A stretch of 64,000 bases of DNA from contig CAWFOU010000007.1 of the NCBI GenBank assembly GCA_963817525.1, positions 928,001 to 992,000 of the forward strand, given 5' to 3'. This DNA comes from an uncultured archaeon. GTDB lineage: Archaea > Thermoproteota > Nitrososphaeria > Nitrososphaerales > Gagatemarchaeaceae. The position numbers and the translations under genes are program-made. Of this stretch, positions 1-64,000 are shown piece by piece (position 1 is the stretch's first letter; every line of letters starts with the position of its first letter). Under the pieces are notes generated by a model. The model did not search any database. It saw nothing but the letters and a program-made list of their open reading frames with translations, and was not told where the DNA came from.

Positions 1-356
1 AGCAGCGCCGTGCACTCGCTCACGGTGCTCCTCGGCAGCCTGACCAGCTCGCAGAGGTCCCCGTTCCTCAGCTCCCCCTCGCCGCGCGCCAGCGCCCTGA
101 GGACCTTGCGCGCCGTCTCGCTCTGCAGGACAGCGTAGGCCGCCTTGGAGCCGTCCGCCGTGCCCGCGGGGTAGAGCCTCTGGTATCGGCCCTCCTTCGA
201 GCAGACTATCTCGCCGTCCTTGGCGAGCCCCTTGACGTGGTATCGAGCGGTGCTGAAGGAGGTCCCCAACAGCTTCTGGAGCCTCCGCAGGTGGATGCCG
301 GGGGAGAGCGAGACTATCATCTTGGCCCTCGCTCTGTTGGAGTTCTGGAGGCTCAA
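1..356 (-). CDS. Winged-helix transcriptional regulator (double wHTH, COG3398-like), runs off the window edge
   Basis: Not in the ORF track. Manual translation from TTG at 356 (TTGA overlap with the upstream stop): MSLQNSNRARAKMIVSLSPGIHLRRLQKLLGTSFSTARYHVKGLAKDGEI...LRNGDLCELVRLPRSTVSEC, two HTH-like segments. Confidence 0.75.
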   Translation of the reverse strand, partial: MSLQNSNRARAKMIVSLSPGIHLRRLQKLLGTSFSTARYHVKGLAKDGEIVCSKEGRYQRLYPAGTADGSKAAYAVLQSETARKVLRALARGEGELRNGDLCELVRLPRSTVSECTAL

Positions 357-1120
357 GGCGTCTGGGCCCCTCCCGAGCCCGGCCCGCTCGCCGCCACGTT
401 CACCTCGCCGCCCTGCAGGTAGACGTGGATGGGAGAGAGCACTGAGCAGTAGATGGTGAACGTGCCCACCACGTCGGCCACGAAGCTCACAGTGATGGCC
501 TGTCCGGGGCTGATCGACTCGATTTTGCTGTCGAAGTAGTGCGCGACCTGGAAGCCCAGGGGCTCCCCGTAGGTGTTGCAGACCGTGATTGCCACGTCCG
601 ACCCGTTGGTGACGTCGAGGATCGGCCAAGGCTTGACGGGGGCGCCGTGGACGACGCTATCGTTGTACCCCATGGAGCTCCCAACTATCAGGAACCCGCC
701 CGCGGGCCTCACGCACCCCGAAGGGAGCGCCGGGCCGCCGCCCGAGCTTGAGACGTACGCGGTCGAGGCGAGCAGCGCGATTGCCACGAAGGCCGCCAGC
801 GAGCCCAGGCCCACGCGCCTCCTCGCCCCCGATGACCAAAGCATGGCGACCAGGAAGCTGACGCCCATCAGCAGCTCGAGCGAGGGGATTAGGTACATGT
901 CCATCAGCTGGACGGCGGCCGCTCCCGCACCCGCGAAGAGCTCGAGGGCCGTCGTGCTGGCCGAGCCGACGCAGAGGAAGATGAACGCTAGCATGAGCAG
1001 CAGGTATCGCCCGTCTCGCCTCCTCTTGTAGGCGCTCACCGAGACCACCATAAGGGCGGCAGATATCCCGGTCAGGGCTAACTGCACAGCGTCGTCGTAG
1101 TATGAAGCGACCGGGAACAA
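353..1120 (-). CDS. Membrane protein (about 4 TM) with C-terminal cupredoxin-like domain
   Basis: Hydrophobic N-terminal half; C-terminal ITVSFVADVVGTFTIYCSVLSPIHVYLQG resembles a degenerate cupredoxin C-x3-C-x3-H-x2-M loop. Confidence 0.7.
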   Translation of the reverse strand: MFPVASYYDDAVQLALTGISAALMVVSVSAYKRRRDGRYLLLMLAFIFLCVGSASTTALELFAGAGAAAVQLMDMYLIPSLELLMGVSFLVAMLWSSGARRRVGLGSLAAFVAIALLASTAYVSSSGGGPALPSGCVRPAGGFLIVGSSMGYNDSVVHGAPVKPWPILDVTNGSDVAITVCNTYGEPLGFQVAHYFDSKIESISPGQAITVSFVADVVGTFTIYCSVLSPIHVYLQGGEVNVAASGPGSGGAQTP

Positions 1121-1174
1121 CGACAGGAAACCCGGAGGGCTCGATTTAAGGCGTGCGCGATTTCGGCGTTTGAG

Positions 1175-1714
1175 CTACGGGATGAGGACTGCCGCCGCGA
1201 CTACCGACGTCCACAGGCCTTTCTTGTCGCCCTCCGCGGACTGCGCCACGTTGGACGTCCTGATGATGAGCCCGCTCCCCTTGAAGAGCTGCTCCCTCTC
1301 CTCCCAGGCCGTCGCTGGGTCGAAAGTGATCCCCATCGTGGTCGCGAGCATAGTCGCCGCCAGGTCCTCTGCGTAGTCCCCCGCGGCCTCCTCGGTCTGA
1401 CCGTATGCGTGGTGCTCGGAGATGTAGCCGTAGGTCCTCGTGGATGGGATAGCCAAGCCCACCGACGCTGCGATGAGCCTGTTGGGCTCCCTTGTGGAGT
1501 TCCTCGCCATCATGACGAAAGTCACCTCGCCGGGCGTCAGCATCTTCCTCCCCTTCTCCTTCGGGATGACTTTGCAGCCGGCCGGGACGATGCTCGAGAC
1601 CTGGACGAGGTTGCAGTGCTGTATACCTGCGTCCCTGAGAGCGAGCTCGAAAGACTGGAGCTTTTCTTTGTGTTTGCCTACACCGTTGGTCAGGAAGAGG
1701 CGCCTCGGAATCAA
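1175..1714 (-). CDS. pdaD: Pyruvoyl-dependent arginine decarboxylase
   Basis: [24 protein letters not shown] (Ser-Ser self-cleavage site), [20 protein letters not shown]. Confidence 0.93.
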
Positions 1715-1871
1715 TGCGCGGGGTGCGCGCCCGTTGATTGACTATTGAATCTTTTCGGTGGTGTCACTAGCGGCCGACTCGCCTATCGCAGAGCCTGCCC
1801 GGGGTTCGAAGCGTCAAGTTCCTCTAGTGCAATCCACTTCGGGGCATATTAACCGCGGTCGACACTAGATC

Positions 1872-2303
1872 TTGATATCAATGGAAAACGCACCCGACGA
1901 CCTACAGCGAATACTTGGACCCAACGAGCGAGTCGAGCTCTACATATGGCGGAAGATCTACCACCCGAAGATAAACGTCGACTCTGTGATAATAACGAAC
2001 GAGCGCATCATCCTGCGGCATCCCCACGCGCTCGGCTTGAAGAAGGATTACACCGACTTCAACTACAAGGACATCGCGAACGCGGTCCTCGAGACGGGGG
2101 TCCTTCGTTCCACCATCAAGTGCACGCTCAGGCTCGGAGGGGAACCTCTCACTCTCGGCGACCTCCCCAACTCGGAGGCGGAGAAAGCATACGGGATAAT
2201 CAGGCAGAACTCGGCCGCCGGCCAGGCTCCTCAGCCTGCCGTAGTTACCGTGGCCGCCCCCGCCGCGGTCACCCCTCCGATGAGCGACTTGACCGCCAAG
2301 TAG
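1872..2303 (+). CDS. Bacterial-type PH (bPH) domain protein
   Basis: DSVIITNERII...DYTDFNYKDIANAVLETGVLRSTI pattern; ATATTAA TATA box at about 1846; ATG at 1881 is an alternative start. Confidence 0.75.
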   Translation: MISMENAPDDLQRILGPNERVELYIWRKIYHPKINVDSVIITNERIILRHPHALGLKKDYTDFNYKDIANAVLETGVLRSTIKCTLRLGGEPLTLGDLPNSEAEKAYGIIRQNSAAGQAPQPAVVTVAAPAAVTPPMSDLTAK

Positions 2304-2548
2304 CCTTTGGTTCTGGCGTGCACAAGATGGACGTCGAATCCGCGCGCTGGCAGAGTGACCACTCGGTTGGGCCCGCGGATGCGGTTGGAGAGACACGGCA
2401 GGACGCAGAGGCAGGCTCGGGGAGTGACGCCCGCCGGCGCTCCCCAAACTGCGACCTTCAGCGAAATAGTTGCAATTCCTTCACTGCATATCGAACCACT
2501 GGTGCAATGAATCTACAACCACGTAAGCAGACATCTCATTAGAGGAGC

Positions 2549-2674
2549 ATGTCAATAAGTAAGTTTCTGAGGACGAAAAGGAGCGGTGACGGCGGGGACA
2601 TGATCGTTTTCGCGGTCATCGTTGTCGGGGTCCTCGCGTTCTTCGGGTTCATAACGCTGAACTTCCACATCTAG
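2549..2674 (+). CDS. 41-aa single-TM microprotein
   Basis: Manual: MSISKFLRTKRSGDGGDMIVFAVIVVGVLAFFGFITLNFHI; AGAGGAG just upstream; 12 bp before the next small gene. Confidence 0.5.
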   Translation: MSISKFLRTKRSGDGGDMIVFAVIVVGVLAFFGFITLNFHI

Positions 2675-2686
2675 AGCAGAAAAACA

Positions 2687-2866
2687 ATGGATCTATTCTG
2701 GACGGTAGCCGCAGTCCTGGTGGTCCTGTGGTTCTTCGGGCTAATAGGCGGCATCGGGGGAGAGCTAATCAACCTCCTGGTGGTCGTCGCCATAGTCGTG
2801 GTGGCCTACAGGCTGTATCAGGGCAGAAACCCCGTCACTGGAAAGTCCGAGACGCACCCGGTCTAA
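2687..2866 (+). CDS. lmo0937/DUF5670-family small membrane protein (59 aa)
   Basis: Manual: MDLFWTVAAVLVVLWFFGLIGGIGGELINLLVVVAIVVVAYRLYQGRNPVTGKSETHPV matches the family pattern W-x-I..L.V.W.LG....GG.I..LLV.A.......L..GR. Confidence 0.75.
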   Translation: MDLFWTVAAVLVVLWFFGLIGGIGGELINLLVVVAIVVVAYRLYQGRNPVTGKSETHPV

Positions 2867-3090
2867 AGGCCGGCACACGGCGCGAAGCGTGGGTGCCCTA
2901 CGCTTTTCCTTCGGCCTTGGGTCTTCCCCCTCCAGTGGTGTCGTTTCTCCTGAGCAGATTTCTGACCATCTCCCTTCTCCGCCAATCTGTAGACCTCGAA
3001 CGAAGCGCGGAGCGGGTGATTCCAAACATGAACCTCCCGCCTCGGTGGCAATGAAGTGCGGCGGAGGAGCCGCTCTAGACGTTTGTCCGG

Positions 3091-4683
3091 TCATTTAGTC
3101 CGGCGCGCTTGCCAGACATACCTGATCGAGATGTAGTACACGGGCGGATAGGTGACCAGCGCTCCTGCAATCGTGCCCAAGAGCGGCGAGACCGCGAGAG
3201 TCGCCAGGAGGACGAGCTGAACCACTACTATGCCTATGTTCCCAATCCCGCTCACGGCCTGAAATTTCAGAAATCTCTTGAACCTGCTCGCACCTTCCCC
3301 CTTCGCAGCCTTCGGCATGCGCACCGTGATCCGTTCGTTGACCAGGAAGGACGCCGAGACACCGATGATGAGCGCAAGGGCGTCCAGCCCCAGGAGCTCC
3401 GGCGATGCAAAGCTAGCGTGCGGAAGACTCAGCTTCCCGAAGAAGACCAGGAGGCCGAGGGTCAGGGCGACCTCTGTGACCCCAAAGCCCACCCCGCCCG
3501 CAATCGCGAACCTCAGCCTCTTTACGACGCCATACTTCGTCTCAAGCCTCCCGACCCCCCTCTGAACATCAGCCACAGTATGGCTGGGTTTCTTGGTCGC
3601 AGGCACGACCGAACCCGTCTTCGAAGACGTCGTGCTAGAGCCCCCGGTGGCCTTGCGGACGAAGAAGATGAAGACTACGCCGGTTATCGCCAGAAGGACC
3701 TGATAAGTGGCGATTCGCCACAGCACGACTGGCGCCCAAGCGGAGAACTTGTAGACGGTGGTGAGGTAGGACTTCATCGTCAGCTCGGTAATCCCGGCGC
3801 CGCCGATCGACACCGGGATCTGGGCTATGGCCACAACGCCGTAGGCCGCCAGGGTCGAGGAGACCAGGTCGATCTTCAGGCCTGAGGCGTTCAAGATGAT
3901 CCAGAGAGCCGCACCGACCAAGAAGTCCTCGACGATCGTCAGGCCGACCGCCTGGACCACGACGGGTAGGTTCTTCCTCCTCGCAATCTCGCGGGCTGAG
4001 AGCGAAAAATTCAGGGAGCTGACGACGGCTTGGACATAGAGGTCGTCTGCTCTCGGCCCCCCCACAAGATAGCGTGAAAATGTGAAGACAAAGTGGGGAA
4101 CGTGGATGCCTTTCACGGCTGGGATTATGAAAATGACGGTGTACCCTACTATCAAGACCGTCGCGACCAGGAATATGGTCGACCCGAGGGCCACCGCTCC
4201 TCTCGAGATAGCGTAGACCGCGGCGATGAGAGCGAAGCCGGCTCCGACGTAAATCTCGATCAGCACCTGGAAATAGCAGATTGCGAGAGCTTTCGCCCCG
4301 TCTATCCCCTTCCCCTTCAGCCAAGCCGTGAGTATGAAGAGGCCCATGCTCGTCGCAGGTGTCGAGAGAGAGACGAACTCGCTGGCAACCCTGGTGAGCG
4401 CCAGCCCCCTGATATCGGGTTTGGGGTCCCCCGCGAGGCCGAGAGTGACAATACGAAACCTCAGAACCTGCACAAGCAGCTTGGACCCGCACACACCGGC
4501 GGCGAGGGCGAACGTCAGATAGCCCAGTCTGGTAAGGTCCGAGAACTTCACCCCCGAGAGTATCGAGATGGCGATGACGACCGCCGAGGTGAGGAGCAGC
4601 CCCAGCGCGACCCATTTCATCACCGACTTTGGGAGCTGATACTCGCTGGTCGGTTTCTCGTCTCCCAAGGAAACCAAGACCAT
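3091..4683 (-). CDS. LPG-synthase-TM/UPF0104 flippase-like protein fused to a C-terminal GtrA-like domain
   Basis: RVASEFVSLSTP, IPVSIGGAGITE, VVLWRIATY; C-terminal RLRFAIAGGVGFGV...SFLVNERIT...RFLKFQAVS...YYISIRYVW is GtrA-like. Confidence 0.8.
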   Translation of the reverse strand: MVLVSLGDEKPTSEYQLPKSVMKWVALGLLLTSAVVIAISILSGVKFSDLTRLGYLTFALAAGVCGSKLLVQVLRFRIVTLGLAGDPKPDIRGLALTRVASEFVSLSTPATSMGLFILTAWLKGKGIDGAKALAICYFQVLIEIYVGAGFALIAAVYAISRGAVALGSTIFLVATVLIVGYTVIFIIPAVKGIHVPHFVFTFSRYLVGGPRADDLYVQAVVSSLNFSLSAREIARRKNLPVVVQAVGLTIVEDFLVGAALWIILNASGLKIDLVSSTLAAYGVVAIAQIPVSIGGAGITELTMKSYLTTVYKFSAWAPVVLWRIATYQVLLAITGVVFIFFVRKATGGSSTTSSKTGSVVPATKKPSHTVADVQRGVGRLETKYGVVKRLRFAIAGGVGFGVTEVALTLGLLVFFGKLSLPHASFASPELLGLDALALIIGVSASFLVNERITVRMPKAAKGEGASRFKRFLKFQAVSGIGNIGIVVVQLVLLATLAVSPLLGTIAGALVTYPPVYYISIRYVWQARRTK

Positions 4684-4713
4684 TCACGGATAGCGAAGGA
4701 TGCGGAACCCGGA

Positions 4714-6147
4714 TCACACCAGTTGAGTCAGTGAGGGCGACGTAGGGTCCTCGAGGTGCTGAAGCGCGTAGATCCCGGTGTGAGGCTTCACGCCGAACAT
4801 AAGGACCGTGCCGTCCTTCACGAACATCTTGGCGTAGCTGGAGCTTATCGAGAGGATGCGCGACCTGATGGGCGAGTCCTTTGCCAAGAAGAGGATGTGC
4901 GCGTCGTGCGACTGCTGGAGGGTGATTATCTCCTGCGAAGTCACCTCGAGGAGGGAATCCAGGTCGGAGGCGAACAGGTTCTCGAGAGCGCTGACGGACT
5001 TCACCAGGAGCACTTTCTTGTCGACCGACTTCTTGCGCAGTCGCGTCGTCTCATTGGTGACCTCTTCGTGGATCTCCCCCGGCGTTGCAATCTTCGGGAG
5101 GTTCGTGGTCTTGAGGTCGCTGGTCCTCAGTATGTTCAGGGTGCTCAGCCGCTCCCTCACGGCCCGTTCGCCGGCGCCCTTCGCCAGGATTGAGCTGGTC
5201 TCCTCGTCGTTCGCACCTGGTAGCGGGAGAAGGATAGCGCTCCTTCCCATCGACAGGAAGTTGATGATCGGAGGCAGCCCTATCGCCCTCAGCGCGGTGT
5301 AGGGGACGTTCTCATCGTACTCGATGGCCAGAGTGCTCCCCGGGACTATGCCTCCAAACAGCCTATCCAGTGCCCTGCTCCCAAGAGAATAGGCCCCATC
5401 GATGTCCGGCCTCTGGGCGAACTTGCTCATCTTCGAGTAGTCGGGAGGAGTATAGGGTCCGAAGAAGGTGAATTTTCCCTCCAGGAGCGAGAAGATGTAC
5501 TTGTGCTGGGGTATTATCGTCCCGCGCAGTTTGTGTATGACGAACTCTCGCACGGTGCGGTCTTGTACGTCGACGCTCACCACCTCGACGATCCCGTCGA
5601 CAAGGTAGTCTATCGTCGTCGCACCGGGCTCCTCGCTCACGAAGATGAATTGGGCGCCGGAATTGTTCGCGAGCGCCATCAGGGTCTTCTCCGCGCGCAG
5701 CCTCTCTTTCTGCTCGAGCTCCTTCGCGAGGCCATCCCAGCTGTCGAAGACGATGGTCTTGACCCTATTGGGCTCGGTCAGTTGCATGACGAAGTCCAGC
5801 ACCGATGTCGCGTCCTCGAGCCTGATGTCCAGGAACTCCTGACCCTCTATGGTCTCCTTCATGGCGGGTATGTGCGTCTCAAGGAGCCCTTTCGGAACTC
5901 TTGAGGAGATGTACGCACCTTTTCCCTGACCCGCGGCCTTGAGGATCTCGAGCGCAACGGTCGTCTTGCCCGTGCCCGCGAGCCCTTTGATGAGCAGGGT
6001 GTTGATGGGGCCCTGCATGAACTGTTTCAGGCCGAGCACCGTAGAGATTCTCGTCTCTGCCAGGTCCGACAGCGCGAAGCCACCCGTCTCGGTTTGGCTG
6101 TCCGCGAGGACGAGAGGCCGCGTCCGTCGCCCTTTTCTGGCCGTCAA
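4714..6147 (-). CDS. KaiC/RecA-superfamily ATPase, GvpD-like, with degenerate second domain
   Basis: Walker A GLAGTGKTT, Walker B IVFDSWD, DYLVDGIV, IHKLRG; second domain (SLGSRALDRLFGGIVPGS) lacks Walker A. Confidence 0.8.
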   Translation of the reverse strand: MTARKGRRTRPLVLADSQTETGGFALSDLAETRISTVLGLKQFMQGPINTLLIKGLAGTGKTTVALEILKAAGQGKGAYISSRVPKGLLETHIPAMKETIEGQEFLDIRLEDATSVLDFVMQLTEPNRVKTIVFDSWDGLAKELEQKERLRAEKTLMALANNSGAQFIFVSEEPGATTIDYLVDGIVEVVSVDVQDRTVREFVIHKLRGTIIPQHKYIFSLLEGKFTFFGPYTPPDYSKMSKFAQRPDIDGAYSLGSRALDRLFGGIVPGSTLAIEYDENVPYTALRAIGLPPIINFLSMGRSAILLPLPGANDEETSSILAKGAGERAVRERLSTLNILRTSDLKTTNLPKIATPGEIHEEVTNETTRLRKKSVDKKVLLVKSVSALENLFASDLDSLLEVTSQEIITLQQSHDAHILFLAKDSPIRSRILSISSSYAKMFVKDGTVLMFGVKPHTGIYALQHLEDPTSPSLTQLV

Positions 6148-6449
6148 GCCTTCGCGCCCTTCTCAACCGCGCGCATGACCGTGTCGAAATCGAAGACCCC
6201 TTCAATGCTCAGTAGGTCTAGCGACCACTGGAGCCTTGTCGCGAGATCCCTCACTATGGCCCGTTCGAGCGATGTCGTTCCTTGCGGGCCGAAGAGCGCG
6301 AGCAGCCTCTTGTGGAACTCGCCCGGCTGGGGAAGACCACGCGCCATCTTCATGTGAACCAGGACCGCGGCCGTCCCGCTCTGGCCCAGAACCTTGTCCA
6401 AGCCACCGTGCACCGCGTTGTTGAACGAAGTGGCGAAGTCATCACTCAT
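6144..6449 (-). CDS. Small KaiC-associated helical protein (DUF3227-like)
   Basis: AVHGGLDKVLGQSGTAAV...PGEFHKRLLALFGPQGTTSLERAIVRDL; 4-bp overlap with the ATPase gene. Confidence 0.65.
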   Translation of the reverse strand: MSDDFATSFNNAVHGGLDKVLGQSGTAAVLVHMKMARGLPQPGEFHKRLLALFGPQGTTSLERAIVRDLATRLQWSLDLLSIEGVFDFDTVMRAVEKGAKA

Positions 6450-6509
6450 TTACGCCCCAGTTTGTCCGGGAACTTTAAAAATGAATCCGATATCTGAACT
6501 AATGTTTCG

Positions 6510-7643
6510 TCAAGATTGCGGAGTCTCAACGTCGAGACCACCCGGAGCAGAGAGACGTCCTTCGGAAGTTTCGCGAGGAGGCTCTTTGGGCTCTACGGAG
6601 CTCGCCTTCGTGGCCCCCGTCGCCTTTCGCGTGAATTGCAAAAACGCGACTCCAGACACCGCCAAAACGACCTGGAAAGAAGCGATCCTCCAGAGAACGA
6701 TTGCCGTCCAGGAGGAGAATCCGTAGACAGACAGCAGGTAAGCCGCCATCGTAAGCTCCGTGATTCCAGAGCCCCCGATTGAGACCGGGAGGGCAGCGAT
6801 CGTCAGGACTCCGAACGCCGCGATGGTGGATGAGAATATGTCAATGTGCAAGCCCGCTGCGTTCAGGACCAGCCAGAGGGCGGTCCCCTCCAAGAAGTCC
6901 TCGAGGATGGTCAGCCCCACTGCCTTGACCACCACCGGGAGGGTCCGTCTGTTCATTATCGCCCTCGCCGCAAGTGAAAAGTTCAGGGAGCCTACGACGG
7001 CGCGGACATACAGAGCTCTCGCTCTCGGCGCACCCAACAGGAGGGACGCTAGGCTGAAGACGCGGTGCGGGACCTTGAGAGACTTGAGAGCCGGGACTAC
7101 GAAGACGAGGGTGTACCCGATGACCAGGACCGTCGCGATTACAGCGATTGTCGACCCGATGACCACCGCCCCCCTCGACAACGCATACGCCGCTGCGATG
7201 AGCCCAAAGCCGGCCCCGACGTATACCTCGATGAGCACTTCGAAGTAGCCGATCCAGAGCGACTTGCCGCCTTCCACCCCCTTTCCAGAGAGCCACGCCG
7301 CACGCAGGACTGGGCCGCCGACCTCCGACGGGGTCGACATCGCTATGAACTCGCTGCTCATCCTAGCGATCGCCACCCCTCTAAGGTCTGGTTTCGGGTC
7401 GTCAGCCAACCCTGAAGCTATCACCCTGAACCTCAAGGTCTGGACCAGCAGCCTCGCCACGGACGCCGCGGCGGCCAGGCCGAAGGGAAGGTAGCCGAGC
7501 CGCTCAAGGTCAGACCAGCTCACACCCGAGAATATGGTGATGGCGATGACGACGGCGGAGCTCAGCGCCACGCCGACGGCGACCCACCTCAGGACCGACT
7601 TGGACGGCCTGTAGTCCGCAGCCGGCGCCTCGGTCTCCTTCAT
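6510..7643 (-). CDS. LPG-synthase-TM/UPF0104 flippase-like protein (paralogue of 3091..4683, no GtrA domain)
   Basis: RMSSEFIAMSTPSEVGG, LPVSIGGSGITE, IVLWRIASF; colinear with the 530-aa paralogue. Confidence 0.82.
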   Translation of the reverse strand: MKETEAPAADYRPSKSVLRWVAVGVALSSAVVIAITIFSGVSWSDLERLGYLPFGLAAAASVARLLVQTLRFRVIASGLADDPKPDLRGVAIARMSSEFIAMSTPSEVGGPVLRAAWLSGKGVEGGKSLWIGYFEVLIEVYVGAGFGLIAAAYALSRGAVVIGSTIAVIATVLVIGYTLVFVVPALKSLKVPHRVFSLASLLLGAPRARALYVRAVVGSLNFSLAARAIMNRRTLPVVVKAVGLTILEDFLEGTALWLVLNAAGLHIDIFSSTIAAFGVLTIAALPVSIGGSGITELTMAAYLLSVYGFSSWTAIVLWRIASFQVVLAVSGVAFLQFTRKATGATKASSVEPKEPPRETSEGRLSAPGGLDVETPQS

Positions 7644-8082
7644 TATTCCAGCCCAGGCCCTTACTCTGGACTATTCCGAGGCATAACTTACCCGAGCGAC
7701 TTCCTGGTCTGCTCTTTCCACTCCGTCAATTTCCAATTCCCGCGATGGTCGGAGACCATCTCTGCCTTCCTTGAGATCGGCTACCAGCCAGCGCAGGTCC
7801 TCGGCGTCCGAAGACTTCCTCGAGCACCCCAGTGTTCCGTCTCGTGCATGGACAAGTTGACCTCGAAGAGGAGGAGAGGACGGCGCCAAACCACTCTGCG
7901 CTTGTCCTTGTTCATGTCCGCACCTATTCTTCGGCCGCCTTCTATAACCTCGAGCAAGCTAGAGCTAGTGAAATGTTATCATTCATGGCGACGACAGCTA
8001 TGCGCGCGAAGCGAGCCAGGTTCTCACGTCGAGGGTACTCCGCCTGTGTTATGGCGATAGCCGCGCGTGAGACGCATCTAGG

Positions 8083-8577
8083 TCACATCCTGTCTATGAT
8101 GCCGGAGGGGATCGATTTTTTCGAGCCGACGACCTCTACGATCTCGCTCCATATCACATCCTTCACATTAGGCATGGCCTTCACCAGTTCGAGTAGCCCG
8201 AGCAGCTCCGAGTTGTCTTTGATTATAACCTCCGCCCTCAGGTCGATGGTATGCTCCCCGATCGACCTGCCTACCGAAACCACCTCGTCGCGCTTCAGCA
8301 GCTCGCGCGCTATCGGGAGGGTCGCGCCGCCTCCGGTGTAGATCAGGAGGTCGACTCGCCTGAACCCGAGGCTGTCGAGATTGAGAGAGTATGTGAGAGT
8401 GAGGTAGTTCTTCTCCAAGTAGTCGCGCCTTCGCTGGATGGTGCTGCGCGGGACCCCGAGCTCCTGCTCCAAGACACGGCTGGAGACCTTCCCTATGGGC
8501 TCGAGTAGAAGTTTCAGTATCTTCTTGTCTACTTCAGAAAAGGAGTGCGGCGTTGCCATGTCTTCATTCCTGGCCAA
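8083..8577 (-). CDS. Lrp/AsnC-like transcriptional regulator (copy 1 of 3)
   Basis: FSEVDKKILKLL...LGVPRSTIQRRRDYLE HTH plus RAM-like C-terminal domain; near-identical to 29766 and 32042. Confidence 0.85.
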   Translation of the reverse strand: MARNEDMATPHSFSEVDKKILKLLLEPIGKVSSRVLEQELGVPRSTIQRRRDYLEKNYLTLTYSLNLDSLGFRRVDLLIYTGGGATLPIARELLKRDEVVSVGRSIGEHTIDLRAEVIIKDNSELLGLLELVKAMPNVKDVIWSEIVEVVGSKKSIPSGIIDRM

Positions 8578-8733
8578 CAGGTCGAGGGAGAGCCCGCCTT
8601 CGCGCTAACGACAACCAGCCGAGTCTCTCCATCCCCGCTTATCTCAAACGTGTAATTGGAGCGTCGGTTTAGTTAAGCCCTCGGGTTGAGATGTGGGGGA
8701 AGGTTTACCTCGTAAACCATCAGCTTATATCGA

Positions 8734-10317
8734 TTGACGAGACCTCGGCGTCGGAAGCCAGAACTGATGCAAAAGGAAAGCGCGGCAAGAGAGCGCAGCC
8801 GTCTTTCCACGGGGGTCGAGGGCCTGGATGGGTTGCTCTCGGGCGGTCTCCCGGAGGGAAGCATGATCGTGGTGAGCGGGCGACCGGGGACGGGTAAGAC
8901 GTTGCTTGCCTCGCAGTTCCTCTACGAAGGAGCGACCCATCGTGAGATGAGCCTCTACGTCTCCTTTGCGGAGACGACGGACCAGTTCCTTGCCAACATG
9001 GAGCAGTTCGGGCTGCGGTTCGGCAGGCTGATGAAGGAGCAGACATTCGCCTTCATGGACCTTACCGCCCTTGCTCCAGAAGGGGTCTCCGACGCACTCG
9101 ACTTGATAGTGGAACAGGTCGCGATCACAAAGGCGAAGCGGCTCGTCATCGACTCTTTCTCCTCGCTCGCGCAAGCCTTCGACAAGCTGATAGACGCGAG
9201 AATAGCGCTTCACGTAGTGTTCGGGAAGCTCGTGCACGACCTCGGATGCACGACGATGGTGTTGACGGAGATGCCCTTCGGCGAGGACAGGATCGGGCTG
9301 GGAATCGAGGAGTTTGTCGCAGACGGGATCATCGTGATGGACGTGGAGTCACGGAAAGGGAACCCGAGGCGCGCCATCAGCATAAGAAAGATGAGGGGCA
9401 CCGACATAACCCTCCGCCCCAGCTCCTACGAGATCAACAAGGGCGGGATAACCGTCTTCCCCGCGATTGCGCCCATGCGTAAGCTGAGCGTCCGGAGCAC
9501 TAGGGTCCCCACGGGGATTCCTGGATTCGATGCGCTCGTGGAGGGCGGGCTGTTGGAGAGGAGCGTCACCGGATTGGTGGGGGCCGCCGGGACCGGAAAG
9601 ACCACCTTCGGGATACAGTTCGTCTACTCCGGAGCCAAGGACTTTCGAGAAAAGGGGTTGTTCCTGTCATTCAGCGAATCGAGCGACCAGATAGGGCTCG
9701 TCGCCCGCAAGCTGGGGATGAGCCGCCTTGACGACCTGCAGAGGCGCGGAATGTTGAGGATGGAGACCATCATACCGGAGCTCTACACCCTTGAGGGGCT
9801 GGTGGCCCTTCTGCAGAGGCTTCTGGAGGAGGCCAACCCAAGGCGCGTCGTGCTCGACGACGTGACTGCGCTTGAAGCCATAACCGACGAAGACGAGTTC
9901 TATCGTCTGCTGAACACGATGGCGAAGCTGACCCAGCAGAAGGGCGCGACGCTGGTTATCTCGATCACCACCAACGAGCTGGCCGGAACCTCGATCACAG
10001 GAAAGTCGGTCTCCACCGTGATGGACGGCATCGTAATGCTCCGCTATGTTGAGCTGGAGGGTGCGATGGCCAGGACGATGGTCGTCCTCAAGTTGCGCGC
10101 GACGAAGCACGACAATTCGATTAGGAAGTTCGTCATAGCCAAGGGGGGGATCGAGGTTGAATCGGCTTTCCGGGGCTATTCGGGTTTGATGTCGGGCGAG
10201 GCCAGGCGGATGCTCGCGGATTTTGAGGAGGGAGAGGAAAAGATTGCTGCGAGGGAGACGGTCAGGAAGTTGGAGAGAAGGAAGGCGTTCGACAAGAGAA
10301 TTGAGGCAAAGGGGTGA
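8734..10317 (+). CDS. kaiC: Double-domain KaiC-like ATPase
   Basis: Two Walker A motifs (GRPGTGKT, GAAGTGKT), GIEEFVADGII, IRKMRG/LKLRA, and SVSTVMDGIVMLRYVE at the KaiC Ser-Thr phosphosite position. Confidence 0.88.
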   Translation: MTRPRRRKPELMQKESAARERSRLSTGVEGLDGLLSGGLPEGSMIVVSGRPGTGKTLLASQFLYEGATHREMSLYVSFAETTDQFLANMEQFGLRFGRLMKEQTFAFMDLTALAPEGVSDALDLIVEQVAITKAKRLVIDSFSSLAQAFDKLIDARIALHVVFGKLVHDLGCTTMVLTEMPFGEDRIGLGIEEFVADGIIVMDVESRKGNPRRAISIRKMRGTDITLRPSSYEINKGGITVFPAIAPMRKLSVRSTRVPTGIPGFDALVEGGLLERSVTGLVGAAGTGKTTFGIQFVYSGAKDFREKGLFLSFSESSDQIGLVARKLGMSRLDDLQRRGMLRMETIIPELYTLEGLVALLQRLLEEANPRRVVLDDVTALEAITDEDEFYRLLNTMAKLTQQKGATLVISITTNELAGTSITGKSVSTVMDGIVMLRYVELEGAMARTMVVLKLRATKHDNSIRKFVIAKGGIEVESAFRGYSGLMSGEARRMLADFEEGEEKIAARETVRKLERRKAFDKRIEAKG

Positions 10318-10324
10318 GGCGTTT

Positions 10325-10681
10325 GTGAGCGAAGCCAATGGGGAGGGTTCCGATTACAGGACCATCTACCAGAATGCGACCACTTTTGCGTTTCAAGCCC
10401 TAGGAAGCCAGATCTCAAGGGTAGTCGCAAACTACGTTTCGAGAAAGTACGGGATGACTATAGCTGACACCTTCTCAAAGCCGGAGTCGCTGGCCGAGGC
10501 GCTCGAAGGCACTCTGGGTGCGGGCGGACTGCTGATCGAGCGGCGAATCGTAAAGTCAATCTACCTTCAGCTCTCATCGCCCCTGAGCGAATCCGACATT
10601 CGGCTGAGAACGAGCCAGGATTTCGAGAGATATGTCGTCGAATCTCAGGCACTTCTCCAAAAGAATCACAGACACGAGTGA
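10325..10681 (+). CDS. Small KaiC-associated helical protein (DUF3227-like)
   Basis: GTG 7 bp after the kaiC stop; LGSQISRVVANYVSRKYG...KPESLAEALEGTLGAGGLLIERRIVKSIY, same pattern as 6144..6449. Confidence 0.7.
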   Translation: MSEANGEGSDYRTIYQNATTFAFQALGSQISRVVANYVSRKYGMTIADTFSKPESLAEALEGTLGAGGLLIERRIVKSIYLQLSSPLSESDIRLRTSQDFERYVVESQALLQKNHRHE

Positions 10682-10725
10682 ACGTAAAATCGGTCCTCTT
10701 CGGCCTTGAACCTAGCAGGGAGCAC

Positions 10726-11301
10726 CTAACTACTCTTTTCTTCTTCGTGATTGGCAAGCACGGTGCAGCCGAATGTCGATATCTCGGCGCTCGTCTTCAA
10801 GCCCAGAAACGAGGAGAGCAGGCTTGAGATGAACTCCGAGATGAATATCGACCACTTTATGCCCATGTCCTGCTTTACCAGGACTTCCACACCGCCGTCC
10901 TCCCTCCTGAGGGTCTTCACGTCGCCCCAGTGCATGTAGTGATCCAACATGTCGAGGAACTTGAACAGCGTCTCAGGGTCGAGGTTTCCAAAACGGAACT
11001 TGAGGAAGTCCCGCGTTGACACCACGGCAATGCTCCTAGCGATGTCGCCGGTCTTCTCCTCGTCAAGGTCCTCGATCATGGCTATCAGGACCAGCCTGTC
11101 TAGGGTGACGAACCCGCTCCCTTTGGCGGCGTAGTTCGACCAGTCGAAGTACTCCCTCAATAGGCGGTTTATGAAACTGCTCGGAGTGATCCCCTGCTTG
11201 TCTGCCTGCGAGACCACGGCCTCGTCCAATGCCTCGGTTATCTTGAACGCCCTTGTGACCTTCTTCCCCGCCGACCGCGCGGACGCTCGGTGGCCGTCCA
11301 T
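10726..11301 (-). CDS. Ribbon-helix-helix regulator with C-terminal sensor-like domain
   Basis: KVTRAFKITEALDEAVVSQADKQGITPSSFINRLLREY RHH; C-terminal KQDMGIKWSIFISEF. Confidence 0.7.
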   Translation of the reverse strand: MDGHRASARSAGKKVTRAFKITEALDEAVVSQADKQGITPSSFINRLLREYFDWSNYAAKGSGFVTLDRLVLIAMIEDLDEEKTGDIARSIAVVSTRDFLKFRFGNLDPETLFKFLDMLDHYMHWGDVKTLRREDGGVEVLVKQDMGIKWSIFISEFISSLLSSFLGLKTSAEISTFGCTVLANHEEEKSS

Positions 11302-11395
11302 CTCGACCGCCGACGGCGAACAGGCCCATTAAACATTGCTTCAGGTTACCGACGACTCGTCCAAGGCGAGGGCTAGCCTCCTGCGCGCCGGTCAG

Positions 11396-12970
11396 CTAAG
11401 GTGACATTTCCAACGCGTAGACCGTCTCGTCCGCGGCAAACAGCAGGAGGCCGTCCCCCACCGAGGGCGTGGAGAAGTGCGCCAGAGAGTCGGGGACCAT
11501 GTCGCTGCTCAGGTTGACCTGGGCCATCAGAGTGCCGTGCTCCGGATTGAGAGCAAACAGGGTCCCGTTGTAGATGTCGACCGTCCAAACGGCCCCGCCC
11601 GCGACGATGGGAGGTCCTGCGTAGAAATCAGTGTAGTTCCAGAGCGACGTCAGGCTCGGGTGGGCCCCTCCGGTCACCGCGACGGCGTGGATGCCGTCTA
11701 TGCACGGGATGTAGACTATCCCCGAGGCGTACGCGGTGCTCCCCCAGGCGCCGCCTTCGCAGACGGTAAGGCTGGCCAGCTGGCCTCCGATTCCTCCCAA
11801 GTCAGAGGAGTTCAACAGGTAGCCGATTCCCTCCTTGCCTATGGAGAATATCAGGTTCCCGGGGAGCAGCGTGGCTCCTGTCGTGCTGAGGTCCAAGTCG
11901 TCTTGGTCGAGCGTGAGGAAGTTGGTGGGCGAGAAGTATCCGACGACCGAGAGGTCGGGGGTCAGCTTGATCACGCTGACCCCGTAGTCGAAGGGCCCGG
12001 TCGTGTCGCTGTTCCCAGTCACCGCGTAGAGGAACCCAGAGCTGTCGACGGACAGCCCCTCAGCCTCCCAGATGTCGGCTTCCCCGCTCGACGGGACCTC
12101 GTAGGAGTAGGTGGTCCCATTCCCGTTGTCCGCGTATGCGACCACCCAGCCATGAGGTATCCCCGTGCAGACGTAGGAGAACCCGCCGAAGGCAACGTAG
12201 ACCATCCCGTTCGCCAGGGTGAGCGCCGCCCGCTGGTCCTGGTTGGTGTAGTTGAGGCCGGTCTCGCTCACCATCGTGCTCCACCTCACCTGGCCGTCAC
12301 CCGTGCTCAGGGCGAACAACCGATAGCCGGTGTCATTGAGCAGGGCAACGACGTAGATGGTGCCCGTCGCGGGGTCGATCACAGGCGTTCCGGTGATTCC
12401 GGCCAACGGGTTGATGCTCGGAATAGCGCCATTGTCGCATTCGTAGGGAGGCGCTGTGGTGTTGGCGGGAGTCCCGAGATGCTCCGACCACTCCACCGCG
12501 CCGTCGGTCGCCGAGAGGGCGTAGACCGTGTCGTTCTCGGTAGCGACGTAGACTGAGCCGTTGAAGGACAGCGGCTCGGCATAGACCGGCCCGTCGACCA
12601 CGCGGTTCCACTTGACCGACGGAGAGGTGACGTTCGCGAGAGACGTATCGTACCCGTCTCGCGCGTTATCGGCGTGATAAGTGAGCCAATCCCCCGCCAG
12701 CGAGACCGAGCTCGTCGTGTTGCTCGTGGACGCGGCCGCCGAGGAGCTGGTTTGCGATGAGGAGGTGGCTTGCGATGAGGAGCTGGCTTGCGATGAGGAG
12801 CCGGCTTGCGATGAGGAGGACGTGGACGAGGACGTGGACGAGGACGTGCTCTCCTTTAGGGACGAAGGCGTCGCGAGGACACCGGATACCAAGATAAGCG
12901 CCACGACAGCCACAACAATGACCGTCCCCGCGACATAACCTGTCTTCTTACGCCTGTTTGAGGTTGTCAG
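11396..12970 (-). CDS. Secreted/anchored PQQ-like beta-propeller repeat protein with Ser-rich linker
   Basis: DWLTYHADNARDG, repeated VYALSATDGAVEW, GITGTPVIDP; frame is open upstream of the track start (12913) to CTG at 12970, adding a basic n-region (NRRKKTG). Confidence 0.8.
   Translation of the reverse strand: MTTSNRRKKTGYVAGTVIVVAVVALILVSGVLATPSSLKESTSSSTSSSTSSSSQAGSSSQASSSSQATSSSQTSSSAAASTSNTTSSVSLAGDWLTYHADNARDGYDTSLANVTSPSVKWNRVVDGPVYAEPLSFNGSVYVATENDTVYALSATDGAVEWSEHLGTPANTTAPPYECDNGAIPSINPLAGITGTPVIDPATGTIYVVALLNDTGYRLFALSTGDGQVRWSTMVSETGLNYTNQDQRAALTLANGMVYVAFGGFSYVCTGIPHGWVVAYADNGNGTTYSYEVPSSGEADIWEAEGLSVDSSGFLYAVTGNSDTTGPFDYGVSVIKLTPDLSVVGYFSPTNFLTLDQDDLDLSTTGATLLPGNLIFSIGKEGIGYLLNSSDLGGIGGQLASLTVCEGGAWGSTAYASGIVYIPCIDGIHAVAVTGGAHPSLTSLWNYTDFYAGPPIVAGGAVWTVDIYNGTLFALNPEHGTLMAQVNLSSDMVPDSLAHFSTPSVGDGLLLFAADETVYALEMSP
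12754..12846. repeat. Coding tandem repeat (about 4 x 18 bp GCGATGAGGAGNNGGCTT, then 12-bp GTGGACGAGGAC units)
   Basis: Visible directly; encodes the SSSQA/STSS linker. Confidence 0.8.
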
Positions 12971-13097
12971 CGGAAATCAATCTCTCGAAGCCTTTATGTT
13001 CGTTGATAAGGATTGTTCCAGACAAAAGAGAAATCACCCGCTCATACCCCCAAAGAGGGGGCGTGTTGGCGTGGATAGGACCGGGCGCGCGGCGACC

Positions 13098-13280
13098 CTA
13101 CGCTTGTGGGGTCGTTGTCGGCGCCGGCGATATCCAGGACGCGTCCTGGACCGGGTTGTTCACTTTTGCGGCGTCCGTGTTGCTCGCGTCATGGACTAGG
13201 TTGTGCTTGGCGAAAGTGTCCTCGTCTACGAAGACCGCTCCGCATGTAGTGCATTTGTATTCAGGTGACTGGGTTGCCAT
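13098..13280 (-). CDS. C2H2 zinc-finger microprotein
   Basis: YKCTTCGAVFVDEDTFAKHNLVH = C-x2-C-x12-H-x3-H. Confidence 0.8.
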   Translation of the reverse strand: MATQSPEYKCTTCGAVFVDEDTFAKHNLVHDASNTDAAKVNNPVQDASWISPAPTTTPQA

Positions 13281-13359
13281 AGCTTGCGACGGGCCCCAGC
13301 CTCATGCGCATTAGCCTACCCTGGTCCGGACCGCTTCTATGTAGCGGAGAACCCTTTCT

Positions 13360-13722
13360 CTATTTTCCGCCGTTGTGGCGGGAGGTGTGCCTCACAACGC
13401 GCCGGCTGCCCCTGGTGATCGCGAAGAGCAGGATTGCCCCTACCCCGGCCATCCCGAGGCCGACGACGCCCCAAGCGGAAGCGGGGCCGACGATCGGGCT
13501 CAGGTACCTGACGAGGCCGACCAGCGAGAATATGAGGCCGGCCGAGACCATCACCGCCCCCAGAAGGCCGATGGCCATCCCCTTGACGGCCCGCCGTACG
13601 AGACCGTCCGCGTAGGCCTCGATCTCTTGCCTCGCAGCGACGGCGTAGTCCTCGAGGTCCCTCTTCACGCGCTCCAGCACGTCGTCCACAAGGTCTTCGA
13701 CCACCTTGTAGACGAACGACAT
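13360..13722 (-). CDS. YqjE-like (holin-superfamily) membrane protein
   Basis: Charged helical N-terminus, two TM helices (PASAWGVVG), basic tail; 1 bp downstream of a DUF883-like gene. Confidence 0.65.
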   Translation of the reverse strand: MSFVYKVVEDLVDDVLERVKRDLEDYAVAARQEIEAYADGLVRRAVKGMAIGLLGAVMVSAGLIFSLVGLVRYLSPIVGPASAWGVVGLGMAGVGAILLFAITRGSRRVVRHTSRHNGGK

Positions 13723-13723
13723 T

Positions 13724-14047
13724 CTAGTCCTTGCTCTTTCGACCCAGAAACACGCCCAGGAGGACGCCCGCTATCACGCCAGCTCCGAGGGCGGCTCCCA
13801 CCGATGAGAACGGCTTCTGCCTGATTGCCTCTCTTCCTGGCTCGACGGTCTCGTCGATCTGCCTTCGCAGGCTTGAGAGCCCTTGCTCGAGCTCCTTCTT
13901 CAGAAAGTCAATGGACTCGTCTACGGCGCCGCTCACACCCTCACCTGCTTCCTCCCGGATGTCTTCGATTCGTCGCTCAAAGTCCCTCTTGAGCTCCTTT
14001 ATGCTGTCGTCCGTCGACTGGTGCTTACCGTTGGTCCTCGTTGACAA
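13724..14047 (-). CDS. DUF883/ElaB/YqjD-family tail-anchored protein
   Basis: Coiled coil followed by IRQKPFSSVGAALGAGVIAGVLLGVFLGRK signature. Confidence 0.8.
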   Translation of the reverse strand: MSTRTNGKHQSTDDSIKELKRDFERRIEDIREEAGEGVSGAVDESIDFLKKELEQGLSSLRRQIDETVEPGREAIRQKPFSSVGAALGAGVIAGVLLGVFLGRKSKD

Positions 14048-14162
14048 AGTTCATCAGTAGAAAAAGGCGTCTGCATATTTAGCGGGATAGAAGCTTTCTA
14101 CTGGTGGAATCCTTCATCGGCAGAGCTGACCTTGACCGGGCGAGTCAGTCACGGAGGGTCGA

Positions 14163-14492
14163 CTACGGCTCGAGTCCCTTCTCGTCGATGCTGAAAATCT
14201 CGGCTAGCTCGTTGTAGGACCGCATGAACTTCTTTCCCTTGTCCGTGGTCTTATAGAACGTCCTCTTTGGGTCCAGCGGGTCCTGCATAACCTCGATGAG
14301 ACCGCGGCTCACCACGAAGTCAAGATACTGCTGCACCTGTTTGGAGTTCAGGTTGCACTTGTACATTACGTGCGTCTTCAAAGTCTCCTGGTCGCATACC
14401 GTGAGAACGAGGTCGATTATCTCCAGCCAACCCCTGTTTCCCCAGCCAAGGACGCTCCTGCTCCCCATCTCTCTGGGGTTCTGTTCCATCAT
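14163..14492 (-). CDS. Small winged-helix regulator (HTH_45-like), copy A
   Basis: NRGWLEIIDLVL...KTHVMYKCNLNSKQVQQYLDFVVSRGLI...YKTTDKGKKF. Confidence 0.85.
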   Translation of the reverse strand: MMEQNPREMGSRSVLGWGNRGWLEIIDLVLTVCDQETLKTHVMYKCNLNSKQVQQYLDFVVSRGLIEVMQDPLDPKRTFYKTTDKGKKFMRSYNELAEIFSIDEKGLEP

Positions 14493-14494
14493 TC

Positions 14495-15202
14495 CTACCT
14501 TTTATTCCACACATGTTCGACCATTCCCTCCGGCTCCGGAACCCGAGCCGCAGAACGTGCCGCCTCTGAGACCTTCATCAACCTGAATTGCTTGTCCAGG
14601 CACAGCTTCACGACCTCGAAACTCTCGACGTAGTTGATGTGGGAGTTCAGCCTGCTCTGGAGCGCCCGGTACTCGGCGAGCCCCTTGATCGCGTTCGCCT
14701 TGAGGTATAGCTTCGCGTTCTGCGACCAGAATATCTCTATCAGCTCTACCTTCTCGTTGATCACGTCGGTGATGTCGTAGAACACCTGGGGCTCGAATTG
14801 CACGGTGAGCGGTATCTCGTAGGTTAGGATGTTGGAGGAGTTCCTTGCCGCCTCGAGAGTGGCCGTCCCGATGGCCCGGTGGTCATGGTGGACGTCCTTC
14901 TTCGAATGGGTGAAGATGACGTCGGGGTCCGCGAAGTTGACGTATGCCTCGATGCTGTTGATCAGCTCGGGACCCGGAGTGAGCTTCGTGTCCTCGTAGT
15001 CGTCGATCTTGAGGTCCTTGGCCCCGATGAACTTGGCAGATCTTTTGAGCTCCTCCGTCCTCTCGGTTGGTTTGCCGGACATGCCGCCCCTCGTCAGCGT
15101 GTACATGAACACGTTGTGGCCCTCTCTGGCGGCTTTGATGAGGGTCCCGCCGCATCCCAGCTCGATGTCGTCAGGATGGGCCCCTATCGCAAGGATGTTC
15201 AT
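14495..15202 (-). CDS. PIG-L/LmbE-family N-acetylhexosamine deacetylase
   Basis: AHPDDIELGCGGT and DVHHDH metal-binding motifs. Confidence 0.92.
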   Translation of the reverse strand: MNILAIGAHPDDIELGCGGTLIKAAREGHNVFMYTLTRGGMSGKPTERTEELKRSAKFIGAKDLKIDDYEDTKLTPGPELINSIEAYVNFADPDVIFTHSKKDVHHDHRAIGTATLEAARNSSNILTYEIPLTVQFEPQVFYDITDVINEKVELIEIFWSQNAKLYLKANAIKGLAEYRALQSRLNSHINYVESFEVVKLCLDKQFRLMKVSEAARSAARVPEPEGMVEHVWNKR

Positions 15203-15287
15203 CGAAAGTGGACTCCACGTTGTCTTATATTGCTGGTGGAATATTGTTAGCTAGGATTGGTGTAATCCGGCCGCCGCGTCCTGGCTC

Positions 15288-15992
15288 TCAAGCCCTCACG
15301 AGAGGCGTCCGGGTCCCCGCGTCGGGCGTCTTCATGCAGTCGGGTCCCAAGTTCGAGAGCATGTCGATTATCGACAGGTCAGGGACGAAGTCCGCAGTAA
15401 AGCGCTGCCTATAGGGAAGCGGCCGATAGTTCTGGTATACGACACTCAGGCCGTTCTTCGAGAAGGAGGCCTCATCCAGGTAGTTCTTCCCACCGCTGCC
15501 AGAGATGTACGTGTCGGCGCCCACGGCCTTGCAGGCGCTGATCAGCCTGTGCGTCGCCTTCCCGGTCACCTTCAGTTCTGACTCTCTCAGCATGGGGATC
15601 TTGATGCCCAACCAGTTCGCCGTCGCCTTTACGAGCTCGAAATCAAGGTCGAAGAGGAATTCCCAGTCCCTGCTGTAGACGGACCGGAGATAATCATCGT
15701 AGAGGTGGAAGAACGGGGCGTTGCAGTAGGAGGTCCGAATCTTCTTGAGGTGCTCAGGGCGCCAGTCGATCGAGTTGTTGATTCGCACGAGCTTGTTCGG
15801 CTGAAACTTGTCGTCCTTGACGATGGGCACGGAGATCCAGATGGGCCCCTGGGGGACGAGTATCCGATTCCTGTTGGTGAAGCGCTTGTCGTATTGGACG
15901 TCATCCATTATGACGAAGACGTCGGCCATGCTCAGCTTGTGAAAGAAACCCGGGTAGGGCAGGTACGCCGGCTGGTGGATTGCGACCCTCAT
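15288..15992 (-). CDS. wbqC: WbqC-family protein
   Basis: AIHQPAYLPYPGFFHK, DDVQY..FTNRNRI, YISGSGGKNYL, LSIIDML. Confidence 0.92.
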   Translation of the reverse strand: MRVAIHQPAYLPYPGFFHKLSMADVFVIMDDVQYDKRFTNRNRILVPQGPIWISVPIVKDDKFQPNKLVRINNSIDWRPEHLKKIRTSYCNAPFFHLYDDYLRSVYSRDWEFLFDLDFELVKATANWLGIKIPMLRESELKVTGKATHRLISACKAVGADTYISGSGGKNYLDEASFSKNGLSVVYQNYRPLPYRQRFTADFVPDLSIIDMLSNLGPDCMKTPDAGTRTPLVRA

Positions 15993-16019
15993 CTTTCTTC
16001 ACAAAGCCCAGTTTTCGCC

Positions 16020-16964
16020 CTAGACGGTCGCCGGCGGTGGGACAATCTCGAGGCCGAGATCCGTCCCGAGCAGCCCAGTGATCTCAGAAGCTCTCTTTCT
16101 GAGCGTTATCGTGGTGATCCCTGCAGCGAACGCTATCCTGATCTGCGTCGTGTACTGGGATGTCTGGCTCGCCGCCAGGTAGAGCGCCGCGGCTGCGATG
16201 GAGATCGGCCTCTTCCCCGCTAGGAGCGAGTCGTACTTTACCTGCTCCAAGATCTGGATGGCCCGCCTTTCTGTTATCCCACCAAGGCCGGCGCGGCTTG
16301 CTATCCTGGACACCTCGGATGCCGGGTCGAGGGAAGGCATGCGGAGACCCGCGCCCTTCATGAGGACCTTCGAATAGTGCCTGATGCTCTTCCTCTCGTG
16401 GAGGTCAGCTGTGTGCTCGATCTCCTCTGCCGACCGCGGGACGCCGCCCTCCTTGCACGCGAGATATACGGCAGCCTCGGCCAAGCCCACGATTGATCTT
16501 CGTCTGCCGCTTCCTTCCTCGATTCCCTTGCGGTAGATCTCGTAGGCCCTTTCGACGACACCCTTCCCGGCGGCTAACGAACCGCCGATGCGCTGGATCT
16601 CGCTGGCCGCCTTGGTCAGGTTCCTTCGGTTGGAGTCGCTCGCTATGGTCATGTTGTTCAACCGCCTGAGCCGGTTCATGTCTCCAACATCGACGATGTG
16701 CTTCCCTCTCGCGTCGAAGTCGCGGCTGTCTATCCTCGCCGGCAGCGAGACGTAGTACATCATGCTCGAATCCTCGTCCCCGCTCATGGAGCCCGACCTC
16801 TCTGAGCGCGAGCCGTAGGCCGCCGAAAAGGCAAGATCGTCGCTCCTGCTCACGGCCCCGCATGCTCCACAAACCTGCTCCCCCGTTTCGAAGTCTAAAA
16901 CCAAAACGGCCCTGCACTCTCCGCACTGCCCACTCTGCTTCCCTACCGTAGCGCTTACTTGCAC
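16020..16964 (-). CDS. tfb: Divergent transcription initiation factor IIB paralogue
   Basis: Zn ribbon CGEC...GEQVCGACG, two cyclin repeats (AAVYLACK, GKRPISIAAAALYLA), TQIRIAFAAGITTITLRKR; likely start GTG at 16964 rather than 17102. Confidence 0.88.
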   Translation of the reverse strand: MQVSATVGKQSGQCGECRAVLVLDFETGEQVCGACGAVSRSDDLAFSAAYGSRSERSGSMSGDEDSSMMYYVSLPARIDSRDFDARGKHIVDVGDMNRLRRLNNMTIASDSNRRNLTKAASEIQRIGGSLAAGKGVVERAYEIYRKGIEEGSGRRRSIVGLAEAAVYLACKEGGVPRSAEEIEHTADLHERKSIRHYSKVLMKGAGLRMPSLDPASEVSRIASRAGLGGITERRAIQILEQVKYDSLLAGKRPISIAAAALYLAASQTSQYTTQIRIAFAAGITTITLRKRASEITGLLGTDLGLEIVPPPATV

Positions 16965-17181
16965 AGAATATCCTGCCGCGCCCCTTCCATAAAAGGAGCC
17001 GGGCACACATCTCGATAGGATTTCAGAGTTACAATGCACCTGAACAGGGCTCTGGAGGCCCCTGTGCCGAGAAGAGAAGGCGCCGCACTTTCGACCCCGC
17101 AAAAGCCGACGGGCACAAACAGTTCACTAGAACATAGTCGCATTCCGCTAATATAGAGAAGTGACGGTAAAGTCTTCTAGA

Positions 17182-17487
17182 ATGAAATACAGGAGCAGGA
17201 CCGACATAATCGCGGTGATTTTGCAAGCCTCGGCGAACGGGGCGACAAAGACTAGGTTGATGTATGGCGCGTATCTGTCATACGCCCAAATCAAGGAATA
17301 CTTAGAGTACCTGACAGAGAGGCAAATGATCGCATTCGAGGCTGGGACGCGCGCCTACACGCTCACCGACCTAGGCCTCCGCTTCTTGAAGGCATACCAC
17401 GAAATAAGTGAGATAAGCGGGACGGTCTCTCTCAAGAGCGCCGAGAGTCCAGGTCTGGCCTTGCCTGCGGCCCCCGGCCAACCCTAG
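17182..17487 (+). CDS. Small winged-helix regulator (HTH_45-like), copy B, divergent from tfb
   Basis: MKYRSRTDIIAVIL...ATKTRLMYGAYLSYAQIKEYL; TAATATA about 30 bp upstream. Confidence 0.87.
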   Translation: MKYRSRTDIIAVILQASANGATKTRLMYGAYLSYAQIKEYLEYLTERQMIAFEAGTRAYTLTDLGLRFLKAYHEISEISGTVSLKSAESPGLALPAAPGQP

Positions 17488-17535
17488 CGCGAGGGGGTCG
17501 TCCGTCCGGCGGTCACCGCATCGACGTTCAAAGGC

Positions 17536-18288
17536 CTAGGGCTCGTGGTTGGGGACGGAGACCAAGGGGTTGGGGTATGCGAGGGCCGCAAGAGCGCTCG
17601 CGACAGCGGCCAGATAGGGTGGAAGAGAACCGTAGGGGTTTGGCAGCCCTGCGTCGGTGATGTAGATGTAGCCGACGTGCGGGGACACCAGGGACGGATA
17701 CGACTGGTCGACGCTCTGCACGCCGTAGGCTATTACGGCAAAGTTGGCCTTTGCGTATCGAGAATGCCAGTCTTCTAGACGGGTCATGCTCGGGAGGCCT
17801 TGGTTCTCGTAGATCACAATGGTGTCGACCGTCCCGATGTAGCTGGGCAGGGTGCTAGACCCGGGGTTGCCCACCGTGAAGTCGAGCCCGAGCGACCTTG
17901 AATATGCGCTCAGCTTCGAATAATAGCGCTCTTTGCCCGGGACGTTGGACATCTCGTCGAAGAAGATCCCGGTGATCGGGTACCAGCTCTTGTATTGGTT
18001 TACCATCGACTCGATTGTCGAGATGGGCTTCGACGCGTAACCCGTCGGGACGTAGCCGATGACCGTCACGCCTGCCGCTTGAAGGCCCAGGATGCCCGAG
18101 ACGTAGTTCGGGTCCAACCTCGACCCTGGTCCGCTATCCGGGTTGATTATGGCTACAATGGGGACGCCAGGATTCGCCTCCTTCACGGAGGTCACGCTGG
18201 CCCAGGTGGTTCCCGGATACGTGTAGAGGGGTATCATGATTCCTGTCGTGGAGGCCGAGGCCGAGGAGGGGGCTGATGCTGGGCGCAA
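17536..18288 (-). CDS. Spherulation-specific family 4 (spherulin-4/Sph3, GH135-like) glycoside hydrolase
   Basis: IPLYTYP, AIINPDSGPG, VIGYVPTGY, GIFFDE, VGNPG, IVIYE, YIYITD..LPNPY.SLP.Y. Confidence 0.9.
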   Translation of the reverse strand: MRPASAPSSASASTTGIMIPLYTYPGTTWASVTSVKEANPGVPIVAIINPDSGPGSRLDPNYVSGILGLQAAGVTVIGYVPTGYASKPISTIESMVNQYKSWYPITGIFFDEMSNVPGKERYYSKLSAYSRSLGLDFTVGNPGSSTLPSYIGTVDTIVIYENQGLPSMTRLEDWHSRYAKANFAVIAYGVQSVDQSYPSLVSPHVGYIYITDAGLPNPYGSLPPYLAAVASALAALAYPNPLVSVPNHEP

Positions 18289-18460
18289 CGGAATGTGAAG
18301 CCTAGCATGAAGATTAAGGGGTTAGCAAGGATGTTACGATATATTCTTCCGAAGGCTTGTGCAGAAATTTGAATACAGAGTCATCTTCTAGTGGACGGTC
18401 GCTCGGAGAGGCGCTCCGCCCACGTAAGGCAGATAAGCCGAGCATAGGGAGCGCAACCCT

Positions 18461-19522
18461 ATGGGAGAGAAGGCGACCGTCCTCGTCACCGCTGCGGGCG
18501 GTATAATCGGAGAGGGGATCATCAAGTCCCTGCGCCTCGCCAACTCGAAGCGCGGGCCCGTCTCCTACAAGATCCTCGCGGCTGACGCCGACCCTCGGGC
18601 GGCCGGTCTTTACAGGGCTGACGAGGGCTTCCTGGTACCGGGGGCCTCCTCCCCGGACTATATCGATCGCCTCGTCAAGCTGGCGAAAGCCAACGGGGTG
18701 GACGCGATTTTCGTTGGGGCGGACGAGGAGCTGGCGCCCGTGGCGTCGGTGTCGGGCCGCATCGCGAAGGAGAGCGGGGCGGTGCCCATCTCGAATCAGG
18801 CGGAGACAATCGCCATCGGCTCGGACAAGTGGAGGACATACGAGTTCATGAAGCGGAACGGACTGCCGTGCGCGGAGTCAGCCAAGCCTGAAGACAAAGA
18901 GCGTTTCGTCAAAGAGTTCCACTATCCCGTCGTCGTGAAGCCCAGGGAAGGGCACGGGTCGGAGCACTTCTACTTGGCCGGAGGGAGGGACGAGCTGGAC
19001 CAGGCCGTCGTAGCGATTCGTGCAAAGGGGTGGCACCCGATGCTGCAAGAGCACTTGGCCGATGGAGACAATGAGTTCACCACGGGAGTGACCGTGAGCA
19101 GGGGCACCCAGGTCATGTCTTCGATCGCCATGAAGAGGACCCTGAAGGGCGGCCAGACATACAAGGCGTTCATCGACGACTTCCCCGACGTCCGTAGCGC
19201 TGCGGAGGAGGTCGCCCTCCGGCTGGGTGGGTCGGGGCCAATCAACGTCCAGGCTAGGATGGACAAAGACGAACCAAAGGCCTTCGAGATAAACCCCCGC
19301 CTCTCCGCCTCCTGCCCCCTTCGCGCCGTCGCAGGGGTGAACGAGCCCGACATCCTCTATCGCAACTTTGTCCTCGGCGAGGCGATTCGGAGGGAGGGCT
19401 ACGAAAAGCTGGTCTGCCTGAGGTACTGGAACGAGGTCTACGTGCCATACGTCGACTACGAGCGGGCGCGAAAGACCGGGAAGGTTCGGACCTCGGGCTC
19501 GTGGATACCCGGCTATTTCTAG
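18461..19522 (+). CDS. ATP-grasp amide ligase (CPS-like, polysaccharide-locus type)
   Basis: VLVTAAGG, DKWRTY, PVVVKPREGHGS, QEHL, INVQ, FEINPRLS. Confidence 0.88.
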   Translation: MGEKATVLVTAAGGIIGEGIIKSLRLANSKRGPVSYKILAADADPRAAGLYRADEGFLVPGASSPDYIDRLVKLAKANGVDAIFVGADEELAPVASVSGRIAKESGAVPISNQAETIAIGSDKWRTYEFMKRNGLPCAESAKPEDKERFVKEFHYPVVVKPREGHGSEHFYLAGGRDELDQAVVAIRAKGWHPMLQEHLADGDNEFTTGVTVSRGTQVMSSIAMKRTLKGGQTYKAFIDDFPDVRSAAEEVALRLGGSGPINVQARMDKDEPKAFEINPRLSASCPLRAVAGVNEPDILYRNFVLGEAIRREGYEKLVCLRYWNEVYVPYVDYERARKTGKVRTSGSWIPGYF

Positions 19523-19595
19523 TACTTTCCGAGTGATGATTCTTCTAGTAGACAGACGTGAATTCAGATAAGGGGTGACGTATACATAACGATGA

Positions 19596-21155
19596 ATGAA
19601 GAAGTCCCTTGTACTTCTCGCTGCGGCGGTGGCGATTGGTCTGTTGCTCGTGGTCGCATTCTTCGCGACGCCCTACTTCGGGAATACCGCCGCGCCTCGC
19701 TCGACGGTCCTGAGCCTGAAACAGTCAGGGGTCGAAAGCTACGACCCTGAGAACAACACGAACCTGCAATCGAGCAGCTTTTCCGGGGACGCAGGAAACG
19801 GGAGCTACACAGTCTTCGACGTCGCCTCCTATCTTCACATAGGCGTCAAGGCCCCCTCCAACGGTTCTTGGGCTGGCTACTACCAAGTGACGCCCAGCAC
19901 GTATGCCTCCCTGGTGCAAGCCACTCTGGTTGCCCCCGCTGGGAACCTGACGGGCTATTTCACGAACGGCATCTATGTCCAGGCTTCTAATCAGGTGCTG
20001 AATTATGTGACCTGCGTGTCCGTGACCAACTCCACTGGTACGTTCTGGATGGTCGTGCACGCGAGCAAGAACGGAGACTCGGCTTCTAATCCCACCACCT
20101 ACGACACCCTCTGGCACGACCCGTCCGAACACCAGTCGCCTATCCGCGACTGTGAGATCATCACGAACGGCCAGAACGCGCTGGAGGTCTACCTTGACCA
20201 CAACATTGTGTACCAAAGCAACTCGCTCTCGCTTGGGATACAACAGCCCTTCAATTTCTTCGTCGGGGTCGAGTCTGAGTACGCGCAACAGCTGACATAT
20301 GGGTCGTCGAGCGACTTTTACGTGACCAACGGCGACGCCGTGAATGTGACCGGCCTCCCCAGCAGCGCGGCCTTCGCGGAGATCGTGGACAGCCACGGGT
20401 ACGTCCTCGCTAGCGCCCCGGTGGCGTCCGGTAAGGCATCGATCAACCTCGGCGGGAGTTCGTTCCCGCTCGTGGGCTACATCGAGGTCTTCGACAAGGC
20501 CCCAACGGCAATCAACGACAGCTCAGGCGAGTTGGCGTCGACTGCGAGCGAGGTGAGCATCTTCGGCGGAGACGTATATGCGCTAGGGCCGAACCCCTCG
20601 ACGACCTCGCAGCTCACGGTCAATCCTGAGGACACGAACGGCAACGAGCTCAATGGCTACTACACCGTACTCATGAAGAACGGTGTGCAGGTGGCCGCGG
20701 GCTACAGCCCGACGAGCTTCACCCTCGAGACCGGTCAGACCTATACGGTGGAGATCTCAGACTATGGCAGCTACGTCTTCGACCACTGGAGCACCGGCTC
20801 GGCTTCGAGGATCATGCAAATATCGATCTCCGGCGACACGTCGATTAACGCGATATTCAGGGAAGCGAAGAGCCCTCCGCCGAGCGGGCAATCTTTGATC
20901 TACGTGAGCGCGGTCAACTCAACTGGCGGCGCCATAACCGGGATCTACAGCACCCTGTGGCAGAACGGGTTCATGGTAGCCCAGGCTTACTCTCCCACCT
21001 CGTTCGTGGTGAACAACGACGCCACGTATCAGGTCACGATGTCGAACTTCGGGTCAAACACGTTCGTCAATTGGCAGGGCGGGTCCAATGACACGTTCGA
21101 CTCGGTCACCACGGGGACTGGCACGTCGACCTACCTGGTAGCTGTCTACAAGTAA
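19596..21155 (+). CDS. Secreted/anchored surface protein with two C-terminal ~85-aa beta-sandwich repeats
   Basis: N-terminal signal/TM; many N-x-S/T sequons; repeats with G(Y/I)Y..L..NG...YSPTSF...YxV.(D/N)(Y/F)GS..F..W. Confidence 0.75.
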   Translation: MKKSLVLLAAAVAIGLLLVVAFFATPYFGNTAAPRSTVLSLKQSGVESYDPENNTNLQSSSFSGDAGNGSYTVFDVASYLHIGVKAPSNGSWAGYYQVTPSTYASLVQATLVAPAGNLTGYFTNGIYVQASNQVLNYVTCVSVTNSTGTFWMVVHASKNGDSASNPTTYDTLWHDPSEHQSPIRDCEIITNGQNALEVYLDHNIVYQSNSLSLGIQQPFNFFVGVESEYAQQLTYGSSSDFYVTNGDAVNVTGLPSSAAFAEIVDSHGYVLASAPVASGKASINLGGSSFPLVGYIEVFDKAPTAINDSSGELASTASEVSIFGGDVYALGPNPSTTSQLTVNPEDTNGNELNGYYTVLMKNGVQVAAGYSPTSFTLETGQTYTVEISDYGSYVFDHWSTGSASRIMQISISGDTSINAIFREAKSPPPSGQSLIYVSAVNSTGGAITGIYSTLWQNGFMVAQAYSPTSFVVNNDATYQVTMSNFGSNTFVNWQGGSNDTFDSVTTGTGTSTYLVAVYK

Positions 21156-21668
21156 GAGCCACTGGCCTTGGCAAGGGGCCAGGTGGATAATAGGGTAAAT
21201 GAAGCGCTGGAGAGCGCCTAGGCCCTACTCCACTCCATGACGGAGAGCGCCAACGACGAGCGGGCGAAGCGGGCTCCCGGGCTCGCGAAATCGCTTGACG
21301 GGCAATTCGGGGACGCGGTAAGGATGTTCGCATAGACGCTGATGACCAGAGACCGGGGGACCAGGGGCGACCGGCTAGCCCTCCTCCGATCCTACAAGAC
21401 GCCCGTCGAGGCCCCGGGGGCCTATATCGTGGGCAAAGCAAAGTACCTAGCAGCCAAGCAGCCGTGGACCCTCTGGCAGGAAGCGGTCGCACGCGCTCGG
21501 TTCGTGGAGATGAGCGCAATCTTTCATGCGTCCAGCGTGCCCGTTTCCGTCGGAGACCATGGCGGCTACAAGCAATCGTGGTTGCGAGCGCCTCGACTCG
21601 GCAGTGCGTCCGAAAGAGATCCCTCCTCGGTTAAGCCAAGTCCTTCGCCGCCTCGTGGGGCGGCGCAA

Positions 21669-23327
21669 TCACATGAACCGCGCGAAGAATATGCTTGCGG
21701 CCCGACCGATGTTCGCCCCCACGTAGATGGTCGAGAGCGCGGCGACCGTTGCCGTTGCCAGCAGGTAGGCCATCTCTATGTTCTGGAAACCCGTGTGGGC
21801 GAGCACGAGCCCTCCAACGAGCACGACGAGCGCCCCCACCATCGCGATTATCGCCAGTCCCATCATCCTGTTCATGAACAACATGAAGACGCCGTTGGCG
21901 AAGAACACCACGAGCAATACGTTCGCGAAGGAGGCGATGTGAAGGATCTGGAGGCTCGTGGGGTTCAGCGCCGTCGCGGGCAGGAGCCTCGGCGCCAGCA
22001 AGTCCAAGGCCGCGGCCACCGCGACGGCCGAGGCCACAGAGGCGACCATCACCATCCTGTATCGCGAGAGCAGAAAGGGCTGAATCTTGTCAGCCTCAGA
22101 GACGGAGTACTCCAAGGTGGCGTTGCTCACCTGGGCAAAGACGGGGCTCATCATCGCGTACTGGATGATCAACGCGGGGAAGATCACCAGGAGCGCCGGA
22201 TCTGCCCCCAGGTGATAGACGGTGTTAAAGACGAAGGGCAGAGCTACACCGTCAGCCGTCTTTATGGGGTTGAAGAACCAAGAGAGGACCCTGTCACCGA
22301 ATATCAGGACGAAGAAGAAAGCCCCGTAGAGGTAGTTGGGCAGCGTCTCCCACAGCTGGACTGAGAACCTTGATCTTATGGTGCTCTTGTTGGTCGTGCT
22401 ATGCCTGAAGAACGAGGGTGCGCCGCTCTCGAGCCGGAACGAGTCTCCCTTCAAGAGCTTGAGCTGGTCGTAGAAGGCGAACGACGAGAGGATAGCAAGG
22501 GCTGCGAAGAGCGCATAGAAGTAGCGGGTGACGTCGTTCGGTATCAGGGCGCCCATCTCGAAGTAAACGAGAATCAGGGCTGAGAAGGCGAGCGAATACG
22601 AGACCACGAGTTGCACCATCTTCCTGAGCGTGTAGATGATGGCGTAGATCACCCTCTGCAGGGAGACCCCGATGAGGCTTATCATCCCGATCTCGAACAG
22701 GCCGATGGGGAAGCTCGTCAGCACCGCGAGGGCGTATAGCCCCCCCACGGTCACCGCGAGGACGGCCCCCACCACGAGATAGGCCCTCTTCAAGACTCGC
22801 CTCGCCTCCGCCAGGTTGCCTTGGTTGTGATAGAAGGCGAAGAACCTGTTGAAGCCTTGCAGAGGCCCTTCCGTGATGAAAATACCCGCAAACAGGCCTG
22901 CCATGAAGACTGTCGTGACCTTCAACGGGAGGAGGAGAGACAGCCACAGCGACACTCCGGCGATGAAGAGCAACAGGAGCGCCCCGACCCATCCGAACGA
23001 TAGCGCCAAGCCCTCCCCGATCCGCCTGGCGGTCGTGGGAAGCTTCACGTAGGACTCGTGGGAGCTGGGGTGGGCCTCCTCGCCGCCGTCGAGGATGTCG
23101 ACGAACTCGTAGATCTCTCGAGAGACTTCGTTGAGGTCGTCGAACCCGTTCCGTTGCGCGTCCTGCTTCGTGTATCCGAGGACCTCGAGGAAGACCATCA
23201 CGTCGGCGACGTTGTTCACCCTGGGTTGCAGTTCGGCGATCGACCTCGCCGCCTTCATGACGAACGCCCTGGACTCTACCGACCCCGAGCTCGCCTCCGG
23301 AGATGACTCCTCCAGCCCCATGGGCAA
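21669..23327 (-). CDS. PelG-like polysaccharide exporter (Wzx/MATE-like, about 12 TM)
   Basis: Multi-TM topology; YGAFFFVLIFGDRVLSWF resembles the PelG G.F....W.DK...W segment; last gene of the PelF-epimerase operon. Confidence 0.65.
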   Translation of the reverse strand: MPMGLEESSPEASSGSVESRAFVMKAARSIAELQPRVNNVADVMVFLEVLGYTKQDAQRNGFDDLNEVSREIYEFVDILDGGEEAHPSSHESYVKLPTTARRIGEGLALSFGWVGALLLLFIAGVSLWLSLLLPLKVTTVFMAGLFAGIFITEGPLQGFNRFFAFYHNQGNLAEARRVLKRAYLVVGAVLAVTVGGLYALAVLTSFPIGLFEIGMISLIGVSLQRVIYAIIYTLRKMVQLVVSYSLAFSALILVYFEMGALIPNDVTRYFYALFAALAILSSFAFYDQLKLLKGDSFRLESGAPSFFRHSTTNKSTIRSRFSVQLWETLPNYLYGAFFFVLIFGDRVLSWFFNPIKTADGVALPFVFNTVYHLGADPALLVIFPALIIQYAMMSPVFAQVSNATLEYSVSEADKIQPFLLSRYRMVMVASVASAVAVAAALDLLAPRLLPATALNPTSLQILHIASFANVLLVVFFANGVFMLFMNRMMGLAIIAMVGALVVLVGGLVLAHTGFQNIEMAYLLATATVAALSTIYVGANIGRAASIFFARFM

Positions 23328-23328
23328 A

Positions 23329-24306
23329 CTACCGTCTCTGCCCTTGCTGGATTTGGAGCTCGAGCCTGGACGCCATGTAGCGCATCAGCTCGTCCAGCCC
23401 TTGCTCCATGGAGACGCTCCTCCTGTAGCGCAGGACGGACTCGATCTTCTCTATCGAGGACATCCCGAACCGCACATCTCCCGGCCTGGATGGAGCGAAC
23501 GTATGTGGTAGCTCCCGGGCGTGGGCTATCGTCTTTAGGATCTCCAGCAACTCCAGTATGCTCGTGGACCGCCCCGAGGCCACGTTGAAGACCTGGCCCA
23601 CCGCCGCGTCGTCCTCCATGGCCAGCATGTTCGCTTGCACGATGTCTCTCACGTTCACGAAGTCGCGCACCTGTCTCCCGTCGCCGTACACCGTGACGGG
23701 CTCTCGACGGAGTATGGCGTTGACGAAGAGCGTTATCACGCCGCTGTAGTCGCTCATGGCCTGCCTAGGCCCGTAGACGTTGAAGTATCTCAGCATCACG
23801 CCCTCGAGACCATACGTCTGGCGGTATGCGTGAACGTAGTTCTCGACGCACATCTTCGACGCCCCGTAGGGAGAGGACGGGTAGCAGAGGAGGTCTTCCT
23901 TCGCTTTCACGTCTCCCACCGCCCCGTAGACTGCGGCCGACGAGGCGAAGACGAACCTCCTGATCTTCTTCGCGAGGCAGAAGTTCATCATCTGGAGGCT
24001 CATGTTCACGTTCGCATCGTGGACGACCATCGGCTCTTTGACCGACCGCAGGACGTTCGCGATCGCCGCTTCATGGAAGAGGACGTCAATGTGGTGAACC
24101 CCGGCCAGTAGCTGGTCAATCTTTCTCCCGTCCCCGACGACGACGTGCAGGAGGTCGCTTCCCTCGTGCTGGCTCAGGTTCTCGAGCTTCCCCGTGCTGA
24201 GGTCGTCGACCACGTATGTCTCCACCCTTCTCCGGATCAGCTCGTCGACGATGTGGCTCCCTATGAACCCGGCCCCTCCCGTAACCACAGCTCTGGAGGC
24301 CTTCAT
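23329..24306 (-). CDS. NAD-dependent UDP-HexNAc 4-epimerase (PelX/WbpP-like)
   Basis: True start ATG 24306 (ATGA overlap with pelF stop); VTGGAGFIGSH, SSAAVYG, PYGASK, RYFNVYGPRQ...YSGVI. Confidence 0.88.
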   Translation of the reverse strand: MKASRAVVTGGAGFIGSHIVDELIRRRVETYVVDDLSTGKLENLSQHEGSDLLHVVVGDGRKIDQLLAGVHHIDVLFHEAAIANVLRSVKEPMVVHDANVNMSLQMMNFCLAKKIRRFVFASSAAVYGAVGDVKAKEDLLCYPSSPYGASKMCVENYVHAYRQTYGLEGVMLRYFNVYGPRQAMSDYSGVITLFVNAILRREPVTVYGDGRQVRDFVNVRDIVQANMLAMEDDAAVGQVFNVASGRSTSILELLEILKTIAHARELPHTFAPSRPGDVRFGMSSIEKIESVLRYRRSVSMEQGLDELMRYMASRLELQIQQGQRR

Positions 24307-25793
24307 CGAGTGACCACCAGTTCGCTGTCGGGCCGAGCGGTGAGGACTGCGCCGGGCGCGAGCAGCTCTTCGTACAACCTCCGGTAGAGGTCGGTCGAAG
24401 TGGAGAGCTCGAAATTGTCCCTCGCCTTCTTCATAGCGGCCTCCCCCAGGCGCTTCCTTAGGGGCACGTCCTTGAGGAGCGTCACGATAGCCCTGCCCAA
24501 CTCCGTGGAGTTCCTGCTCCGCACCAGGATGCCGCATCCCTCGACGGCCTCCCTCGTCCCCCCCACGTCCGTGGCGACGACGGGCTTGCCGCATGCCATC
24601 GCCTCGATGGCCGCGAACGGGAACGCCTCGGTGATGCTGCTCATGGCGACAACGTCGCCGGTGTTGTACGCCTTCTCGGGCTCGTTCGTCCTGCCCATGA
24701 ACTGGACGTTGCCCTCGAGCTTCAGGTCCTTGACGGTCTTCACGCACTTCTTTGAATACTCAAGGTCGAAAGACTCGCCGTAGATCAAGCACATGACGTC
24801 CGGGATCTCCTTCCTGACGCCGTCCATCGCCGTGATCAGATTGACCAGGTCCTTGAAGATCTCGATCCTCCCCACGTAGACGACCACCGGGCGCGTGGTC
24901 TTCCTTGGCACCGCGATCGGCCTGAAGCGCTTCGTGTCAATCCCGTTGTAGATCACCCTGATCTTCTTCGCCGGGACTCCGAGGCGTAGCTCCCACTCGG
25001 TGTTGGCGTTACAGACAGGCGCCACGATGTCGGCCACCGAGTAAACCGTCTTCACGATGTTCATCGCGACCACCTTCATCATCACCTTCGATGCCTCGTC
25101 GTATGTGTACCCGTTGTAGTAGAGCAGCAACTCCCTGAACGCCACTCCGTGCTCCGTCACTATCACAGGGCATCCGCTCTCGGCCTTTGCGACGATCGCG
25201 ACCAGAGAGGGCGTCCACGCTAGGGCGCAGTGGACGAGGTCTACCTTGGGCAGGTCAACGGAGAGGGTCTGCATCACCCGCTGCAGCATCTGGTAGGCGA
25301 GGAGGGCCTCGTTGAGGCTCATCTCCCTATAGACCTGGTCCTCCCGGAGGATCCTCAGGAATCCCTCCCAGGCAGCCGGGCTCTCCACGCACTTCTTGTA
25401 GTCGAAGGTCCTGAAGAGCCTGTGAAGCTCAAGAATCGACTCTGAGACCTCCGAGGGCTGACATTCAGAAGAGATTATCCTTGAGACGAAGCGGAGGAAG
25501 CGCGGGATGAACTGCTCTTCGACCGCCGCCTGCGACGTAACGAGCACCCGCCCCAGAAAAGGCCTGTCGGAGAACTCCTCGTACCTGCTGGCCCCGAAGA
25601 GAGGCAGCGAGATCACTTTCGTGACGTTCTTCGGGACTCTGAAGGCTCCGTTGGAGTTCGAGTTGGAGAGCTGGTTGTATACCACGAACTCCCAGTCGGT
25701 TAGCTTTTCGATGAGGGCCTTCTCCCATGTGAAGACGCCGCCCGTGGCGATGTTGGGATATCCGTCCCAGCTAACTAACAATACTTTTTTCAA
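24303..25793 (-). CDS. pelF: GT4 glycosyltransferase, PelF-like (DUF3492 + GT-B)
   Basis: DGYPNIATGGVFTW (PelF EGTYP..GGV..W), VTEHGVAFRE, VIYNGID, GRIEIFKDL, SITEAFPFAAIEAMACG, TDVGG. Confidence 0.85.
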   Translation of the reverse strand: MKKVLLVSWDGYPNIATGGVFTWEKALIEKLTDWEFVVYNQLSNSNSNGAFRVPKNVTKVISLPLFGASRYEEFSDRPFLGRVLVTSQAAVEEQFIPRFLRFVSRIISSECQPSEVSESILELHRLFRTFDYKKCVESPAAWEGFLRILREDQVYREMSLNEALLAYQMLQRVMQTLSVDLPKVDLVHCALAWTPSLVAIVAKAESGCPVIVTEHGVAFRELLLYYNGYTYDEASKVMMKVVAMNIVKTVYSVADIVAPVCNANTEWELRLGVPAKKIRVIYNGIDTKRFRPIAVPRKTTRPVVVYVGRIEIFKDLVNLITAMDGVRKEIPDVMCLIYGESFDLEYSKKCVKTVKDLKLEGNVQFMGRTNEPEKAYNTGDVVAMSSITEAFPFAAIEAMACGKPVVATDVGGTREAVEGCGILVRSRNSTELGRAIVTLLKDVPLRKRLGEAAMKKARDNFELSTSTDLYRRLYEELLAPGAVLTARPDSELVVTR

Positions 25794-26439
25794 CTGAAGG
25801 CCTCTTTCGCGTCCCGGCAGCCGATGTCGAGGAGACCGGCGCCTCCGGCTTGGACCCCCGCGCGTCCCTTAGACGGAGGAACCCCTCTATCGCGCCGTTT
25901 ACATCGGAAGTCTGAGGCAGCGCGAGACGGAAGGAGACAGCCCTTACCGCCGTGCTGCGCCTGATCCTGAGCACTCTGTCCAAAGTCTCGCTGGTGGCGA
26001 ACGGGCTCGACTTCCTCGCTAGAGAGGCGCACTTGTCGTAGATCTGAGTGGCCCTCTGGGCGTCGCCACCTACTATGAAGTAGTCGTGGGCCTCCTGCAT
26101 CAACCACAGCGCCTCCCGTATGGATTTCCCGAAGACCGCCTCGGCCTGCTCTTCGTACATCCTGGCCGTCTCGAAGTAGAGGTTGCGTGCCGCGTTATAG
26201 TTCCCCGTCTTCTCCAAACAGCTTGCAGCACAGGAGCAGCTCAGGGCGGCCCTGACATGGAGCCCCTTGCTCAGGCAGCCGGCGGCGTCGCGAAGATAGA
26301 GGACCGTCGCCTCCGCGAACCGCCCGTCCTCCTCCATCCCAGTCGCGGTGAGCCACAGGTTTGACGCGTCTGTGAGCTTGTCCTTCCATGTAGTAGCTTG
26401 CACGGCTTCCTGGAGCGCCGGGGAAGCCTTAAGGGCCAA
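25771..26439 (-). CDS. Alpha-helical TPR/SNAP-like protein, first gene of the pelF operon
   Basis: Ala-rich helical repeats (AASCLEKTGNYNAARNLYFETARMYE); 23-bp overlap with pelF. Confidence 0.6.
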   Translation of the reverse strand: MALKASPALQEAVQATTWKDKLTDASNLWLTATGMEEDGRFAEATVLYLRDAAGCLSKGLHVRAALSCSCAASCLEKTGNYNAARNLYFETARMYEEQAEAVFGKSIREALWLMQEAHDYFIVGGDAQRATQIYDKCASLARKSSPFATSETLDRVLRIRRSTAVRAVSFRLALPQTSDVNGAIEGFLRLRDARGSKPEAPVSSTSAAGTRKRPSVEKSIVS

Positions 26440-26543
26440 TCAAGTTTCTACAAGAGAAATCGTCTGGTGGATTCCTACTATCAGATTCCTACATGTCAAG
26501 GTTGCCTCAGCGACTAATGCACCGGGGAGTAACTATCCTCAGT

Positions 26544-28301
26544 TTGTGTTCTATTATCGGCTATATCGGGTCGATGGACGGCGCCCCGCTGCTGGTCAAG
26601 GCTCTGGAAAGGATGGAATACCGTGGATATGACAGCGCTGGCGTCGCGATGCTATCCGACGGCAGCATCCTCATGAAGAAGGGGGTCGGAAGGGTCGAGC
26701 AAGTCAACTCCTCCCAGATGCTCGAGCTTCTCCCGGGCAAGGTCGGGATAGGGCATACCAGGTGGGCCACGCACGGTGGCGTGACCGAGGTCAACGCGCA
26801 TCCTCACCTCTCCTGGTCCGGGAAGATAGCCATAGTGCACAACGGGATCATAGAGAACTACGAGGAGCTCAAGGCCGAGGTGGGACAGCGCGGCTACCTC
26901 TTCAGATCCGAGACCGACAGCGAAGTCATCGCGAACCTCTTGCAGTGCAACCGCGACCTCGGGATGACCGTCGACGAGGCGGTCATCGAGACTCTTAGAG
27001 AGCTGAAGGGTAAGTACGCCTTTGTCGCGCTCATGGACGATGGGACGCTCGTCGGAGCGAGGAGCCAAGCCCCCTTGATCCTCGGCATCGGGAAGAACGG
27101 CGCGTTCGTGTCAAGCGACATAATCGGGTTCGTCCAGGAGGCGGACGACGTAATCTATTTGGACAATGGCCAGTTCGTGTCGATCGACCACGAGAGGATC
27201 CGGATATCCGACTTCAGCGGCGCTCCGGTCGCGCAACGCGTGGTCAAGGTCTCGAAGGAGTTGGCGGACGCGGAGAAGGGGATCTACGTCCACTATACGT
27301 TGAAGGAGATAAACGACCAGCCCGATGTCCTCGCCAACGCCGGAGGACACTCCAGGGCGGAGCTCGATGTCCTCGCGGGGATGATCAAGCAAGCCGAGGT
27401 CGTCTACATAACCGGAAGCGGCAGCAGCTACAATGCGGCGCTATTTGGGAAGTATCTGTTTTCGCAGCACGCTGGCATAAGGGTCGAACCAATCATCTCG
27501 AGCGAGGCGCAGTTCTCCCCCATGTACCTCGACAATCGCTCTCTCTTGCTCGCCATCTCCCAGAGCGGCGAGAGCGCGGACGTGCTCGAGGCCGCCGCGA
27601 TAGCAAAGGAGCACGGCGCGATGGTCGCCTCGATAGTGAACGTGCCGACGTCCTCTCTGGCGCGCCTCTCCTCGATCTCCGTGAGCCTCAACTGCGGCCC
27701 AGAGGTCGGGGTCGCCGCGACGAAGAGCTTCACGTCCCAGCTCGCGGTGCTCTATGCGCTGAACGATATGCTGTGCGGTGGAAGCGATTATGACCTGCAA
27801 AGTGCTCCCTCCGCGATGTCAGAAATCCTCTCCGACACCCAGTCTATTCGCGAACTTGCGAAAGAACTCCAGGACATCACCGACCTGTATGTCCTCGGCG
27901 ACGGCGCCCACTACCTCATAGCTTGCGAGGCGGCCCTCAAGCTCAAGGAGCTCGCGTACGTCCATGCCGAGGCGATGCCCAGCGGCGAGCTGAAGCACGG
28001 CCCTCTTGCCCTCCTCGACTCCACATCGTACGTGCTGGTCTTCAACCCCTACGACTCTACATACTCGAACACGCTCGCATCCGCCCACGAGGCCAAGGCG
28101 CGCGGGGTCAAGGTGATAGGCGTCTCCGACAGGCCGAACGAGATCTACGACCACTGGATCAGGATCCCATACGTCGAGGAGCAGCTCTTCCCGATCGTGG
28201 AGATAGTCCCCATCCAGCTTCTGGCATACCACATGGCCGTGCAGCGGAAGGCCAACCCTGACTATCCAAGGAACCTCGCTAAATCTGTGACCGTAAAGTA
28301 G
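26544..28301 (+). CDS. glmS: Glutamine-fructose-6-phosphate aminotransferase
   Basis: TTG start at 26544 gives (M)CSIIG with catalytic Cys1; EYRGYDSAG, GHTRWATHG, SQSGES, ELKHGP, PRNLAKSVTVK. Confidence 0.96.
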   Translation: MCSIIGYIGSMDGAPLLVKALERMEYRGYDSAGVAMLSDGSILMKKGVGRVEQVNSSQMLELLPGKVGIGHTRWATHGGVTEVNAHPHLSWSGKIAIVHNGIIENYEELKAEVGQRGYLFRSETDSEVIANLLQCNRDLGMTVDEAVIETLRELKGKYAFVALMDDGTLVGARSQAPLILGIGKNGAFVSSDIIGFVQEADDVIYLDNGQFVSIDHERIRISDFSGAPVAQRVVKVSKELADAEKGIYVHYTLKEINDQPDVLANAGGHSRAELDVLAGMIKQAEVVYITGSGSSYNAALFGKYLFSQHAGIRVEPIISSEAQFSPMYLDNRSLLLAISQSGESADVLEAAAIAKEHGAMVASIVNVPTSSLARLSSISVSLNCGPEVGVAATKSFTSQLAVLYALNDMLCGGSDYDLQSAPSAMSEILSDTQSIRELAKELQDITDLYVLGDGAHYLIACEAALKLKELAYVHAEAMPSGELKHGPLALLDSTSYVLVFNPYDSTYSNTLASAHEAKARGVKVIGVSDRPNEIYDHWIRIPYVEEQLFPIVEIVPIQLLAYHMAVQRKANPDYPRNLAKSVTVK

Positions 28302-28388
28302 GCCGCCACCTGGACCCCGATACCGAAGATTGCTCTAGTGGCTTCAACGTCAAGGGAGATAACGGCGGCGGGGTGTCAATAATCCAGA

Positions 28389-28598
28389 ATGACGCCTCCA
28401 TTAGGCACGAATTTCCAACGCTCGGTCGTCGAGTCAGATCAAGTTCGGGAGATCAACTTCATGTCGCGGACATGCTGGGACTGCGGGGAAGCTATCTCGC
28501 TAGGGGCAGGAGACGTCCTCTTCGGGGACCGGTGGTATCACGGCCATTGCTGGGACAAGCTTAGGGGCGCGATATCTGAGACGTCGAAGACTAGCTGA
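28389..28598 (+). CDS. Half-LIM-type Zn-finger microprotein
   Basis: CWDCGEAI...RWYHGHCW (C-x2-C...H-x2-C); alternative start ATG 28461. Confidence 0.65.
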   Translation: MTPPLGTNFQRSVVESDQVREINFMSRTCWDCGEAISLGAGDVLFGDRWYHGHCWDKLRGAISETSKTS

Positions 28599-28862
28599 GC
28601 AAGAACGGGGCGCCAATCCTTCAGGCGCAACTCCTGTGGACCGAATTCTTTGTCATGACCGTTGTGCCCGACCATAGTAACACAACGTTGAACCTTATCC
28701 CGATAGTATGAAGCGGACGGCCAAGGCGCCGGCATTCGAGACCCCGGCCCAAATTGTCATCTCGAGGCGAGGCGGGTACCCCGGAAGCCAAAAACTTTGG
28801 CGGTTCCTGCGGAGGTCAGCCAGGATGGGAGGGCAAAAAAGTGGTCCCAGGCTCTAGGGCTT

Positions 28863-29285
28863 CTAGAGCGAGGGGACTGGGGCGACGACCGGCGCGGATT
28901 GGACGAGCTCGTCGATTCTCTTGAAGACTCCGTTCTCGACGTGCACAGTCCAGGACATCTCAGCCACGTCGACGGGGAGGAAGAGCGGGGATAGCAGCGT
29001 CGTCTCCACTATGGTGACGCCTGCGTTCTGGATCCACTTGCCTATCCCGATCCTGAGGTTGAAGTCGTTGGGCTGGCCCTGTATCGTGACGTTGAGGGCA
29101 CGCTCGGCCGATATGATGTCGCTGAGGAAGCCTCCCTTCTGGGCCTGGATGAGCCATCCTCCGCCCGACATCTTTGGTGCTTGCACCTTGAAGCCGTCTG
29201 ACTTTAGATACGAGACTATGCTGTCACTAAGTGCGTTCAGGTCGGTGTTCTTGCCTTGGTAATTTACGGTCTTGTCGCCTAACAT
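28863..29285 (-). CDS. Hypothetical protein (140 aa)
   Basis: Clean ATG ORF with coding-like codon usage; family not recognised. Confidence 0.7.
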   Translation of the reverse strand: MLGDKTVNYQGKNTDLNALSDSIVSYLKSDGFKVQAPKMSGGGWLIQAQKGGFLSDIISAERALNVTIQGQPNDFNLRIGIGKWIQNAGVTIVETTLLSPLFLPVDVAEMSWTVHVENGVFKRIDELVQSAPVVAPVPSL

Positions 29286-29564
29286 GTTGATTCACCCAAC
29301 ACATGAGACCCAATCTTCAAGTCTTTGAAGGATGATGACCCTCTAACAACGATACACGCGCGATCCCGACTAGGCGCACAGGGGAGTAGTCTTATCCAGC
29401 GTATCCCACAACGGTGGACGGAGCTTCAGGTGCCCAATATCGGGGAGAAAAATGAGCATACCAATCATTAAAATCCCCCTTTCTCCCCTGTTGAATCGGC
29501 GTCGCAGAAGAATTCGGCGGACATGCTTTCATATGGGATTCTCTCCTCATCGTTGAATCCCGAG

Positions 29565-29738
29565 ATGTGGCACGAGATACCAAGTACACGGTCGCAAGAC
29601 CCGGCGAAAGACAATCGCGCTTCGTGCTCCACCTGCGAAATAATCGGAAAGCTGACCGGGGGGTTTTGGGACCTCACGCCCCAGGTGGAGGCGATTTACA
29701 TCGAGCACCTGGTTCGCGAGCACGGAATCCAACCTTAA
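29565..29738 (+). CDS. Putative C2H2-like Zn-finger microprotein
   Basis: CSTC...HLVREH; start uncertain (29523 or 29565). Confidence 0.45.
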   Translation: MWHEIPSTRSQDPAKDNRASCSTCEIIGKLTGGFWDLTPQVEAIYIEHLVREHGIQP

Positions 29739-29765
29739 TATATCATCGCGAAGCCCGATGTCATC

Positions 29766-30266
29766 ATGTCGGAGAAGGGAGGAAAGGTCAACGCTCATTC
29801 AGGGAAGCTTTCCACCGCTGACAAGCAGATTCTGAAGCTCCTCCTCGAGCCTAACTCAGAAGTTTCGTCCCGCACCCTGGAACAGAAGCTTGGAATCCCT
29901 CGCAGCACTATCCAGCGCAGGCGAAAACACCTCGAAAAGGAGTACCTAGAGCACTCCTACTCCCTCAATCTGGAGAACCTAGGCTTCAGGCGCGTAGACC
30001 TCCTGATCTATACAGGCGGCGGGGCAACACAGGCCATCGCAAGGGAGCTGCTGAAGCTCGACGAAGTCGTCTACGTGGGCAGGTCGATCGGGGAGCACAC
30101 CATCGACCTGAGGGCGGAGGTGATCATCAAAGACAACTCAGAGCTACTCGGGATGCTCGAACTGGTAAAGGCAATGCCCAGCGTGAAAGACGTGATATGG
30201 AGCGAGATCGTCGACGTGATAGGTCGGAAAAGGTCGGTCCCCTCCTCAATCATCGACAGGCTCTGA
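29766..30266 (+). CDS. Lrp/AsnC-like regulator (copy 2)
   Basis: LGIPRSTIQRRRKHLE; GRSIGEHTIDLRAEVIIKDNSELL identical to copy 1; TTAATATA about 30 bp upstream. Confidence 0.87.
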   Translation: MSEKGGKVNAHSGKLSTADKQILKLLLEPNSEVSSRTLEQKLGIPRSTIQRRRKHLEKEYLEHSYSLNLENLGFRRVDLLIYTGGGATQAIARELLKLDEVVYVGRSIGEHTIDLRAEVIIKDNSELLGMLELVKAMPSVKDVIWSEIVDVIGRKRSVPSSIIDRL

Positions 30267-30648
30267 GGCCCTATCCGCACTGCTCCTAGCTCGAGCCCAG
30301 GACTGCCCCCCAGGCCACCCACGGGATACAGTTCGCATCAGCTCATCGAGGGAATCGGGTCATTTGTCCACTTTCAACGTCACATCTGCTCACATTCCAC
30401 CCTTTCTCTTACATTTTGAGAGCATGCCTTTAGTAGTGGCGAGAGCCATAAAACTACTATGAAGAACACAGGCGAAGGGATGCGCCATAACAACGGAGAC
30501 AACCAGATTGCCGAATTCATTCGGGAGAACGCGCTAGCGCGGGAGATAGACAACCATCCGGTCATCACCAGCAAGGGGGAACGTTTTCTGCAGGAGCTCG
30601 GCGAGACCGCCGCACGGCCGACCTCGGGCATACGGAGCGCGACCTAAG

Positions 30649-30927
30649 ATGAAATATCGGAGCAGATTGGCGATCGCCTCGACGATACTCCAGGTCGCTA
30701 GAGCGGGGAACGCTACGAAGACAAGGCTGATGTACGGCTCTTTCCTGTCCTTCGCCCAGATCAACGAGTACCTGAACTTCCTGCTGGCCAACACGCTGAT
30801 CACCAGGTCCGAAGAGACACACATCTACGGGCTCACGGAGAAAGGCATGCGTTTCTTGCGCATTTACGACGAAATGGCTGAGCTCATACCGGTCGAAGAG
30901 AAGGTTCCGATGGTCGTCGCAAAGTGA
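30649..30927 (+). CDS. Small winged-helix regulator (HTH_45-like), copy C
   Basis: MKYRSRLAIASTIL...ATKTRLMYGSFLSFAQINEYL...LTEKGMRFL. Confidence 0.87.
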   Translation: MKYRSRLAIASTILQVARAGNATKTRLMYGSFLSFAQINEYLNFLLANTLITRSEETHIYGLTEKGMRFLRIYDEMAELIPVEEKVPMVVAK

Positions 30928-30972
30928 GCTGATTCCCCAGCCGCAGCGTCCTTCGCCTTAGCGAGACGAAGG

Positions 30973-31176
30973 TCAGGCGGTCAGGTGGAGGGTCGGCTCT
31001 CTGGAATGCGCGCTTTTCAACTGTTCCAGTTCGATGACCTTGGCCAGGACGACGGCCAGGTTGTCAGCGCAGTCCCTGTGGAGCCGAAACCCCATTAGGT
31101 CAGCCCCATCGCTTTTTTGAACGCTCTTGTTGCAAAAGGAGCAGGAAACTCCCTCTTCTCCCCAAGTACGTTGCAT
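30973..31176 (-). CDS. Half-LIM-type Zn-finger microprotein (cassette copy 1)
   Basis: CSFCNK...MGFRLHRDCADN; paralogue at 33096; TTTAA about 30 bp upstream of ATG 31176. Confidence 0.78.
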   Translation of the reverse strand: MQRTWGEEGVSCSFCNKSVQKSDGADLMGFRLHRDCADNLAVVLAKVIELEQLKSAHSREPTLHLTA

Positions 31177-31313
31177 ATCAGTCCAATCGTCTCCACCTTC
31201 TTTGCTTAAAGGGCTTATGAATCTTGGATTCTTACGCAACACGGCCCTGGAACATTGCTTACTAGAAATGCGCAGTCCCTGCTAAAGGCAAGAGAGCGAA
31301 TCCCTGAGACAAC

Positions 31314-31538
31314 ATGTGGCCAAGAAGAATGCATGACAAACGGGCGGTCGCGGAAGCGCGCAACGTGCAAGGCTTGGGGTCGCAAACCCGCGGGATTGTC
31401 AGGAAATCGCCTGGATCAGGGCTTGCGACCTACATCTCGCTTGAGCTCGGAGCCGGGAAAACCTCGTTCCAACAGAGATTGCAGCTGGCCGAGAGTCAAG
31501 GAATGACGCTTCGGGAATTCGAGAACCTCCTTTCGTGA
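31314..31538 (+). CDS. Hypothetical small protein
   Basis: 74-aa ATG ORF filling an otherwise empty gap; no motif. Confidence 0.35.
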   Translation: MWPRRMHDKRAVAEARNVQGLGSQTRGIVRKSPGSGLATYISLELGAGKTSFQQRLQLAESQGMTLREFENLLS

Positions 31539-31591
31539 GGCCGGACGAACCATCCTTAGGGCTGGCGGCCTATTGCTACCCGCTGTCCTGG

Positions 31592-31846
31592 TCAAAGCGG
31601 GTGAGCCCAATCGACCCGTTTCCTCCTTCTTAGGACTCGATAGGGCAGCTTTCCTCTGTCAAGCTGATCCGCGTGGCGGAGACAGACCGTGATGAGTTTC
31701 TCTTCCCCTGTCAGGGTCGACGCCACGACGTATTCTTCGTTGGCGTGGACGTACGGCCTCCCTTCCACCTCGCACATGGTGCATAGGGCGTCCACACCGC
31801 CCTTTGTGGAGACTCTTTTTCGGCGCTCGTCTTCCACCAATGCCAC
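31592..31846 (-). CDS. Zn-finger microprotein (CxxC...CxxH)
   Basis: LCTMCE...VCLRHAD; TTATAAA TATA box upstream on the minus strand (about 31880-31886). Confidence 0.65.
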   Translation of the reverse strand: MALVEDERRKRVSTKGGVDALCTMCEVEGRPYVHANEEYVVASTLTGEEKLITVCLRHADQLDRGKLPYRVLRRRKRVDWAHPL

Positions 31847-32041
31847 TGAAGCCGCCGACCTGCAAATGGGGGTCTTTCATTTATAAGCTAATCTCAGGGA
31901 GCGATTCTCCTGGAGCCCGCCCTCCCGGTTGCGGGGGCCGGAATTGCAGGCCACAGGGCGGTCTTGCGCAACCATCCAGCGTAACAATCCTGCATCTAAG
32001 ACTTAGCACGGAACCTCGTTCGCTTTACGAGTAGAATAGGC

Positions 32042-32515
32042 GTGCCTTCGCAGAGCTTCTCCGACGTAGACAAGCAGATACTGAAAGTCTTGCTCGCGCC
32101 CAAAGGTAACGTCTCCTCCCGCGTGCTGGCTCAGCAGCTCGGTCTTCCTCGCAGCACAATCCACCGGAGGCGGAGCCGGCTGGAGAAGGATTGCCTCGAC
32201 CTCAATTACTCTCTCAATCTGCGAAATCTAGGCTACAGGCGGGTTGACCTCCTCATCTACACGGAGCGAGGGGCGACCCAGGCCATCGCAAACGAGCTCT
32301 TGCAGCGCGACGAAGTCGTCTACGTAGGCAGGTCGATCGGGGAGCACACCATCGACCTGAGGGCGGAGGTGATCGTCAAGGACAATTCAGAGCTTCTCGA
32401 GCTCCTCGAGCTGGCGAAGGCCATGGACGACGTGAAGGACGTCATCTGGAGCGAGATCGTCGACGTCATGGGAACCAAGAGGTCGATACCCTCGGCGATC
32501 ATCGACAGCCTCTGA
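32042..32515 (+). CDS. Lrp/AsnC-like regulator (copy 3)
   Basis: LGLPRSTIHRRRSRLE; GRSIGEHTIDLRAEVIVKDNSELL. Confidence 0.87.
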   Translation: MPSQSFSDVDKQILKVLLAPKGNVSSRVLAQQLGLPRSTIHRRRSRLEKDCLDLNYSLNLRNLGYRRVDLLIYTERGATQAIANELLQRDEVVYVGRSIGEHTIDLRAEVIVKDNSELLELLELAKAMDDVKDVIWSEIVDVMGTKRSIPSAIIDSL

Positions 32516-32752
32516 GGCCGATTGTTGCGATTTGCCGTGCGAATGTTGATGAGACAACGAATCATTTCCCAGAATAACTAGAGCATTTTTCTAACGTGAT
32601 TGGGTTTTTGCACGACTTTCACTGTGCACCAGAGCCTCTGCCCCATTTTCTCGTTGAATCTGACGGCACGGCTTTAGTAGTGAAGCATCGCATAAGATTG
32701 TCGTGACAGGAAGCTCGAGGCAAACGGGTCGGCCGGAGGGGACGAGCCCGCG

Positions 32753-33034
32753 ATGAAGTACCGGGGCAGATTCGAGATTGCTTCGAGCATCCTCAAGGTC
32801 GCCCTCGAGGGCAAGGCTTCCAAGAGAAAGCTGATGTACTCCTCGTTCCTCTCGTTCCCCCAGATAAACGAGTACATGGATTTCTTGCTGGCTAATGGGC
32901 TCGTCATGGCAGACAAGGACAACCACGTGTACTCTCTCACGGAGAAAGGTATGCGCTTCCTTCACGCCTATGAAGACCTGAGCGAGTTGATACCGCTCAA
33001 GGAACCGATTCCAGCCTCGCAAGTAGCGATGTAG
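32753..33034 (+). CDS. Small winged-helix regulator (HTH_45-like), copy D
   Basis: MKYRGRFEIASSIL...ASKRKLMYSSFLSFPQINEYM...LTEKGMRFL. Confidence 0.87.
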   Translation: MKYRGRFEIASSILKVALEGKASKRKLMYSSFLSFPQINEYMDFLLANGLVMADKDNHVYSLTEKGMRFLHAYEDLSELIPLKEPIPASQVAM

Positions 33035-33095
33035 ACTCGTAAAGCGCCTTTGTCGCTGCCGTCCGCGCCATCCTCTCGTGATTCCAGGTGAACGG

Positions 33096-33296
33096 CTACT
33101 TCGTCAGCTCGAAAGGTTGCTCTTGAGGGTGGGCTCTCTTCCACTGGTTGAACGCCTTGACCTTGCCCAATACGTTCGCCACATTGTCAGCGCACACAAG
33201 ATGAAGGCGAAAGCCCATGATGTCTATCCGATCCTTTCGGAGGATCTTGTTGCAAAATGAGCAGTCCACCCCGCCCTTCCCTGAAGAATGAACCAT
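33096..33296 (-). CDS. Half-LIM-type Zn-finger microprotein (cassette copy 2)
   Basis: CSFCNK...MGFRLHLVCADN, paralogous to 30973. Confidence 0.78.
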   Translation of the reverse strand: MVHSSGKGGVDCSFCNKILRKDRIDIMGFRLHLVCADNVANVLGKVKAFNQWKRAHPQEQPFELTK

Positions 33297-33591
33297 TATC
33301 GGTCATTCATGAGGAGTCGCTGCCGGTTAAAGGGCCTTGCGCATCTAAGTCCTGTAACGAAATCTCCTACTAAGGTTCCGTCATCATTCGAGAAGGCGCT
33401 TTCACGTTCGTGGCTCCCAGACTCGACGACTCTGTCTAGAGGCATCGACTAGTCGATGGCCCCAGAGTCATGATGCTCCCGCCCTAGGACTTCTCTAGCT
33501 GTGGAAGGCTCACATGTTCTCTAGCTCATCACATGCTAGACAACATCACTTACGCATATGCCGTTCCTGACCGTCGCTATTCCGACCGGAT

Positions 33592-35136
33592 TTGACAAAG
33601 ACAGAAAGGGGTATTCCGAAGAGAAGCATGATTGTGCTTGCTGTAACCGCCCTGCTCGTAGCAGGAATATTGGGGGCATACGGGACGCTGCAAAGCGCTT
33701 CCGCCGCGACGGCGCCAAGCCTCGGCGCTGCAGGATCTTTCGCGGTGCTTGCATATTCCGGGATCACTAACACCGGAACGACGACTATTACGGGTAATGT
33801 GGGATCATATCCTACTGTCTCTGAGACTGGATTCGGCACAGTGACGATCACTGGAACGAATTATCCTACCGGTGCACCATCATCGACGCAAACCGACCTC
33901 GCTGCGGCAATTACAGCAGCAGCGGGATACGCGCCCACCACAATACATACAGCTTTGGATGGCAAAACTCTGGTACCAGGCGTCTATACGGCTTCATCTA
34001 CGACTTTCACTCTGTCAGGAGGAGTTCTCACCTTGAACGGTGAAGGCGGTTCAACCGGGGTCTGGGTCTTCCAGGCACCAGACGCGATAGCGGGTGCGCT
34101 TTCTACCACGGAAGGTAGCAGCGTTGTCCTCGAGAACGGTGCAGATTCCTGCAACGTCTTCTGGGTGACAAGCGCAGGCGGAGCTACCATCGGCACGTCG
34201 AATACCTTCGTAGGGACGATACTGGCCTACTCGAGCGTCACACTCGGAACGAGCACTTCGCTCCAGGGAGCGGCCTTGGCAAACACCGGCGACGTGACGT
34301 TGGCAGGCAATACCATCTCAAACACTTGTATCACCTCGACGATAAGCTCTAGCTCATCCACGACGACATCCGCCTCTTCCACGAAGACGTCCACCTCAAC
34401 CACGACAATCTCCACTGGCACGACGACAGCCACCTCAACCACGACAATCTCCACCTCTTCCACGAAGACGTCCACCTCTGCCACGACGATCTCCACCTCA
34501 TCCACAGCAACCTCCACCTATTCCACGACAACCTCCACTAGCACGACGTCAAACAATTGTGTAAACCCTGCATCGCCAGTCACTCTGACGGTCAAGTCTG
34601 AGACGGCCAACGGCACTCCCCTCTATGGCTACTATGTGCTCTACAACTGCGTAGGCATCACGACTCAATCGACCGGCTTCACGACCGCGACCTTCGCTGT
34701 CGTACCGGGCATGAGCCACATTATCCTGGTCCTCGGCTACGGCTGCTACGCCTTCTCCCACTGGGCCGACACGGGCTCAGCGTCCCCGTACAGGACATTC
34801 TCGATAACGACCGCCACCACGTACACGGCGGTGTACGCGGACACATGCACGTCAACACCTTCGACTTCCTCGACCATCAATGTCAGCGCGGTCGACACCT
34901 CTGACCATGCGGTGACGGGCCTCTACACGACGCTGTGGCAGGGCGGGGTACTGCTCCAGACCTGCTTCGGTCCGTGCACCTTCACGGTCAGCAACGGACA
35001 GTCGTACCAAGTGCTCGTGGCGGACTATGGCAGCTACGTCTTCAGTCACTGGACTGACGGCACCACCACCCAGTCCCATACGGTGACCATCGGTGGCACA
35101 AGCACGACTATCAGCTTGACGGCAGTCTTCTCCTAG
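33592..35136 (+). CDS. Secreted DUF3494 (ice-binding-like) protein with Ser/Thr linker and two C-terminal repeats
   Basis: LGAAGSFAVLA.SGITNTG.TTITGNVG, TLVPGVY, VWVFQ, CNVFW, FVGTILA, LQGAALA are DUF3494 hallmarks. Confidence 0.88.
   Translation: MTKTERGIPKRSMIVLAVTALLVAGILGAYGTLQSASAATAPSLGAAGSFAVLAYSGITNTGTTTITGNVGSYPTVSETGFGTVTITGTNYPTGAPSSTQTDLAAAITAAAGYAPTTIHTALDGKTLVPGVYTASSTTFTLSGGVLTLNGEGGSTGVWVFQAPDAIAGALSTTEGSSVVLENGADSCNVFWVTSAGGATIGTSNTFVGTILAYSSVTLGTSTSLQGAALANTGDVTLAGNTISNTCITSTISSSSSTTTSASSTKTSTSTTTISTGTTTATSTTTISTSSTKTSTSATTISTSSTATSTYSTTTSTSTTSNNCVNPASPVTLTVKSETANGTPLYGYYVLYNCVGITTQSTGFTTATFAVVPGMSHIILVLGYGCYAFSHWADTGSASPYRTFSITTATTYTAVYADTCTSTPSTSSTINVSAVDTSDHAVTGLYTTLWQGGVLLQTCFGPCTFTVSNGQSYQVLVADYGSYVFSHWTDGTTTQSHTVTIGGTSTTISLTAVFS
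34360..34550. repeat. Imperfect coding repeats (TCCACGAAGACGTCCACCTC / ACCACGACAATCTCCAC) encoding the Thr/Ser stalk
   Basis: Visible directly. Confidence 0.7.
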
Positions 35137-35160
35137 TCGAATGGCGCAGTGGGCGGAGCA

Positions 35161-36024
35161 TCAGCTTCGCCCGCGCCCTGACTTTCGGCTGCCACCGCTC
35201 CTAGTCTTGTGGCCACGCTTGGTTGCGGGGCGACGTCGAGCCACAGCGTCAGTGCGGTCTCCAGGGGGGCCGTTCAGGGCATCCACGATTCCCCGGAGCT
35301 CCGAAAGGTCACTAATGACAAAGTCAGGCTTCGCCTCCGGCCCGGACGCCCCAGCGTAGGTCGCCCACCCCTCCGGCTGCTCGCCGTCGTCGATGAGCAC
35401 GGCGCCCAGTCCGGCCTTCCGGGCGCCCACGATGTCGTGCCTAGGCGAATCCCCGACGAATATCGCGTGCTCCTTCTCGACCCTCAGCGCCCTCAGCGAC
35501 CTCTCGAAGATCACCGAGTTCGGCTTCCTCACGCCCTCCCTCTCGGAGGCGAGGACGACCTCGAAGTGGGAGTGGATTCCCGACTCCTCCAGGTGGGCCA
35601 CGAGGGACTCGTAGCTGTGATGGTTGGAGACCACTCCCATCCTCAGGCCGGCGGCCTTGAGCTCGCCCAGGGCGCGGTGGGCGCTCTCCCTGAGCGGATA
35701 GTTCCTCGTCACCGCGAACCAGAACGCGTCGTTCGCCTCCGTCGCCAGCCTCGCCCTCCCGGTGTCAGGGAGTGCGGGGAACAGGGCGTCCACTATGTCT
35801 CGAAACTTGACCCTGTCAGCGATGTCCCTGTCCTCCTCGGCCTCGATCTTGGAGTACTTCTGAAAGGTCAAGTCCCCAAGCTCGACGAACTCGTCGAGGG
35901 TCGCCTTCAGCCCGCCCCTCTTCAGCAGGAGGTATGCCGAGGCCAGGCCCTTGGCCCTGACCTCTGACCAGGACTTGTTGGCCTTGAACAGCGTCCCCCC
36001 GTAGTCGAATAGGACGACCTCTAT
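35161..36024 (-). CDS. HAD-superfamily hydrolase (subfamily IA)
   Basis: Motif I (IEVVLFDYGGTL) lies in frame upstream of the track start 35871; VVSN, RKP, FVGDSPRHDI; no canonical start upstream of motif I. Confidence 0.85.
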   Translation of the reverse strand: MEVVLFDYGGTLFKANKSWSEVRAKGLASAYLLLKRGGLKATLDEFVELGDLTFQKYSKIEAEEDRDIADRVKFRDIVDALFPALPDTGRARLATEANDAFWFAVTRNYPLRESAHRALGELKAAGLRMGVVSNHHSYESLVAHLEESGIHSHFEVVLASEREGVRKPNSVIFERSLRALRVEKEHAIFVGDSPRHDIVGARKAGLGAVLIDDGEQPEGWATYAGASGPEAKPDFVISDLSELRGIVDALNGPPGDRTDAVARRRPATKRGHKTRSGGSRKSGRGRS

Positions 36025-36239
36025 CTCCCGTCTCTCCCCTTGCGCGGAGGGAGGGCCGCGGCGTCCTGCATGACCAGGCGGCTTTGAGTGCCCTATCGTG
36101 CCTACACCTTCCCTTACTCTCCGGTCTTCCCCGGCTTATAATTCTGACACGCCGCTCACAGGCCGACGGCCGTCGAACGCTAGGGAGGATGAGCGTTGGT
36201 TCACCCCGCCAAAAAACAAGTTGACTCGACCGATTTATT

Positions 36240-36983
36240 ATGCGTCCCCTCGCAGCGCTGCGCGTGCCTACTCCGGCCCACATCCTCGCCAGGCCCGGAG
36301 ACATCGCCGACGTGGCCGTCATATCGGGCGACCCTGCGAGGATAGAGCAGCTCTCCAAGATGCTCCGGGACCCGAAGCTGGTCAACACCAACAGGGGCTT
36401 CACGACCTACACGGGCTACTACGACGACAAGAGGATCACGCTCTCCACCCACGGGATAGGCGGGCCCTCGACTGCGATCGTCGTCGAGGAGCTGCACATG
36501 CTGGGCGCCAAGGCCATCGTCAGGTTCGGGACCGCCGGAGGCCTGGTGAGCGGCCTGGGGATCGGCGACTTTGTGGTCCCGACCGGCGCGGCGTATCCCC
36601 AGGGCTCGCTCATGGAATACTTCGAGGACGGCTCCCTCCCTGCCGTCCCGGACTTTGGACTGGCCCAGGCGCTGATAGAGTCGTGCAACAGGGCGGGCCT
36701 GAAGCACCGCGAGGGGCTGGTCTACTCCAGCGACGCGTTCTACTCGCAGGACTTTGTGTCGCTCGAGCCGTGGGTCAGCAGGGGGGTCATCGCGGTCGAG
36801 ATGGAGTGCGCCACGCTCTTCACGCTGGGCCTGCTCAGGAGCTTCAAGACGGCCGCCCTGCTGATGCTCAGCAACAGCCTCGTCAACAAGTCGGAGGCTG
36901 ACCTCGCGCAGGCCGAGAAGCTCAGGCCTTTCGCCGCCAAGGGGGCCGCCGCGATATTCGAGGCGGTCACCCGCCTCCCCTAG
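36240..36983 (+). CDS. Nucleoside phosphorylase (PNP_UDP_1, hexameric purine/MTA type)
   Basis: GDPARI, THGIGGPSTAIVVEEL, RFGTAG, SSDAFY, AVEMECA; start may be slightly downstream. Confidence 0.92.
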   Translation: MRPLAALRVPTPAHILARPGDIADVAVISGDPARIEQLSKMLRDPKLVNTNRGFTTYTGYYDDKRITLSTHGIGGPSTAIVVEELHMLGAKAIVRFGTAGGLVSGLGIGDFVVPTGAAYPQGSLMEYFEDGSLPAVPDFGLAQALIESCNRAGLKHREGLVYSSDAFYSQDFVSLEPWVSRGVIAVEMECATLFTLGLLRSFKTAALLMLSNSLVNKSEADLAQAEKLRPFAAKGAAAIFEAVTRLP

Positions 36984-36998
36984 GACGGCGCCCGAGCC

Positions 36999-37634
36999 TC
37001 AACCCTTGGCCTCGAGGTCCTTCATTACCTCTGCATACCCGACCACCCTCCCAGACGCGTCCTTGACCTCGGAGAGGTCCGTCCTGTATCGGGTCCTGTA
37101 GCAGTCTCCCGACTTTACGATCTGGAAGGTCTCGTAGGCCGCGTTGACCCGGCGCTTGTACTCGTCCTTCACGTCGGTGAGGACGCCGACAACCCCGTCC
37201 GCAGGCCAGCCCTCGCCCTCCGTCGCGTGGACGTCCATCGCTGACCTCTCGAGGGCCCCCACCGTCTGGGCGTAGACCCAGTACCTGAACTCCTCCTTCC
37301 ATACCCCCTTCTGCGCCATCTTCTCCGGGACAAGCTGGATGAGCTGCGTGAGCGCGTAGTTCAGCCGCCCGAGCCACGCGCCCCTCTCTCGGGACGCCCC
37401 GCCTTCGCCGAATATCTCGACCGCGAGGCTCCTCGTGCGGCCCGGAGCCCCCGCCTTCCTCCCCCTCTCTAGCTGGAGGACGGCCTTCGAGATGGCCACG
37501 AACGCCTCCCTGTAGTGCACCGAGACCTCGGTGTCCTTGTTCTCCTCCCGGCCGAGGGCTCGGCTTACCTCCTCAGCGAGGGCCTCCACCTTGTCGTCGA
37601 TCGCGGGCCTCTCGTCCGCAGAAATGTAGGGCAT
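36999..37634 (-). CDS. DUF6899-like helical protein
   Basis: MPYI...R, GRLNYALTQL, VKDEYKRRVNAAYE...GD pattern. Confidence 0.55.
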   Translation of the reverse strand: MPYISADERPAIDDKVEALAEEVSRALGREENKDTEVSVHYREAFVAISKAVLQLERGRKAGAPGRTRSLAVEIFGEGGASRERGAWLGRLNYALTQLIQLVPEKMAQKGVWKEEFRYWVYAQTVGALERSAMDVHATEGEGWPADGVVGVLTDVKDEYKRRVNAAYETFQIVKSGDCYRTRYRTDLSEVKDASGRVVGYAEVMKDLEAKG

Positions 37635-37662
37635 GCCAGAGGCTATGCCGCCTGATTATTTA

Positions 37663-38211
37663 TCACCGAGGCTCGGAGCCAGGATGCGAAGGCCCGCCGC
37701 CCCTCTCGATCCCGAGCCTGCGGATGACGTAGCCCGCCGCCTGCTCCGGGGTCCCTCTGTCGGTGTGGACGAAGACGGCCCTCCGGGGCCTCTCGAAGGA
37801 GGCGCTGAGCCGGTCGAACGACTCGTCGGGGACGGTCGTCTCGCGATGAGAGTTCCTCACCCGAGCCACCTCCGGGTCGCAGAGGACGCAGACGACGTCC
37901 GAGGAGGAGCAGTACCTCGCCAGCTTCCCCTCAGCCTCGGCCCTGTACTCGTCCCTCAGGAAGGTCCCGTCGAGTATCGCGTCGTACCCGCTCTTGAGTG
38001 CCTGCCGCCCCACCAGGAACGCCGACTCGTATACGAACTTGGCCTCGGCCCACGTATACTCGGGCGCGGGGATCATGAACCTCAAGGCGTCGGTTTGGAC
38101 GTGCACCGCCCGCCCGAGGGCGGCCGCCACCATCCGGGCGATGGTCGTCTTCCCGCTGCCGGGTATGCCGCAGAAGATCAAGAGGCGACCCTTCGTCTTC
38201 GTGTCCTCCAA
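37663..38211 (-). CDS. P-loop nucleotide/nucleoside kinase (AAA_33-like)
   Basis: Start TTG 38211; CGIPGSGKTT, TDALR, ILDGTF; shares an AT-rich TATA region (38227-38233) with the divergent gene. Confidence 0.85.
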   Translation of the reverse strand: MEDTKTKGRLLIFCGIPGSGKTTIARMVAAALGRAVHVQTDALRFMIPAPEYTWAEAKFVYESAFLVGRQALKSGYDAILDGTFLRDEYRAEAEGKLARYCSSSDVVCVLCDPEVARVRNSHRETTVPDESFDRLSASFERPRRAVFVHTDRGTPEQAAGYVIRRLGIERGGGPSHPGSEPR

Positions 38212-38289
38212 CGACTCGTCGCCAGTATTAAACCGTCGGCCGGCCACGTGTCCGAACGGCCTTATAGGGCCGCGGGTCGCGTCGGCGGG

Positions 38290-38814
38290 TTGGAGCGGTT
38301 TCGCTACATCGGCTGGCCCGAGTACGGGCGGCTTTTGGAGAAGCTCGCCAAGCTGGTGGCCTCCGATGGGAAAGGGTTCGACCTCGTCATCGGGATCGCC
38401 AGGGGAGGCCTGCCCGTCGCGATGGTGGTCTCGGACCGCCTCGGGGCGAAGGTCGATTTCATCAACGTAAAGTCCTACAGCGGCCTGGGGGCGAGGGGAA
38501 AGCCGAAGATCCTCTCGACCATAACCGAGCAGATCCGGGGCGAGCGCATCCTCCTGGTGGACGACATCGTGGACGAGGGCCACACCCTCGTTACGGTGAC
38601 CGACTACCTCACGACGAAGGAGCCCGCCTCGATAAAGACCGCGGCGCTTTTCACCAAGCCCTGGAGCGTGGTCCACCCGGACTTCTCACTGGGCGTCCTG
38701 GACGCCTGGGTGGTCTTCCCCTACGAGCGGGGAGAGGTCAGGAGGCTCAGGGCGAGCGAGGGCAAGCGCCAGGCGCCCCAGACGAGGAGCGCCTCCACAC
38801 CGACCGCCGCCTAG
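38290..38814 (+). CDS. Purine phosphoribosyltransferase (type I PRT)
   Basis: [29 protein letters not shown]; the 5' part of track ORF 37633 is antisense shadow. Confidence 0.9.
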
Positions 38815-40289
38815 GGTGGGCCGGGGGCACGCCGCGCGCCGCTCCTCCAGCGCATTGCGACCACCGCTCCGGCGACGACCACCACCGCGGCCACCGCTAC
38901 CAGGATCTCCGCGTACTCGTAGCTGTTGGTAGAAGGCTGGGCGAGGGGCTTCCCGGGCAGCCCCTGGGGCAGGGGGCCGAAGACCGTCCCGTTCGGGTAC
39001 GTCAGGGGGTACTGGTTGGCGACGAAAGGCCCGGGCAGGACGAGCGGGGCTCTGGGCGTCTGGCTAAAGTCGAAAGCGCCGGAGAGGTCGTTAGCGTGGG
39101 CGTCGCGCGAGGTGAGCGAGGGGAGTCCAAAGTCCGTCTCGATGAACTTGAGGATTGAGGTGAAGTCGCCCTGCGTGTTGTCGACGTACCCCTGCCTCGC
39201 GTAGGGCGAGATCACGATCAACGGGACCCTGAACCCGTAGCCATATTGGTCCACCTGCGGTGGCGGGACGTTGTCGTAGAACCCTCCCCAGTCGTCCCAC
39301 GTGAGGAAGATCGCGGTCGAGTTCCAGTACTGGCTCTTCATGACCGCATTGATCTCGGTGACGACGGTCTGCTCTCCCTGGGTGACGTTCGCCGGTGGCT
39401 CCTCGCTCGTCAGGTCGCTGTCTGGCATGACCCAGGAGACGCTGGGCAGGCTCCCGTTCTTGAGGTCGTTGATGAACTGGCCCGTCTCCCAGATGTTCTG
39501 CACGAGCGAGTCGTTGTTCTCGACGTACGGGAAAGCGGGTAGCGGGTTCCAATTGTTCAAGAATCCCGAGTCGCCCGCATAGTAGCGCCACGAGACGTGG
39601 GCCGCCACTAGCTCGTTGATGACTGACCTGAACGTAAAGTCGTCCGCCTTGACCGTGCTCGAGTTGAAGTTGAACACCCCATTCCTAGAGTCTAGCACGA
39701 GGCCTCCCGACTGCCCCGCCATGAGGTAGAGGTGGTTGGGAAGGCTGGGGCCCATGACCGAGCTGAAGAAGTCGTCAAAGAGGACGTACTGAGCCGCATA
39801 GTCCCAGTAGTAGGGGATGAGGTGGTAGTCGTAGTACCCCATGGAGACGTCCGACCCGTTCTGCGCGGCGATGAAGCCGTTCATGCCCCCGTCATCGTAC
39901 GCCTCGTGGGCGGCGGTCCAGCTGTTGTTGAGGTTCGCCTGGAGGACGGCGCTGGTGAAGAGGTACGGCTTCACCGCCGGAGGCCCTCCGGGCTTGTCGG
40001 GCACCGCCGTGTCATTGTAGAGGCCGTTGACCCCCGGATAGGTCCCGAAGTAGTTGTCGAAGGTGTGGTTCTCCTGGACGATTACGATCACGTGCTTGAT
40101 GGGGGTCGCTGCCGTTCCAGCCGTCGCGGCGCTTGCCGAGTGCGGGAGCGCCGATATGATGAGCAATGAGGCGACAATGGCCGCGCCGAGGCCAAGCTTC
40201 ATGCCGTGCCTGACTCCTCTCAATCGACGGCTACTCGCCCGCATCGCCGGATTCTGTTTTTTGAACCTTGCGGCCTTTCCCCGATTCAT
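38811..40289 (-). CDS. Membrane-anchored phosphoesterase (phospholipase C/AcpA family)
   Basis: [44 protein letters not shown]; signal peptide and C-terminal TM; start may be ATG 40202. Confidence 0.9.
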
Positions 40290-40353
40290 CTCCGTCCAGA
40301 ATTAGCACGAGCGCGTTTCAAAAGTTAAATAACAATTTGACGTCGAAAAGACG

Positions 40354-41967
40354 TTGGCCGAGGGGAAGCGGGAGGAAGCTTCGCCGGCACCAACGATGTT
40401 TGTCCGGGAGGCCACCGGCCTCGTGAAGCAGGCCTCATTCCTTGACTCTCTCAGCCTGAACATCAGCAACATGTCCGCGGGGGCCGCCCTCGGGACCATT
40501 GGGTTCACAATGATCGCCGTGGACGTCAGCGGGGTCAACCTCGCCTACGGTGCCCTCATCGCCTTCGCGCTCTCCATCCCGGAAATAGTAGTCTACACCA
40601 TGATGAGCAGGCGCATGCCCAGGACGGGCGGGGACTACGTGTGGGTCTCCAGGGCCCTCGGCGGGTTCTGGGGGAGCTCGCTCTCGTTCATGGGCTACAC
40701 GCTCGAGACCCTCGCGTTCCTCGCGCTCATCGTCCTCTCGTTCGTCGTCGCAGTCGGCTCGGTCGGCGTCTTCCTCACTAACGGGGCCGGCTCGTGGCTC
40801 AACCTGGCCGTGCCGGGGGCCGCGCCCCTCGAACAGTTCGCGGTCGGCATCGTCCTCTTCGCGGCGCTGATAGGTGTGAACGTAGTGAAGCCGCGCATAG
40901 GGTTCAAGCTGGTCTCAACGCTGACCGTGATCAGCGTCGTCATACTCCTGATAGCCGTGTTCACGCTCTTGGCGAACGGCCACCAGGGCGTGGTCAACTA
41001 CATGAGCTCGGTGAACGCCTCCGAGCCCTTCGTCGTCCCCAACGTCCACTCGGGGAACCTGACCTACTCGCAGGTCTCGAGCACGTACCAGGGGTCGAGC
41101 TTCTCCTTCGGCCCCACCCTGCTCATCTTGCCCTTCTTCGCGATATTCGTCTTCCCCTGGCTGAACGCGGCCCCCGCGGTCGCGTCGGAGATCAAGGGGA
41201 AGTCCGCCATAAAGTGGAACATCCCCGTATCCGCAGCCATAGTCCTGGTCTTGATAGCCGGGGCCTTCGAGGCGATGTACTACGCGGGAGGGGTGCCCTT
41301 CATCAATGCCGCGCTCCACAACCCCGACCTCGTCGTCTACTACTCCTTTAACTTCTGGACGCTCGCGATGGGGGTGACCACCAGCGTCCCCCTCCAGTAC
41401 ATCATCGGCATAGGGTGGATACTGTGGGAGGTGGCAGTCCTCGCCTACGGGATAATCGTCTTCTCCAGGTACATCTTCGCCTACGCCTTTGACAGGTTCC
41501 TCCCGACCAGCTTCGCAAACCTCAGCCGCTTCGGCTCGCCGCTGACGGCCCACCTCCTCGACCTGCTGGTCACCATCGGGCTCGTCGCTGCGTTCGCCTC
41601 CTTCTACGGGAGCCTGTCCGCGCTCTATGCCGCCGTGATCGCCGCGATGATCTACTTCTTCTTCGTCGGAATCTCCGCTGTCGTCTACGCCAACAAGCAC
41701 GAGAAGGGGAGCTCGAAGGGGACGCTCTCGATAGCCGGGGTGCTCATGTCGCTCGTCTTCCTCTTCATCATCTACGAGTTCATCGCCAACCCGACGGTCT
41801 GGGGGACGTCAGCGACGGTGGCGGGGATACCCGGGACCGACTTTGCGTACGCCTATGCCGCAGGCTCCTTCGTCGCCGGGGCGATCATCTACCTCGTGTC
41901 CAAGTCCTACTACGGCAAGCGCGGCATCGACATCGGGATAGCCTACAAGGAAATCCCGCCCGACTGA
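40354..41967 (+). CDS. APC-family amino acid permease
   Basis: FVREATGLVK, MPRTGGDYVWVSR, ASEIK, SRYIFAYAFDRFLP, YKEIPPD. Confidence 0.9.
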   Translation: MAEGKREEASPAPTMFVREATGLVKQASFLDSLSLNISNMSAGAALGTIGFTMIAVDVSGVNLAYGALIAFALSIPEIVVYTMMSRRMPRTGGDYVWVSRALGGFWGSSLSFMGYTLETLAFLALIVLSFVVAVGSVGVFLTNGAGSWLNLAVPGAAPLEQFAVGIVLFAALIGVNVVKPRIGFKLVSTLTVISVVILLIAVFTLLANGHQGVVNYMSSVNASEPFVVPNVHSGNLTYSQVSSTYQGSSFSFGPTLLILPFFAIFVFPWLNAAPAVASEIKGKSAIKWNIPVSAAIVLVLIAGAFEAMYYAGGVPFINAALHNPDLVVYYSFNFWTLAMGVTTSVPLQYIIGIGWILWEVAVLAYGIIVFSRYIFAYAFDRFLPTSFANLSRFGSPLTAHLLDLLVTIGLVAAFASFYGSLSALYAAVIAAMIYFFFVGISAVVYANKHEKGSSKGTLSIAGVLMSLVFLFIIYEFIANPTVWGTSATVAGIPGTDFAYAYAAGSFVAGAIIYLVSKSYYGKRGIDIGIAYKEIPPD

Positions 41968-42083
41968 GCGACGAGTCCAAGCATGGAGATCACGAGGCCA
42001 AATCCCAGAGTTCTCAGCCCGAGCGATGCGGCGACAGTTTATTCCTCGCCCCGCTTCGGCAAACAACCTTTCGGGTATTCGCC

Positions 42084-42611
42084 CTAAACAGGCTCCACGG
42101 TTCGAAGCAACTGCAGCAATGAGAAAGGCTTTTGCAGAAACGAGAACCCCAAGGCCTTGGCCTCGTGCCTGACAGAGTCATCAGCTGTCGTGATGATTAC
42201 CTTCACATTGGGCCTCAACGCCGTTATTAGTTTGGCGACCTCGATGCCGTTTTTCCCTGGCAAGCGGAAGTCCATTATCACCACATCCGGGGGTGCACTT
42301 CCTTCAGAGACCGCCCGCACAAAATCTTCGCCGTTGAGAAATGTCGATATCCAGTCATATCCGAGACCCTCGAGGAAGGTCAAGTACACTGTGAGCAAAT
42401 CCTGTTCGTCTTCGACTATCGATATCCTAGTCTCTTGCCTGGTTCGGCTCGCACCCTTCACTTTTCCGGGGGGTGTGGATTGGAGGTCGTGCGCTCGAAG
42501 GAACGGGCCATCCACCACGTGGTGCGAGGCCGGGTCGCCTTGGTAGAGCAAAGAAGAGGCGGTTTTTCTTTCCCCAGAGGGAATCTGGATCGTTATTTCC
42601 TCGGTAGCCAT
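42084..42611 (-). CDS. Stand-alone response regulator (REC)
   Basis: IVEDE, DVVIMDFRLPGKNG, ITTAD, FLQKPF; start uncertain. Confidence 0.87.
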   Translation of the reverse strand: MATEEITIQIPSGERKTASSLLYQGDPASHHVVDGPFLRAHDLQSTPPGKVKGASRTRQETRISIVEDEQDLLTVYLTFLEGLGYDWISTFLNGEDFVRAVSEGSAPPDVVIMDFRLPGKNGIEVAKLITALRPNVKVIITTADDSVRHEAKALGFSFLQKPFSLLQLLRTVEPV

Positions 42612-44413
42612 ATTTCCACCACCGTTCCCTTTGTATAGTCGCCCTCGACCCTATTTCTGAGCTCGATCTTCCCGGAGTAACGGTCGACGACCAGCGCCCG
42701 AACGATTGACAGGCCGAGCCCCCTGCCTTTCGTCGTTCCAAGATACCTCGTGAACACGCCAGGCTTGCTCTCGTCAGGTATGCCCCTCCCATGGTCGCTG
42801 ATCGAGACCTTCCAGAACCTCCTGACTAGGGACTTGTCTGACTCCTCTTTTGCCTCGACCTCGACCCCGATGGGAACCTCGCTTCCGTCGGTGTTCTTCA
42901 CCGCGTTCGAAAAGATGTTGACAAAGACCTGGTCCAGCAGCGAGTCGGCGATGACCTCGGGGTGATCGATGTCTCCAATGGATACCTCCACCCTCTTTTC
43001 AGGAAACGCGCTTTTGACCAAGGAGAGCGACCGTTCAAGTGACTCGCGAAGGCTGACGGCTGTGAGGACCACGCTCTCGCCCGAAGTCATGTCCGCTAGC
43101 ATCCTCGCCTTCTGAATAAGATCCGTAGAACCGTCTACTGCCTTCTCGATGGAGTCGACGAACCGCTTCGATTTCTCGTCCGAGACGCTATTTTGAAGCA
43201 GTTCTGCATTCGCCCTTGTGATCTGGTTGTAGTTCCGGATGTCGTGAGTCAGGATGTCCTGCAGCAGCAGTGAAGTATTCAGACTCCTCTCCAAGTCTTT
43301 TGTCCTCTCTTTCACAATCTCGGACAGCGACCTATTGCGTCTGACGATGACAAGAGAGGTCACCAAGGCCGCCACTATAACTCCGAGTATAGCAGAGAAT
43401 GTGAGGAACCGCAACTGGTTAATCTCAGCTACTTGCGAAGCTGCCAGTGTGCTCGGGACTGTGACATATACGACGGCGAAGACTCCTTGATTGGACTCGT
43501 TGGCGATCACGTCACGATAAAGTATAGGCTCGCTCGCAAGAGCCGAGGTCACCCCATCGTAGACAAAATTTCGTAGGGCGGGCGAACCGCTCAAAGAATC
43601 GTTGACGAATCCATAGAATTCTCCCCTGATGGACGGCGGAAGCTGTGCCTCGATGGTAGGGTCGTAGAGGTTTTTCCCGATACTCTGGGTCGAGCTGCCG
43701 TAGAGCACGGTGCCGTTATAGTTCACCACGCCCAGGGTGCCCTGCGTCTGGGGCGCCAACTGACTTTTTACAAGGGCCCCAAGATTTCCGAGGCTGACCC
43801 CGACCGCGATTATGCCGACGAAATTCTTTTCACCCGCACCGCTCGCATTTTGGTAAGCGTACACGGGCTGGGCGAATACGATTACCGTCTTGTTGAGGAG
43901 GATCGAGAAGTATTCCGGATCGATGAAAGTCGCGCCCAATTCCTTCGCTCCGAGGAACCATGGCTGCTGACTGTTGTTTTGCCCTTCCTTGATGGCTATC
44001 TCAAGGCTAGTCCCATTACTTGAACCAACGAGTCTGCCAGACGCGTCGCTGAGGCCGTAGCCGGTGGTGATGTTGCCAGTCGTGCTTTGAGCTTTGGCGA
44101 GGAGGGGCTGCACCTCGGTGAGGTTCAATGCCTGTATGCCGGGAGAGGCCGAGAGGACCAAAAGGTTGTTCGTGACAGCGCGCATGTTGGAAGCCAGTAT
44201 GTTCGCCATATCGTGAACCTCGACCTGAGCGTTGGTATCCGTGGCGGCTACCGCTGAAGCTTGGACGTTCGCTGTCGAGGAAGTGAAGAACGCCAGAACA
44301 GACAGTGATAGCACCAGCGCAGCCACGAGAATGATGGCGAGGGATACCCATGAGGGAGGTCTTGGCTTGAAGCGATTGCTAGTCCGCTGCCCACTACCTG
44401 GGTTCTCTGCCAT
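42593..44413 (-). CDS. Membrane sensor histidine kinase with extracellular Cache-like domain
   Basis: Two TM; H-box ILTHDIRNYNQ, N-box NIFSNAVK, DHGRGI, GRGLGLSIV. Confidence 0.92.
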   Translation of the reverse strand: MAENPGSGQRTSNRFKPRPPSWVSLAIILVAALVLSLSVLAFFTSSTANVQASAVAATDTNAQVEVHDMANILASNMRAVTNNLLVLSASPGIQALNLTEVQPLLAKAQSTTGNITTGYGLSDASGRLVGSSNGTSLEIAIKEGQNNSQQPWFLGAKELGATFIDPEYFSILLNKTVIVFAQPVYAYQNASGAGEKNFVGIIAVGVSLGNLGALVKSQLAPQTQGTLGVVNYNGTVLYGSSTQSIGKNLYDPTIEAQLPPSIRGEFYGFVNDSLSGSPALRNFVYDGVTSALASEPILYRDVIANESNQGVFAVVYVTVPSTLAASQVAEINQLRFLTFSAILGVIVAALVTSLVIVRRNRSLSEIVKERTKDLERSLNTSLLLQDILTHDIRNYNQITRANAELLQNSVSDEKSKRFVDSIEKAVDGSTDLIQKARMLADMTSGESVVLTAVSLRESLERSLSLVKSAFPEKRVEVSIGDIDHPEVIADSLLDQVFVNIFSNAVKNTDGSEVPIGVEVEAKEESDKSLVRRFWKVSISDHGRGIPDESKPGVFTRYLGTTKGRGLGLSIVRALVVDRYSGKIELRNRVEGDYTKGTVVEIWLPRK

Positions 44414-44569
44414 GTCTGCCTAGGTTCCTTGTAAGGCGCAGCTAGAATCGAGGTATAAAGGAGGGCTGGCAGCGACTGCAGACGACCGCCGATGACGGAG
44501 TTCGCAGCGTCAAGTGACTACGATATCAACGCACCTCGAACACCCAGGAGCTCCAATGGAACTCCAAAG

Positions 44570-44603
44570 CTGAAAAATTGTAGAGGGGACCTCAGCGGTC
44601 CCC
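44570..44603 (-). terminator. Hairpin plus T-tract after the small stress genes
   Basis: GGGGACC-N5-GGTCCCC (44585-44603) followed on the minus strand by TTTTT. Confidence 0.5.
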
Positions 44604-44750
44604 CTGTTTCTTCTTGTTCTTGTTCACCGTCGCCCAACCGACCCTCTCAGCCCTTTCGGGGGACATCCCACGTTCCTCTTCCGACTCCTTTACGTGCTCT
44701 GCCTCCCGATGCTCCTTGGCCGTGAACCTATGACCCTTGCCCTCTGGCAT
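44592..44750 (-). CDS. 52-aa ChaB-like / 'plasmid stabilization'-annotated general stress protein
   Basis: Manual: MPEGKGHRFTAKEHREAEHVKESEEERGMSPERAERVGWATVNKNKKKQGDR matches R.AEH...E.RG.S...AE...WATVNK; GGAGGTGA ribosome-binding site upstream. Confidence 0.75.
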   Translation of the reverse strand: MPEGKGHRFTAKEHREAEHVKESEEERGMSPERAERVGWATVNKNKKKQGDR

Positions 44751-44814
44751 GACTGTCACCTCCATCCAACCGGGACCAGCGCGAACTCACAACGTTAAGC
44801 GGGGTTGACCTTGC

Positions 44815-44979
44815 TCATATCTTCCTCTTTGCTTTTCCAACCGCTTGTTCGATTTCCCCCTCGACTTTTTCGCCTGCTCCTCTGACTCTCTCCGACTTAT
44901 CACCAGTTGCCTTGCCAGTCTCTTCACGAGCGGCGCCCTCGATTCTTTTTCGCTTTCCCTCCAACTCGGTGTTGTTCAT
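44815..44979 (-). CDS. csbD: CsbD-family general stress protein (54 aa)
   Basis: Manual: MNNTELEGKRKRIEGAAREETGKATGDKSERVRGAGEKVEGEIEQAVGKAKRKI; ATAAAA about 28 bp upstream. Confidence 0.85.
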   Translation of the reverse strand: MNNTELEGKRKRIEGAAREETGKATGDKSERVRGAGEKVEGEIEQAVGKAKRKI

Positions 44980-45262
44980 GCCCTTATTCTACGAGCCAAA
45001 GCTTTTATTTCAGACGCAGAAAGTTACGTAGCTGTTTTCTGCGGGGATGGTGCATTTTCCGGTCGTCTCTCACGACAAAATGAACGAAATCTTCCGCGGC
45101 GCACCCACGACGGGTACTTCGGATTGCGGTTAGTACTTTTCCTTGTGGGTCGCCGCACCCGACGCAATGACAGGGCACGTGGCAGTCGAGCTACAAAAAA
45201 ATCTGAATGAGATTTGGCGAGCAGGGAGTTCGGGTTTGTACTGCCGCGAGACCGGGTTGAGC

Positions 45263-45535
45263 CTAATCGTCTGCCATTGCGAATATGCTTATCACTGCGA
45301 CGGCAAGAAAGGCGATTCCGGCAAGGAAGAAACTGCCTGTGATAAACCAGATGAGGGCCGCCACAAGGATAGCAGGCAGCATGACCAGGGCGGCAGCCAC
45401 CAGGACCAAGATTATCAGTGCCCCCAGCACAAGAAGTATGATCCCACCGAAGGTTCCGGCCATGCCATTGAGGAAACTCGCTCCCACTTGTAGCGCCTGA
45501 ATCACGGCTATCAAAATGGCGTACAAGATCATCAT
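45263..45535 (-). CDS. Small hydrophobic membrane protein
   Basis: 90 aa, almost wholly TM; TTATA upstream. Confidence 0.65.
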   Translation of the reverse strand: MMILYAILIAVIQALQVGASFLNGMAGTFGGIILLVLGALIILVLVAAALVMLPAILVAALIWFITGSFFLAGIAFLAVAVISIFAMADD

Positions 45536-45650
45536 TTATCCGAAAACCACTTTCGCGGTGCAAGTGACTGGCGCTTACTATAATGATTGTCAAATTCTTA
45601 ACTAAGATTTTTCTCGGCGCTCAGGATCACACTTTAACCCGTGGATTGAA

Positions 45651-45848
45651 ATGGAAAGACAACAGCTGACGTGCAAACTATGCGGGCGGACCTTCAACTT
45701 TTCAGACGAGTTGAACAGGCACAACAACAAAGTCCACGGCTCATCGAGCTCGGGCCGTGACGCCGACAAAGGCAGAGATGGTCAGACTGACTATCAAAGC
45801 GGCGGCCGGAGCATGAGCTCGGGATCGAGTAGAAGCAACCACGATTAA
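45651..45848 (+). CDS. C2H2 zinc-finger microprotein
   Basis: LTCKLCGRTFNFSDELNRHNNKVH. Confidence 0.75.
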   Translation: MERQQLTCKLCGRTFNFSDELNRHNNKVHGSSSSGRDADKGRDGQTDYQSGGRSMSSGSSRSNHD

Positions 45849-46174
45849 GGGACCAAGGTTCCTCTTCGGAAGACGACCAACAGCCAAACGGGAAGAGCCG
45901 AAGGAAGGGCAGCAACAAGAGAGCGTAGATTCTCTAGCCCTTCTCTTCGGGTTTTCCAACCGTCGCCGAGCAAATCGTCGCAAGCCAGCGCGAGGTAAAG
46001 TCAGAGGAGGGAGGCTGGACTGAACAGAAATCTTGTGGCCTGGTAGAGAAGTATTTGGGGTCCGTAGGAATCTTATTGTAAATTTCACCTATGAAACATA
46101 ACGCCAAATCTGCTGAAATAATATTAAGGGTAATTCAGTACGTATGCTTAACTTGTTTGCCTGAATACCGGAGC

Positions 46175-47785
46175 ATGTCTGCTCCCTCGGCCAAAGAAAC
46201 CCTCTTTCACACGTCGGTGATTGCTGCCCTTATGCTTCTGCTCTTGCCTGCCTTCTTCGCGGGCCCAGCGCTGGCTTCTACCGCTTCAAGCGTCACGGTA
46301 AATTCTGTTAATCAGGATGCCGCGACGATCACCGGGTACCGCACGGTGCTGTTCGCTTCGAACGGCACCATCCTCGCTGAAAGCTTCACGCCGAGCACAT
46401 TCACAACGACAGCAGGGGACAGCTACAGCGTACAGTCAGATAGCTACGGGAGCTGCACCTTCACGAGCTGGTCAGACGGCGTCACGAACAATCCGCGGGC
46501 ATTCACGGCCACCAGCTCGGCGGTCACATTCACTGCGGAGTACAACTGTACCGGTAGTTCGGCCACGTCGAGCGCGACGGTCGACTCGGTCAATCAGAAT
46601 GGCACAAGCATCCCCAACTACCCGACGACGCTCTACGCCTCGAACGGGACCGCGATCAAGAGTGGCCTCACTCCCCAGACATACACCACCACCGTAGGCG
46701 ACAGCTATGGCGTGAGCGCGGAGAGCAGCGGACCATGCACTTTCACCAATTGGTCTGACGGTGTGACAAGCGATCCAAGGTCGTTCACGGCCACCAGCTC
46801 GGCGGTCACCTTCACGGCCGTCTATGACTGCAGCACCACTACGCCTTCACAATCCACGGTCTCCGTCAGTTCGGAAAATCAGTTCGGGAACACAATCACC
46901 GGTTACTATACCGCTCTCTTCAACTCGAGCGAGAAGGTTGTGGCGTCGGGGTTCACTCCGGCCAAGTTCAACACCACGTCAGGCCAATCATACAGCCTGG
47001 TGGCCGATGGTTACGGGAGCTGCACCTTCACGAGCTGGTCAGACGGCGTCACCAGCGATCCGAGATCATTCACAGCCACCAGCTCCAATCTAGCGTTCAT
47101 AGCACAGTACGACTGTGCGGGCGCATCCGAATACTCGCACCTTGCGGTGAGTTCTGTGAACGAGGATGGAAGTGCGATAACGGGCTACGCGATCACGATC
47201 TTCAACTCCGACGGGGCAAAACTAGCTTCAGGAACCACCCCGCTCAGCTTTGCCACAACTATAGGCCAGTCATACGAGGTCCAGGCAGGCAATGGCACCG
47301 GGAGCGGAGGAAGCTGCACCTTCAGCTTCTGGGTCGCCAACAGCACCTCCGATCTCCCAATAACGTTCACCGCGACAAGTTCGAATCAGACTCTTCCTGC
47401 GGCATACAATTGTAACAACGGCGGTTCGACCAGCATCACGGTCTATGCACACAGGATACCCGCGGGTTACTGGGCTGCTTGCTTTGCCACTGTATGCGCC
47501 GCTGGGACGGGTCCCGGCGCTTCGATGTACTTCGCGTTGATTAACGCGGGCGGAACGGTCGTGGCGACAGGCTTCGCCAATGAGAACGGCTTGACGTTCA
47601 CTGGTCTGGTCGCCGGAGCCACCTACTACCTGCAGGCGGACGATTGTGACGGATGTCACGGCTCGACCCACGACGTGCTATTCAATCATTGGGGGAACAA
47701 TGACACTACCGACCCCATCGCAATCGTGGCCGGGAGCAGCATCGACGCGTGGTACAACTGCACGAATGGATGCGGTGGCGACTAG
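46175..47785 (+). CDS. Secreted repeat protein: 4 tandem disulfide-bearing ~87-aa repeats plus Cys-rich terminal domain
   Basis: Signal peptide after ATG 46175; repeats V.SVNQ...ITGY...FTP..F.TT.G.SY.V...YGSCTFTSWSDG...PR.FTATSS....A.Y.C. Confidence 0.82.
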   Translation: MSAPSAKETLFHTSVIAALMLLLLPAFFAGPALASTASSVTVNSVNQDAATITGYRTVLFASNGTILAESFTPSTFTTTAGDSYSVQSDSYGSCTFTSWSDGVTNNPRAFTATSSAVTFTAEYNCTGSSATSSATVDSVNQNGTSIPNYPTTLYASNGTAIKSGLTPQTYTTTVGDSYGVSAESSGPCTFTNWSDGVTSDPRSFTATSSAVTFTAVYDCSTTTPSQSTVSVSSENQFGNTITGYYTALFNSSEKVVASGFTPAKFNTTSGQSYSLVADGYGSCTFTSWSDGVTSDPRSFTATSSNLAFIAQYDCAGASEYSHLAVSSVNEDGSAITGYAITIFNSDGAKLASGTTPLSFATTIGQSYEVQAGNGTGSGGSCTFSFWVANSTSDLPITFTATSSNQTLPAAYNCNNGGSTSITVYAHRIPAGYWAACFATVCAAGTGPGASMYFALINAGGTVVATGFANENGLTFTGLVAGATYYLQADDCDGCHGSTHDVLFNHWGNNDTTDPIAIVAGSSIDAWYNCTNGCGGD

Positions 47786-48108
47786 CCTGTGTCGGGAGGG
47801 CCGTGCACCTGGGCCTCAACCACCTCCTGAGGTTCTGCCCTAGCAGTAGTCGCCCCGCTTGAGATGGCGAGGATGCGCTCGCGGAGGCAGACGGAGGCCG
47901 ACGTGATCGAGCTGCGCTCGAGTGCCTCCGCCCACCTCCTGACGCTCTCGCCCTCCTCGAGTTAGTGGAAGTAGTGCGACTGCGTCAAGCTTAGGCTCCT
48001 CACTTTTCCCATTGTCGGCCTGATTGCTGTTGTCGACGAGGGGCAGGCGCTTTGAGGTGCGGCTGGGAGAGACGAATAATAGTTTTGACGGGGGGACTCG
48101 GGTCCGAC

Positions 48109-50055
48109 TTACGGCGGGATGCCTACCTTCCTGCAAAAGTCCAGAAAACGAGGGTCGTTCCTCATCGGCGCGTAGAGGGGGTCGATCTTTATTGTAAAGG
48201 GCCAAGAGTGCGTCTCTGCCTGCTGCACCAGCAGCTTGAACGCCTCATCCAGATTGCCAAGCGCGACCTGCATGAATAACTCCCCGCGGAGCAGTAACTC
48301 CCCGCGTAACCGGGAAGACTCCTTCCTGCGGGCGGACATCTCCTCCAGAGCGTCCTCGGCTTGCTTCCTCTTTCCCGCCAGTGCGAACAAGAGGCCCTGA
48401 GAAACGGCGACCATGGGCTCGTCGGGGCCGACGCCGCGGGCTGCATCGACCATCTTCTGCGCTTCCTCGAAATCGTTCCTCGCCATATAGTAATCGGCGG
48501 CGCAGAGGTAGACCTTCGGTTCCTTCGGGTTGAATTCCCTCATCCTTGCGAGGACGTCGCGGGCCAGGGCATCATCGCCGCCCCACGTCGCAGTTGTCGC
48601 GAGCATCTCGCCGGCGCCGAAGGATAGTGGGTCCAGCTCGTAAGCCCTCTTGAACATGAGCAAGGCTTGGTTGAGGGCGCGCATGATGCTGTCCACTACT
48701 CCGAGGGACATGTATGCTTCTGAGAGGTTTGGGTTGATCCGGACGGCGGCCTCGGCCTCGACGAGCGCCGCGTCGAACCGGTCTAGCATGAAATGGACGC
48801 CTGCCATTGACGAGTGGGCTTCCGCGAGGCCCGGGTCGAGCTCCAGAGCCTTCACAGCTGCCGCCTCGGCGTTCTTGGCGGCCGTAAGAAAATCCTCGTA
48901 TCCCATGATCCCTCTCGCGCGCCACGCGTCTGCGAGCCCGGCGTAGCCCCGCGCAAAAGTCGGGTCTTTTGCGACCGACCGCTGGAGGAGGGTCAGCGTT
49001 TCCTTCGTGCTCGCCTCGTTGGTGTCGTAGGAGAGGTGCATCGCCCTGAGGTACAAGGTGTACGCCTCGATATCGTGAGTCTCCTTGCGCGTCTCCCCGG
49101 AGAAGAACCCGGCCGAAAGCGCCGCCGCGACCTTCGAAGCAACGTCGCTCTGTATCGCGAAGATATCGCCAAGCTTGCTGTCGTAGTTTGACGACCAGAG
49201 ATGCTCTTCCGTGCGGGGGTCGATTAGCTGCACCGAAATCCTGATCCTGTCGCCCGCCTTCCTTACGCTTCCCTCGATTACCGACCCGACGCGCAGCTCC
49301 GCTGCGATCTCGGAGATCTTCTTCTCCTTCCTCCTGTAGTTCATGACGGAGGTTCTCGCAATCACCTTCAGCCCCTTGACCTCGGAGAGCCTCGCGATGA
49401 GCTCCTCGGTAAGTCCGTCCGCGAAGTATTCGTCGTTGGGGTCGAAGCTAATGTTCACGAATGGAAGCACGGCCAGCCTTTCTCTCGGTCCTGATTCTTG
49501 ATACCTCGGCTGTCCGCCGGTGGACCGCTCCTCCCCGGGCAGCTTGACCCTGTACACCGCGACAGGCAGCTCGACGTTCTTCAGCTCCACCTCTCCGACC
49601 TTCTCAATGTCAAGCTTGGTCTTGTTCCTGATCTGGTCGAACACCTGCTGGGAGATGCAAACCCCCCCAGGTTCAGCCAGCGGCTCGATTCTTGAGGCAA
49701 TGTTGACGGCGTCGCCGTATATGTCACTAGCTTCGTGGACGATATCCCCTACGTGGATTCCTATCCTCAACTCGAGCTTCCGGGTGGGGGGCACCTCCAG
49801 GTTGCGCTCTTTCATCTTCTGCTGGGTCTCGACGGCACTCAGCACGGCGTCGAGCGCGCTTCTGAACTCAACTAGGAACGCGTCGCCCATCGTCTTCACC
49901 TCGACACCCCCGTGCGTCAGGAAGGTCGGGCGGAGGAGGCTTCTATGCTCCTCCAGAAGCTCCAGGGCCAAAGATTCGTTGGCCTGGGAGAGGCGGGTGA
50001 AGCCTACCACGTCCGTGAACATTATCGCCGCGAGCCTTCTCTCACCACTTGCCAT
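48109..50055 (-). CDS. Class III adenylate cyclase with TolB-like and TPR domains
   Basis: IMFTDVVGFT, KTMGDAF, RIGIHVGD, DIYGDAVNIASRIE; LAVLPFVN...YFADGLTEELI; TPRs (ALELDPGLAEAH). Confidence 0.92.
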   Translation of the reverse strand: MASGERRLAAIMFTDVVGFTRLSQANESLALELLEEHRSLLRPTFLTHGGVEVKTMGDAFLVEFRSALDAVLSAVETQQKMKERNLEVPPTRKLELRIGIHVGDIVHEASDIYGDAVNIASRIEPLAEPGGVCISQQVFDQIRNKTKLDIEKVGEVELKNVELPVAVYRVKLPGEERSTGGQPRYQESGPRERLAVLPFVNISFDPNDEYFADGLTEELIARLSEVKGLKVIARTSVMNYRRKEKKISEIAAELRVGSVIEGSVRKAGDRIRISVQLIDPRTEEHLWSSNYDSKLGDIFAIQSDVASKVAAALSAGFFSGETRKETHDIEAYTLYLRAMHLSYDTNEASTKETLTLLQRSVAKDPTFARGYAGLADAWRARGIMGYEDFLTAAKNAEAAAVKALELDPGLAEAHSSMAGVHFMLDRFDAALVEAEAAVRINPNLSEAYMSLGVVDSIMRALNQALLMFKRAYELDPLSFGAGEMLATTATWGGDDALARDVLARMREFNPKEPKVYLCAADYYMARNDFEEAQKMVDAARGVGPDEPMVAVSQGLLFALAGKRKQAEDALEEMSARRKESSRLRGELLLRGELFMQVALGNLDEAFKLLVQQAETHSWPFTIKIDPLYAPMRNDPRFLDFCRKVGIPP

Positions 50056-50226
50056 GCCGACTTCTTCATGCTCGCCGGCTCGGTTCCCATAAAGTCGTTT
50101 CGGAGATTGCGCCGCGGGCGCATAATGGTTTCAGGGACTCCCGAGAGACAAAGAGCGGTTCCTCTCCGTCTCCTATGGCGCAACGCCGAGGAATAGCTTA
50201 AATCCCGAGTACGCAAACAAACACTG

Positions 50227-50658
50227 TTGCCGAAGGAGTCTGAGGAGAGACTCGCAAAGATGATAGCGAAAGTGTCGTTATTCTCGAATCTGTCTCAAAA
50301 GCAGCTCAAGAGCATCGCGAAAAGCGGAACCGAACGGGGTTTTGATTCGGGTCACGTGATAATCAAGGAAGGGGAGAAAGGAGTTGGCTTTTACCTGATA
50401 CTTGACGGAAAGGTGGAGGTGCGTAAGAAAGGGAAAATCCTTTCGACACTTTCGGCCGGCGAGTTCTTCGGGGAGATGGGGCTGATAGATGACCAGCCAA
50501 GGTCGGCCGATGTTGTGGCCGTCTCGTCCACGACGACCTTCTGTCTAAGCCCGTGGTCTTTCGCTGGTGCCGTTACGGGGAACCCTGAAATCGCACTGAA
50601 GATGATGAGGGTTCTCATCAATAGGCTGAGAACCAGTAGCAAGGCACTAACCGAATAA
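50227..50658 (+). CDS. Stand-alone cyclic nucleotide-binding protein
   Basis: IKEGEKG..FYLILDGKV, phosphate-binding cassette FGEMGLIDDQPRSADV; no HTH. Confidence 0.92.
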   Translation: MPKESEERLAKMIAKVSLFSNLSQKQLKSIAKSGTERGFDSGHVIIKEGEKGVGFYLILDGKVEVRKKGKILSTLSAGEFFGEMGLIDDQPRSADVVAVSSTTTFCLSPWSFAGAVTGNPEIALKMMRVLINRLRTSSKALTE

Positions 50659-50743
50659 CAACACGCCAATCCCTCGCGGCATGTCCTCGCAATTGAGGAG
50701 GCGTTAGTTCTCCCTCATGGGCTGGAACAAGACTCACAACCGC

Positions 50744-50929
50744 CTATGAGCAACAGTGATGTAGACAATCTGGGCATTCACAAGGGCAGGGACACCCACA
50801 ACGACCACATCTTCGTCCTTGGCTGTTCTTTGCTGTTATCTTTATCCACTTATTCTGGACTCCATCCCAGGACCACTCGTATAACTCCTGTGCGGCTTCT
50901 GACCCGTCTGGGGATTCGAGGGTCGACAT
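50744..50929 (-). CDS. Cys-rich metallothionein-like microprotein
   Basis: C-terminus CGRCGCPCPCECPDCLHHCCS (9 Cys, 2 His in 21 aa). Confidence 0.55.
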   Translation of the reverse strand: MSTLESPDGSEAAQELYEWSWDGVQNKWIKITAKNSQGRRCGRCGCPCPCECPDCLHHCCS

Positions 50930-51103
50930 TTCCTGTTCTGGCGGTTCTTAGGGACTATTGGGTCTTCGCCTTTTGAAGCGGTTCGTCCTCACAAGGTCAA
51001 TGCGGAATTCCAGCCCGGCTTCGCGGCCTCCTCCAGTTACAAATCTTGTCCGCTTCACCTGCATTCGTTTACGGACGATCGCTCGGCTTGAGCTAGGCCG
51101 ATG

Positions 51104-51511
51104 CTATCGCTTTACTTTTTCAGGGACAATCCCTGTGCTGTATATCGTCATCACGGTGTCCCTGAGGAGGTTCATGTCGTCGAGGCCGAAGTCCGGCTCA
51201 GCCGATATCAACATCACGTTCTTACCGCCGAGGTAGAAGGTCAGCACGTTTAGTCTCTCCCGCTTCACGAACGTGAACTGCATCCCCCCGAAGTACCGGT
51301 CCCAGGTCCTGTCAGTCCCAATCTGTATCGTCAGATTTGCCATCAGCCTGAGATTTTCACTGGCAGGCTCCATGGAGATGATGCCCTTTCTCATCCCCCC
51401 TGCAATCACCCTGCCAGTCTCGTCGAGAACTCCTGCGTACCTGACCCGTCGGTTGAACTTGAAGGCCTGAATGCATAGCTTATCCAGCGGGTAGGTCATG
51501 ATTCCATCCAA
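51104..51511 (-). CDS. Roadblock/profilin-like protein (thaumarchaeal DUF6659-like)
   Basis: VRYAGVLDETGRVIAGGMRKG...FGGMQFTFVKRER...LISAEPD. Confidence 0.7.
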   Translation of the reverse strand: MDGIMTYPLDKLCIQAFKFNRRVRYAGVLDETGRVIAGGMRKGIISMEPASENLRLMANLTIQIGTDRTWDRYFGGMQFTFVKRERLNVLTFYLGGKNVMLISAEPDFGLDDMNLLRDTVMTIYSTGIVPEKVKR

Positions 51512-51792
51512 GAATCTTCTCGTTCGTTCGGTATAAGACTTGATTGCTCCGCAGTCTTATGGGCTTCGAGCGAGAAGCAGCGGGGAGCCTGTCCATCCAT
51601 GCCTTCTACCACAGCCCAGCCCCCTATTCTCGGGCAATTTGGCCGGTCTGCCAACCTTTGGGAGGTTTCCGGGGGCTTTCGGAATGACTATTTTTGGGAG
51701 ACTTGTCACCGACAGAGTCGTCACCGCGGTGACAGTTCAGCCAGTGACATCTGCCATAACAACTAGTCAATCGTACTCTAACGCGAGTAACT

Positions 51793-52440
51793 ATGTCACA
51801 GTTCGCAAACAAGTGGGACAAGCCAAACAGCAGCGGATTCACAACGAGGATGCGGGATTCTGTAAAGAACCCGGGTCCCTTGAAGCCGAGACTGGACCTA
51901 GCCGTAAGGCAGATCCAAGTCCAAGTCGCAAAGCTCGACGGGACATGCGCAAAGCTGAGGGAGAGGGACGCCTCGATCTTCAACAAGATCGTGTCATCCA
52001 TCCAGAAGCATGACTCTCAGCACGCCTCGGTCTATGCGAACGAACTCTCGGAGATAAGGAAGATGAGCAGGATGGTCACACAGGCCAAACTGGCTCTCGA
52101 GCAGATAACCCTGAGGCTCAACACCGTCACCGAACTGGGCGACATCGTGGTGACCCTCACCCCTGCAATGTCAGTGATTCGCAGCGTCAGGCAAGGGCTT
52201 GTAAGCGTCCTTCCAGAGGCAGAAGGCGAGATCGGAGAGATATCAGGCCTGCTGAGCAGCATCCTGGTGGATGCGGGCACGGTGGGCGGGTACTCGCTGA
52301 ACTTCGAGGCTGCCAACGAGGACGCCGAGAAGGTCCTGGCAGAGGCTGCAGCAGTCGCCGAAAGCAGGATGAAGGAGAAGTTCCCAGAGATTCCCTCTGG
52401 GCTCCCCTCGATGGAAGGCTCGACGGAAAGCACATCGTAG
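51793..52440 (+). CDS. cdvB: ESCRT-III/Snf7-family cell division protein
   Basis: ASVYANELSEIRKM...LALEQITLRLNTVTELGDIVVTLTPAMSVI...AEKVLAEAAAVAE..MKEKFPEIP. Confidence 0.92.
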   Translation: MSQFANKWDKPNSSGFTTRMRDSVKNPGPLKPRLDLAVRQIQVQVAKLDGTCAKLRERDASIFNKIVSSIQKHDSQHASVYANELSEIRKMSRMVTQAKLALEQITLRLNTVTELGDIVVTLTPAMSVIRSVRQGLVSVLPEAEGEIGEISGLLSSILVDAGTVGGYSLNFEAANEDAEKVLAEAAAVAESRMKEKFPEIPSGLPSMEGSTESTS

Positions 52441-52681
52441 AGGCGAGAATGGAAAACGTGAGGGGCTTGGACCCGCTTTCGCGGGTCCTCCCCTCCAATC
52501 CTCCTCTTCTCGGACACGATTACAGCGCGAAAAGCATCCCGCCCTTGGGCGGTAAGGATTTGCCCCATCTTTAGCCGCCCGGATTCGGCCCGTGGTTTAT
52601 GCACGCGCCGAGGACACGGTCGACCAGCTGAAGATTGGCGACCTGCAAAGAATTTTAAACAGCGTTGAAGGCTACACGCGC

Positions 52682-52738
52682 ATGGCAAAGTCGAAAAAGG
52701 TCAAGAAGAAGGCTGCAAAAGGAAAGGCAACCAAATAA
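52682..52738 (+). CDS. 18-aa Lys-rich microprotein MAKSKKVKKKAAKGKATK
   Basis: BRE/TATA (AAAGAATTTTAAA, 52647-52659) 22 bp before the ATG; T-tract at about 52778. Confidence 0.55.
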   Translation: MAKSKKVKKKAAKGKATK

Positions 52739-53013
52739 GGCGCCCTGGGGTTCTTGGAGCGGAATGAGTCCGCCCTGTTTTTTGTCAGCTAGAAGAGGTG
52801 ACAGAGGTCAACCGATGGACTGGCTATCGGCGGACACTCCAAGAATCTGGCCCCCTGAACGCGTCGCTCTGAATACTTGCGAGAAGGACTTCTGCCAACC
52901 TTTTGCGGATTGAACCTCGACCTTTCATAGAGCGAAGAGAATCCATCCGGGTCGGTAGGGGACTAATGGGCGAACACCTAAGTATCCAGCCAGGGAGCGG
53001 CCCCTGAAGAATA

Positions 53014-53325
53014 ATGCCTCAATACGCCCAAATCAAGCTGACCAGTCCCGACCTCGACCAGCTAGAGAGACTTGCGTGGGAGATCAAAGAGATCGCGGAG
53101 AAGACTGGGGTCAAGAGCATAGGTCCGCAACCTCTTCCAACGAAGAGGCTGAAGATCACCACGAGGAAAGCCCCCACGGGCGAGGGCACCCACACGTTCG
53201 ACCATTGGCAGCTCAGGATTCACAGAAGGCTCATTTACATCGAGCCGAACGAAAGGGCGATGAGGCAGATTACGAAGCTGACGATTCCTGAGGACGTCAA
53301 GATAGAGCTCACTCTGACGAGCTAG
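53014..53325 (+). CDS. rps10: 30S ribosomal protein uS10
   Basis: GPQPLPTKRLKITTRKAPTGEGTHTFDHWQLRIHRRLI (archaeal type). Confidence 0.95.
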   Translation: MPQYAQIKLTSPDLDQLERLAWEIKEIAEKTGVKSIGPQPLPTKRLKITTRKAPTGEGTHTFDHWQLRIHRRLIYIEPNERAMRQITKLTIPEDVKIELTLTS

Positions 53326-53340
53326 AGTCCCTTACGCGTC

Positions 53341-53709
53341 TCAGCGGATGAATTCTACGCTCGGCAACCCTTCGAACGCCTTGTCCCCCGTCAGGAATTT
53401 CAGTCCCTCTTTCTTGGCGATGTGATATCCCATCGCGTCAGCATATGAGAGCTCAAGTTTTCGCAGCTCATAACGCAACTTCATGGCTGTCTCGACGTCC
53501 AAGAGTGAGAATTCGGTCTCGCGAGCGGAGTAGACTTCCAAGACCTCGTGCGCTGCCCTCGCCCCGTGCACTCTCAAGATGGCGTAGTAAATCTCCATCA
53601 GGTTGAGCCTCGTAAGGACGCCCGTGTTTTTCTCGAAGTAAGGAGCGTATCCGGGGCTGTCGCTGAGGTAGGCTAGGACGGAGTAGCTGTCGTAAAAGAA
53701 CTTAGCCAC
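53341..53709 (-). CDS. vapC: PIN-domain toxin
   Basis: FFYDSY, NLMEIY, LSYADA, LTGDKAF; overlaps the antitoxin gene. Confidence 0.9.
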   Translation of the reverse strand: MAKFFYDSYSVLAYLSDSPGYAPYFEKNTGVLTRLNLMEIYYAILRVHGARAAHEVLEVYSARETEFSLLDVETAMKLRYELRKLELSYADAMGYHIAKKEGLKFLTGDKAFEGLPSVEFIR

Positions 53710-53917
53710 GCCAGCCTTTCCTCATTTCTTCCTTGGCGGCCTGGAGATCCTCGATGGGATATTTCCCCCTCAGTTCGGTGATGTCGCTCACCTTGGTGAC
53801 CCGAATTTCGACCTCCTCCCCCACACGTAGCCCGTTCCTCTCGGCGGCTTCCTTGGGTATGACGACTCCAAGCGAGTTTCCCCACTTCTTTAGCCGAGCC
53901 TTGGTCTGCACGACCAT
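53702..53917 (-). CDS. vapB: AbrB/MazE-type antitoxin
   Basis: KKWGNSLGVVIPK...LRVGEEVEI. Confidence 0.9.
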   Translation of the reverse strand: MVVQTKARLKKWGNSLGVVIPKEAAERNGLRVGEEVEIRVTKVSDITELRGKYPIEDLQAAKEEMRKGWRG

Positions 53918-54023
53918 GATTATACACGTCTAATTCTAATAGTTAAATGTTTTCCCAAGCGCGCAAAACGCGGCTCAGAACACTCGCAGGCTCAAAGCCT
54001 ATGACAAGAAGAGCGTGATTCAC

Positions 54024-54062
54024 GCCTATTTGGGCGCAAATAGCTCAAATCGGGCTCTACAG
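54024..54062 (+). repeat. 39-bp imperfect direct repeat, copy 1 (copy 2 at 56100-56138)
   Basis: GCCTATTTGGGCGCAAATAGCTCAAATCGGGCTCTACAG vs GCCTATTCAGGCGTAAATAGCTCAAATCAAGCTCTAAAG, 33/39 by eye. Confidence 0.8.
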
Positions 54063-54199
54063 CGATTCTCAAAACACGTTCGGCGCCTGAGCGCCAAGGC
54101 AGGATTTAGACGGGAAGCACGGGAATCAGCCTGTATCCCTCTGAACCACCCAAGGGTCGATGGCACGCTTATATCACGCGGAATCCGGATTAATGGAGC

Positions 54200-54901
54200 G
54201 TGAACTGTCCCAAGTGTGGCACCGCCAACAGCGATGATGCGGTCTTTTGCAGTTCGTGCGGCGCGAGTCTGAAGGCTTCCAGCCCACCAACGACATCTCC
54301 GTCGCCAGGGGCCGCCCAGCCGGGAGGCAAGATGGATGAGATGAAGGCCGTGTTCAACAACGCGATAGCGCTGGTCAAGGACCCAGTGGCCTACATGACG
54401 CAAAACAAGGGCCAGTCTGTTCCCGTGAACTCCCTGATGATAAACTACGTTGCAATCCTCGCGCTCGTGCCGCTCGTCGGAAGGATCATCGGCGATCTCT
54501 TGTTCTACGGCGGCGCCGGTGTCGGATATTCGATTGCCGGGGCGATTGTCTCCTACATTCTTGACATAATCTCCGTCTTCGTGATCGGGATTGTAATCTG
54601 GAAGCTAGGGCCATCTTTCAATACGGTAACGGATCAGGCCAAGGCAACCGTTCTGGCGGCTTATGTGTACACACCGGTCTTCCTCATCGGAATATTGAAC
54701 ATCGTGCCGGCCCTCGGCTATCTCGCGATTTTGGGGTTGCTCTATGGCCTGTACATCCTCTACCGCGGGCTTCCGATATTGCTGAACACTCCGGCCGACA
54801 AGACGGTGATCTACGTGGTCGCGGTGCTCGTCGTCTCGATTATCATCCTCGCCGTTATATCGCTGATAATCGGTGGACTCGACGCGGCCGCCCTCAGATG
54901 A
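54200..54901 (+). CDS. Zinc-ribbon plus Yip1-domain membrane protein
   Basis: CPKCG...FCSSCG double Zn ribbon; 5 TM with AYVYTP, LYGLYILYRGL. Confidence 0.85.
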   Translation: MNCPKCGTANSDDAVFCSSCGASLKASSPPTTSPSPGAAQPGGKMDEMKAVFNNAIALVKDPVAYMTQNKGQSVPVNSLMINYVAILALVPLVGRIIGDLLFYGGAGVGYSIAGAIVSYILDIISVFVIGIVIWKLGPSFNTVTDQAKATVLAAYVYTPVFLIGILNIVPALGYLAILGLLYGLYILYRGLPILLNTPADKTVIYVVAVLVVSIIILAVISLIIGGLDAAALR

Positions 54902-55051
54902 GGAGCCGGTCCCAACTTCTAGTTCCTCAAACTAAGGTCGCCAGCAACCGCAGAAAGCTCGAAAAAACAGCAATAATTGTCATACGTGGGTTGTGGAATG
55001 AGTGCCAAGGGCAGATTTGGGCTTGCATGTTCAGCTTCGAATTGCGCCGTT

Positions 55052-55426
55052 CTATACGGTCAGAACAAGGTAGACTGAGAGCAACAGGGCGATTGCGAAC
55101 ATGCTGAGAGCAAGGGTTGTCTCTATGCTCTTGCTCGGTTCGTAGCGTCCTGTCTTGATTCTTTGCTGGTTCATGGTAAACCTGCTTAGTGCCAGCAGCT
55201 GCATGAGCCCTCCTGCTATGACCAGGGCGATTCCGATTATCGACGAGAGGTCATAGGAGGTGGTCGGAGCCGAGGGAACCAGAGACTTCACGATCAGATC
55301 GAACTTGGCCACCACGAAACCCAAGCCCATCACCGCGATGCTTGTACGTACCCACGCGAGAAAAGTTCGTTCGTTTGCGAGATGATCTCTTGCCGTAGAC
55401 GCTCTTTCGCCCGAGTCCGAAGCCAA
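55052..55426 (-). CDS. YidH/DUF202 membrane protein
   Basis: RDHLANERTFLAWVRTS. Confidence 0.92.
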   Translation of the reverse strand: MASDSGERASTARDHLANERTFLAWVRTSIAVMGLGFVVAKFDLIVKSLVPSAPTTSYDLSSIIGIALVIAGGLMQLLALSRFTMNQQRIKTGRYEPSKSIETTLALSMFAIALLLSVYLVLTV

Positions 55427-55825
55427 CTACGCGCCGACCGCCGACAGGACGATCGGTTCTAGCCCGGCGATGTTCTTGACCAGGTCCTCCGGGATGTCGT
55501 GACGTTCCCTGAGATATTCGGGGGAGTTGTACGATACTAGCACCTTTCCGCTTGAATCCTCGGAGACTAAGACCTTGAGGGGGAAATCGATTGCAACGGT
55601 TGGTGCAGCTATCATCAACGGAGTACCTGCCTTGGGGTTCCCAAAGATTACCAATAGAGTAGGATTCATCTCCAGCCCTGCCTTGGCGGCATCTCCACTG
55701 AAGTCTATTCTAGAGAAGATTGTCAAGCCGCGTGAGGTGATGGCCGACTCTAGCCCAGCAACGGTCTCCGCGAAGGGATACTTGCTGACCACCTGTACAA
55801 CTCCATTCACGGCGGTCGAGGCCAA
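55427..55825 (-). CDS. DUF302 protein
   Basis: IFGNPKAGTPLM...AIDFPLKVLV. Confidence 0.9.
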   Translation of the reverse strand: MASTAVNGVVQVVSKYPFAETVAGLESAITSRGLTIFSRIDFSGDAAKAGLEMNPTLLVIFGNPKAGTPLMIAAPTVAIDFPLKVLVSEDSSGKVLVSYNSPEYLRERHDIPEDLVKNIAGLEPIVLSAVGA

Positions 55826-55882
55826 ACCAGCAATAGAACCCTATTTTCGTCCTATTAAATGACGAGGCTTTGATGAGTATAC

Positions 55883-56060
55883 TGCAGGGGCAGGTGGGAT
55901 TCGAACACTCCATTGCCCAAGACCGTACAGACCAATGAAGATTGTTTGTGCTTGTATTCGGGCCGAATTAGCAACGGTATGACTCAATCTAGCGACGAAT
56001 GCGCGAGGGGTTCTAAGGACTCGAACCCTAACGAAGACGGCCCGACGAGACTCGAAACCC
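55883..56060 (-). repeat. Cluster of degenerate tRNA T-arm/acceptor fragments (att-site remnants)
   Basis: Minus strand reads GTTCGAATCCCACCTGCCCCTGCA (55883-55906, Leu-like end), GGGTTCGAGTCC (56017-56028) and GGGTTTCGAGTCTCGTCGGGCCG (56038-56060); no D or anticodon arms. Confidence 0.5.
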
Positions 56061-56288
56061 TCCCAACTGAAGACAGTTACCACAATAAGTCTGAGTCAAG
56101 CCTATTCAGGCGTAAATAGCTCAAATCAAGCTCTAAAGTTGTGGACCGGGGGGGACTCGGACCCCGGGGAGTCTGGACCCCAATCTTTTCCTGCGTATTG
56201 GGTTCCATTGTATCCTAATCTGATATGAGCCGGGCTTAAAAATACCACGGATCCCCAGTTTCTTTCGGCCATTACGGCTTACCAAGTA

Positions 56289-56333
56289 CGAGCCCGACGG
56301 GACCCGCCCCTGAACAGGTTCTCAAAGTGGATT
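56289..56333 (+). repeat. 45-bp direct repeat copy 1 (copy 2 at 58209-58253; 18-bp core again at 59561-59578), tRNA-Lys/Arg 3'-end-like core
   Basis: 41/45 identity by eye; reverse complement of the core is CCCGTCGGGCCCG. Confidence 0.8.
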
Positions 56334-56422
56334 GCCGCGGAGCAACCAACCAGGTTCGAATCGTCCAGGGGAGATTTTGAAATGACTAGTTCACATATCG
56401 AAATAACTAGTTCAACAATTCC

Positions 56423-56452
56423 TTGACAGCGGCCTCCGCGCCAGAATATCAT
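56423..56452 (+). promoter_or_regulatory. Bacterial sigma70-like promoter
   Basis: TTGACA-N18-TATCAT upstream of the SDR gene; preceded by two GAAATRACTAGTTCA repeats (56379, 56400). Confidence 0.5.
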
Positions 56453-56494
56453 ACTAAACAGTTAATTATTAGGCAAAGCAACCCTAACCTCGCA

Positions 56495-57253
56495 ATGACA
56501 ACTCACATGGAACGGTACCAAGGTAAAAAAGTCGTGATCACTGGCGGCACCAGCGGCAGCGGGCTCGCCACGGCGAAGATGCTCCTCGATGGGGGTGCGC
56601 GTGTTCTGGTGACGGGGCGGTCGCACGCCGGCCTGGAATCGGCGCAGAAAGAGATTGGAAAGGACGCCATCGTGGTTCCCAGCGACGCGCGCTCGTTGAA
56701 GGACATCGACGCCCTCGCCTCTCGGGTGAAGGCCGAGTTCGGCACCTTCGACCTGCTCTTCGCCAACGCCGGATTTGCCCTCTTTGCCCCTCTCGAAAAC
56801 ACGACCGAGGCCATGTACGACGAGATGTTCGATCTGAACGCCAAAGGACCGTTTTTCGCGGTGCAGAAGCTCGCGCCGCTGATAAACCGGGGGGGCGCCG
56901 TCGTCCTCACGACCTCCATCGCAAACGTCAAGGGAAGTCCCAACCAAGCGACCTACGCAGCGTCCAAGGCCGCGCTGCGCTCATTTGCTCGCGTGCTCGC
57001 CGCTGAGCTTCTGCCTCGGGAGATTCGCGTCAATGCGGTAACGCCCGGTCCCATCGACACGCCGATCATCGGCAAAGTGTTTCCCGAGAAAGGCGTGGCC
57101 GCCCATGTCAGGGAGCAGGCGATCGCTACTAATCCGATGAAGCGCTTTGGGATGCCGGAGGAAATTGCGAAGGCCGTTCTCTTCCTCGCATTCGACGCGA
57201 CCTTCACCACCGGTTCCGAACTTCCGGTCGATGGCGGTGCGTCGCAACTCTGA
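56495..57253 (+). CDS. Short-chain dehydrogenase/reductase
   Basis: TGGTSGSG, NAG, YAASK, IRVNAVTPGPIDT, VDGG; start ATG 56495 or 56507. Confidence 0.93.
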   Translation: MTTHMERYQGKKVVITGGTSGSGLATAKMLLDGGARVLVTGRSHAGLESAQKEIGKDAIVVPSDARSLKDIDALASRVKAEFGTFDLLFANAGFALFAPLENTTEAMYDEMFDLNAKGPFFAVQKLAPLINRGGAVVLTTSIANVKGSPNQATYAASKAALRSFARVLAAELLPREIRVNAVTPGPIDTPIIGKVFPEKGVAAHVREQAIATNPMKRFGMPEEIAKAVLFLAFDATFTTGSELPVDGGASQL

Positions 57254-57289
57254 AAGCAGTACGCGAAATGCATCGACACTTGATCTGAT

Positions 57290-57399
57290 GAGCCAAGTGC
57301 GTTGACGGCACCGGTGAGTCACCCTCAACGAACTCGGCAATCTTGTAGGCCTTCCGGCGTTTTGCGCCGACCGGTGACGAGTGCGATCGAATGTTCCAT
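57290..57399 (-). pseudogene. N-terminal remnant of an oxidoreductase gene divergent from tetR
   Basis: GGAGG-N5-ATG then MEHSIALVTG, after which the Rossmann motif breaks down. Confidence 0.4.
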
Positions 57400-57525
57400 G
57401 GGCGCCTCCGTGGTAAACGGTGAAGGTCGAGTCCTGAGGCCCCGCGAGGCAGTGTCGGCTTGCTAATTACGAACTATTCGGTTTTTATATCGGTGCGACG
57501 GCCTTGTCCAGGAGATTTAAACTAA

Positions 57526-58158
57526 ATGTTGCAAAATGACGCCAGGCCGCGTGGACGGCCGCGCAGCTTCGACGAGAGGTTCGCGCTGGAAAAGGCGATC
57601 CAGGTGTTCTGGTCGAAGGGCTACGACGGAGTGACGATCGACGACCTCGTCGCAGGGATGGGCGTGGGACGGCCGAGCCTGTATTCCGTCTTCGGAGACA
57701 AGCGGACGTTGTTCTTGCGCGCCCTTAGGGCGTACGCAGAGACGAAAGGGGCTCTCGCTGCGAAGGCACTCCTCTCGCCGCGCACTCTTCGCGACTCGCT
57801 CGCCGCCTTCCTGAGGAACGCCGTAGAAACTGCGACCCAGGAGGGATCCGCTCGGGGATGTCTTCTCGAGTGCGTCGCGCCGCTTGTGAACGATGCTGAG
57901 GTCCGGCAGTTCCTACAGAACGCGGCCGCTCACGCCGTAGGACTAGTGGAAGGTCGTTTCCGGGATGCGATCAGCGCGGGCGAAATCCCGTCCGACTTTC
58001 CTGTGGCCATCCGCGCAAGCCAGGTCGTTGATTTTGCTCGTGGCCTTACCATGGGTGCGCTGATAGGCACGCCGCGCAAGACGCTTCTCAGGGATGCCGA
58101 GGAAGCGGCCGACTTGGTGCTCCTGCCGCGGCGTGTAAATGCGGCGCCAGAACGTTGA
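57526..58158 (+). CDS. TetR/AcrR-family regulator (bacterial type)
   Basis: RGRPRSFD...FWSKGYDGVTIDDL...PSLYSVFGDKRTLF...RGCLL. Confidence 0.93.
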   Translation: MLQNDARPRGRPRSFDERFALEKAIQVFWSKGYDGVTIDDLVAGMGVGRPSLYSVFGDKRTLFLRALRAYAETKGALAAKALLSPRTLRDSLAAFLRNAVETATQEGSARGCLLECVAPLVNDAEVRQFLQNAAAHAVGLVEGRFRDAISAGEIPSDFPVAIRASQVVDFARGLTMGALIGTPRKTLLRDAEEAADLVLLPRRVNAAPER

Positions 58159-58294
58159 TGACGGCTGGGTAGCCATCGCTCGCAAGGCGGCCGGCCCCGG
58201 AATGGTAGCGGGCCCGACGGGGCCCGCCCGTGAACAGGTTCTCGAAGTGGATTCCGGGAAAGTTAGCTCGCGGATCTGCGCGGCGCCAGTTCGG

Positions 58295-58951
58295 TCAGGC
58301 CGGTGATTCCTTCAGGACTTGCGCCAGTATGCGTCGCTCCGCCTTTATGCGATGCACCACCAGCGTGGAGCTTCGCATCCCGAGTCTCCTCCCGAGCTCG
58401 TTAGAGCTTATCCTCTTTGGAAGGTCATAGTATCCAAGGTTGAAGGCAGCGATTAGGACCTTTCTTTGCTTCTCCGTAAGATTGGCTAGAGGCGAAGTCA
58501 GGGAGAATCTCGCATCTCCAAGAGAGATCACCTTGTATCGCATGCCTGTCTCGTCGACGATCTTCCGAAAGCGCTTAACCTCATTCACATTCCCTAGGAA
58601 TGTCGCTCTAATCCGTCCATCTCTAATCTCAAACGGGAGGGTAAGGTATCCGCCCGTCACGAACATCTTGGGCGTCGGACCTTCTGAGCCGTACTTTCTT
58701 CGCAGGAAGTAGATGTGCGCTCCGCCTTTCTCTTCCTCCAAGTGTTGGGCGACGGTGGAGTCGTCTAAGAGTACATCCTCAAGCTTGGTTGCGCCTCCTT
58801 TGAATTTCACCCGGCATATCATCGCGACCTCGTCCGGTTCCTCCCTTAGGAAGCTGACGACCTCAAATAGCTCGATTTTCCTTAGCGACGACTCTGCACC
58901 CATGAGTCTACCCAGTTCTTCCGTGGTTGACTCCAGCACGAGCCTGCGCAT
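58295..58951 (-). CDS. Archaeal regulator with C-terminal HTH_10 (Bat-type) domain
   Basis: LTEKQRKVLIAAFNLGYYDLPKRISSNELG...HRIKAERRI. Confidence 0.9.
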   Translation of the reverse strand: MRRLVLESTTEELGRLMGAESSLRKIELFEVVSFLREEPDEVAMICRVKFKGGATKLEDVLLDDSTVAQHLEEEKGGAHIYFLRRKYGSEGPTPKMFVTGGYLTLPFEIRDGRIRATFLGNVNEVKRFRKIVDETGMRYKVISLGDARFSLTSPLANLTEKQRKVLIAAFNLGYYDLPKRISSNELGRRLGMRSSTLVVHRIKAERRILAQVLKESPA

Positions 58952-59046
58952 GCAAAGACAACGACAGTGCGGGAAATATCAATCTTTCTAGCACGCTAGC
59001 ATATTAGCTACAACACTCTTATGAGATTCTCTAATATTTCGAAACA

Positions 59047-59439
59047 ATGACTGCGGAAACCAAACTCGTGATTCGCCCCCAGGGAATCCTGATCGCCTGT
59101 GTGCTGATGATTGTGTTTGGCATCGCGGAGGTTGCCACAGGCTTCACCGGTCATTTTCTCGGCGGCATTTCGGTTGCCACGTCGACGGAATACACAATCG
59201 CAGCGGCCGCGACCGGTTCCTGCTACAGCCTGGCTGGTCTTTTCATTCTAACGATGAGGAAGCGGGGCGCGGCGCTCGGCATCGCCTTTCTCTGTGCTGA
59301 ACTCCTCGGACGGGTCTACCTTGTCTCGACCGGTCTCTACCCGTTCAGCGGAACTGATGAGAGTGCGGTTATCGCGGGAAGCATAATCGCTGTACTCTTC
59401 GCACTCTACATTGGACTGAGGTGGAATAGATTCAGGTGA
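59047..59439 (+). CDS. 4-TM membrane protein, divergent from the HTH_10 regulator
   Basis: Four hydrophobic segments; TTAT box about 25 bp upstream. Confidence 0.72.
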   Translation: MTAETKLVIRPQGILIACVLMIVFGIAEVATGFTGHFLGGISVATSTEYTIAAAATGSCYSLAGLFILTMRKRGAALGIAFLCAELLGRVYLVSTGLYPFSGTDESAVIAGSIIAVLFALYIGLRWNRFR

Positions 59440-59695
59440 CTCAAATCGCAAAACTCGAGACGGTCCGACGTCCTGGAATGGCCTCTGCGTCTCAGGTCTG
59501 CTCCGCAATAGCATAATTCGGCCTCTTTCTGACAAAACAAGCTCAGAACAGGCCTTTTATTAGCGGGCCCGACGGGGCTCGTCACCTATAGGTGGCGGAC
59601 CCGAGGAGGACCTGGAGGCTTTTATGCGGTCTAGGATATCCAGGAGTCCTCGCCGAGTGGAGTAGCATGTGGGGGGAGATGAAGGAGGGGAAGCT

Positions 59696-60505
59696 TCACG
59701 TGCGGGAGCTCAAGCACTTCCACGACAGACTAGTAGCCTCCGCGCGCTGAGCCTCAAGGTATTCCCTGATGTATTCGCACGCCTGCTCGGGGATGAAGGT
59801 GAAGTAGCTCCTCTTGCTCTTGCTGATCGGCCTGCGGATGACGAGCTTGGCGGGCACCTTCGTGAACGCAGCGCTCTTTTGCGCAATATGGAACTCCAGC
59901 TCCGGAAAGTCGCCAAGCTTCAGGCCGTCGGCACCGTAGATGGTGCCCATCACTTCGGGGCGTATCCCCGAGAACGCGATTAGGGAGCATGCCGCCTTCG
60001 CTCGCAGGTCGGCGTGGTTGAGGATCCTGTTCAGCTCGTCCGGAGAAGGCGTCTTCTCGTTCTCGTACTTGTTCGGGGTGTATGGGATGCGGATCTTCTT
60101 GGTGACGACGATGTCGTTGAACGAGAACCACGACTTCAGCGCCTTGATGTACGACTCGATGAGGGTGCCCGCGTTCCCCCTGGCTTCGAGCATCGACACC
60201 ATGTCGATGAGGAACGAGGTAACCTCCTTGGGGTTCTTCCTGGCCAGGTCGGAGGGGGTGGTGGCGTACTCCCTGCAGATGTTCCCTATTCGCCTGAAGC
60301 AGACGGAGGCATACGTCTGAGAACCTCTCTTGGCGTTCTCGTACCAGCGGAGAAAGGTCTCGTCCTCCTCCAGAAGGTGGACGTAGGGCGATCTCTTAGG
60401 TAGCACAGCATGCTGGTGCGGTGCGGCATATAACGTCTGGGTCCAGACCCGGGGAAGTGTGGACCGGGGGGGACTCGGCCGATTATTCGTCTGAGTCTTC
60501 GGCAT
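59696..60505 (-). pseudogene. C-terminally truncated archaeal tyrosine recombinase/integrase
   Basis: RWYEN..RGS, YIKALKSWF, LIAFSGIRPEV (catalytic Arg I), SKSKRSYFTF; ends before H-x-x-R and the catalytic Tyr; true start probably near 60410. Confidence 0.82.
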
Positions 60506-60638
60506 CCGATGCCCAAAGACCCATCGCTCGCAATTATATCTAGAGCCTGAGATAAAAAGGTCACGGTCGCGGATTCTGCTTGATTAAGATACATGGATTC
60601 CTAAATATTGATAAGATGCGACCAGAACATTCGTCTCG

Positions 60639-61187
60639 TTGTCTCAACGAAGGGAACGAATTAGGGCGGGCCTTAACGTTCCTCACGTTGAGCAAGGCGA
60701 AGAGGAATATTACTGCGTCCCTGCGTGTATCAGCATGGTAGTTCGGTTCCACGTTGAGACTATGGGGGCGGAAATACCGAACCCTCCTGTTTCCGAGCTA
60801 GCGAGCGCTATGGGAACGGACGCATCAGGCACTTCTCTTAACGACGTTGTGAGGGCCAACCGGACACTTCGGGGCCGTTCTCACTTCTTGGAACTTAAGC
60901 CAAGAAGGAACTGCGAGTTTCGGGACATCAAAAAGCAAGTTCAGGAAGAAGGAAGGCCCGTTATAGCATGGATTAAGCCGCACAGGGAAGACCGAATCGG
61001 GCACTCAGTAGTCGTCAAGGAAGTTGACCCTTCGGGGTTAAAACTGACTATTGATGACCCTGCTAGAGGCGAATGGGTGTTAGAAGTGACCGAGTTCCTT
61101 CGGGTTTGGGGAAACTCCCACTACGTTTTAATCGAGGCGACGGTGGACAACAAGCCTCCGCAATCGGATTTACGTGAATTTGAATGA
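60639..61187 (+). CDS. Stand-alone C39-like cysteine peptidase
   Basis: VPHVEQ...YCVPACISMV, GHSVVV, IDDPARG (Gln, Cys, His, Asp of the papain-like fold); no signal peptide. Confidence 0.82.
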   Translation: MSQRRERIRAGLNVPHVEQGEEEYYCVPACISMVVRFHVETMGAEIPNPPVSELASAMGTDASGTSLNDVVRANRTLRGRSHFLELKPRRNCEFRDIKKQVQEEGRPVIAWIKPHREDRIGHSVVVKEVDPSGLKLTIDDPARGEWVLEVTEFLRVWGNSHYVLIEATVDNKPPQSDLREFE

Positions 61188-62110
61188 TGAAAGACGCGAC
61201 AGAAGCCATCGAGCGCTACGTGGACAACACGTATGGCGACCTGATTACCACAGGGAAGCCCTTACATTACAAGAGCCGAGGCTGGGTCGCCGAACTCAAG
61301 TCGGATTATCCACGCACGATTAGGGACGATAAAGACCCGCACTCGACCTTCGTTAAGTTCATCACGCTGAGAGAGCTGGGGGAAGTCACGTTGTCGGATA
61401 ACAACGAGATAGAGGGAACTCCCAGAAAGGAACTCGTTGAAAGGCTCACATCTTCCCTAACTCAGTGGAGGCAACTAGTCGAGGAAATCATACTCAGCAC
61501 TTCGTCGAATAGGCTTGCTAAAATTGGGCGACTCAAGGACACCCTGAATCCTATAGTTCTTGTCGTTGACCACTTCTCACGTGAAGGGGTTGACTTGCTC
61601 TCCTACGAAGAGATTAGGAAAGACCCTCGCTCAAAGAAGATGCTCCGTTGGCTCGAATTCTTAGAGCAAATCAAGCTAGTAGCGAAGAAAGACGACGGAT
61701 TCACCTATGGGAACAAGTTCAGCGAGCTGGAGAAGCAACTCGGCCCGGGAGAGAACTTGACCGACACGGTAATCTCCTATATCATGCAGAACTACTACGC
61801 CACGATGCGCCAAGCCCTAGAGATATGGCGCTTCGACCCGTATCTTCACATGGAGACCTGCTATTTCGGCCCGTCACTCCAAGCCGGGAGGCTTCTATAC
61901 AGAAAGGAAGCGTCCTTGCTCGCACTCTATCACAAGTGGTATCAGAAGCAATCTCCGAACTACAGGATAAGGCCCATACTTGACCAACTTCAAGAAGTGG
62001 GTTTGCTAGAGAAAGAAGGCGAGTATTGGGTTGGCTCGAAAGACATGTGGAAGACTCTCGCCCCGCTGAAAGAGAAAGTTCCGCAAGAGATAGCTCCGCT
62101 GAAAGCGTGA
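61184..62110 (+). CDS. Hypothetical protein (308 aa), possible winged-helix segments
   Basis: ATGA overlap with the peptidase; WLEFLEQIKLV and ILDQLQEVGLLEKEGEYW resemble wHTH wings. Confidence 0.7.
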   Translation: MMKDATEAIERYVDNTYGDLITTGKPLHYKSRGWVAELKSDYPRTIRDDKDPHSTFVKFITLRELGEVTLSDNNEIEGTPRKELVERLTSSLTQWRQLVEEIILSTSSNRLAKIGRLKDTLNPIVLVVDHFSREGVDLLSYEEIRKDPRSKKMLRWLEFLEQIKLVAKKDDGFTYGNKFSELEKQLGPGENLTDTVISYIMQNYYATMRQALEIWRFDPYLHMETCYFGPSLQAGRLLYRKEASLLALYHKWYQKQSPNYRIRPILDQLQEVGLLEKEGEYWVGSKDMWKTLAPLKEKVPQEIAPLKA

Positions 62111-62514
62111 TTAACCAAATTAGGCAGTGGGAAAGGTTGAGACTCAAAGCAACCCAAATCGTCATAACTATCGTAGTCATTGCGCTAGTGGGCGGCGGCG
62201 CAATTCTTCTTTACGATGAGACGTCGGGGCCGTCTGTGAGTTCCAGCGTGTCCACAAATGCTAGCTTGGTAAGCGAGCTGGATTGCTTTGGAAGCAATGC
62301 ATATACTACTGTCGCGCTCCGTGTAAACTCAACCTCAACCTCCACCTCTATCACGACTTATTCGGGACCTGGCGAGATGGAATTTGATTATCGAACTAAT
62401 ACGACTGTGGCCGCGCCTGTCGGTACCGTAGTAACTACAACCACTACTTTCGCTTCCAGCTCGGGCAACGTGGTTTCAGAGTGGGAAGCCGTAACCTGCA
62501 CTTACGTGAAATGA
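62107..62514 (+). CDS. Membrane-anchored Ser/Thr-rich protein
   Basis: GTGA overlap with the previous stop; one TM then a Ser/Thr-rich domain with 2 Cys. Confidence 0.65.
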   Translation: MINQIRQWERLRLKATQIVITIVVIALVGGGAILLYDETSGPSVSSSVSTNASLVSELDCFGSNAYTTVALRVNSTSTSTSITTYSGPGEMEFDYRTNTTVAAPVGTVVTTTTTFASSSGNVVSEWEAVTCTYVK

Positions 62515-62526
62515 CAAGATATCGAC

Positions 62527-62853
62527 TCATCTAGGCTTCTTGACGAGCCTCTTCTTGACCCGGTTCTCCCACTCATGATAGTCAATCAGGCCGCGCTCTT
62601 CTAGCAGTTCGGCGAGAGAGGTTATCATGTTGTCCTGCATGTCAAGCTCGCCCGCGAGGTTATCCGTTGAGATCGACCCGGCCTTCAACGGTCGGCCTTC
62701 TGCGGCCCCTAGATACCCCTGCATGGTGAGATACGCGATGACGATGTTCCTGATTACTTCGGAGTCTCCGTCGCCAATCTTTCCCTTCATCTCAGCGTCG
62801 ATGATTGCCCATAGGCCTTCTGGAAGAGTGACTAGCGCCCTTCTCCGAGGCAT
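62527..62853 (-). CDS. CopG/RHH-type DNA-binding protein
   Basis: ATG at 62853 (TGATG overlap with the transposase); RRALVTLPEGLWAIID...DSEVIRNIVIAYL. Confidence 0.72.
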   Translation of the reverse strand: MPRRRALVTLPEGLWAIIDAEMKGKIGDGDSEVIRNIVIAYLTMQGYLGAAEGRPLKAGSISTDNLAGELDMQDNMITSLAELLEERGLIDYHEWENRVKKRLVKKPR

Positions 62854-63731
62854 CAGGCCCTTACCTCCACTTGGACCGCCCCGGCCTTCTCCACGACCTC
62901 TTGAATCGTCTTCTCCGCCGTCGCGTTCTGAATCAGTTGCTTCCAGCCTTTCATCTCTATCCCTGCCGCCTGCGCGGGGGTCTTCCCGATACTTGAGTGC
63001 GTCCGACAGAAGTTGTAGTTCACGACGTAGCCTTCGAGAAGGTTCTTGGGATTCTTCAGGCCCCGCATCGGCTTCACTCTGTCCTTGAGCGTCCCATGAA
63101 CTCGCTCCACTATGTTGTTGGTCTCCCTCGCTCGAATCCCGACCCTTCTCACCCACTCGACCTTGTTCCCCTTGTATCGGGTGTAGAAGACTTTCTTCAT
63201 CGCCTCGTCGTATGCGAAGGAGCCGTCGGTGTAGAAGGCCGTCGGCCTCTGCTTCTCAAGGGCCTGTGTGAAGACCTTGATTGCATCCGCGCTCGTCCGC
63301 GAGTTGCTAACCATGCTTGCGACTATGAACCGAGTGTCTTCGTCGATGGTCTCCCAGAACCACTTCTCTTCTCCGCCGACCTTTATCGCCGTCTCGTCGT
63401 GGTGATACTTGCCTCCCAACTTGGGCGCGAGGGTCTTCACGAACTCGCTGACCATCTCGCCATACTTAGAGACCCAATACCAAACCGTAGAGGCGGCAAC
63501 GGTCTCGCCGAAAATGTCTCCGAGCTGTCTCTGAACCTTGCGAGTGGAGAGACCGTCATAGTAGAGGTTCAGCGCCGTCACGATGACATGCTCGTTCACC
63601 CTCATTCGAGCGAAGGAGACATGGTTATCGTAGAAGTGGTGAGAGCAGTTCTTGCACTGGAACCTCTGGACCCCCATCTTGACCCCGTGTTTCACGACTT
63701 TTTCCGACCCGCAGAACTTGCATGCGTTCAT
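62853..63731 (-). mobile_element. IS6-like DDE transposase with N-terminal Zn ribbon
   Basis: CKFC...QRFQCKNC, GLSTRKV, HHDETAIKV, YTDG, NNIVERVHGTLK, YNFCRTH..GKTPA; terminal repeats not identified. Confidence 0.88.
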
Positions 63732-64000
63732 TTGCCAACAGGGTGTATATTGGCATTAGACCTATTTATATCCATTGTATAGCCAGTTGATATCCATGTA
63801 TCTTAATCAAGCAGAATCTCATAGTTCGAGCTGCCGTGGTCGAGACGACGCCCTGGAAGAAGGGCCGGAAGGACTGACGAACCGCTAACCAACACGCATC
63901 TTAGCGAAACCAACTACATCCTTACCACGCCGCAATCCAACTGAAGAGCCGTGAAAGTACTAATTCTTCATTCGCCCTAGCCGTGGTAACGGTTGACCCA

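Follow-up and report, generated by a model that had tools for sequence, protein, structure and literature searches.

Gene content and organization of the locus

The window analyzed here, a 64,000-nucleotide stretch of DNA from an uncultured archaeon of the Gagatemarchaeaceae, contains a core operon of four translationally coupled genes encoding, in order, a TPR-like protein, a PelF-type GT4 glycosyltransferase, a PelX-like UDP-HexNAc 4-epimerase and a divergent PelG/MOP-fold membrane protein. The operon is transcribed divergently from glmS and is flanked by an ATP-grasp ligase gene, a GH135/spherulin-4 gene and a block of TFB, WbqC, PIG-L and winged-helix (wHTH) genes. All genes named in the original prediction were recovered from the open reading frame list and by Pfam and NCBIfam searches, as follows.

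14163-14492 (-): Sso10a-family winged-helix protein that closes the TFB-WbqC-PIG-L-wHTH block (HTH_45, 4.9e-16; NF053610)
14495-15202 (-): PIG-L/LmbE-family de-N-acetylase (PIG-L, 9.5e-26)
15288-15992 (-): WbqC-family protein (WbqC, 1.6e-67)
16020-17102 (-): TFB paralogue (TFIIB, 4.2e-25)
17161-17487 (+): second Sso10a-family winged-helix protein (HTH_45, 2.4e-19; NF053610)
17536-18288 (-): GH135/spherulin-4 catalytic domain, 250 aa (Spherulin4, 8e-42)
18461-19522 (+): ATP-grasp ligase, PRK12767 type (NF009402)
19596-21155 (+): 519-aa protein with hydrophobic N-terminus and C-terminal repeats, without a Pfam family
21669-23327 (-): PelG-like 552-aa membrane protein (PF16933 matches within its family; MOP-fold model)
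23329-24306 (-): PelX-like extended-SDR epimerase, 325 aa (Epimerase, 1.1e-61)
24303-25793 (-): PelF-type GT4 (DUF3492, 3.9e-29; Glycos_transf_1, 5.5e-35; NF038011)
25771-26439 (-): soluble SNAP/TPR-like protein, encoded at the head of the core operon (SNAP, 5.4e-07)
26493-28301 (+): glmS, glutamine-fructose-6-phosphate transaminase (TIGR01135)

The proposed coupling of the four core genes was borne out by overlaps and close spacing read directly in the sequence. The 3’ end of the TPR gene overlaps the TTG start of PelF by 23 nt, an ATGA contains both the stop of PelF and the start of the epimerase gene, and the PelG-like start lies 1-7 nt from the epimerase stop. True start codons probably lie inside some of the listed frames: a GTG at about 26403 for the TPR gene (about 210 aa), a TTG at about 26544 for glmS, yielding Met-Cys, and a site about 45 codons into the frame of the TFB. 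The listed frame of the epimerase extends to 24747, and the 325-aa gene starts at 24306.

Identity of the core proteins

The glycosyltransferase matches the curated PelF family NF038011 across residues 11-474 (128.9 bits; cut-off 100) and consists of a DUF3492 N-terminal half and a GT1 C-terminal half. The DUF3492 half, on which the assignment as PelF-like turned, is thus present. Two glutamates spaced eight positions apart, E389 and E397, do not vary among 31 sequences, and orthologues already carry the name PelF at NCBI and JGI. We propose, from sequence, that this enzyme is a putative polymerase.

In the case of the 552-aa membrane protein, its own Pfam PelG match fails (E 0.076; 12.3 bits vs cut-off 29), and 23 of the 36 members of its family match PF16933 (PelG), the best at 7e-09. 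Its AF2 model (pLDDT 79.8) returned MATE, MurJ and WzxE as top Foldseek matches (3vvo: 1.9e-06, TM 0.57/0.67). The family matches and the MOP fold agree with its designation as PelG-like, and we propose it as an exporter. The protein bears an extra soluble helical N-terminal domain (about 95 aa). Eight of the 150 best PelF representatives, 922-1221 aa long, have the archaeal-type PelG, including this N-terminal domain, fused behind PelF; a ninth fusion candidate was recovered with an hhalign probability of 65.5. In bacteria, PelF also occurs as a fusion with HEAT or TPR repeats.

The small first protein of the operon matches Pfam SNAP (29.8 bits; cut-off 25) and no NCBIfam family. It has an invariant ALSCSCAA-type motif and three conserved Cys, no hydrophobic segment is seen in its sequence, and its Atlas matches are confined to its own Nitrososphaerota clusters and generic TPR/SNAP clusters. 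A role as adaptor or scaffold is proposed.

The epimerase aligned over its full length with its best PDB matches, 6dnt (3e-60) and 6wjb/6wj9 (3.4e-60), and the identity of the latter as PelX was confirmed. The S, Y and K residues and the PelX-type A81, A122 and G189 positions are identical in alignment. By this comparison the enzyme is as close to PelX as to any solved protein, in keeping with its prediction as PelX-like. GlmS is a clear family member (TIGR01135, 622.9 bits; cut-off 418), and neither GlmM nor GlmU is encoded in the cluster.

Conservation of the neighborhood and its flanking genes

The same neighborhood was found in 36 loci, all on MAG contigs and each from a different species-level genome, at 31-91% protein identity; this recurrence indicates more than a chance arrangement. 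Thirty-four of the 36 genomes are labeled Nitrososphaerota, and the synteny spans four orders (Nitrosotaleales, Nitrosopumilales, Nitrososphaerales and Nitrosomirales). The presence of neighbors was scored within 10 kb, and 15 loci have full flanks. The four core genes occur together in 31 of the 36 loci, as does the TPR-like gene counted singly, and the core four, the ATP-grasp gene and the TFB are each present in 15/15 full-flank loci. The full nine-gene set (core, ATP-grasp, GH135, TFB, WbqC and PIG-L) is together in 10 of these 15. The co-occurrence in relatives that was predicted is therefore seen across Nitrososphaerota. The divergent partner glmS is present in 20/36 loci (10/15 full-flank), and within 10 kb it is absent from the other 5/15.

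The 519-aa surface protein, which had been counted as part of the system, was rejected as a cluster member: relatives occur in only 2/36 loci. No Pfam or NCBIfam family matched it and, on this distribution, it is a local insertion rather than a conserved component. By eye, its C-terminal repeats resemble repeats fused to GH135 in relatives.

The TFB that the system was said to possess is a divergent paralogue with a Zn ribbon and two cyclin repeats, scoring far under the family cut-off (NF001658, 170.8 bits vs 384). A TFB at 31-85% identity is found within 10 kb in 20/36 loci (15/15 full-flank). The second wHTH gene sits between the TFB and GH135 genes, divergent from TFB (NF053610, 75.3 bits vs cut-off 60; 19/36 loci, 14/15 full-flank). 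The wHTH gene at the end of the block scores 66.1 bits against the same cut-off of 60 and is found in 20/36 loci (14/15 full-flank). The expected absence of a c-di-GMP receptor was upheld in that HMM searches of the window found no GGDEF, PelD or PilZ family, though HMMER misses Gram-positive PelD, according to Whitfield et al. (2020, PMC7112168).

The GH135 protein aligned with the Sph3 structures 5d6t and 5c5g (1.9e-13), including the GIFFDE stretch. The gene is present in 24/36 loci and 11/15 full-flank loci, and absent within 10 kb from 4/15; some loci have extra paralogues distant from the core. In most relatives the N-terminus is a hydrophobic signal or anchor, and many also have Thr-rich linkers together with FN3-like and beta-sandwich repeats. 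In the window, the signal-peptide region (about 18289-18350) is out of frame and no canonical start lies upstream of 18288. Because the secretion signal is lost, this copy may be inactive or intracellular. The domain assignment holds, but the window’s gene lacks the signal that its relatives keep.

PIG-L is present in 18/36 loci (14/15 full-flank), WbqC in 15/36 (12/15) and ATP-grasp in 31/36 (15/15); in relatives the ATP-grasp gene is convergent on the PelG-like gene. PIG-L and WbqC shift position relative to the core among loci, yet remain within 10 kb. No orthologue of any of the three has a signal peptide. PIG-L orthologues begin right at the catalytic motif; the best NCBIfam match is BshB1, at 100.1 bits and under its cut-off of 182.5, and the best PDB match is the BshB1 structure 6p2t (2.4e-13), BshB1 being a small-molecule deacetylase. 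The suggestion that PIG-L stands in for the PelA deacetylase was rejected, since an enzyme without a signal peptide, cytoplasmic and closest to BshB1, cannot replace periplasmic PelA. More likely, PIG-L acts with WbqC to swap N-acyl groups on a precursor. WbqC has no PDB sequence match; the top fold match of its AF2 model (pLDDT 83.7), a weak one, is BshC (4wbd; E 2.3e-03, prob 0.99, TMq 0.40), and we propose it as a sugar-amine acylating enzyme. WbqC lay within amino-sugar operons on 4/4 bacterial plasmids inspected, with PIG-L adjoining on 1/4. ATP-grasp passes NF009402 (311.5 bits; cut-off 218) and matches 2pn1 (1e-18). Neither the window nor the 36 loci contain an extracellular de-N-acetylase (CE4 or Agd3-like) or GH114, so a cationic, partly deacetylated product is unsupported. 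With no such recognizable deacetylase and without GlmM/GlmU, "near-complete pathway" was an overstatement.

Relation to known systems and proposed function

The Gram-positive Pel locus of Bacillus cereus, pelDEA(DA)FG with accessory pelA(H) and galE, as outlined by Whitfield et al. (2020, PMC7112168), has in common with the archaeal locus a DUF3492 PelF GT4, a PelG-family membrane protein, a UDP-hexose 4-epimerase and a separate hydrolase, with no outer-membrane parts and a single membrane to cross. The archaeal locus differs from that outline in having no PelD (GAF plus degenerate GGDEF) and no CE4-type PelA deacetylase, and its hydrolase is GH135 rather than GH166. A soluble TPR/SNAP-like protein and the PelG N-terminal domain take the position of membrane-anchored PelE. 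The archaeal locus further has TFB and wHTH regulators and three cytoplasmic enzymes, PIG-L, WbqC and ATP-grasp. Pseudomonas pelABCDEFG (+pelX), as described (Marmont et al. 2020, 10.1101/2020.05.26.111013; PMC12022489), likewise has PelF, PelG and a PelX-type group-3-like epimerase whose catalytic and substrate-contact positions are identical in alignment, whereas PelA, PelB, PelC, PelD, PelE and c-di-GMP control are missing from the archaeal locus.

The fungal galactosaminogalactan (GAG) cluster (uge3, gtb3, agd3, ega3 and sph3), as described in PMC7229062 and PMC11356417, also joins an epimerase and a GH135 (Sph3-like) hydrolase in a single biosynthetic cluster. The archaeal synthase is PelF with PelG, not Gtb3, and Agd3 (CE18) and Ega3 (GH114) are absent. 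Bamford et al. (2020, PMC7229062) note uncharacterized actinobacterial operons that combine Agd3-like, pelF, membrane protein, Spherulin-4 and GH114 genes. The PelF plus spherulin-4 clusters anticipated in Actinomycetota do exist: plasmids of Streptomyces californicus and Kocuria rosea carry pelF, membrane protein, Spherulin4 and GH114 genes, with an Agd3-like gene in Kocuria. As in the archaeal loci, a gene for a multi-span membrane protein comes after pelF, and a Spherulin-4 gene is nearby. However, the PelF proteins share only 28% identity, the archaeal loci have no Agd3-like or GH114 gene, and the two differ in their regulators and in the PIG-L, WbqC and ATP-grasp set. The archaeal PelG-family HMM did not match the membrane proteins adjoining actinobacterial pelF. 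Of the non-archaeal PelF representatives, the nearest one is placed closest to an Actinomycetota Atlas cluster, which is a lead only.

We favor, with moderate confidence, the reading that Nitrososphaerota conserve a locus for a Pel/GAG-type exopolysaccharide of the synthase-dependent kind, made without PelD and most likely with abundant alpha-linked GalNAc. GlmS would supply the hexosamine pool and the PelX-like epimerase would convert UDP-GlcNAc to UDP-GalNAc, which the PelF-type GT4 would polymerize at the inner face of the membrane. The chain would cross the single membrane via the PelG-like MOP-fold protein. We infer that PelF is docked by the extra N-terminal domain of that protein and the small TPR/SNAP-like protein, replacing PelD and PelE. 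In relatives, secreted or anchored GH135 would trim or release the polymer. Cytoplasmic PIG-L, WbqC and ATP-grasp may de-N-acetylate a hexosamine precursor, primer or nascent chain and then re-acylate the amine. Control would lie with the dedicated TFB paralogue and Sso10a-type winged-helix proteins, not c-di-GMP. The GH135-Sph3 match and the actinobacterial plasmids pairing pelF with Spherulin4 and GH114 are in keeping with the proposed sugar. There is precedent in that PelF-dependent Pel of Bacillus cereus is bound by a GalNAc lectin and streptococcal PelD lacks GGDEF (Whitfield et al. 2020, PMC7112168).

An unlikely but credible alternative is that two separate pathways are neighbors, the core operon making a polymer and PIG-L, WbqC and perhaps ATP-grasp yielding something unrelated in the cytoplasm, for example a modified nucleotide sugar destined for S-layer or N-glycans, or a thiol-like glycoside of low molecular weight after the BshA/BshB/BshC pattern. 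The BshB1 and BshC matches, the cytoplasmic location of all three enzymes, the four bacterial plasmids with WbqC in generic amino-sugar operons without PelF, and the lack of WbqC from 3/15 full-flank loci are consistent with it. However, rearrangements have left PIG-L no more than 10 kb from the core in 14/15 full-flank loci and ATP-grasp directly next to the PelG-like gene in 15/15, and PIG-L falls short of the BshB1 cut-off. It is improbable that the locus serves to glycosylate proteins or the S-layer, or to build a glycan resembling a cell wall, with the MOP-fold protein flipping a lipid-linked oligosaccharide like Wzx/MurJ and no matrix polymer released. In favor of this, Nitrososphaerota carry S-layers, MurJ and WzxE, which flip lipid-linked sugars, are among the fold matches, and the glycosyltransferase also scores, though far under cut-off, against Agl16 and PglJ-type GT4s. 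Against it, the PelF-specific DUF3492 half is present, only the PelF cut-off is passed, the window has no oligosaccharyltransferase or polyprenyl-phosphate transferase family, and a GH135 endo-hydrolase partner suits a polymer. Least probable is a catabolic GH135, secreted to digest fungal galactosaminogalactan as food and near the operon by chance, which is how signal-peptide-bearing GH135 genes of Gagatemarchaeaceae are read by Sheridan et al. (2023) and which the extra paralogues away from the core would allow, but the gene adjoins ATP-grasp and PelG-like genes in autotrophic ammonia-oxidizer lineages too, biosynthetic clusters of fungi and Actinomycetota contain GH135 and GH114, and no uptake or GalN catabolic genes were seen in the cluster.

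No description of an archaeal Pel system was found in the literature searched. The exopolysaccharide reading would mean that a soil archaeon of the ammonia-oxidizer phylum has a conserved Pel/GAG-like cluster, machinery previously described only in bacteria and fungi, and may make a sticky amino-sugar matrix polymer of the kind that Pel and GAG represent.

Organization of the locus and its putative regulatory genes

The original prediction placed an archaeal Pel/GAG-like exopolysaccharide system between positions 14163 and 28301, and its genes were confirmed there by ORF calls and by Pfam and NCBIfam searches. Thirteen plausible genes were found in this interval.

Genes of the locus (window positions, strand, product and supporting match)
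14163-14492 (-): second Sso10a-type gene, in the same block as TFB
14495-15202 (-): PIG-L, in the same block as TFB
15288-15992 (-): WbqC, in the same block as TFB
16020-17102 (-): TFB, heading the co-directional block TFB, WbqC, PIG-L, Sso10a-type
17161-17487 (+): Sso10a-type winged-helix protein, between the TFB and GH135 genes
17536-18288 (-): Spherulin4/GH135 protein (Spherulin4, 8e-42)
18461-19522 (+): ATP-grasp ligase, on the side of the operon opposite glmS
19596-21155 (+): protein of 519 aa, hydrophobic at its N-terminus and of no known family; it separates the ATP-grasp gene from the operon
21669-23327 (-): PelG-like membrane protein, 552 aa, fourth gene of the head-to-tail operon
23329-24306 (-): extended SDR epimerase, 325 aa (Epimerase, 1.1e-61)
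24303-25793 (-): PelF-type GT4, 496 aa (DUF3492, 3.9e-29; Glycos_transf_1, 5.5e-35; PelF equivalog, 128.9 bits)
25771-26439 (-): SNAP/TPR-like protein, 222 aa (SNAP, 5.4e-07)
26493-28301 (+, divergent from the operon): glmS (622.9 bits, cut-off 418)

The sequence was read directly at the operon junctions. The TPR gene and the TTG start of the glycosyltransferase overlap by 23 nt, the glycosyltransferase stop and the epimerase start share an ATGA, and 1-7 nt separate the epimerase stop from the membrane-protein start. Alignment with homologues and the Met-Cys N-terminus required by GlmS suggest that the true starts are internal, at a GTG near 26403 (TPR) and a TTG near 26544 (glmS), which gives a gap of ~140 bp between these two genes. 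The TPR protein was assigned to no family by an NCBIfam scan, and in the Atlas it matched nothing beyond its own clusters and generic ones of TPR/SNAP type. Its orthologues (aligned to 25771-26439, -) share an invariant small-residue helix and three conserved cysteines (C68, C70 and C74, window numbering), which could serve in packing, metal binding or redox chemistry. Scanning the window for tRNAs and Rfam families gave no matches.

On the general TFB model of NCBIfam, the TFB of the locus scored 170.8 bits against a cut-off of 384 and, judged by this score, is a divergent paralogue that accompanies the cluster. Transcriptional control by the TFB and the winged-helix proteins is plausible. 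A third Sso10a/HTH_45 gene lies at 30649-30927 (+).

Several other genes of the window were recorded. An adenylate/guanylate cyclase fused to TPR repeats (48109-50055, -) adjoins a cyclic-nucleotide-binding protein (50227-50658, +); the two resemble a cNMP signalling pair and have no obvious connection with the cluster. On either side of a GvpD/KaiC-like ATPase lies an LPG_synthase_TM-type membrane protein, and one of these two has a GtrA domain (3091-4683, 4714-6147 and 6510-7643, all -), and a two-domain KaiC gene is nearby (8734-10317, +). A protein with an ice-binding-like domain (6.8e-42) is encoded at 33592-35136 (+) and an IS240-type DDE transposase at 62853-63731 (-).

Glycosyltransferase, epimerase and membrane protein of the operon

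The glycosyltransferase had been predicted to be PelF-like, and this assignment held. Its DUF3492 domain (3.9e-29, residues 3-274) precedes Glycos_transf_1 (5.5e-35) in Pfam, and on the NCBIfam PelF model NF038011 it scored 128.9 bits against a cut-off of 100, over model positions 9-489 of 489. Its C-terminal half has two glutamates, E389 and E397, which are eight residues apart and do not vary among 31 archaeal sequences; we take this pair to be the EX7E motif of retaining GT4 enzymes. The archaeal PelF is a putative alpha-1,4 UDP-GalNAc polymerase. A role in N-glycosylation was set aside, as no OST was found in the window and the PelF-specific domain is present. Thaumarchaeal orthologues are already labelled 'GT4 family glycosyltransferase PelF' by the NCBI and JGI pipelines, and a 54%-identical copy is present in a Nitrosotalea genome (1.8 Mb).

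An exhaustive search returned 406 cluster representatives matching PelF at E<=1e-30. Sequences of the archaeal type take the first four ranks (44-55% identity), and from rank 5 onward full-length matches show 27-39% identity. A FastTree phylogeny was built from 84 of the best 150 representatives and the 31 archaeal sequences, the other 66 having been left out for want of one near-full-length PelF stretch. All archaeal rows fell in one clade of 33 with support of 100. The nearest rows outside it were the representatives P0219 and P0222 (support 78), followed by P0218, whose nearest Atlas cluster is an Actinomycetota PelF, and four others (support 97). Because 66 representatives were dropped and many rows deviate in composition, this sister grouping is only a lead.

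The epimerase gave its best matches among solved structures to 6dnt (3e-60) and, over the full length (6wjb residues 1-309), to 6wjb/6wj9 (3.4e-60). The available text of Marmont et al. 2020 (10.1101/2020.05.26.111013) identifies 6WJ9, 6WJA and 6WJB as PelX, with S121, Y146 and K150 as its catalytic motif and with A81, A122 and G189 differing from WbpP. In the printed alignment all six residues are identical in the archaeal protein, which carries both the extended-SDR S-x24-Y-x3-K motif and PelX-type residues at 81, 122 and 189. It is accordingly predicted to be a PelX-like group 3 UDP-HexNAc C4-epimerase, in agreement with its original description.

A PelG/MATE fold had been proposed for the 552-aa membrane protein. 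The protein itself scored only 12.3 bits (E 0.076) on Pfam PelG (PF16933) against a cut-off of 29, but 23 of 36 aligned family members match PelG at E<=0.01, the best at 7e-09. Its 93 database relatives form one family, 12 of them carry a precomputed PF16933, and all that have an organism name belong to Thaumarchaeota or Nitrososphaerales. An AlphaFold2 model built on the 36-member alignment (pLDDT 79.8, pTM 0.76) displays a twelve-helix MOP/MATE-like fold and matches MATE transporters, MurJ and WzxE (3vvo: E 1.9e-06, TM 0.57/0.67). There were 38 PDB matches at E<=0.001, and all among the matches listed are MATE, MurJ or Wzx proteins. Given the family-wide matches and the predicted fold, we read the protein as a divergent member of the PelG family that adopts the MOP fold. 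An extra N-terminal four-helix soluble domain of ~95 residues lies outside the PelG model, as judged from the Pfam match.

Fusions were observed among the PelF relatives. Of the best 150 of the 406 representatives, 30 are at least 900 aa long. Pfam, applied to 30 of the 150, places DUF3492-GT1 N-terminally in the long forms and HEAT repeats on some 700-aa forms. The archaeal PelG-family HMM matched the C-terminal halves of eight of the best 150 (E 3.9e-16 to 1.5e-04 in that set): P0241, P0282, P0238, P0252, P0267, P0304, P0329 and P0268, of 922-1221 aa, which are PelF-PelG fusions by this profile. In six of the eight, all but P0282 and P0329, the match starts from model position 21 or 38 and so covers the N-terminal soluble domain. 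P0231 is a ninth candidate (hhalign probability 65.5). The long relatives of P0241 also include PelF-HEAT and PelF-TPR fusions (P0364-P0384 and others), which are named 'PelF' by their sources and come from Actinobacteria, Acidimicrobiales, Firmicutes and Paenibacillus. Together, these fusions are an argument for PelF and the PelG N-domain working in contact with each other and with a helical-repeat partner.

Conservation of the locus and its accessory enzymes

When each species was represented by a single genome, profile-guided scanning yielded 36 loci with a PelG-like gene. Of these, 34 carry a Nitrososphaerota label (Nitrosotalea 8, Nitrosopumilales 7 plus Nitrosotenuis 2, Nitrososphaerales 10, Nitrosomirales 1, the rest unclassified); the other two are an 'uncultured archaeon' and a contig of 7.5 kb from a MAG titled 'bacterium'. 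This last locus, L020, carries PelF, the PelG-like gene, GH135, the epimerase and glmS at 43-62% identity to the window proteins, though in a different order; it is probably archaeal DNA that binning placed in a bacterial MAG. A gene was counted as present when tblastn gave E<=1e-5 over at least 40% of the query. Contig ends cut many loci and lower the counts out of 36, and the 15 loci with full 10-kb flanks were therefore also counted as a subset.

Presence of the genes in all 36 loci and in the 15 full-flank loci
PelG-like: 36/36; 15/15
PelF: 33/36; 15/15
Epimerase: 33/36; 15/15
TPR: 31/36; 15/15
ATP-grasp: 31/36; 15/15
GH135: 24/36; 11/15
TFB: 20/36; 15/15
glmS: 20/36; 10/15
PIG-L: 18/36; 14/15
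WbqC: 15/36; 12/15
519-aa protein: 2/36; 1/15

The predicted co-occurrence in relatives was borne out: the core four (TPR, PelF, epimerase and PelG-like) occur together in 31 of the 36 loci, and nine genes (the core, ATP-grasp, GH135, TFB, WbqC and PIG-L) in 10 of the 15 full-flank loci. The 519-aa surface protein, found in two loci, was dropped as a cluster member. PIG-L and WbqC lie downstream of TFB in most loci and directly upstream of TPR in L009, L016, L019, L025 and L031, so their proximity to the core survives rearrangement.

ORF clustering also revealed recurrent neighbours that have no counterpart in the window cluster: a KaiC/GvpD-like ATPase beside glmS (17 loci), a response regulator (16), a histidine kinase (10) and a PP2A-type Ser/Thr phosphatase directly beside TFB (14). 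Such signalling genes recur around the cluster in ammonia-oxidiser lineages (L004, L006, L008, L010, L015, L018, L028 and others), the ATPase, response regulator and histidine kinase being beside glmS. The ATPase gene is intact beside glmS in L001-L003 and has a 30%-identical paralogue in the window (4714-6147, -). A 35-residue remnant of its C-terminus (46-54% identity) is present at 28604-28708 (+), which suggests a deletion downstream of glmS in the window genome.

The GH135 protein matched the Sph3 structures 5d6t and 5c5g (1.9e-13) with the GIFFDE stretch aligned, which holds the conserved acidic pair of the spherulin-4 (beta/alpha)8 domain, the third catalytic Glu being beyond the aligned stretch. 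Its orthologues beside ATP-grasp mostly start with a hydrophobic signal or anchor, and many extend into Thr-rich linkers, FN3-like repeats and beta-sandwich repeats, which places them outside the cytoplasm. The window ORF begins just past the signal region and is missing the C-terminal extension of its relatives. A signal-like stretch is still readable upstream (18289-18350, -) in a frame other than that of the catalytic domain, and no ATG, GTG or TTG was found ahead of it in the frames read. This combination is explained either by pseudogenisation that disabled secretion or by an assembly indel or error. The predicted GH135 therefore stood as a domain and Sph3 match, but not as a functional secreted enzyme in the window genome. 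L003 also has a short copy with no signal.

Second GH135 paralogues of 264-280 aa with a signal peptide were found in L002 (14026-14868), L003 (13414-14217) and, at ~1000-2400, in L004, L006, L008, L012, L015, L018 and L028. Their FFDE Glu is replaced (FDN or LDQ), and for this reason they may be inactive binding proteins or use another mechanism.

No signal peptide was found in any orthologue of PIG-L, WbqC or ATP-grasp. PIG-L had been proposed to stand in for PelA. Its orthologues begin at the catalytic motif. PIG-L itself is closest to BshB1, a small-molecule deacetylase, and to archaeal diacetylchitobiose deacetylases. As a protein predicted to be cytoplasmic, it cannot be the topological equivalent of the periplasmic PelA, and that proposal was abandoned. 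A low-molecular-weight-thiol (bacillithiol BshA/BshB/BshC) pathway was likewise set aside, as the NCBIfam scores were below the curated cut-offs for both BshB1 (100.1 vs 182.5 bits) and BshA (103.4 vs 273.7).

A PDB sequence search with WbqC gave no match. In a fold search with a model built on 15 orthologues (pLDDT 83.7, pTM 0.81) no match reached E<=0.001. The best, BshC 4wbd, was weak (E 2.3e-03, prob 0.99, TMq 0.40) and was followed by nucleotidyltransferase-type Rossmann proteins. BshC is the cysteine-adding enzyme of bacillithiol synthesis. The four bacterial plasmid contexts of WbqC that were inspected are all amino-sugar/polysaccharide operons, in which DegT/RffA aminotransferases are accompanied by glycosyltransferases and by acyl- or methyltransferases. 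PIG-L is immediately downstream of WbqC in one of the four (Bacillus thuringiensis) and not in the other three, and so the pair is not confined to archaea. On this plasmid (L039, NZ_CP022346.1) the adjacent WbqC and PIG-L genes lie at locus positions 8001-9374, in an amino-sugar operon that also encodes GNATs, an epimerase, a dehydrogenase and a pair of DegT aminotransferases. An enzyme that makes a free sugar amine thus recurs beside WbqC, an aminotransferase in bacteria and PIG-L in the archaeal locus, and this would fit a WbqC that acts on the amine.

Relation to bacterial and fungal systems

The locus had been described as lacking PelD and having its own TFB, and the searches agree. No GGDEF, PelD_GGDEF, GAF or PilZ family was found in the 66 window ORFs, by a family search of a kind (HMMER) that misses Gram-positive PelD according to the available text of Whitfield 2020 (PMC7112168), in which streptococcal PelD has no GGDEF; TFB is present in all 15 full-flank loci. 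The window ORFs also contain no polysaccharide deacetylase (CE4) family. Bacterial PelA is secreted and combines CE4-like deacetylase and GH166 domains, whereas the archaeal locus has a cytoplasmic PIG-L and a GH135 hydrolase. Bacterial PelE is an inner-membrane protein with TM helices and a TPR-like domain, whereas the archaeal TPR/SNAP-like protein has no hydrophobic segment, though it may be a functional analogue of PelE. The fungal GAG cluster has Agd3 (CE18) and Ega3 (GH114), neither of which was found in the window or the 36 loci.

The anticipated actinobacterial clusters with pelF and spherulin-4 do exist, on two plasmids (multi-span calls are hydrophobic-segment counts).

Gene order on the actinobacterial plasmids
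Streptomyces californicus: 715-aa protein, pelF, 468-aa multi-span protein, SDR, nucleotidyltransferase, SDR, Spherulin4, GH114
Kocuria rosea: weakly Agd3-like 733-aa protein, pelF, 430-aa multi-span protein, Spherulin4, GH114

The Kocuria 733-aa protein matched CBM87 (2.2e-05) and Agd3_CE (4.3e-03), both below cut-off. As tblastn queries, this protein and two GH114 proteins gave no match at E<=1e-3, either in the window or in any of the 36 loci, and the archaeal PelG-family HMM did not match the membrane proteins beside actinobacterial pelF. In its available text, Bamford et al. 2020 (PMC7229062) already notes bacterial Agd3 operons, with Spherulin-4 genes in Actinobacteria, and gives alpha-1,4-GalNAc/GalN polymers as the substrate of GH135 and GH114 in the fungal system. 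The linkage of PelF to GH135 and GH114 in bacteria and to GH135 in archaea is the best indirect evidence for the identity of the sugar. The Gagatemarchaeaceae GH135 genes were interpreted in the available text of Sheridan 2023 as serving fungal-wall degradation. A purely catabolic role was set aside because the synteny is biosynthetic, and these genes are probably parts of an endogenous biosynthetic locus rather than tools of fungal-wall digestion.

On balance, we favor the reading of the locus as one for a Pel-like exopolysaccharide, with some reserve. A wider proposal is decidedly tentative: the matrix of Nitrososphaerota (labels including Nitrosotalea, Nitrosotenuis and Nitrososphaera) would be a Pel/GAG-type poly-GalNAc with amines edited inside the cell, made by a minimal PelF-TPR-PelG synthase that is switched on by its own TFB paralogue. 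In such editing, PIG-L would take the acetyl group off, and BshC-like WbqC and/or ATP-grasp would then put an acyl or aminoacyl group on. If true, archaea would have their own form, free of c-di-GMP, of a biofilm system believed to be limited to bacteria and fungi, and this form might be related to the one in actinobacteria.

Full-text searches outside subscription journals and supplements turned up no study that connects Thaumarchaeota, Nitrososphaer* or ammonia-oxidising archaea with PelF, PelG or Pel polysaccharide; the few co-occurrences looked unrelated by title and start of abstract. Two Nitrosotalea genome papers had zero occurrences of polysaccharide or glycosyltransferase terms, and 'archaea' occurs zero times in the available text of Whitfield 2020, Bundalovic-Torma 2020 and Bamford 2020.

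Pel and GAG rank with the best-studied polymers of biofilm matrices. For structural studies, the archaeal locus would offer a Pel synthase that is naturally minimal, lacking PelD and PelE, and the PelF-PelG and PelF-repeat fusions hint at the parts that are likely to be in contact. For the uncharacterised WbqC family, its pairing with PIG-L suggests a function that can be put to the test. A conserved archaeal version would provide a genetic handle on aggregation and biofilm formation in ammonia oxidisers of soil and freshwater and in the heterotrophs related to them.

Follow-up and report, generated by a model that had tools for sequence, protein, structure and literature searches.

A probable mosaic of dead integrated elements at tRNA-derived attachment cores in an archaeal genome

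Introduction

Among the thaumarchaeal integrated elements described by Krupovic et al. (2019, PMC6563490), 39 of 68 lie in the 3′ ends of tRNA genes, intron-bearing ones included. Their att sites have a median length of 17 bp and can be as short as 8 bp, and arrays of elements at one site are known. Both tandem integration and loss of the integrase after integration are described in PMC8371274. In elements of the SSV type, as presented in PMC7253208 and PMC8371274, the integrase ORF contains the att site and is broken on integration into two parts, int(N) and int(C).

Here, we describe a locus (55883..60478) within a 64,000-nt stretch of archaeal DNA, referred to below as the window. In the streptococcal accretion of ICEs and CIMEs, integrase-less, att-flanked elements are added when they recombine site-specifically with an att site already in place. 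The locus likewise has integrase-less modules between att copies beside an integrase-bearing element; unlike that system, which is bacterial and conjugative, it has no transfer genes that we could see. It resembles the thaumarchaeal elements described in PMC6563490 in several ways: a tyrosine integrase adjoins a tRNA 3′ end, intron-bearing tRNAs are among the targets, the cargo is small, the att repeats are short (21 nt here, close to the thaumarchaeal median), and insertions are tandem and nested. It differs from the elements in that account since all units are dead, no intact tRNA is in view, three tRNA types of core lie within 280 nt, and one module is bacterial. With SSV-type suicidal integrases, as covered in PMC7253208 and PMC8371274, it shares an archaeal setting, tRNA-derived att sequences and leftover inactive integrase fragments.

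Results

A search of the window for repeats recovered a 45-nt direct repeat, a 21-nt repeat family with starts at 56286, 58206 and 59561, and an exact 21-nt repeat, TGTGGACCGGGGGGGACTCGG, whose copies are 4318 nt apart (Table 1). The copies of the 45-nt repeat are 91% identical, differing at 4 positions, and lie 1920 nt apart from start to start around the SDR and TetR genes, as an earlier note on this DNA had described. At a tolerance of 3 mismatches, the window contains three copies of the Lys-type core and two of the Ala-type core, where shuffles predict 0.07 and 0.01, respectively. The half of the 45-nt repeat outside the tRNA-like core is confined to its two sites in the window, with 0 occurrences expected. 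All repeats and tRNA-3′-end-like pieces listed earlier for the locus were found again, and all of the pieces are in minus-strand tRNA sense.

A covariance model of the T-arm and the 3′ strand of the acceptor (R1), built from 14 tRNAs of related loci, produced 18 matches on both strands of the window at E ≤ 10. Six of these fall within 55886–59582, which represents 3.6% of the search space, and all six are on the minus strand (binomial P = 2.7e-5, or P = 2.1e-3 with the Lys copies counted once). Each match is weak by itself (E of 0.03–3), and the six do not include the pieces at 56038 or 60458. The stack of pieces proposed in the earlier note, and their shared orientation, are thus borne out by the repeat search, the shuffles and the clustering of covariance-model matches. 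What had been listed as a separate T-arm fragment at 56017 is instead the T-loop-like spacer word of the Lys-like piece at 56038.

Cores were scored against tRNAs of related genomes (L003, L004, L014 and L024). On this basis, 56141–56165 matches the L014 tRNA at its 3′ end, with 23 of 25 nt identical; ARAGORN names this tRNA Ala(GGC) with introns allowed and Gly(CCC) by default. In L003 and L004, the tRNA upstream of int contains an intron, and its 3′ end is identical to the Lys core over 14 of 14 nt. The Leu-like piece, which is the leftmost remnant and lies ∼60 nt from the start of a host DUF302 gene, shares an exact stretch of 14 nt with the T-arm of a genuine L024 tRNA. The assignment of the pieces as attachment cores derived from tRNA 3′ ends, used by a tRNA-targeting family of tyrosine integrases, is supported, as is a role of the cores as borders of gene modules.

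Table 1. Features of the locus (window positions; R1 scores refer to the covariance model described in the text).
Feature	Position	Strand	Evidence or remarks
Leu-like tRNA 3′ end (T-loop, T-stem, acceptor strand)	55886..55910	-	R1 12.0 bits
T-loop-like spacer word GGGTTCGAGTCC	56006..56035	-	R1 11.3 bits at 56006-56030
Lys/Arg-like core D, part of T-loop kept	56038..56059	-	Repeat family D15 and sequence reading
Ala-type core, copy 1	56140..56160	-	Exact 21-nt repeat; R1 20.8 bits at 56142-56166
Conserved arm block	56161..56288	.	GTCTGRA-type repeats, 18-nt box GTATTGGGTTCCATTGTA, TTAAAAATACCACGG
Lys-type core C with 25-nt shared arm (left 45-nt copy)	56289..56333	-	R1 13.1 bits at 56289-56307
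Module 1, SDR and TetR	56334..58208	+	Pfam, nucleotide identity, promoter scan
Lys-type core B with shared arm (right 45-nt copy)	58209..58253	-	R1 19.3 bits at 58209-58231
Module 2, HTH_10 regulator and membrane ORF	58295..59439	.	Pfam
Lys-type core A	59561..59581	-	Repeat search; R1 12.5 bits at 59564-59582
Tyrosine recombinase, N-terminal half	59696..60406	-	Alignment with relatives, XerA, PHROG integrase
Ala-type core, copy 2	60458..60478	-	Exact 21-nt repeat; 51 nt upstream of int
Probable distal arm of right-hand neighbour element	60479..60566	.	TAAAAAGGTCACGG 95 nt from core start

As the earlier note had claimed, no intact tRNA was detected, either in the 64-kb window (ARAGORN default; Rfam) or, with introns allowed at the default ARAGORN threshold, in 55500–61000. 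This result bears on whether the left stack could be a decayed chromosomal tRNA gene cluster (Ala, Lys and Leu, all in one orientation) with mutated 5′ parts, and not att remnants at all. The 3′ ends at 56142, 56040 and 55886 are spaced by 102 and 154 nt, compatible with closely packed tRNA genes, and a TATA-like word ∼97 nt from both Ala cores is at the promoter distance for a tRNA-sized unit. However, the tRNA-sized bodies have neither a cloverleaf nor excess stability (z = -0.46 and -0.07), and the survival of just the 3′ 20–25 nt is a trace of recombination and not of decay. A decayed cluster also leaves the exact second 21-nt copy beside the integrase unexplained, and we consider it very improbable.

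The integrase remnant reported beyond the modules was confirmed as a tyrosine recombinase stump. It represents the N-terminal half, can be aligned to residues 1–230 of relatives that are 432–446 aa long, and matches NCBIfam XerA (E = 1e-5) and a PHROG integrase; one relative, P0008, scores 30.2 bits against PF00589 (cut-off 27.1). Neither the C-terminal half of an integrase nor an int(C) fragment was found anywhere in the window, and the window copy, without the C-terminal catalytic residues, is inactive. GTG at 60406 is most likely the start codon, which places the Ala core, 51 nt upstream, outside the gene. The relatives also begin at the position of this GTG, unlike the arrangement in the SSV type. 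An SSV-type suicidal integrase was rejected based on the core outside the int ORF and the lack of int(C) in the window; the stump is probably a deletion product, not an SSV-type split.

An integrase search yielded 24 related loci, a sample that excludes the window's own genome and close strains. With default ARAGORN settings, 14 of the 24 loci have an intact same-strand tRNA shortly before int, and with introns allowed 15 do; in these 15, the tRNA ends 57–176 nt upstream of the integrase gene. By our own reading the count is 20 of 24, with further intron-bearing tRNAs upstream of int in L003, L007, L014, L017 and L018. No tRNA was found upstream of int in L002, L021 and the second copy of L020, and the fetched L023 locus does not include the upstream sequence. 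The target tRNAs of the family are Gly, Lys, Pro, Val, Met and Arg. The family layout consists of the tRNA, a 57–176-nt spacer with a T-loop-like word, which by our reading follows the tRNA end by 4–16 nt in most relatives, and int. L020 contains a tRNA ending in CTCCGAGCCCAT, int1, 9.5 kb of sequence, an identical 13-nt core without a tRNA body, and int2, which proves a tandem array of this integrase family. In L003 and L004, units of 3.3–4.0 kb consist of int and one or two cargo genes (AbiEii and DUF6577 in L004), with a 9-nt repeat, TCGGGCCCG, at the candidate unit ends. No distal repeat of at least 12 exact nt was found in 14 related loci, and no distal copy of the last 18 nt (up to 3 mismatches) in 16 loci, one weak L017 candidate aside; the core in L020 was recovered separately from these searches. 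The element ends in the relatives are, therefore, mostly undefined. The same Lys core as in the window is also present in L002, upstream of an intact int but in the opposite orientation.

On the minus strand of the window, Ala-type core copy 2 is followed by a 51-nt spacer with a T-loop-like word and then by the integrase stump. The exact 21-nt pair forms direct repeats of the attL/attR type, with int beside the second copy in the usual family orientation. No tRNA body is present from 60479 onwards. By analogy with L020, a core followed by int without a tRNA body corresponds to an internal junction between tandem elements. The two Ala cores would, in our model, be the ends of a single 4.3-kb element, with the 56140 copy as the distal, attR-type end. 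This element would be the second of a tandem array, and the first member, with its own integrase and an intact tRNA-Ala, would lie rightward beyond the window; the absence of a tRNA at 60479 is expected for a second array member, since it lies at an internal junction. The flank beyond 60479 is probably the distal arm of the right-hand neighbour, and its similarity to 56161–56300 is not significant by local alignment.

By our reading, the T-loop-like spacer word is present after Ala copy 2 and Lys-like D, and absent after Ala copy 1, Lys A, B and C, and the Leu-like piece, a distribution that fits proximal versus distal junctions. The word after core D would mark an integrase-proximal junction from which the integrase is gone, and the remnants to the left of 56140, namely D, its spacer word and the Leu-like piece, would be junctions of older elements. 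Along the tRNA-sense strand, three distal-type Lys cores precede the proximal-type D, an order that one simple array would not yield. Cores A and B have 18 nt in common and then diverge.

Module 1 encodes an SDR protein (56495–57253) and a TetR regulator (57526–58158), both identified by Pfam. It has 78–80% nucleotide identity to a Paraburkholderia plasmid, those of its close homologues that carry names are bacterial, its GC content is 0.60 compared to 0.50–0.54 in the immediate neighbours, and a promoter scan identified a sigma-70-type promoter-like site (TTGACA-18-TATCAT) at 56423–56452. Module 1 is thus bacterial DNA inside an archaeal locus, and the gene pair originates from soil bacteria. 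The Burkholderiales-plasmid identity and the GC difference, which show foreign DNA, would also be expected of an assembly chimera of bacterial reads in an archaeal contig, and the matching loci are mostly from metagenome assemblies. We regard a chimera as extremely improbable, as the archaeal-type 45-nt repeat, with 4 mismatches, is present on both sides, which collapse by an assembler would not produce, and the SDR/TetR gene order differs from that of the Paraburkholderia locus.

Module 2 consists of an HTH_10 regulator (58295–58951, minus strand; Pfam) and a membrane ORF of 130 aa (59047–59439, plus strand). Cores B and A are located on either side, in agreement with the Lys/Arg-like bracketing noted earlier. 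The HTH_10 protein has 105 homologues, of which those named are from Bathyarchaeia and Thaumarchaeota, and the regulator is assigned as archaeal on this homology. Both internal modules lack an integrase, and each contains a regulator gene.

Discussion

Repeated integration is the best reading of the locus. Inside the dead 4.3-kb element, the Lys-type core would have been used at least twice more. In L003 and L004, the core matches the tRNA end preceding int, which is the probable target there. These events could have been mediated by a Lys-specific integrase acting in trans or by homologous recombination across the 45-nt site, and they would have added two integrase-less two-gene modules, one bacterial and one archaeal. 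A deletion would have taken away the C-terminal half of the integrase.

Part of the stack may have been assembled elsewhere. The block 56138–56310 is found again in L003 and L004, where its neighbours differ, and its arm aligns with 13060–13240 of L003 and 13838–13930 of L004; the similarity is patchy, ∼60% in the alignment. Since this block comprises the Ala-like piece at 56140, the adjoining arm and the Lys-like piece at 56289, these pieces may have been imported together. Extended to most of the different cores, this would make Ala copy 1, Lys C and perhaps D and the Leu-like piece fossil cores and integrase-binding words in the arm of one element family, brought in by one integration, with local events recorded only by the paired 21-nt Ala cores and the paired 45-nt repeats. 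An Ala-like core, GTCTGRA repeats, the 18-nt box, TTAAAAATACCACGG and a Lys/Arg-like core are common to the window, L003 and L004, and the genes on both sides differ among the three. The arm motif TAAAAANNNCACGG has just two occurrences in the window. Both Ala cores start 95–97 nt away from a TATA-like word, which in L002 lies 96 nt from a Lys core; T-loop-like words recur in the family spacers, such that some of the fragments may be putative binding sites. We nevertheless consider such a largely imported stack unlikely: a host gene (51107–51556) is also near the site in L003 and L004, so the loci could be orthologous hotspots and not carriers of one element, and beyond the patchiness of the block, its function is putative.

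The earlier note had proposed accretion by repeated integration or by an integron-like route; the former is supported, with the tandem array of L020 as a family precedent, and the latter is not. Integrons have been reported in Archaea (Ghaly et al., PMC9668308), and the locus resembles integrons in its ordered small gene units between recombination sites beside a tyrosine recombinase gene, and in the uptake of DNA from a foreign domain. In an integron-like platform, an integrase of the family would act in trans and insert one- or two-gene circles without an integrase of their own into sites derived from tRNA ends, and the resulting cassette array could take up foreign DNA, bacterial included. 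Such a platform would account for the three same-orientation Lys cores that bound two two-gene modules without integrases, and for the cross-domain DNA of module 1. L002 has three direct copies of the Lys core, spaced by 463 and 1273 nt, next to an intact integrase, with single small ORFs between them (115 aa; DUF1059), and in L004 a bPH_2 ORF lies between two tRNA-end fragments. However, no attC-type folded site was found at the 45-nt copies: a GC hairpin of 8 bp forms in copy B (z = -1.7 and -2.2) and not in copy C (z = +0.4 and +0.9), and no stable fold is common to both. Four full-length relatives gave weak matches to XerA, XerS and Phage_integrase only, and none to integron-integrase models; the stump itself lacks the region where the extra domain of IntI would sit. 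Nor are the modules promoterless cassettes, as both contain regulator genes, module 1 retains its own promoter-like site, and the genes of module 2 are on opposite strands. The sites, unlike those of integrons, derive from tRNA 3′ ends. Additionally, the local integrase is dead and is paired with the Ala core rather than a Lys core, and integrase loss from ordinary tandem elements, as described in PMC8371274, gives the same picture. The integron analogy finds no support in the fold, the integrase models, the promoter or the regulators, and we consider the platform in general improbable.

Repeated integration thus remains our preferred reading. The locus is probably a mosaic of dead integrated elements that originated from tyrosine integrases of ∼440 aa recombining with the 3′ ends of tRNA genes. 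No unit of it is still able to move by itself. The phenomenon is a known one, and the locus represents a fresh and clear instance of tandem or nested integration.

Integrase remnant and its family

The open reading frame at 59696–60505 has no Pfam family at E≤0.01, but it matches the archaeal XerA model (E=1e-5) and a PHROG integrase family, the sole PHROGs match among the ORFs in 58295–63156. Its true start is likely the GTG at 60406. The full-length database relatives have 432–446 residues, and alignment shows that the window's protein is a stump covering just their first ∼230 residues. The C-terminal part, in which conserved motifs of the relatives were read as catalytic residues, is missing from the stump, and no integrase C-terminal half is present elsewhere in the window. 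The full-length relatives are themselves weakly recognized as tyrosine recombinases (one of four above the PF00589 cut-off), and none of the four matches any integron-integrase model.

A genome scan with the integrase gave 24 loci (L001–L024) from Nitrososphaerales/Thaumarchaeota, Thermoplasmatota, Bathyarchaeota and one Methanobacteriota assembly, none of them from the genome of the window. In 14 of the 24 loci, or in 15 with introns allowed, ARAGORN called an intact tRNA that has the same strand as the integrase gene and ends 57–176 nt upstream of it; intron-bearing tRNAs were read at this position in five further loci (L003, L007, L014, L017 and L018). L002, the second integrase copy of L020, and L021 have no tRNA there, and L023 contains no sequence upstream of the gene. 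The targets vary among the loci (Gly, Lys, Pro, Val, Met and Arg). A spacer word resembling a T-loop (TTCGAGNC, CGAATAC, TTCAAATAC or GTCTGAATCC) follows 4–16 nt past the tRNA end. Its recurrence across the family was read by eye, without statistics: among 18 listed loci, which form about nine related groups and so are not independent, it is clear in 14, partial in three and absent from one. The word is a candidate integrase-binding site that would pair with the tRNA's own T-loop. Distal att repeats of at least 12 exact nucleotides were found in none of 14 loci, and repeats within 3 mismatches of 18 nt in none of 16, with one weak candidate in L017.

L020 (1–11300) carries a clear tandem array at one intron-bearing tRNA, with two intact integrases (249–1499 and 9807–11267). 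The tRNA ends in CTCCGAGCCCAT and is followed by the first integrase; 9.5 kb on, the same 13-nt core recurs at 9735–9747 without a tRNA body and precedes the second. In L002 (8170–9990), the Lys core GCGGGCCCGACGG stands in three direct copies at spacings of 463 and 1273 nt, which delimit a 115-aa ORF and a DUF1059 ORF. An intact integrase of 436 aa follows 62 nt downstream of the last copy, which is antisense to the usual layout of the family. The Lys core contains the palindrome CGGGCCCG, which may permit its reverse orientation in L002; this orientation is otherwise unexplained.

Repeats and tRNA-derived pieces of the stack

All features that the earlier note had listed in 55883–60478 were recovered by repeat, tRNA and Pfam searches, and Pfam confirmed the gene content (see the table). 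The shuffle expectation in the window is 0.07 for the Lys-type core, 0.01 for the Ala-type core and 0 for the non-tRNA half of the 45-nt repeat. In alignments, Lys cores B and C agree over the core and a further 25 nt to one and the same side of it; A agrees with B over 18 nt and diverges beyond. The arm shared by the 45-nt copies was found in none of the fetched loci.

Features of the stack and its surroundings (window coordinates)
Feature	Position	Strand	Remarks	Basis
Ribosomal protein S10 gene	53014–53325
PIN-domain toxin and MazE/AbrB-type antitoxin pair	53341–53917	minus	directly after the S10 gene
Leu-like piece	55886
Lys-like core D	56038
Exact 21-nt repeat (Ala cores)	56140–56160 and 60458–60478			repeat search
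45-nt direct repeat (Lys cores C and B)	56289–56333 and 58209–58253		91% identical, 1920 nt apart	repeat search
Third copy, 21 nt (Lys core A)	59561–59581		first part of the 45-nt repeat	repeat search
SDR (module 1)	56495–57253			Pfam
TetR (module 1)	57526–58158			Pfam
HTH_10 (module 2)	58295–58951	minus		Pfam
Membrane ORF (module 2)	59047–59439		no family	Pfam
Integrase stump	59696–60406	minus
Peptidase_C39-like protein, then ORFs of 308 and 162 aa	60639–62514		the two ORFs overlap
DDE transposase (DDE_Tnp_IS240)	62853–63731	minus	overlaps same-strand long ORF 62527–63156

No intact tRNA was called by ARAGORN, with or without introns, and no Rfam family reached its gathering threshold over the whole window. 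Rfam likewise gave nothing at E≤10 in 50000–64000, and its sole match in a search of 55870–56350, to the tRNA-like mascRNA model (E=1.5), is at chance level. Lowering the ARAGORN thresholds produced 22–30 calls that were judged to be noise and disregarded. Since the full tRNA model of Rfam is unable to score internal fragments, we built a model of 25 positions, spanning the T-arm and the acceptor 3′ strand, from 14 tRNAs of the related loci. Over both strands of the window it gave 18 matches at E≤10. Six of these, without exception minus-strand matches, fall in 55886–59582, a region that makes up 3.6% of the search space; the clustering has a binomial P of 2.7e-5, or 2.1e-3 when the three Lys copies are counted once. 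The individual matches are weak (E 0.03–3). What speaks for a derivation of the pieces from tRNAs is that the hits cluster, lie on one strand and include sequences that match real tRNAs.

Two cores can be matched to tRNAs of related loci. Positions 56141–56165 agree with 23 of 25 nt of the tRNA 3′ end in L014. The default ARAGORN call for this tRNA is Gly(CCC), which changes to Ala(GGC) when introns are permitted; as we read its acceptor, a G3:U70 pair is present, as is typical for tRNA-Ala. In L003 and L004, the tRNA that precedes the integrase gene ends in 14 nt whose reverse complement is exactly the core GCGGGCCCGACGGG. We read this tRNA as a two-intron tRNA-Lys(UUU); on the L004 copy, ARAGORN calls an intron-bearing tRNA with a different anticodon. 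Units of tRNA size ending in the Ala cores were also considered and ruled out, as they have no cloverleaf and no excess stability.

The custom model also detected strong minus-strand tRNA 3′ ends in L003 (13376–13400, 31.4 bits) and L004 (14625–14649, 30.5 bits), which are outside its training set and are not called tRNAs by ARAGORN. Each is part of a stretch of 45 nt with 91% identity between L003 and L004. The L004 fragment and a weaker one flank a bPH_2 ORF.

Junctions read with the family layout

Read along the minus strand, the Ala core (60478–60458) leads into the spacer word GGGTCTGGACCC, within 60420–60450, and the integrase stump begins 51 nt beyond the core. Such an arrangement is the proximal junction layout of the family, but the other side of the core is not a tRNA. 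The Ala core at 56140 has no spacer word on its tRNA-downstream side and keeps the T-arm on the element side, and so looks as a distal junction should. Since the array of L020 has a core without tRNA body before its second integrase, we infer that 56140–60478 would be the second member of a tandem array at tRNA-Ala. The neighboring element, with the peptidase_C39-like gene, ORFs of no assigned family and an IS, would extend rightward past the window end.

The Lys-like core D is followed by the word GGGTTCGAGTCC, within 56006–56035. The earlier note had counted this word as a separate T-arm fragment; it is better explained as the spacer word of D, which suggests that D is the proximal junction of a Lys-type element that has lost its integrase. 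Lys cores A, B and C and the Leu-like piece read as distal-type junctions.

A second dead junction of the same integrase family lies on the minus strand at 47824–48100, directly after the stop of an adenylate-cyclase/TPR gene. There, tblastn matched integrase residues 5–61 to 47982–47824 (40% identity, E=0.001), a stretch interrupted by a stop, and GGACCCGAGTCCCCCCG, which resembles the Ala core, lies about 100 nt upstream.

The left part of the stack has a counterpart in two relatives. Positions 56138–56310 align with L003 13060–13240 and L004 13838–13930, and the shared block consists of the Ala-like core, GTCTGRA repeats, an 18-nt box, TTAAAAATACCACGG and a Lys/Arg-like core. In both relatives the block stands at the far end of 3.3–4.0-kb units of integrase and cargo, and further minus-strand tRNA-end fragments come after it. 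In addition, the window has just two occurrences of the word TAAAAANNNCACGG, each near an Ala core, at 97 and 95 nt from its start. Because of this recurrence and this position, part of the stack may be an imported element arm, brought in whole with its fossil cores or putative binding sites. On the right side of the Ala cores, the positional motif alone holds up: similarity extending in this direction is not significant (local alignment score of 13, compared to a shuffle mean of 15). Synteny of the window with L003 and L004 amounts to one shared host gene.

In the small element of L004, the cargo (11537–13487) consists of an AbiEii-type nucleotidyltransferase toxin gene and a DUF6577 partner, and looks like a two-gene toxin-antitoxin or defense module.

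Modules and bacterial DNA

Within the putative second member of the array at tRNA-Ala, the two modules differ in origin. The SDR of module 1 has thousands of homologues at 80–98% amino-acid identity, and the few named ones are from bacteria (Roseiarcus, Candidatus Cybelea and a mine-drainage metagenome). At the DNA level, 56452–57264 (80% identity) and 57370–58136 (78%) both match one plasmid locus of Paraburkholderia largidicola, which differs from the window in both the side and the orientation of the TetR gene. A predicted sigma-70-type promoter (TTGACA-18-TATCAT) precedes the SDR gene. The GC content of module 1 is 0.60, compared to 0.50–0.54 for its immediate neighbors, and on both sides the bacterial DNA stops short of the 45-nt copies. 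The HTH_10 protein of module 2 has 105 homologues, the named ones being from Bathyarchaeia and Thaumarchaeota. PADLOC matched none of the six ORFs scanned in 58295–63156.

The way in which A, B and C share their cores fits two insertions, with related sites, into one resident Lys-type site; it would fit homologous recombination across the 45 nt equally well.

Chromosome around the stack

The left flank, with genes up to 55825, looks like host backbone (ribosomal protein S10, the PIN/MazE pair, Yip1, DUF202 and DUF302). To the right, the genes at 60639–62514 are probably cargo of the neighboring element; for the 308- and 162-aa ORFs, Pfam (E≤0.01), PADLOC and PHROGs all gave nothing. A transposase 34% identical to that of the window is found in L004 (6438–7634), upstream of its tRNA. 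Over the window as a whole, the GC content drops at ∼42000, from 0.60 (1–42000) to 0.556 (42001–64000). The low-GC part encodes a Cache histidine kinase, an adenylate cyclase with TPR repeats and a cNMP-binding protein. The gene at 33592–35136 codes for a protein of 514 aa that contains an ice-binding-like domain (PF11999, E=7e-42).

Comparison with known systems and implications

Passages in two reports (PMC6563490, PMC8371274) deal with archaea, Thaumarchaeota among them, and describe tRNA targeting, short att sites and intron-bearing targets. They also cover the loss of integrases, insertions that are nested or in tandem, and the exchange of modules by tandem elements. The locus is probably a further example of this kind. 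Integron-like accretion, as proposed earlier, is not borne out. No attC-like fold is common to the copies of the 45-nt repeat, and no integron-type integrase was matched; in contrast to an integron, both modules have a regulator gene, and module 1 has its predicted promoter. Judged by its arrangement, the locus is not an SSV-type split integrase either, since the core is upstream of the gene and a C-terminal fragment is absent from the window. We consider it improbable that, in Nitrososphaeria-type archaea, the tRNA-end-derived sites (the palindromic CGGGCCCG core and the T-loop-like word), together with the integrases of the family, form a cassette platform distinct from integrons, which would insert and shuffle integrase-less circles of one or two genes, bacterial DNA included. 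Such a platform, if true, would account for the arrays in the window, L002 and L004.

The integrase family is widespread in metagenome-assembled genomes of Nitrososphaerales, Thermoplasmatota and Bathyarchaeia, and standard models barely detect it. The conserved order of tRNA, T-loop-like spacer word and integrase gene offers a handle to find its elements and map their ends. In the window, a recent bacteria-to-archaea transfer of an SDR gene and its TetR regulator is tied to a defined pair of recombination-site copies, a link that offers a route for gene uptake across domains that can be tested. In this region one can read how small integrative elements pile up and decay in an archaeal chromosome.
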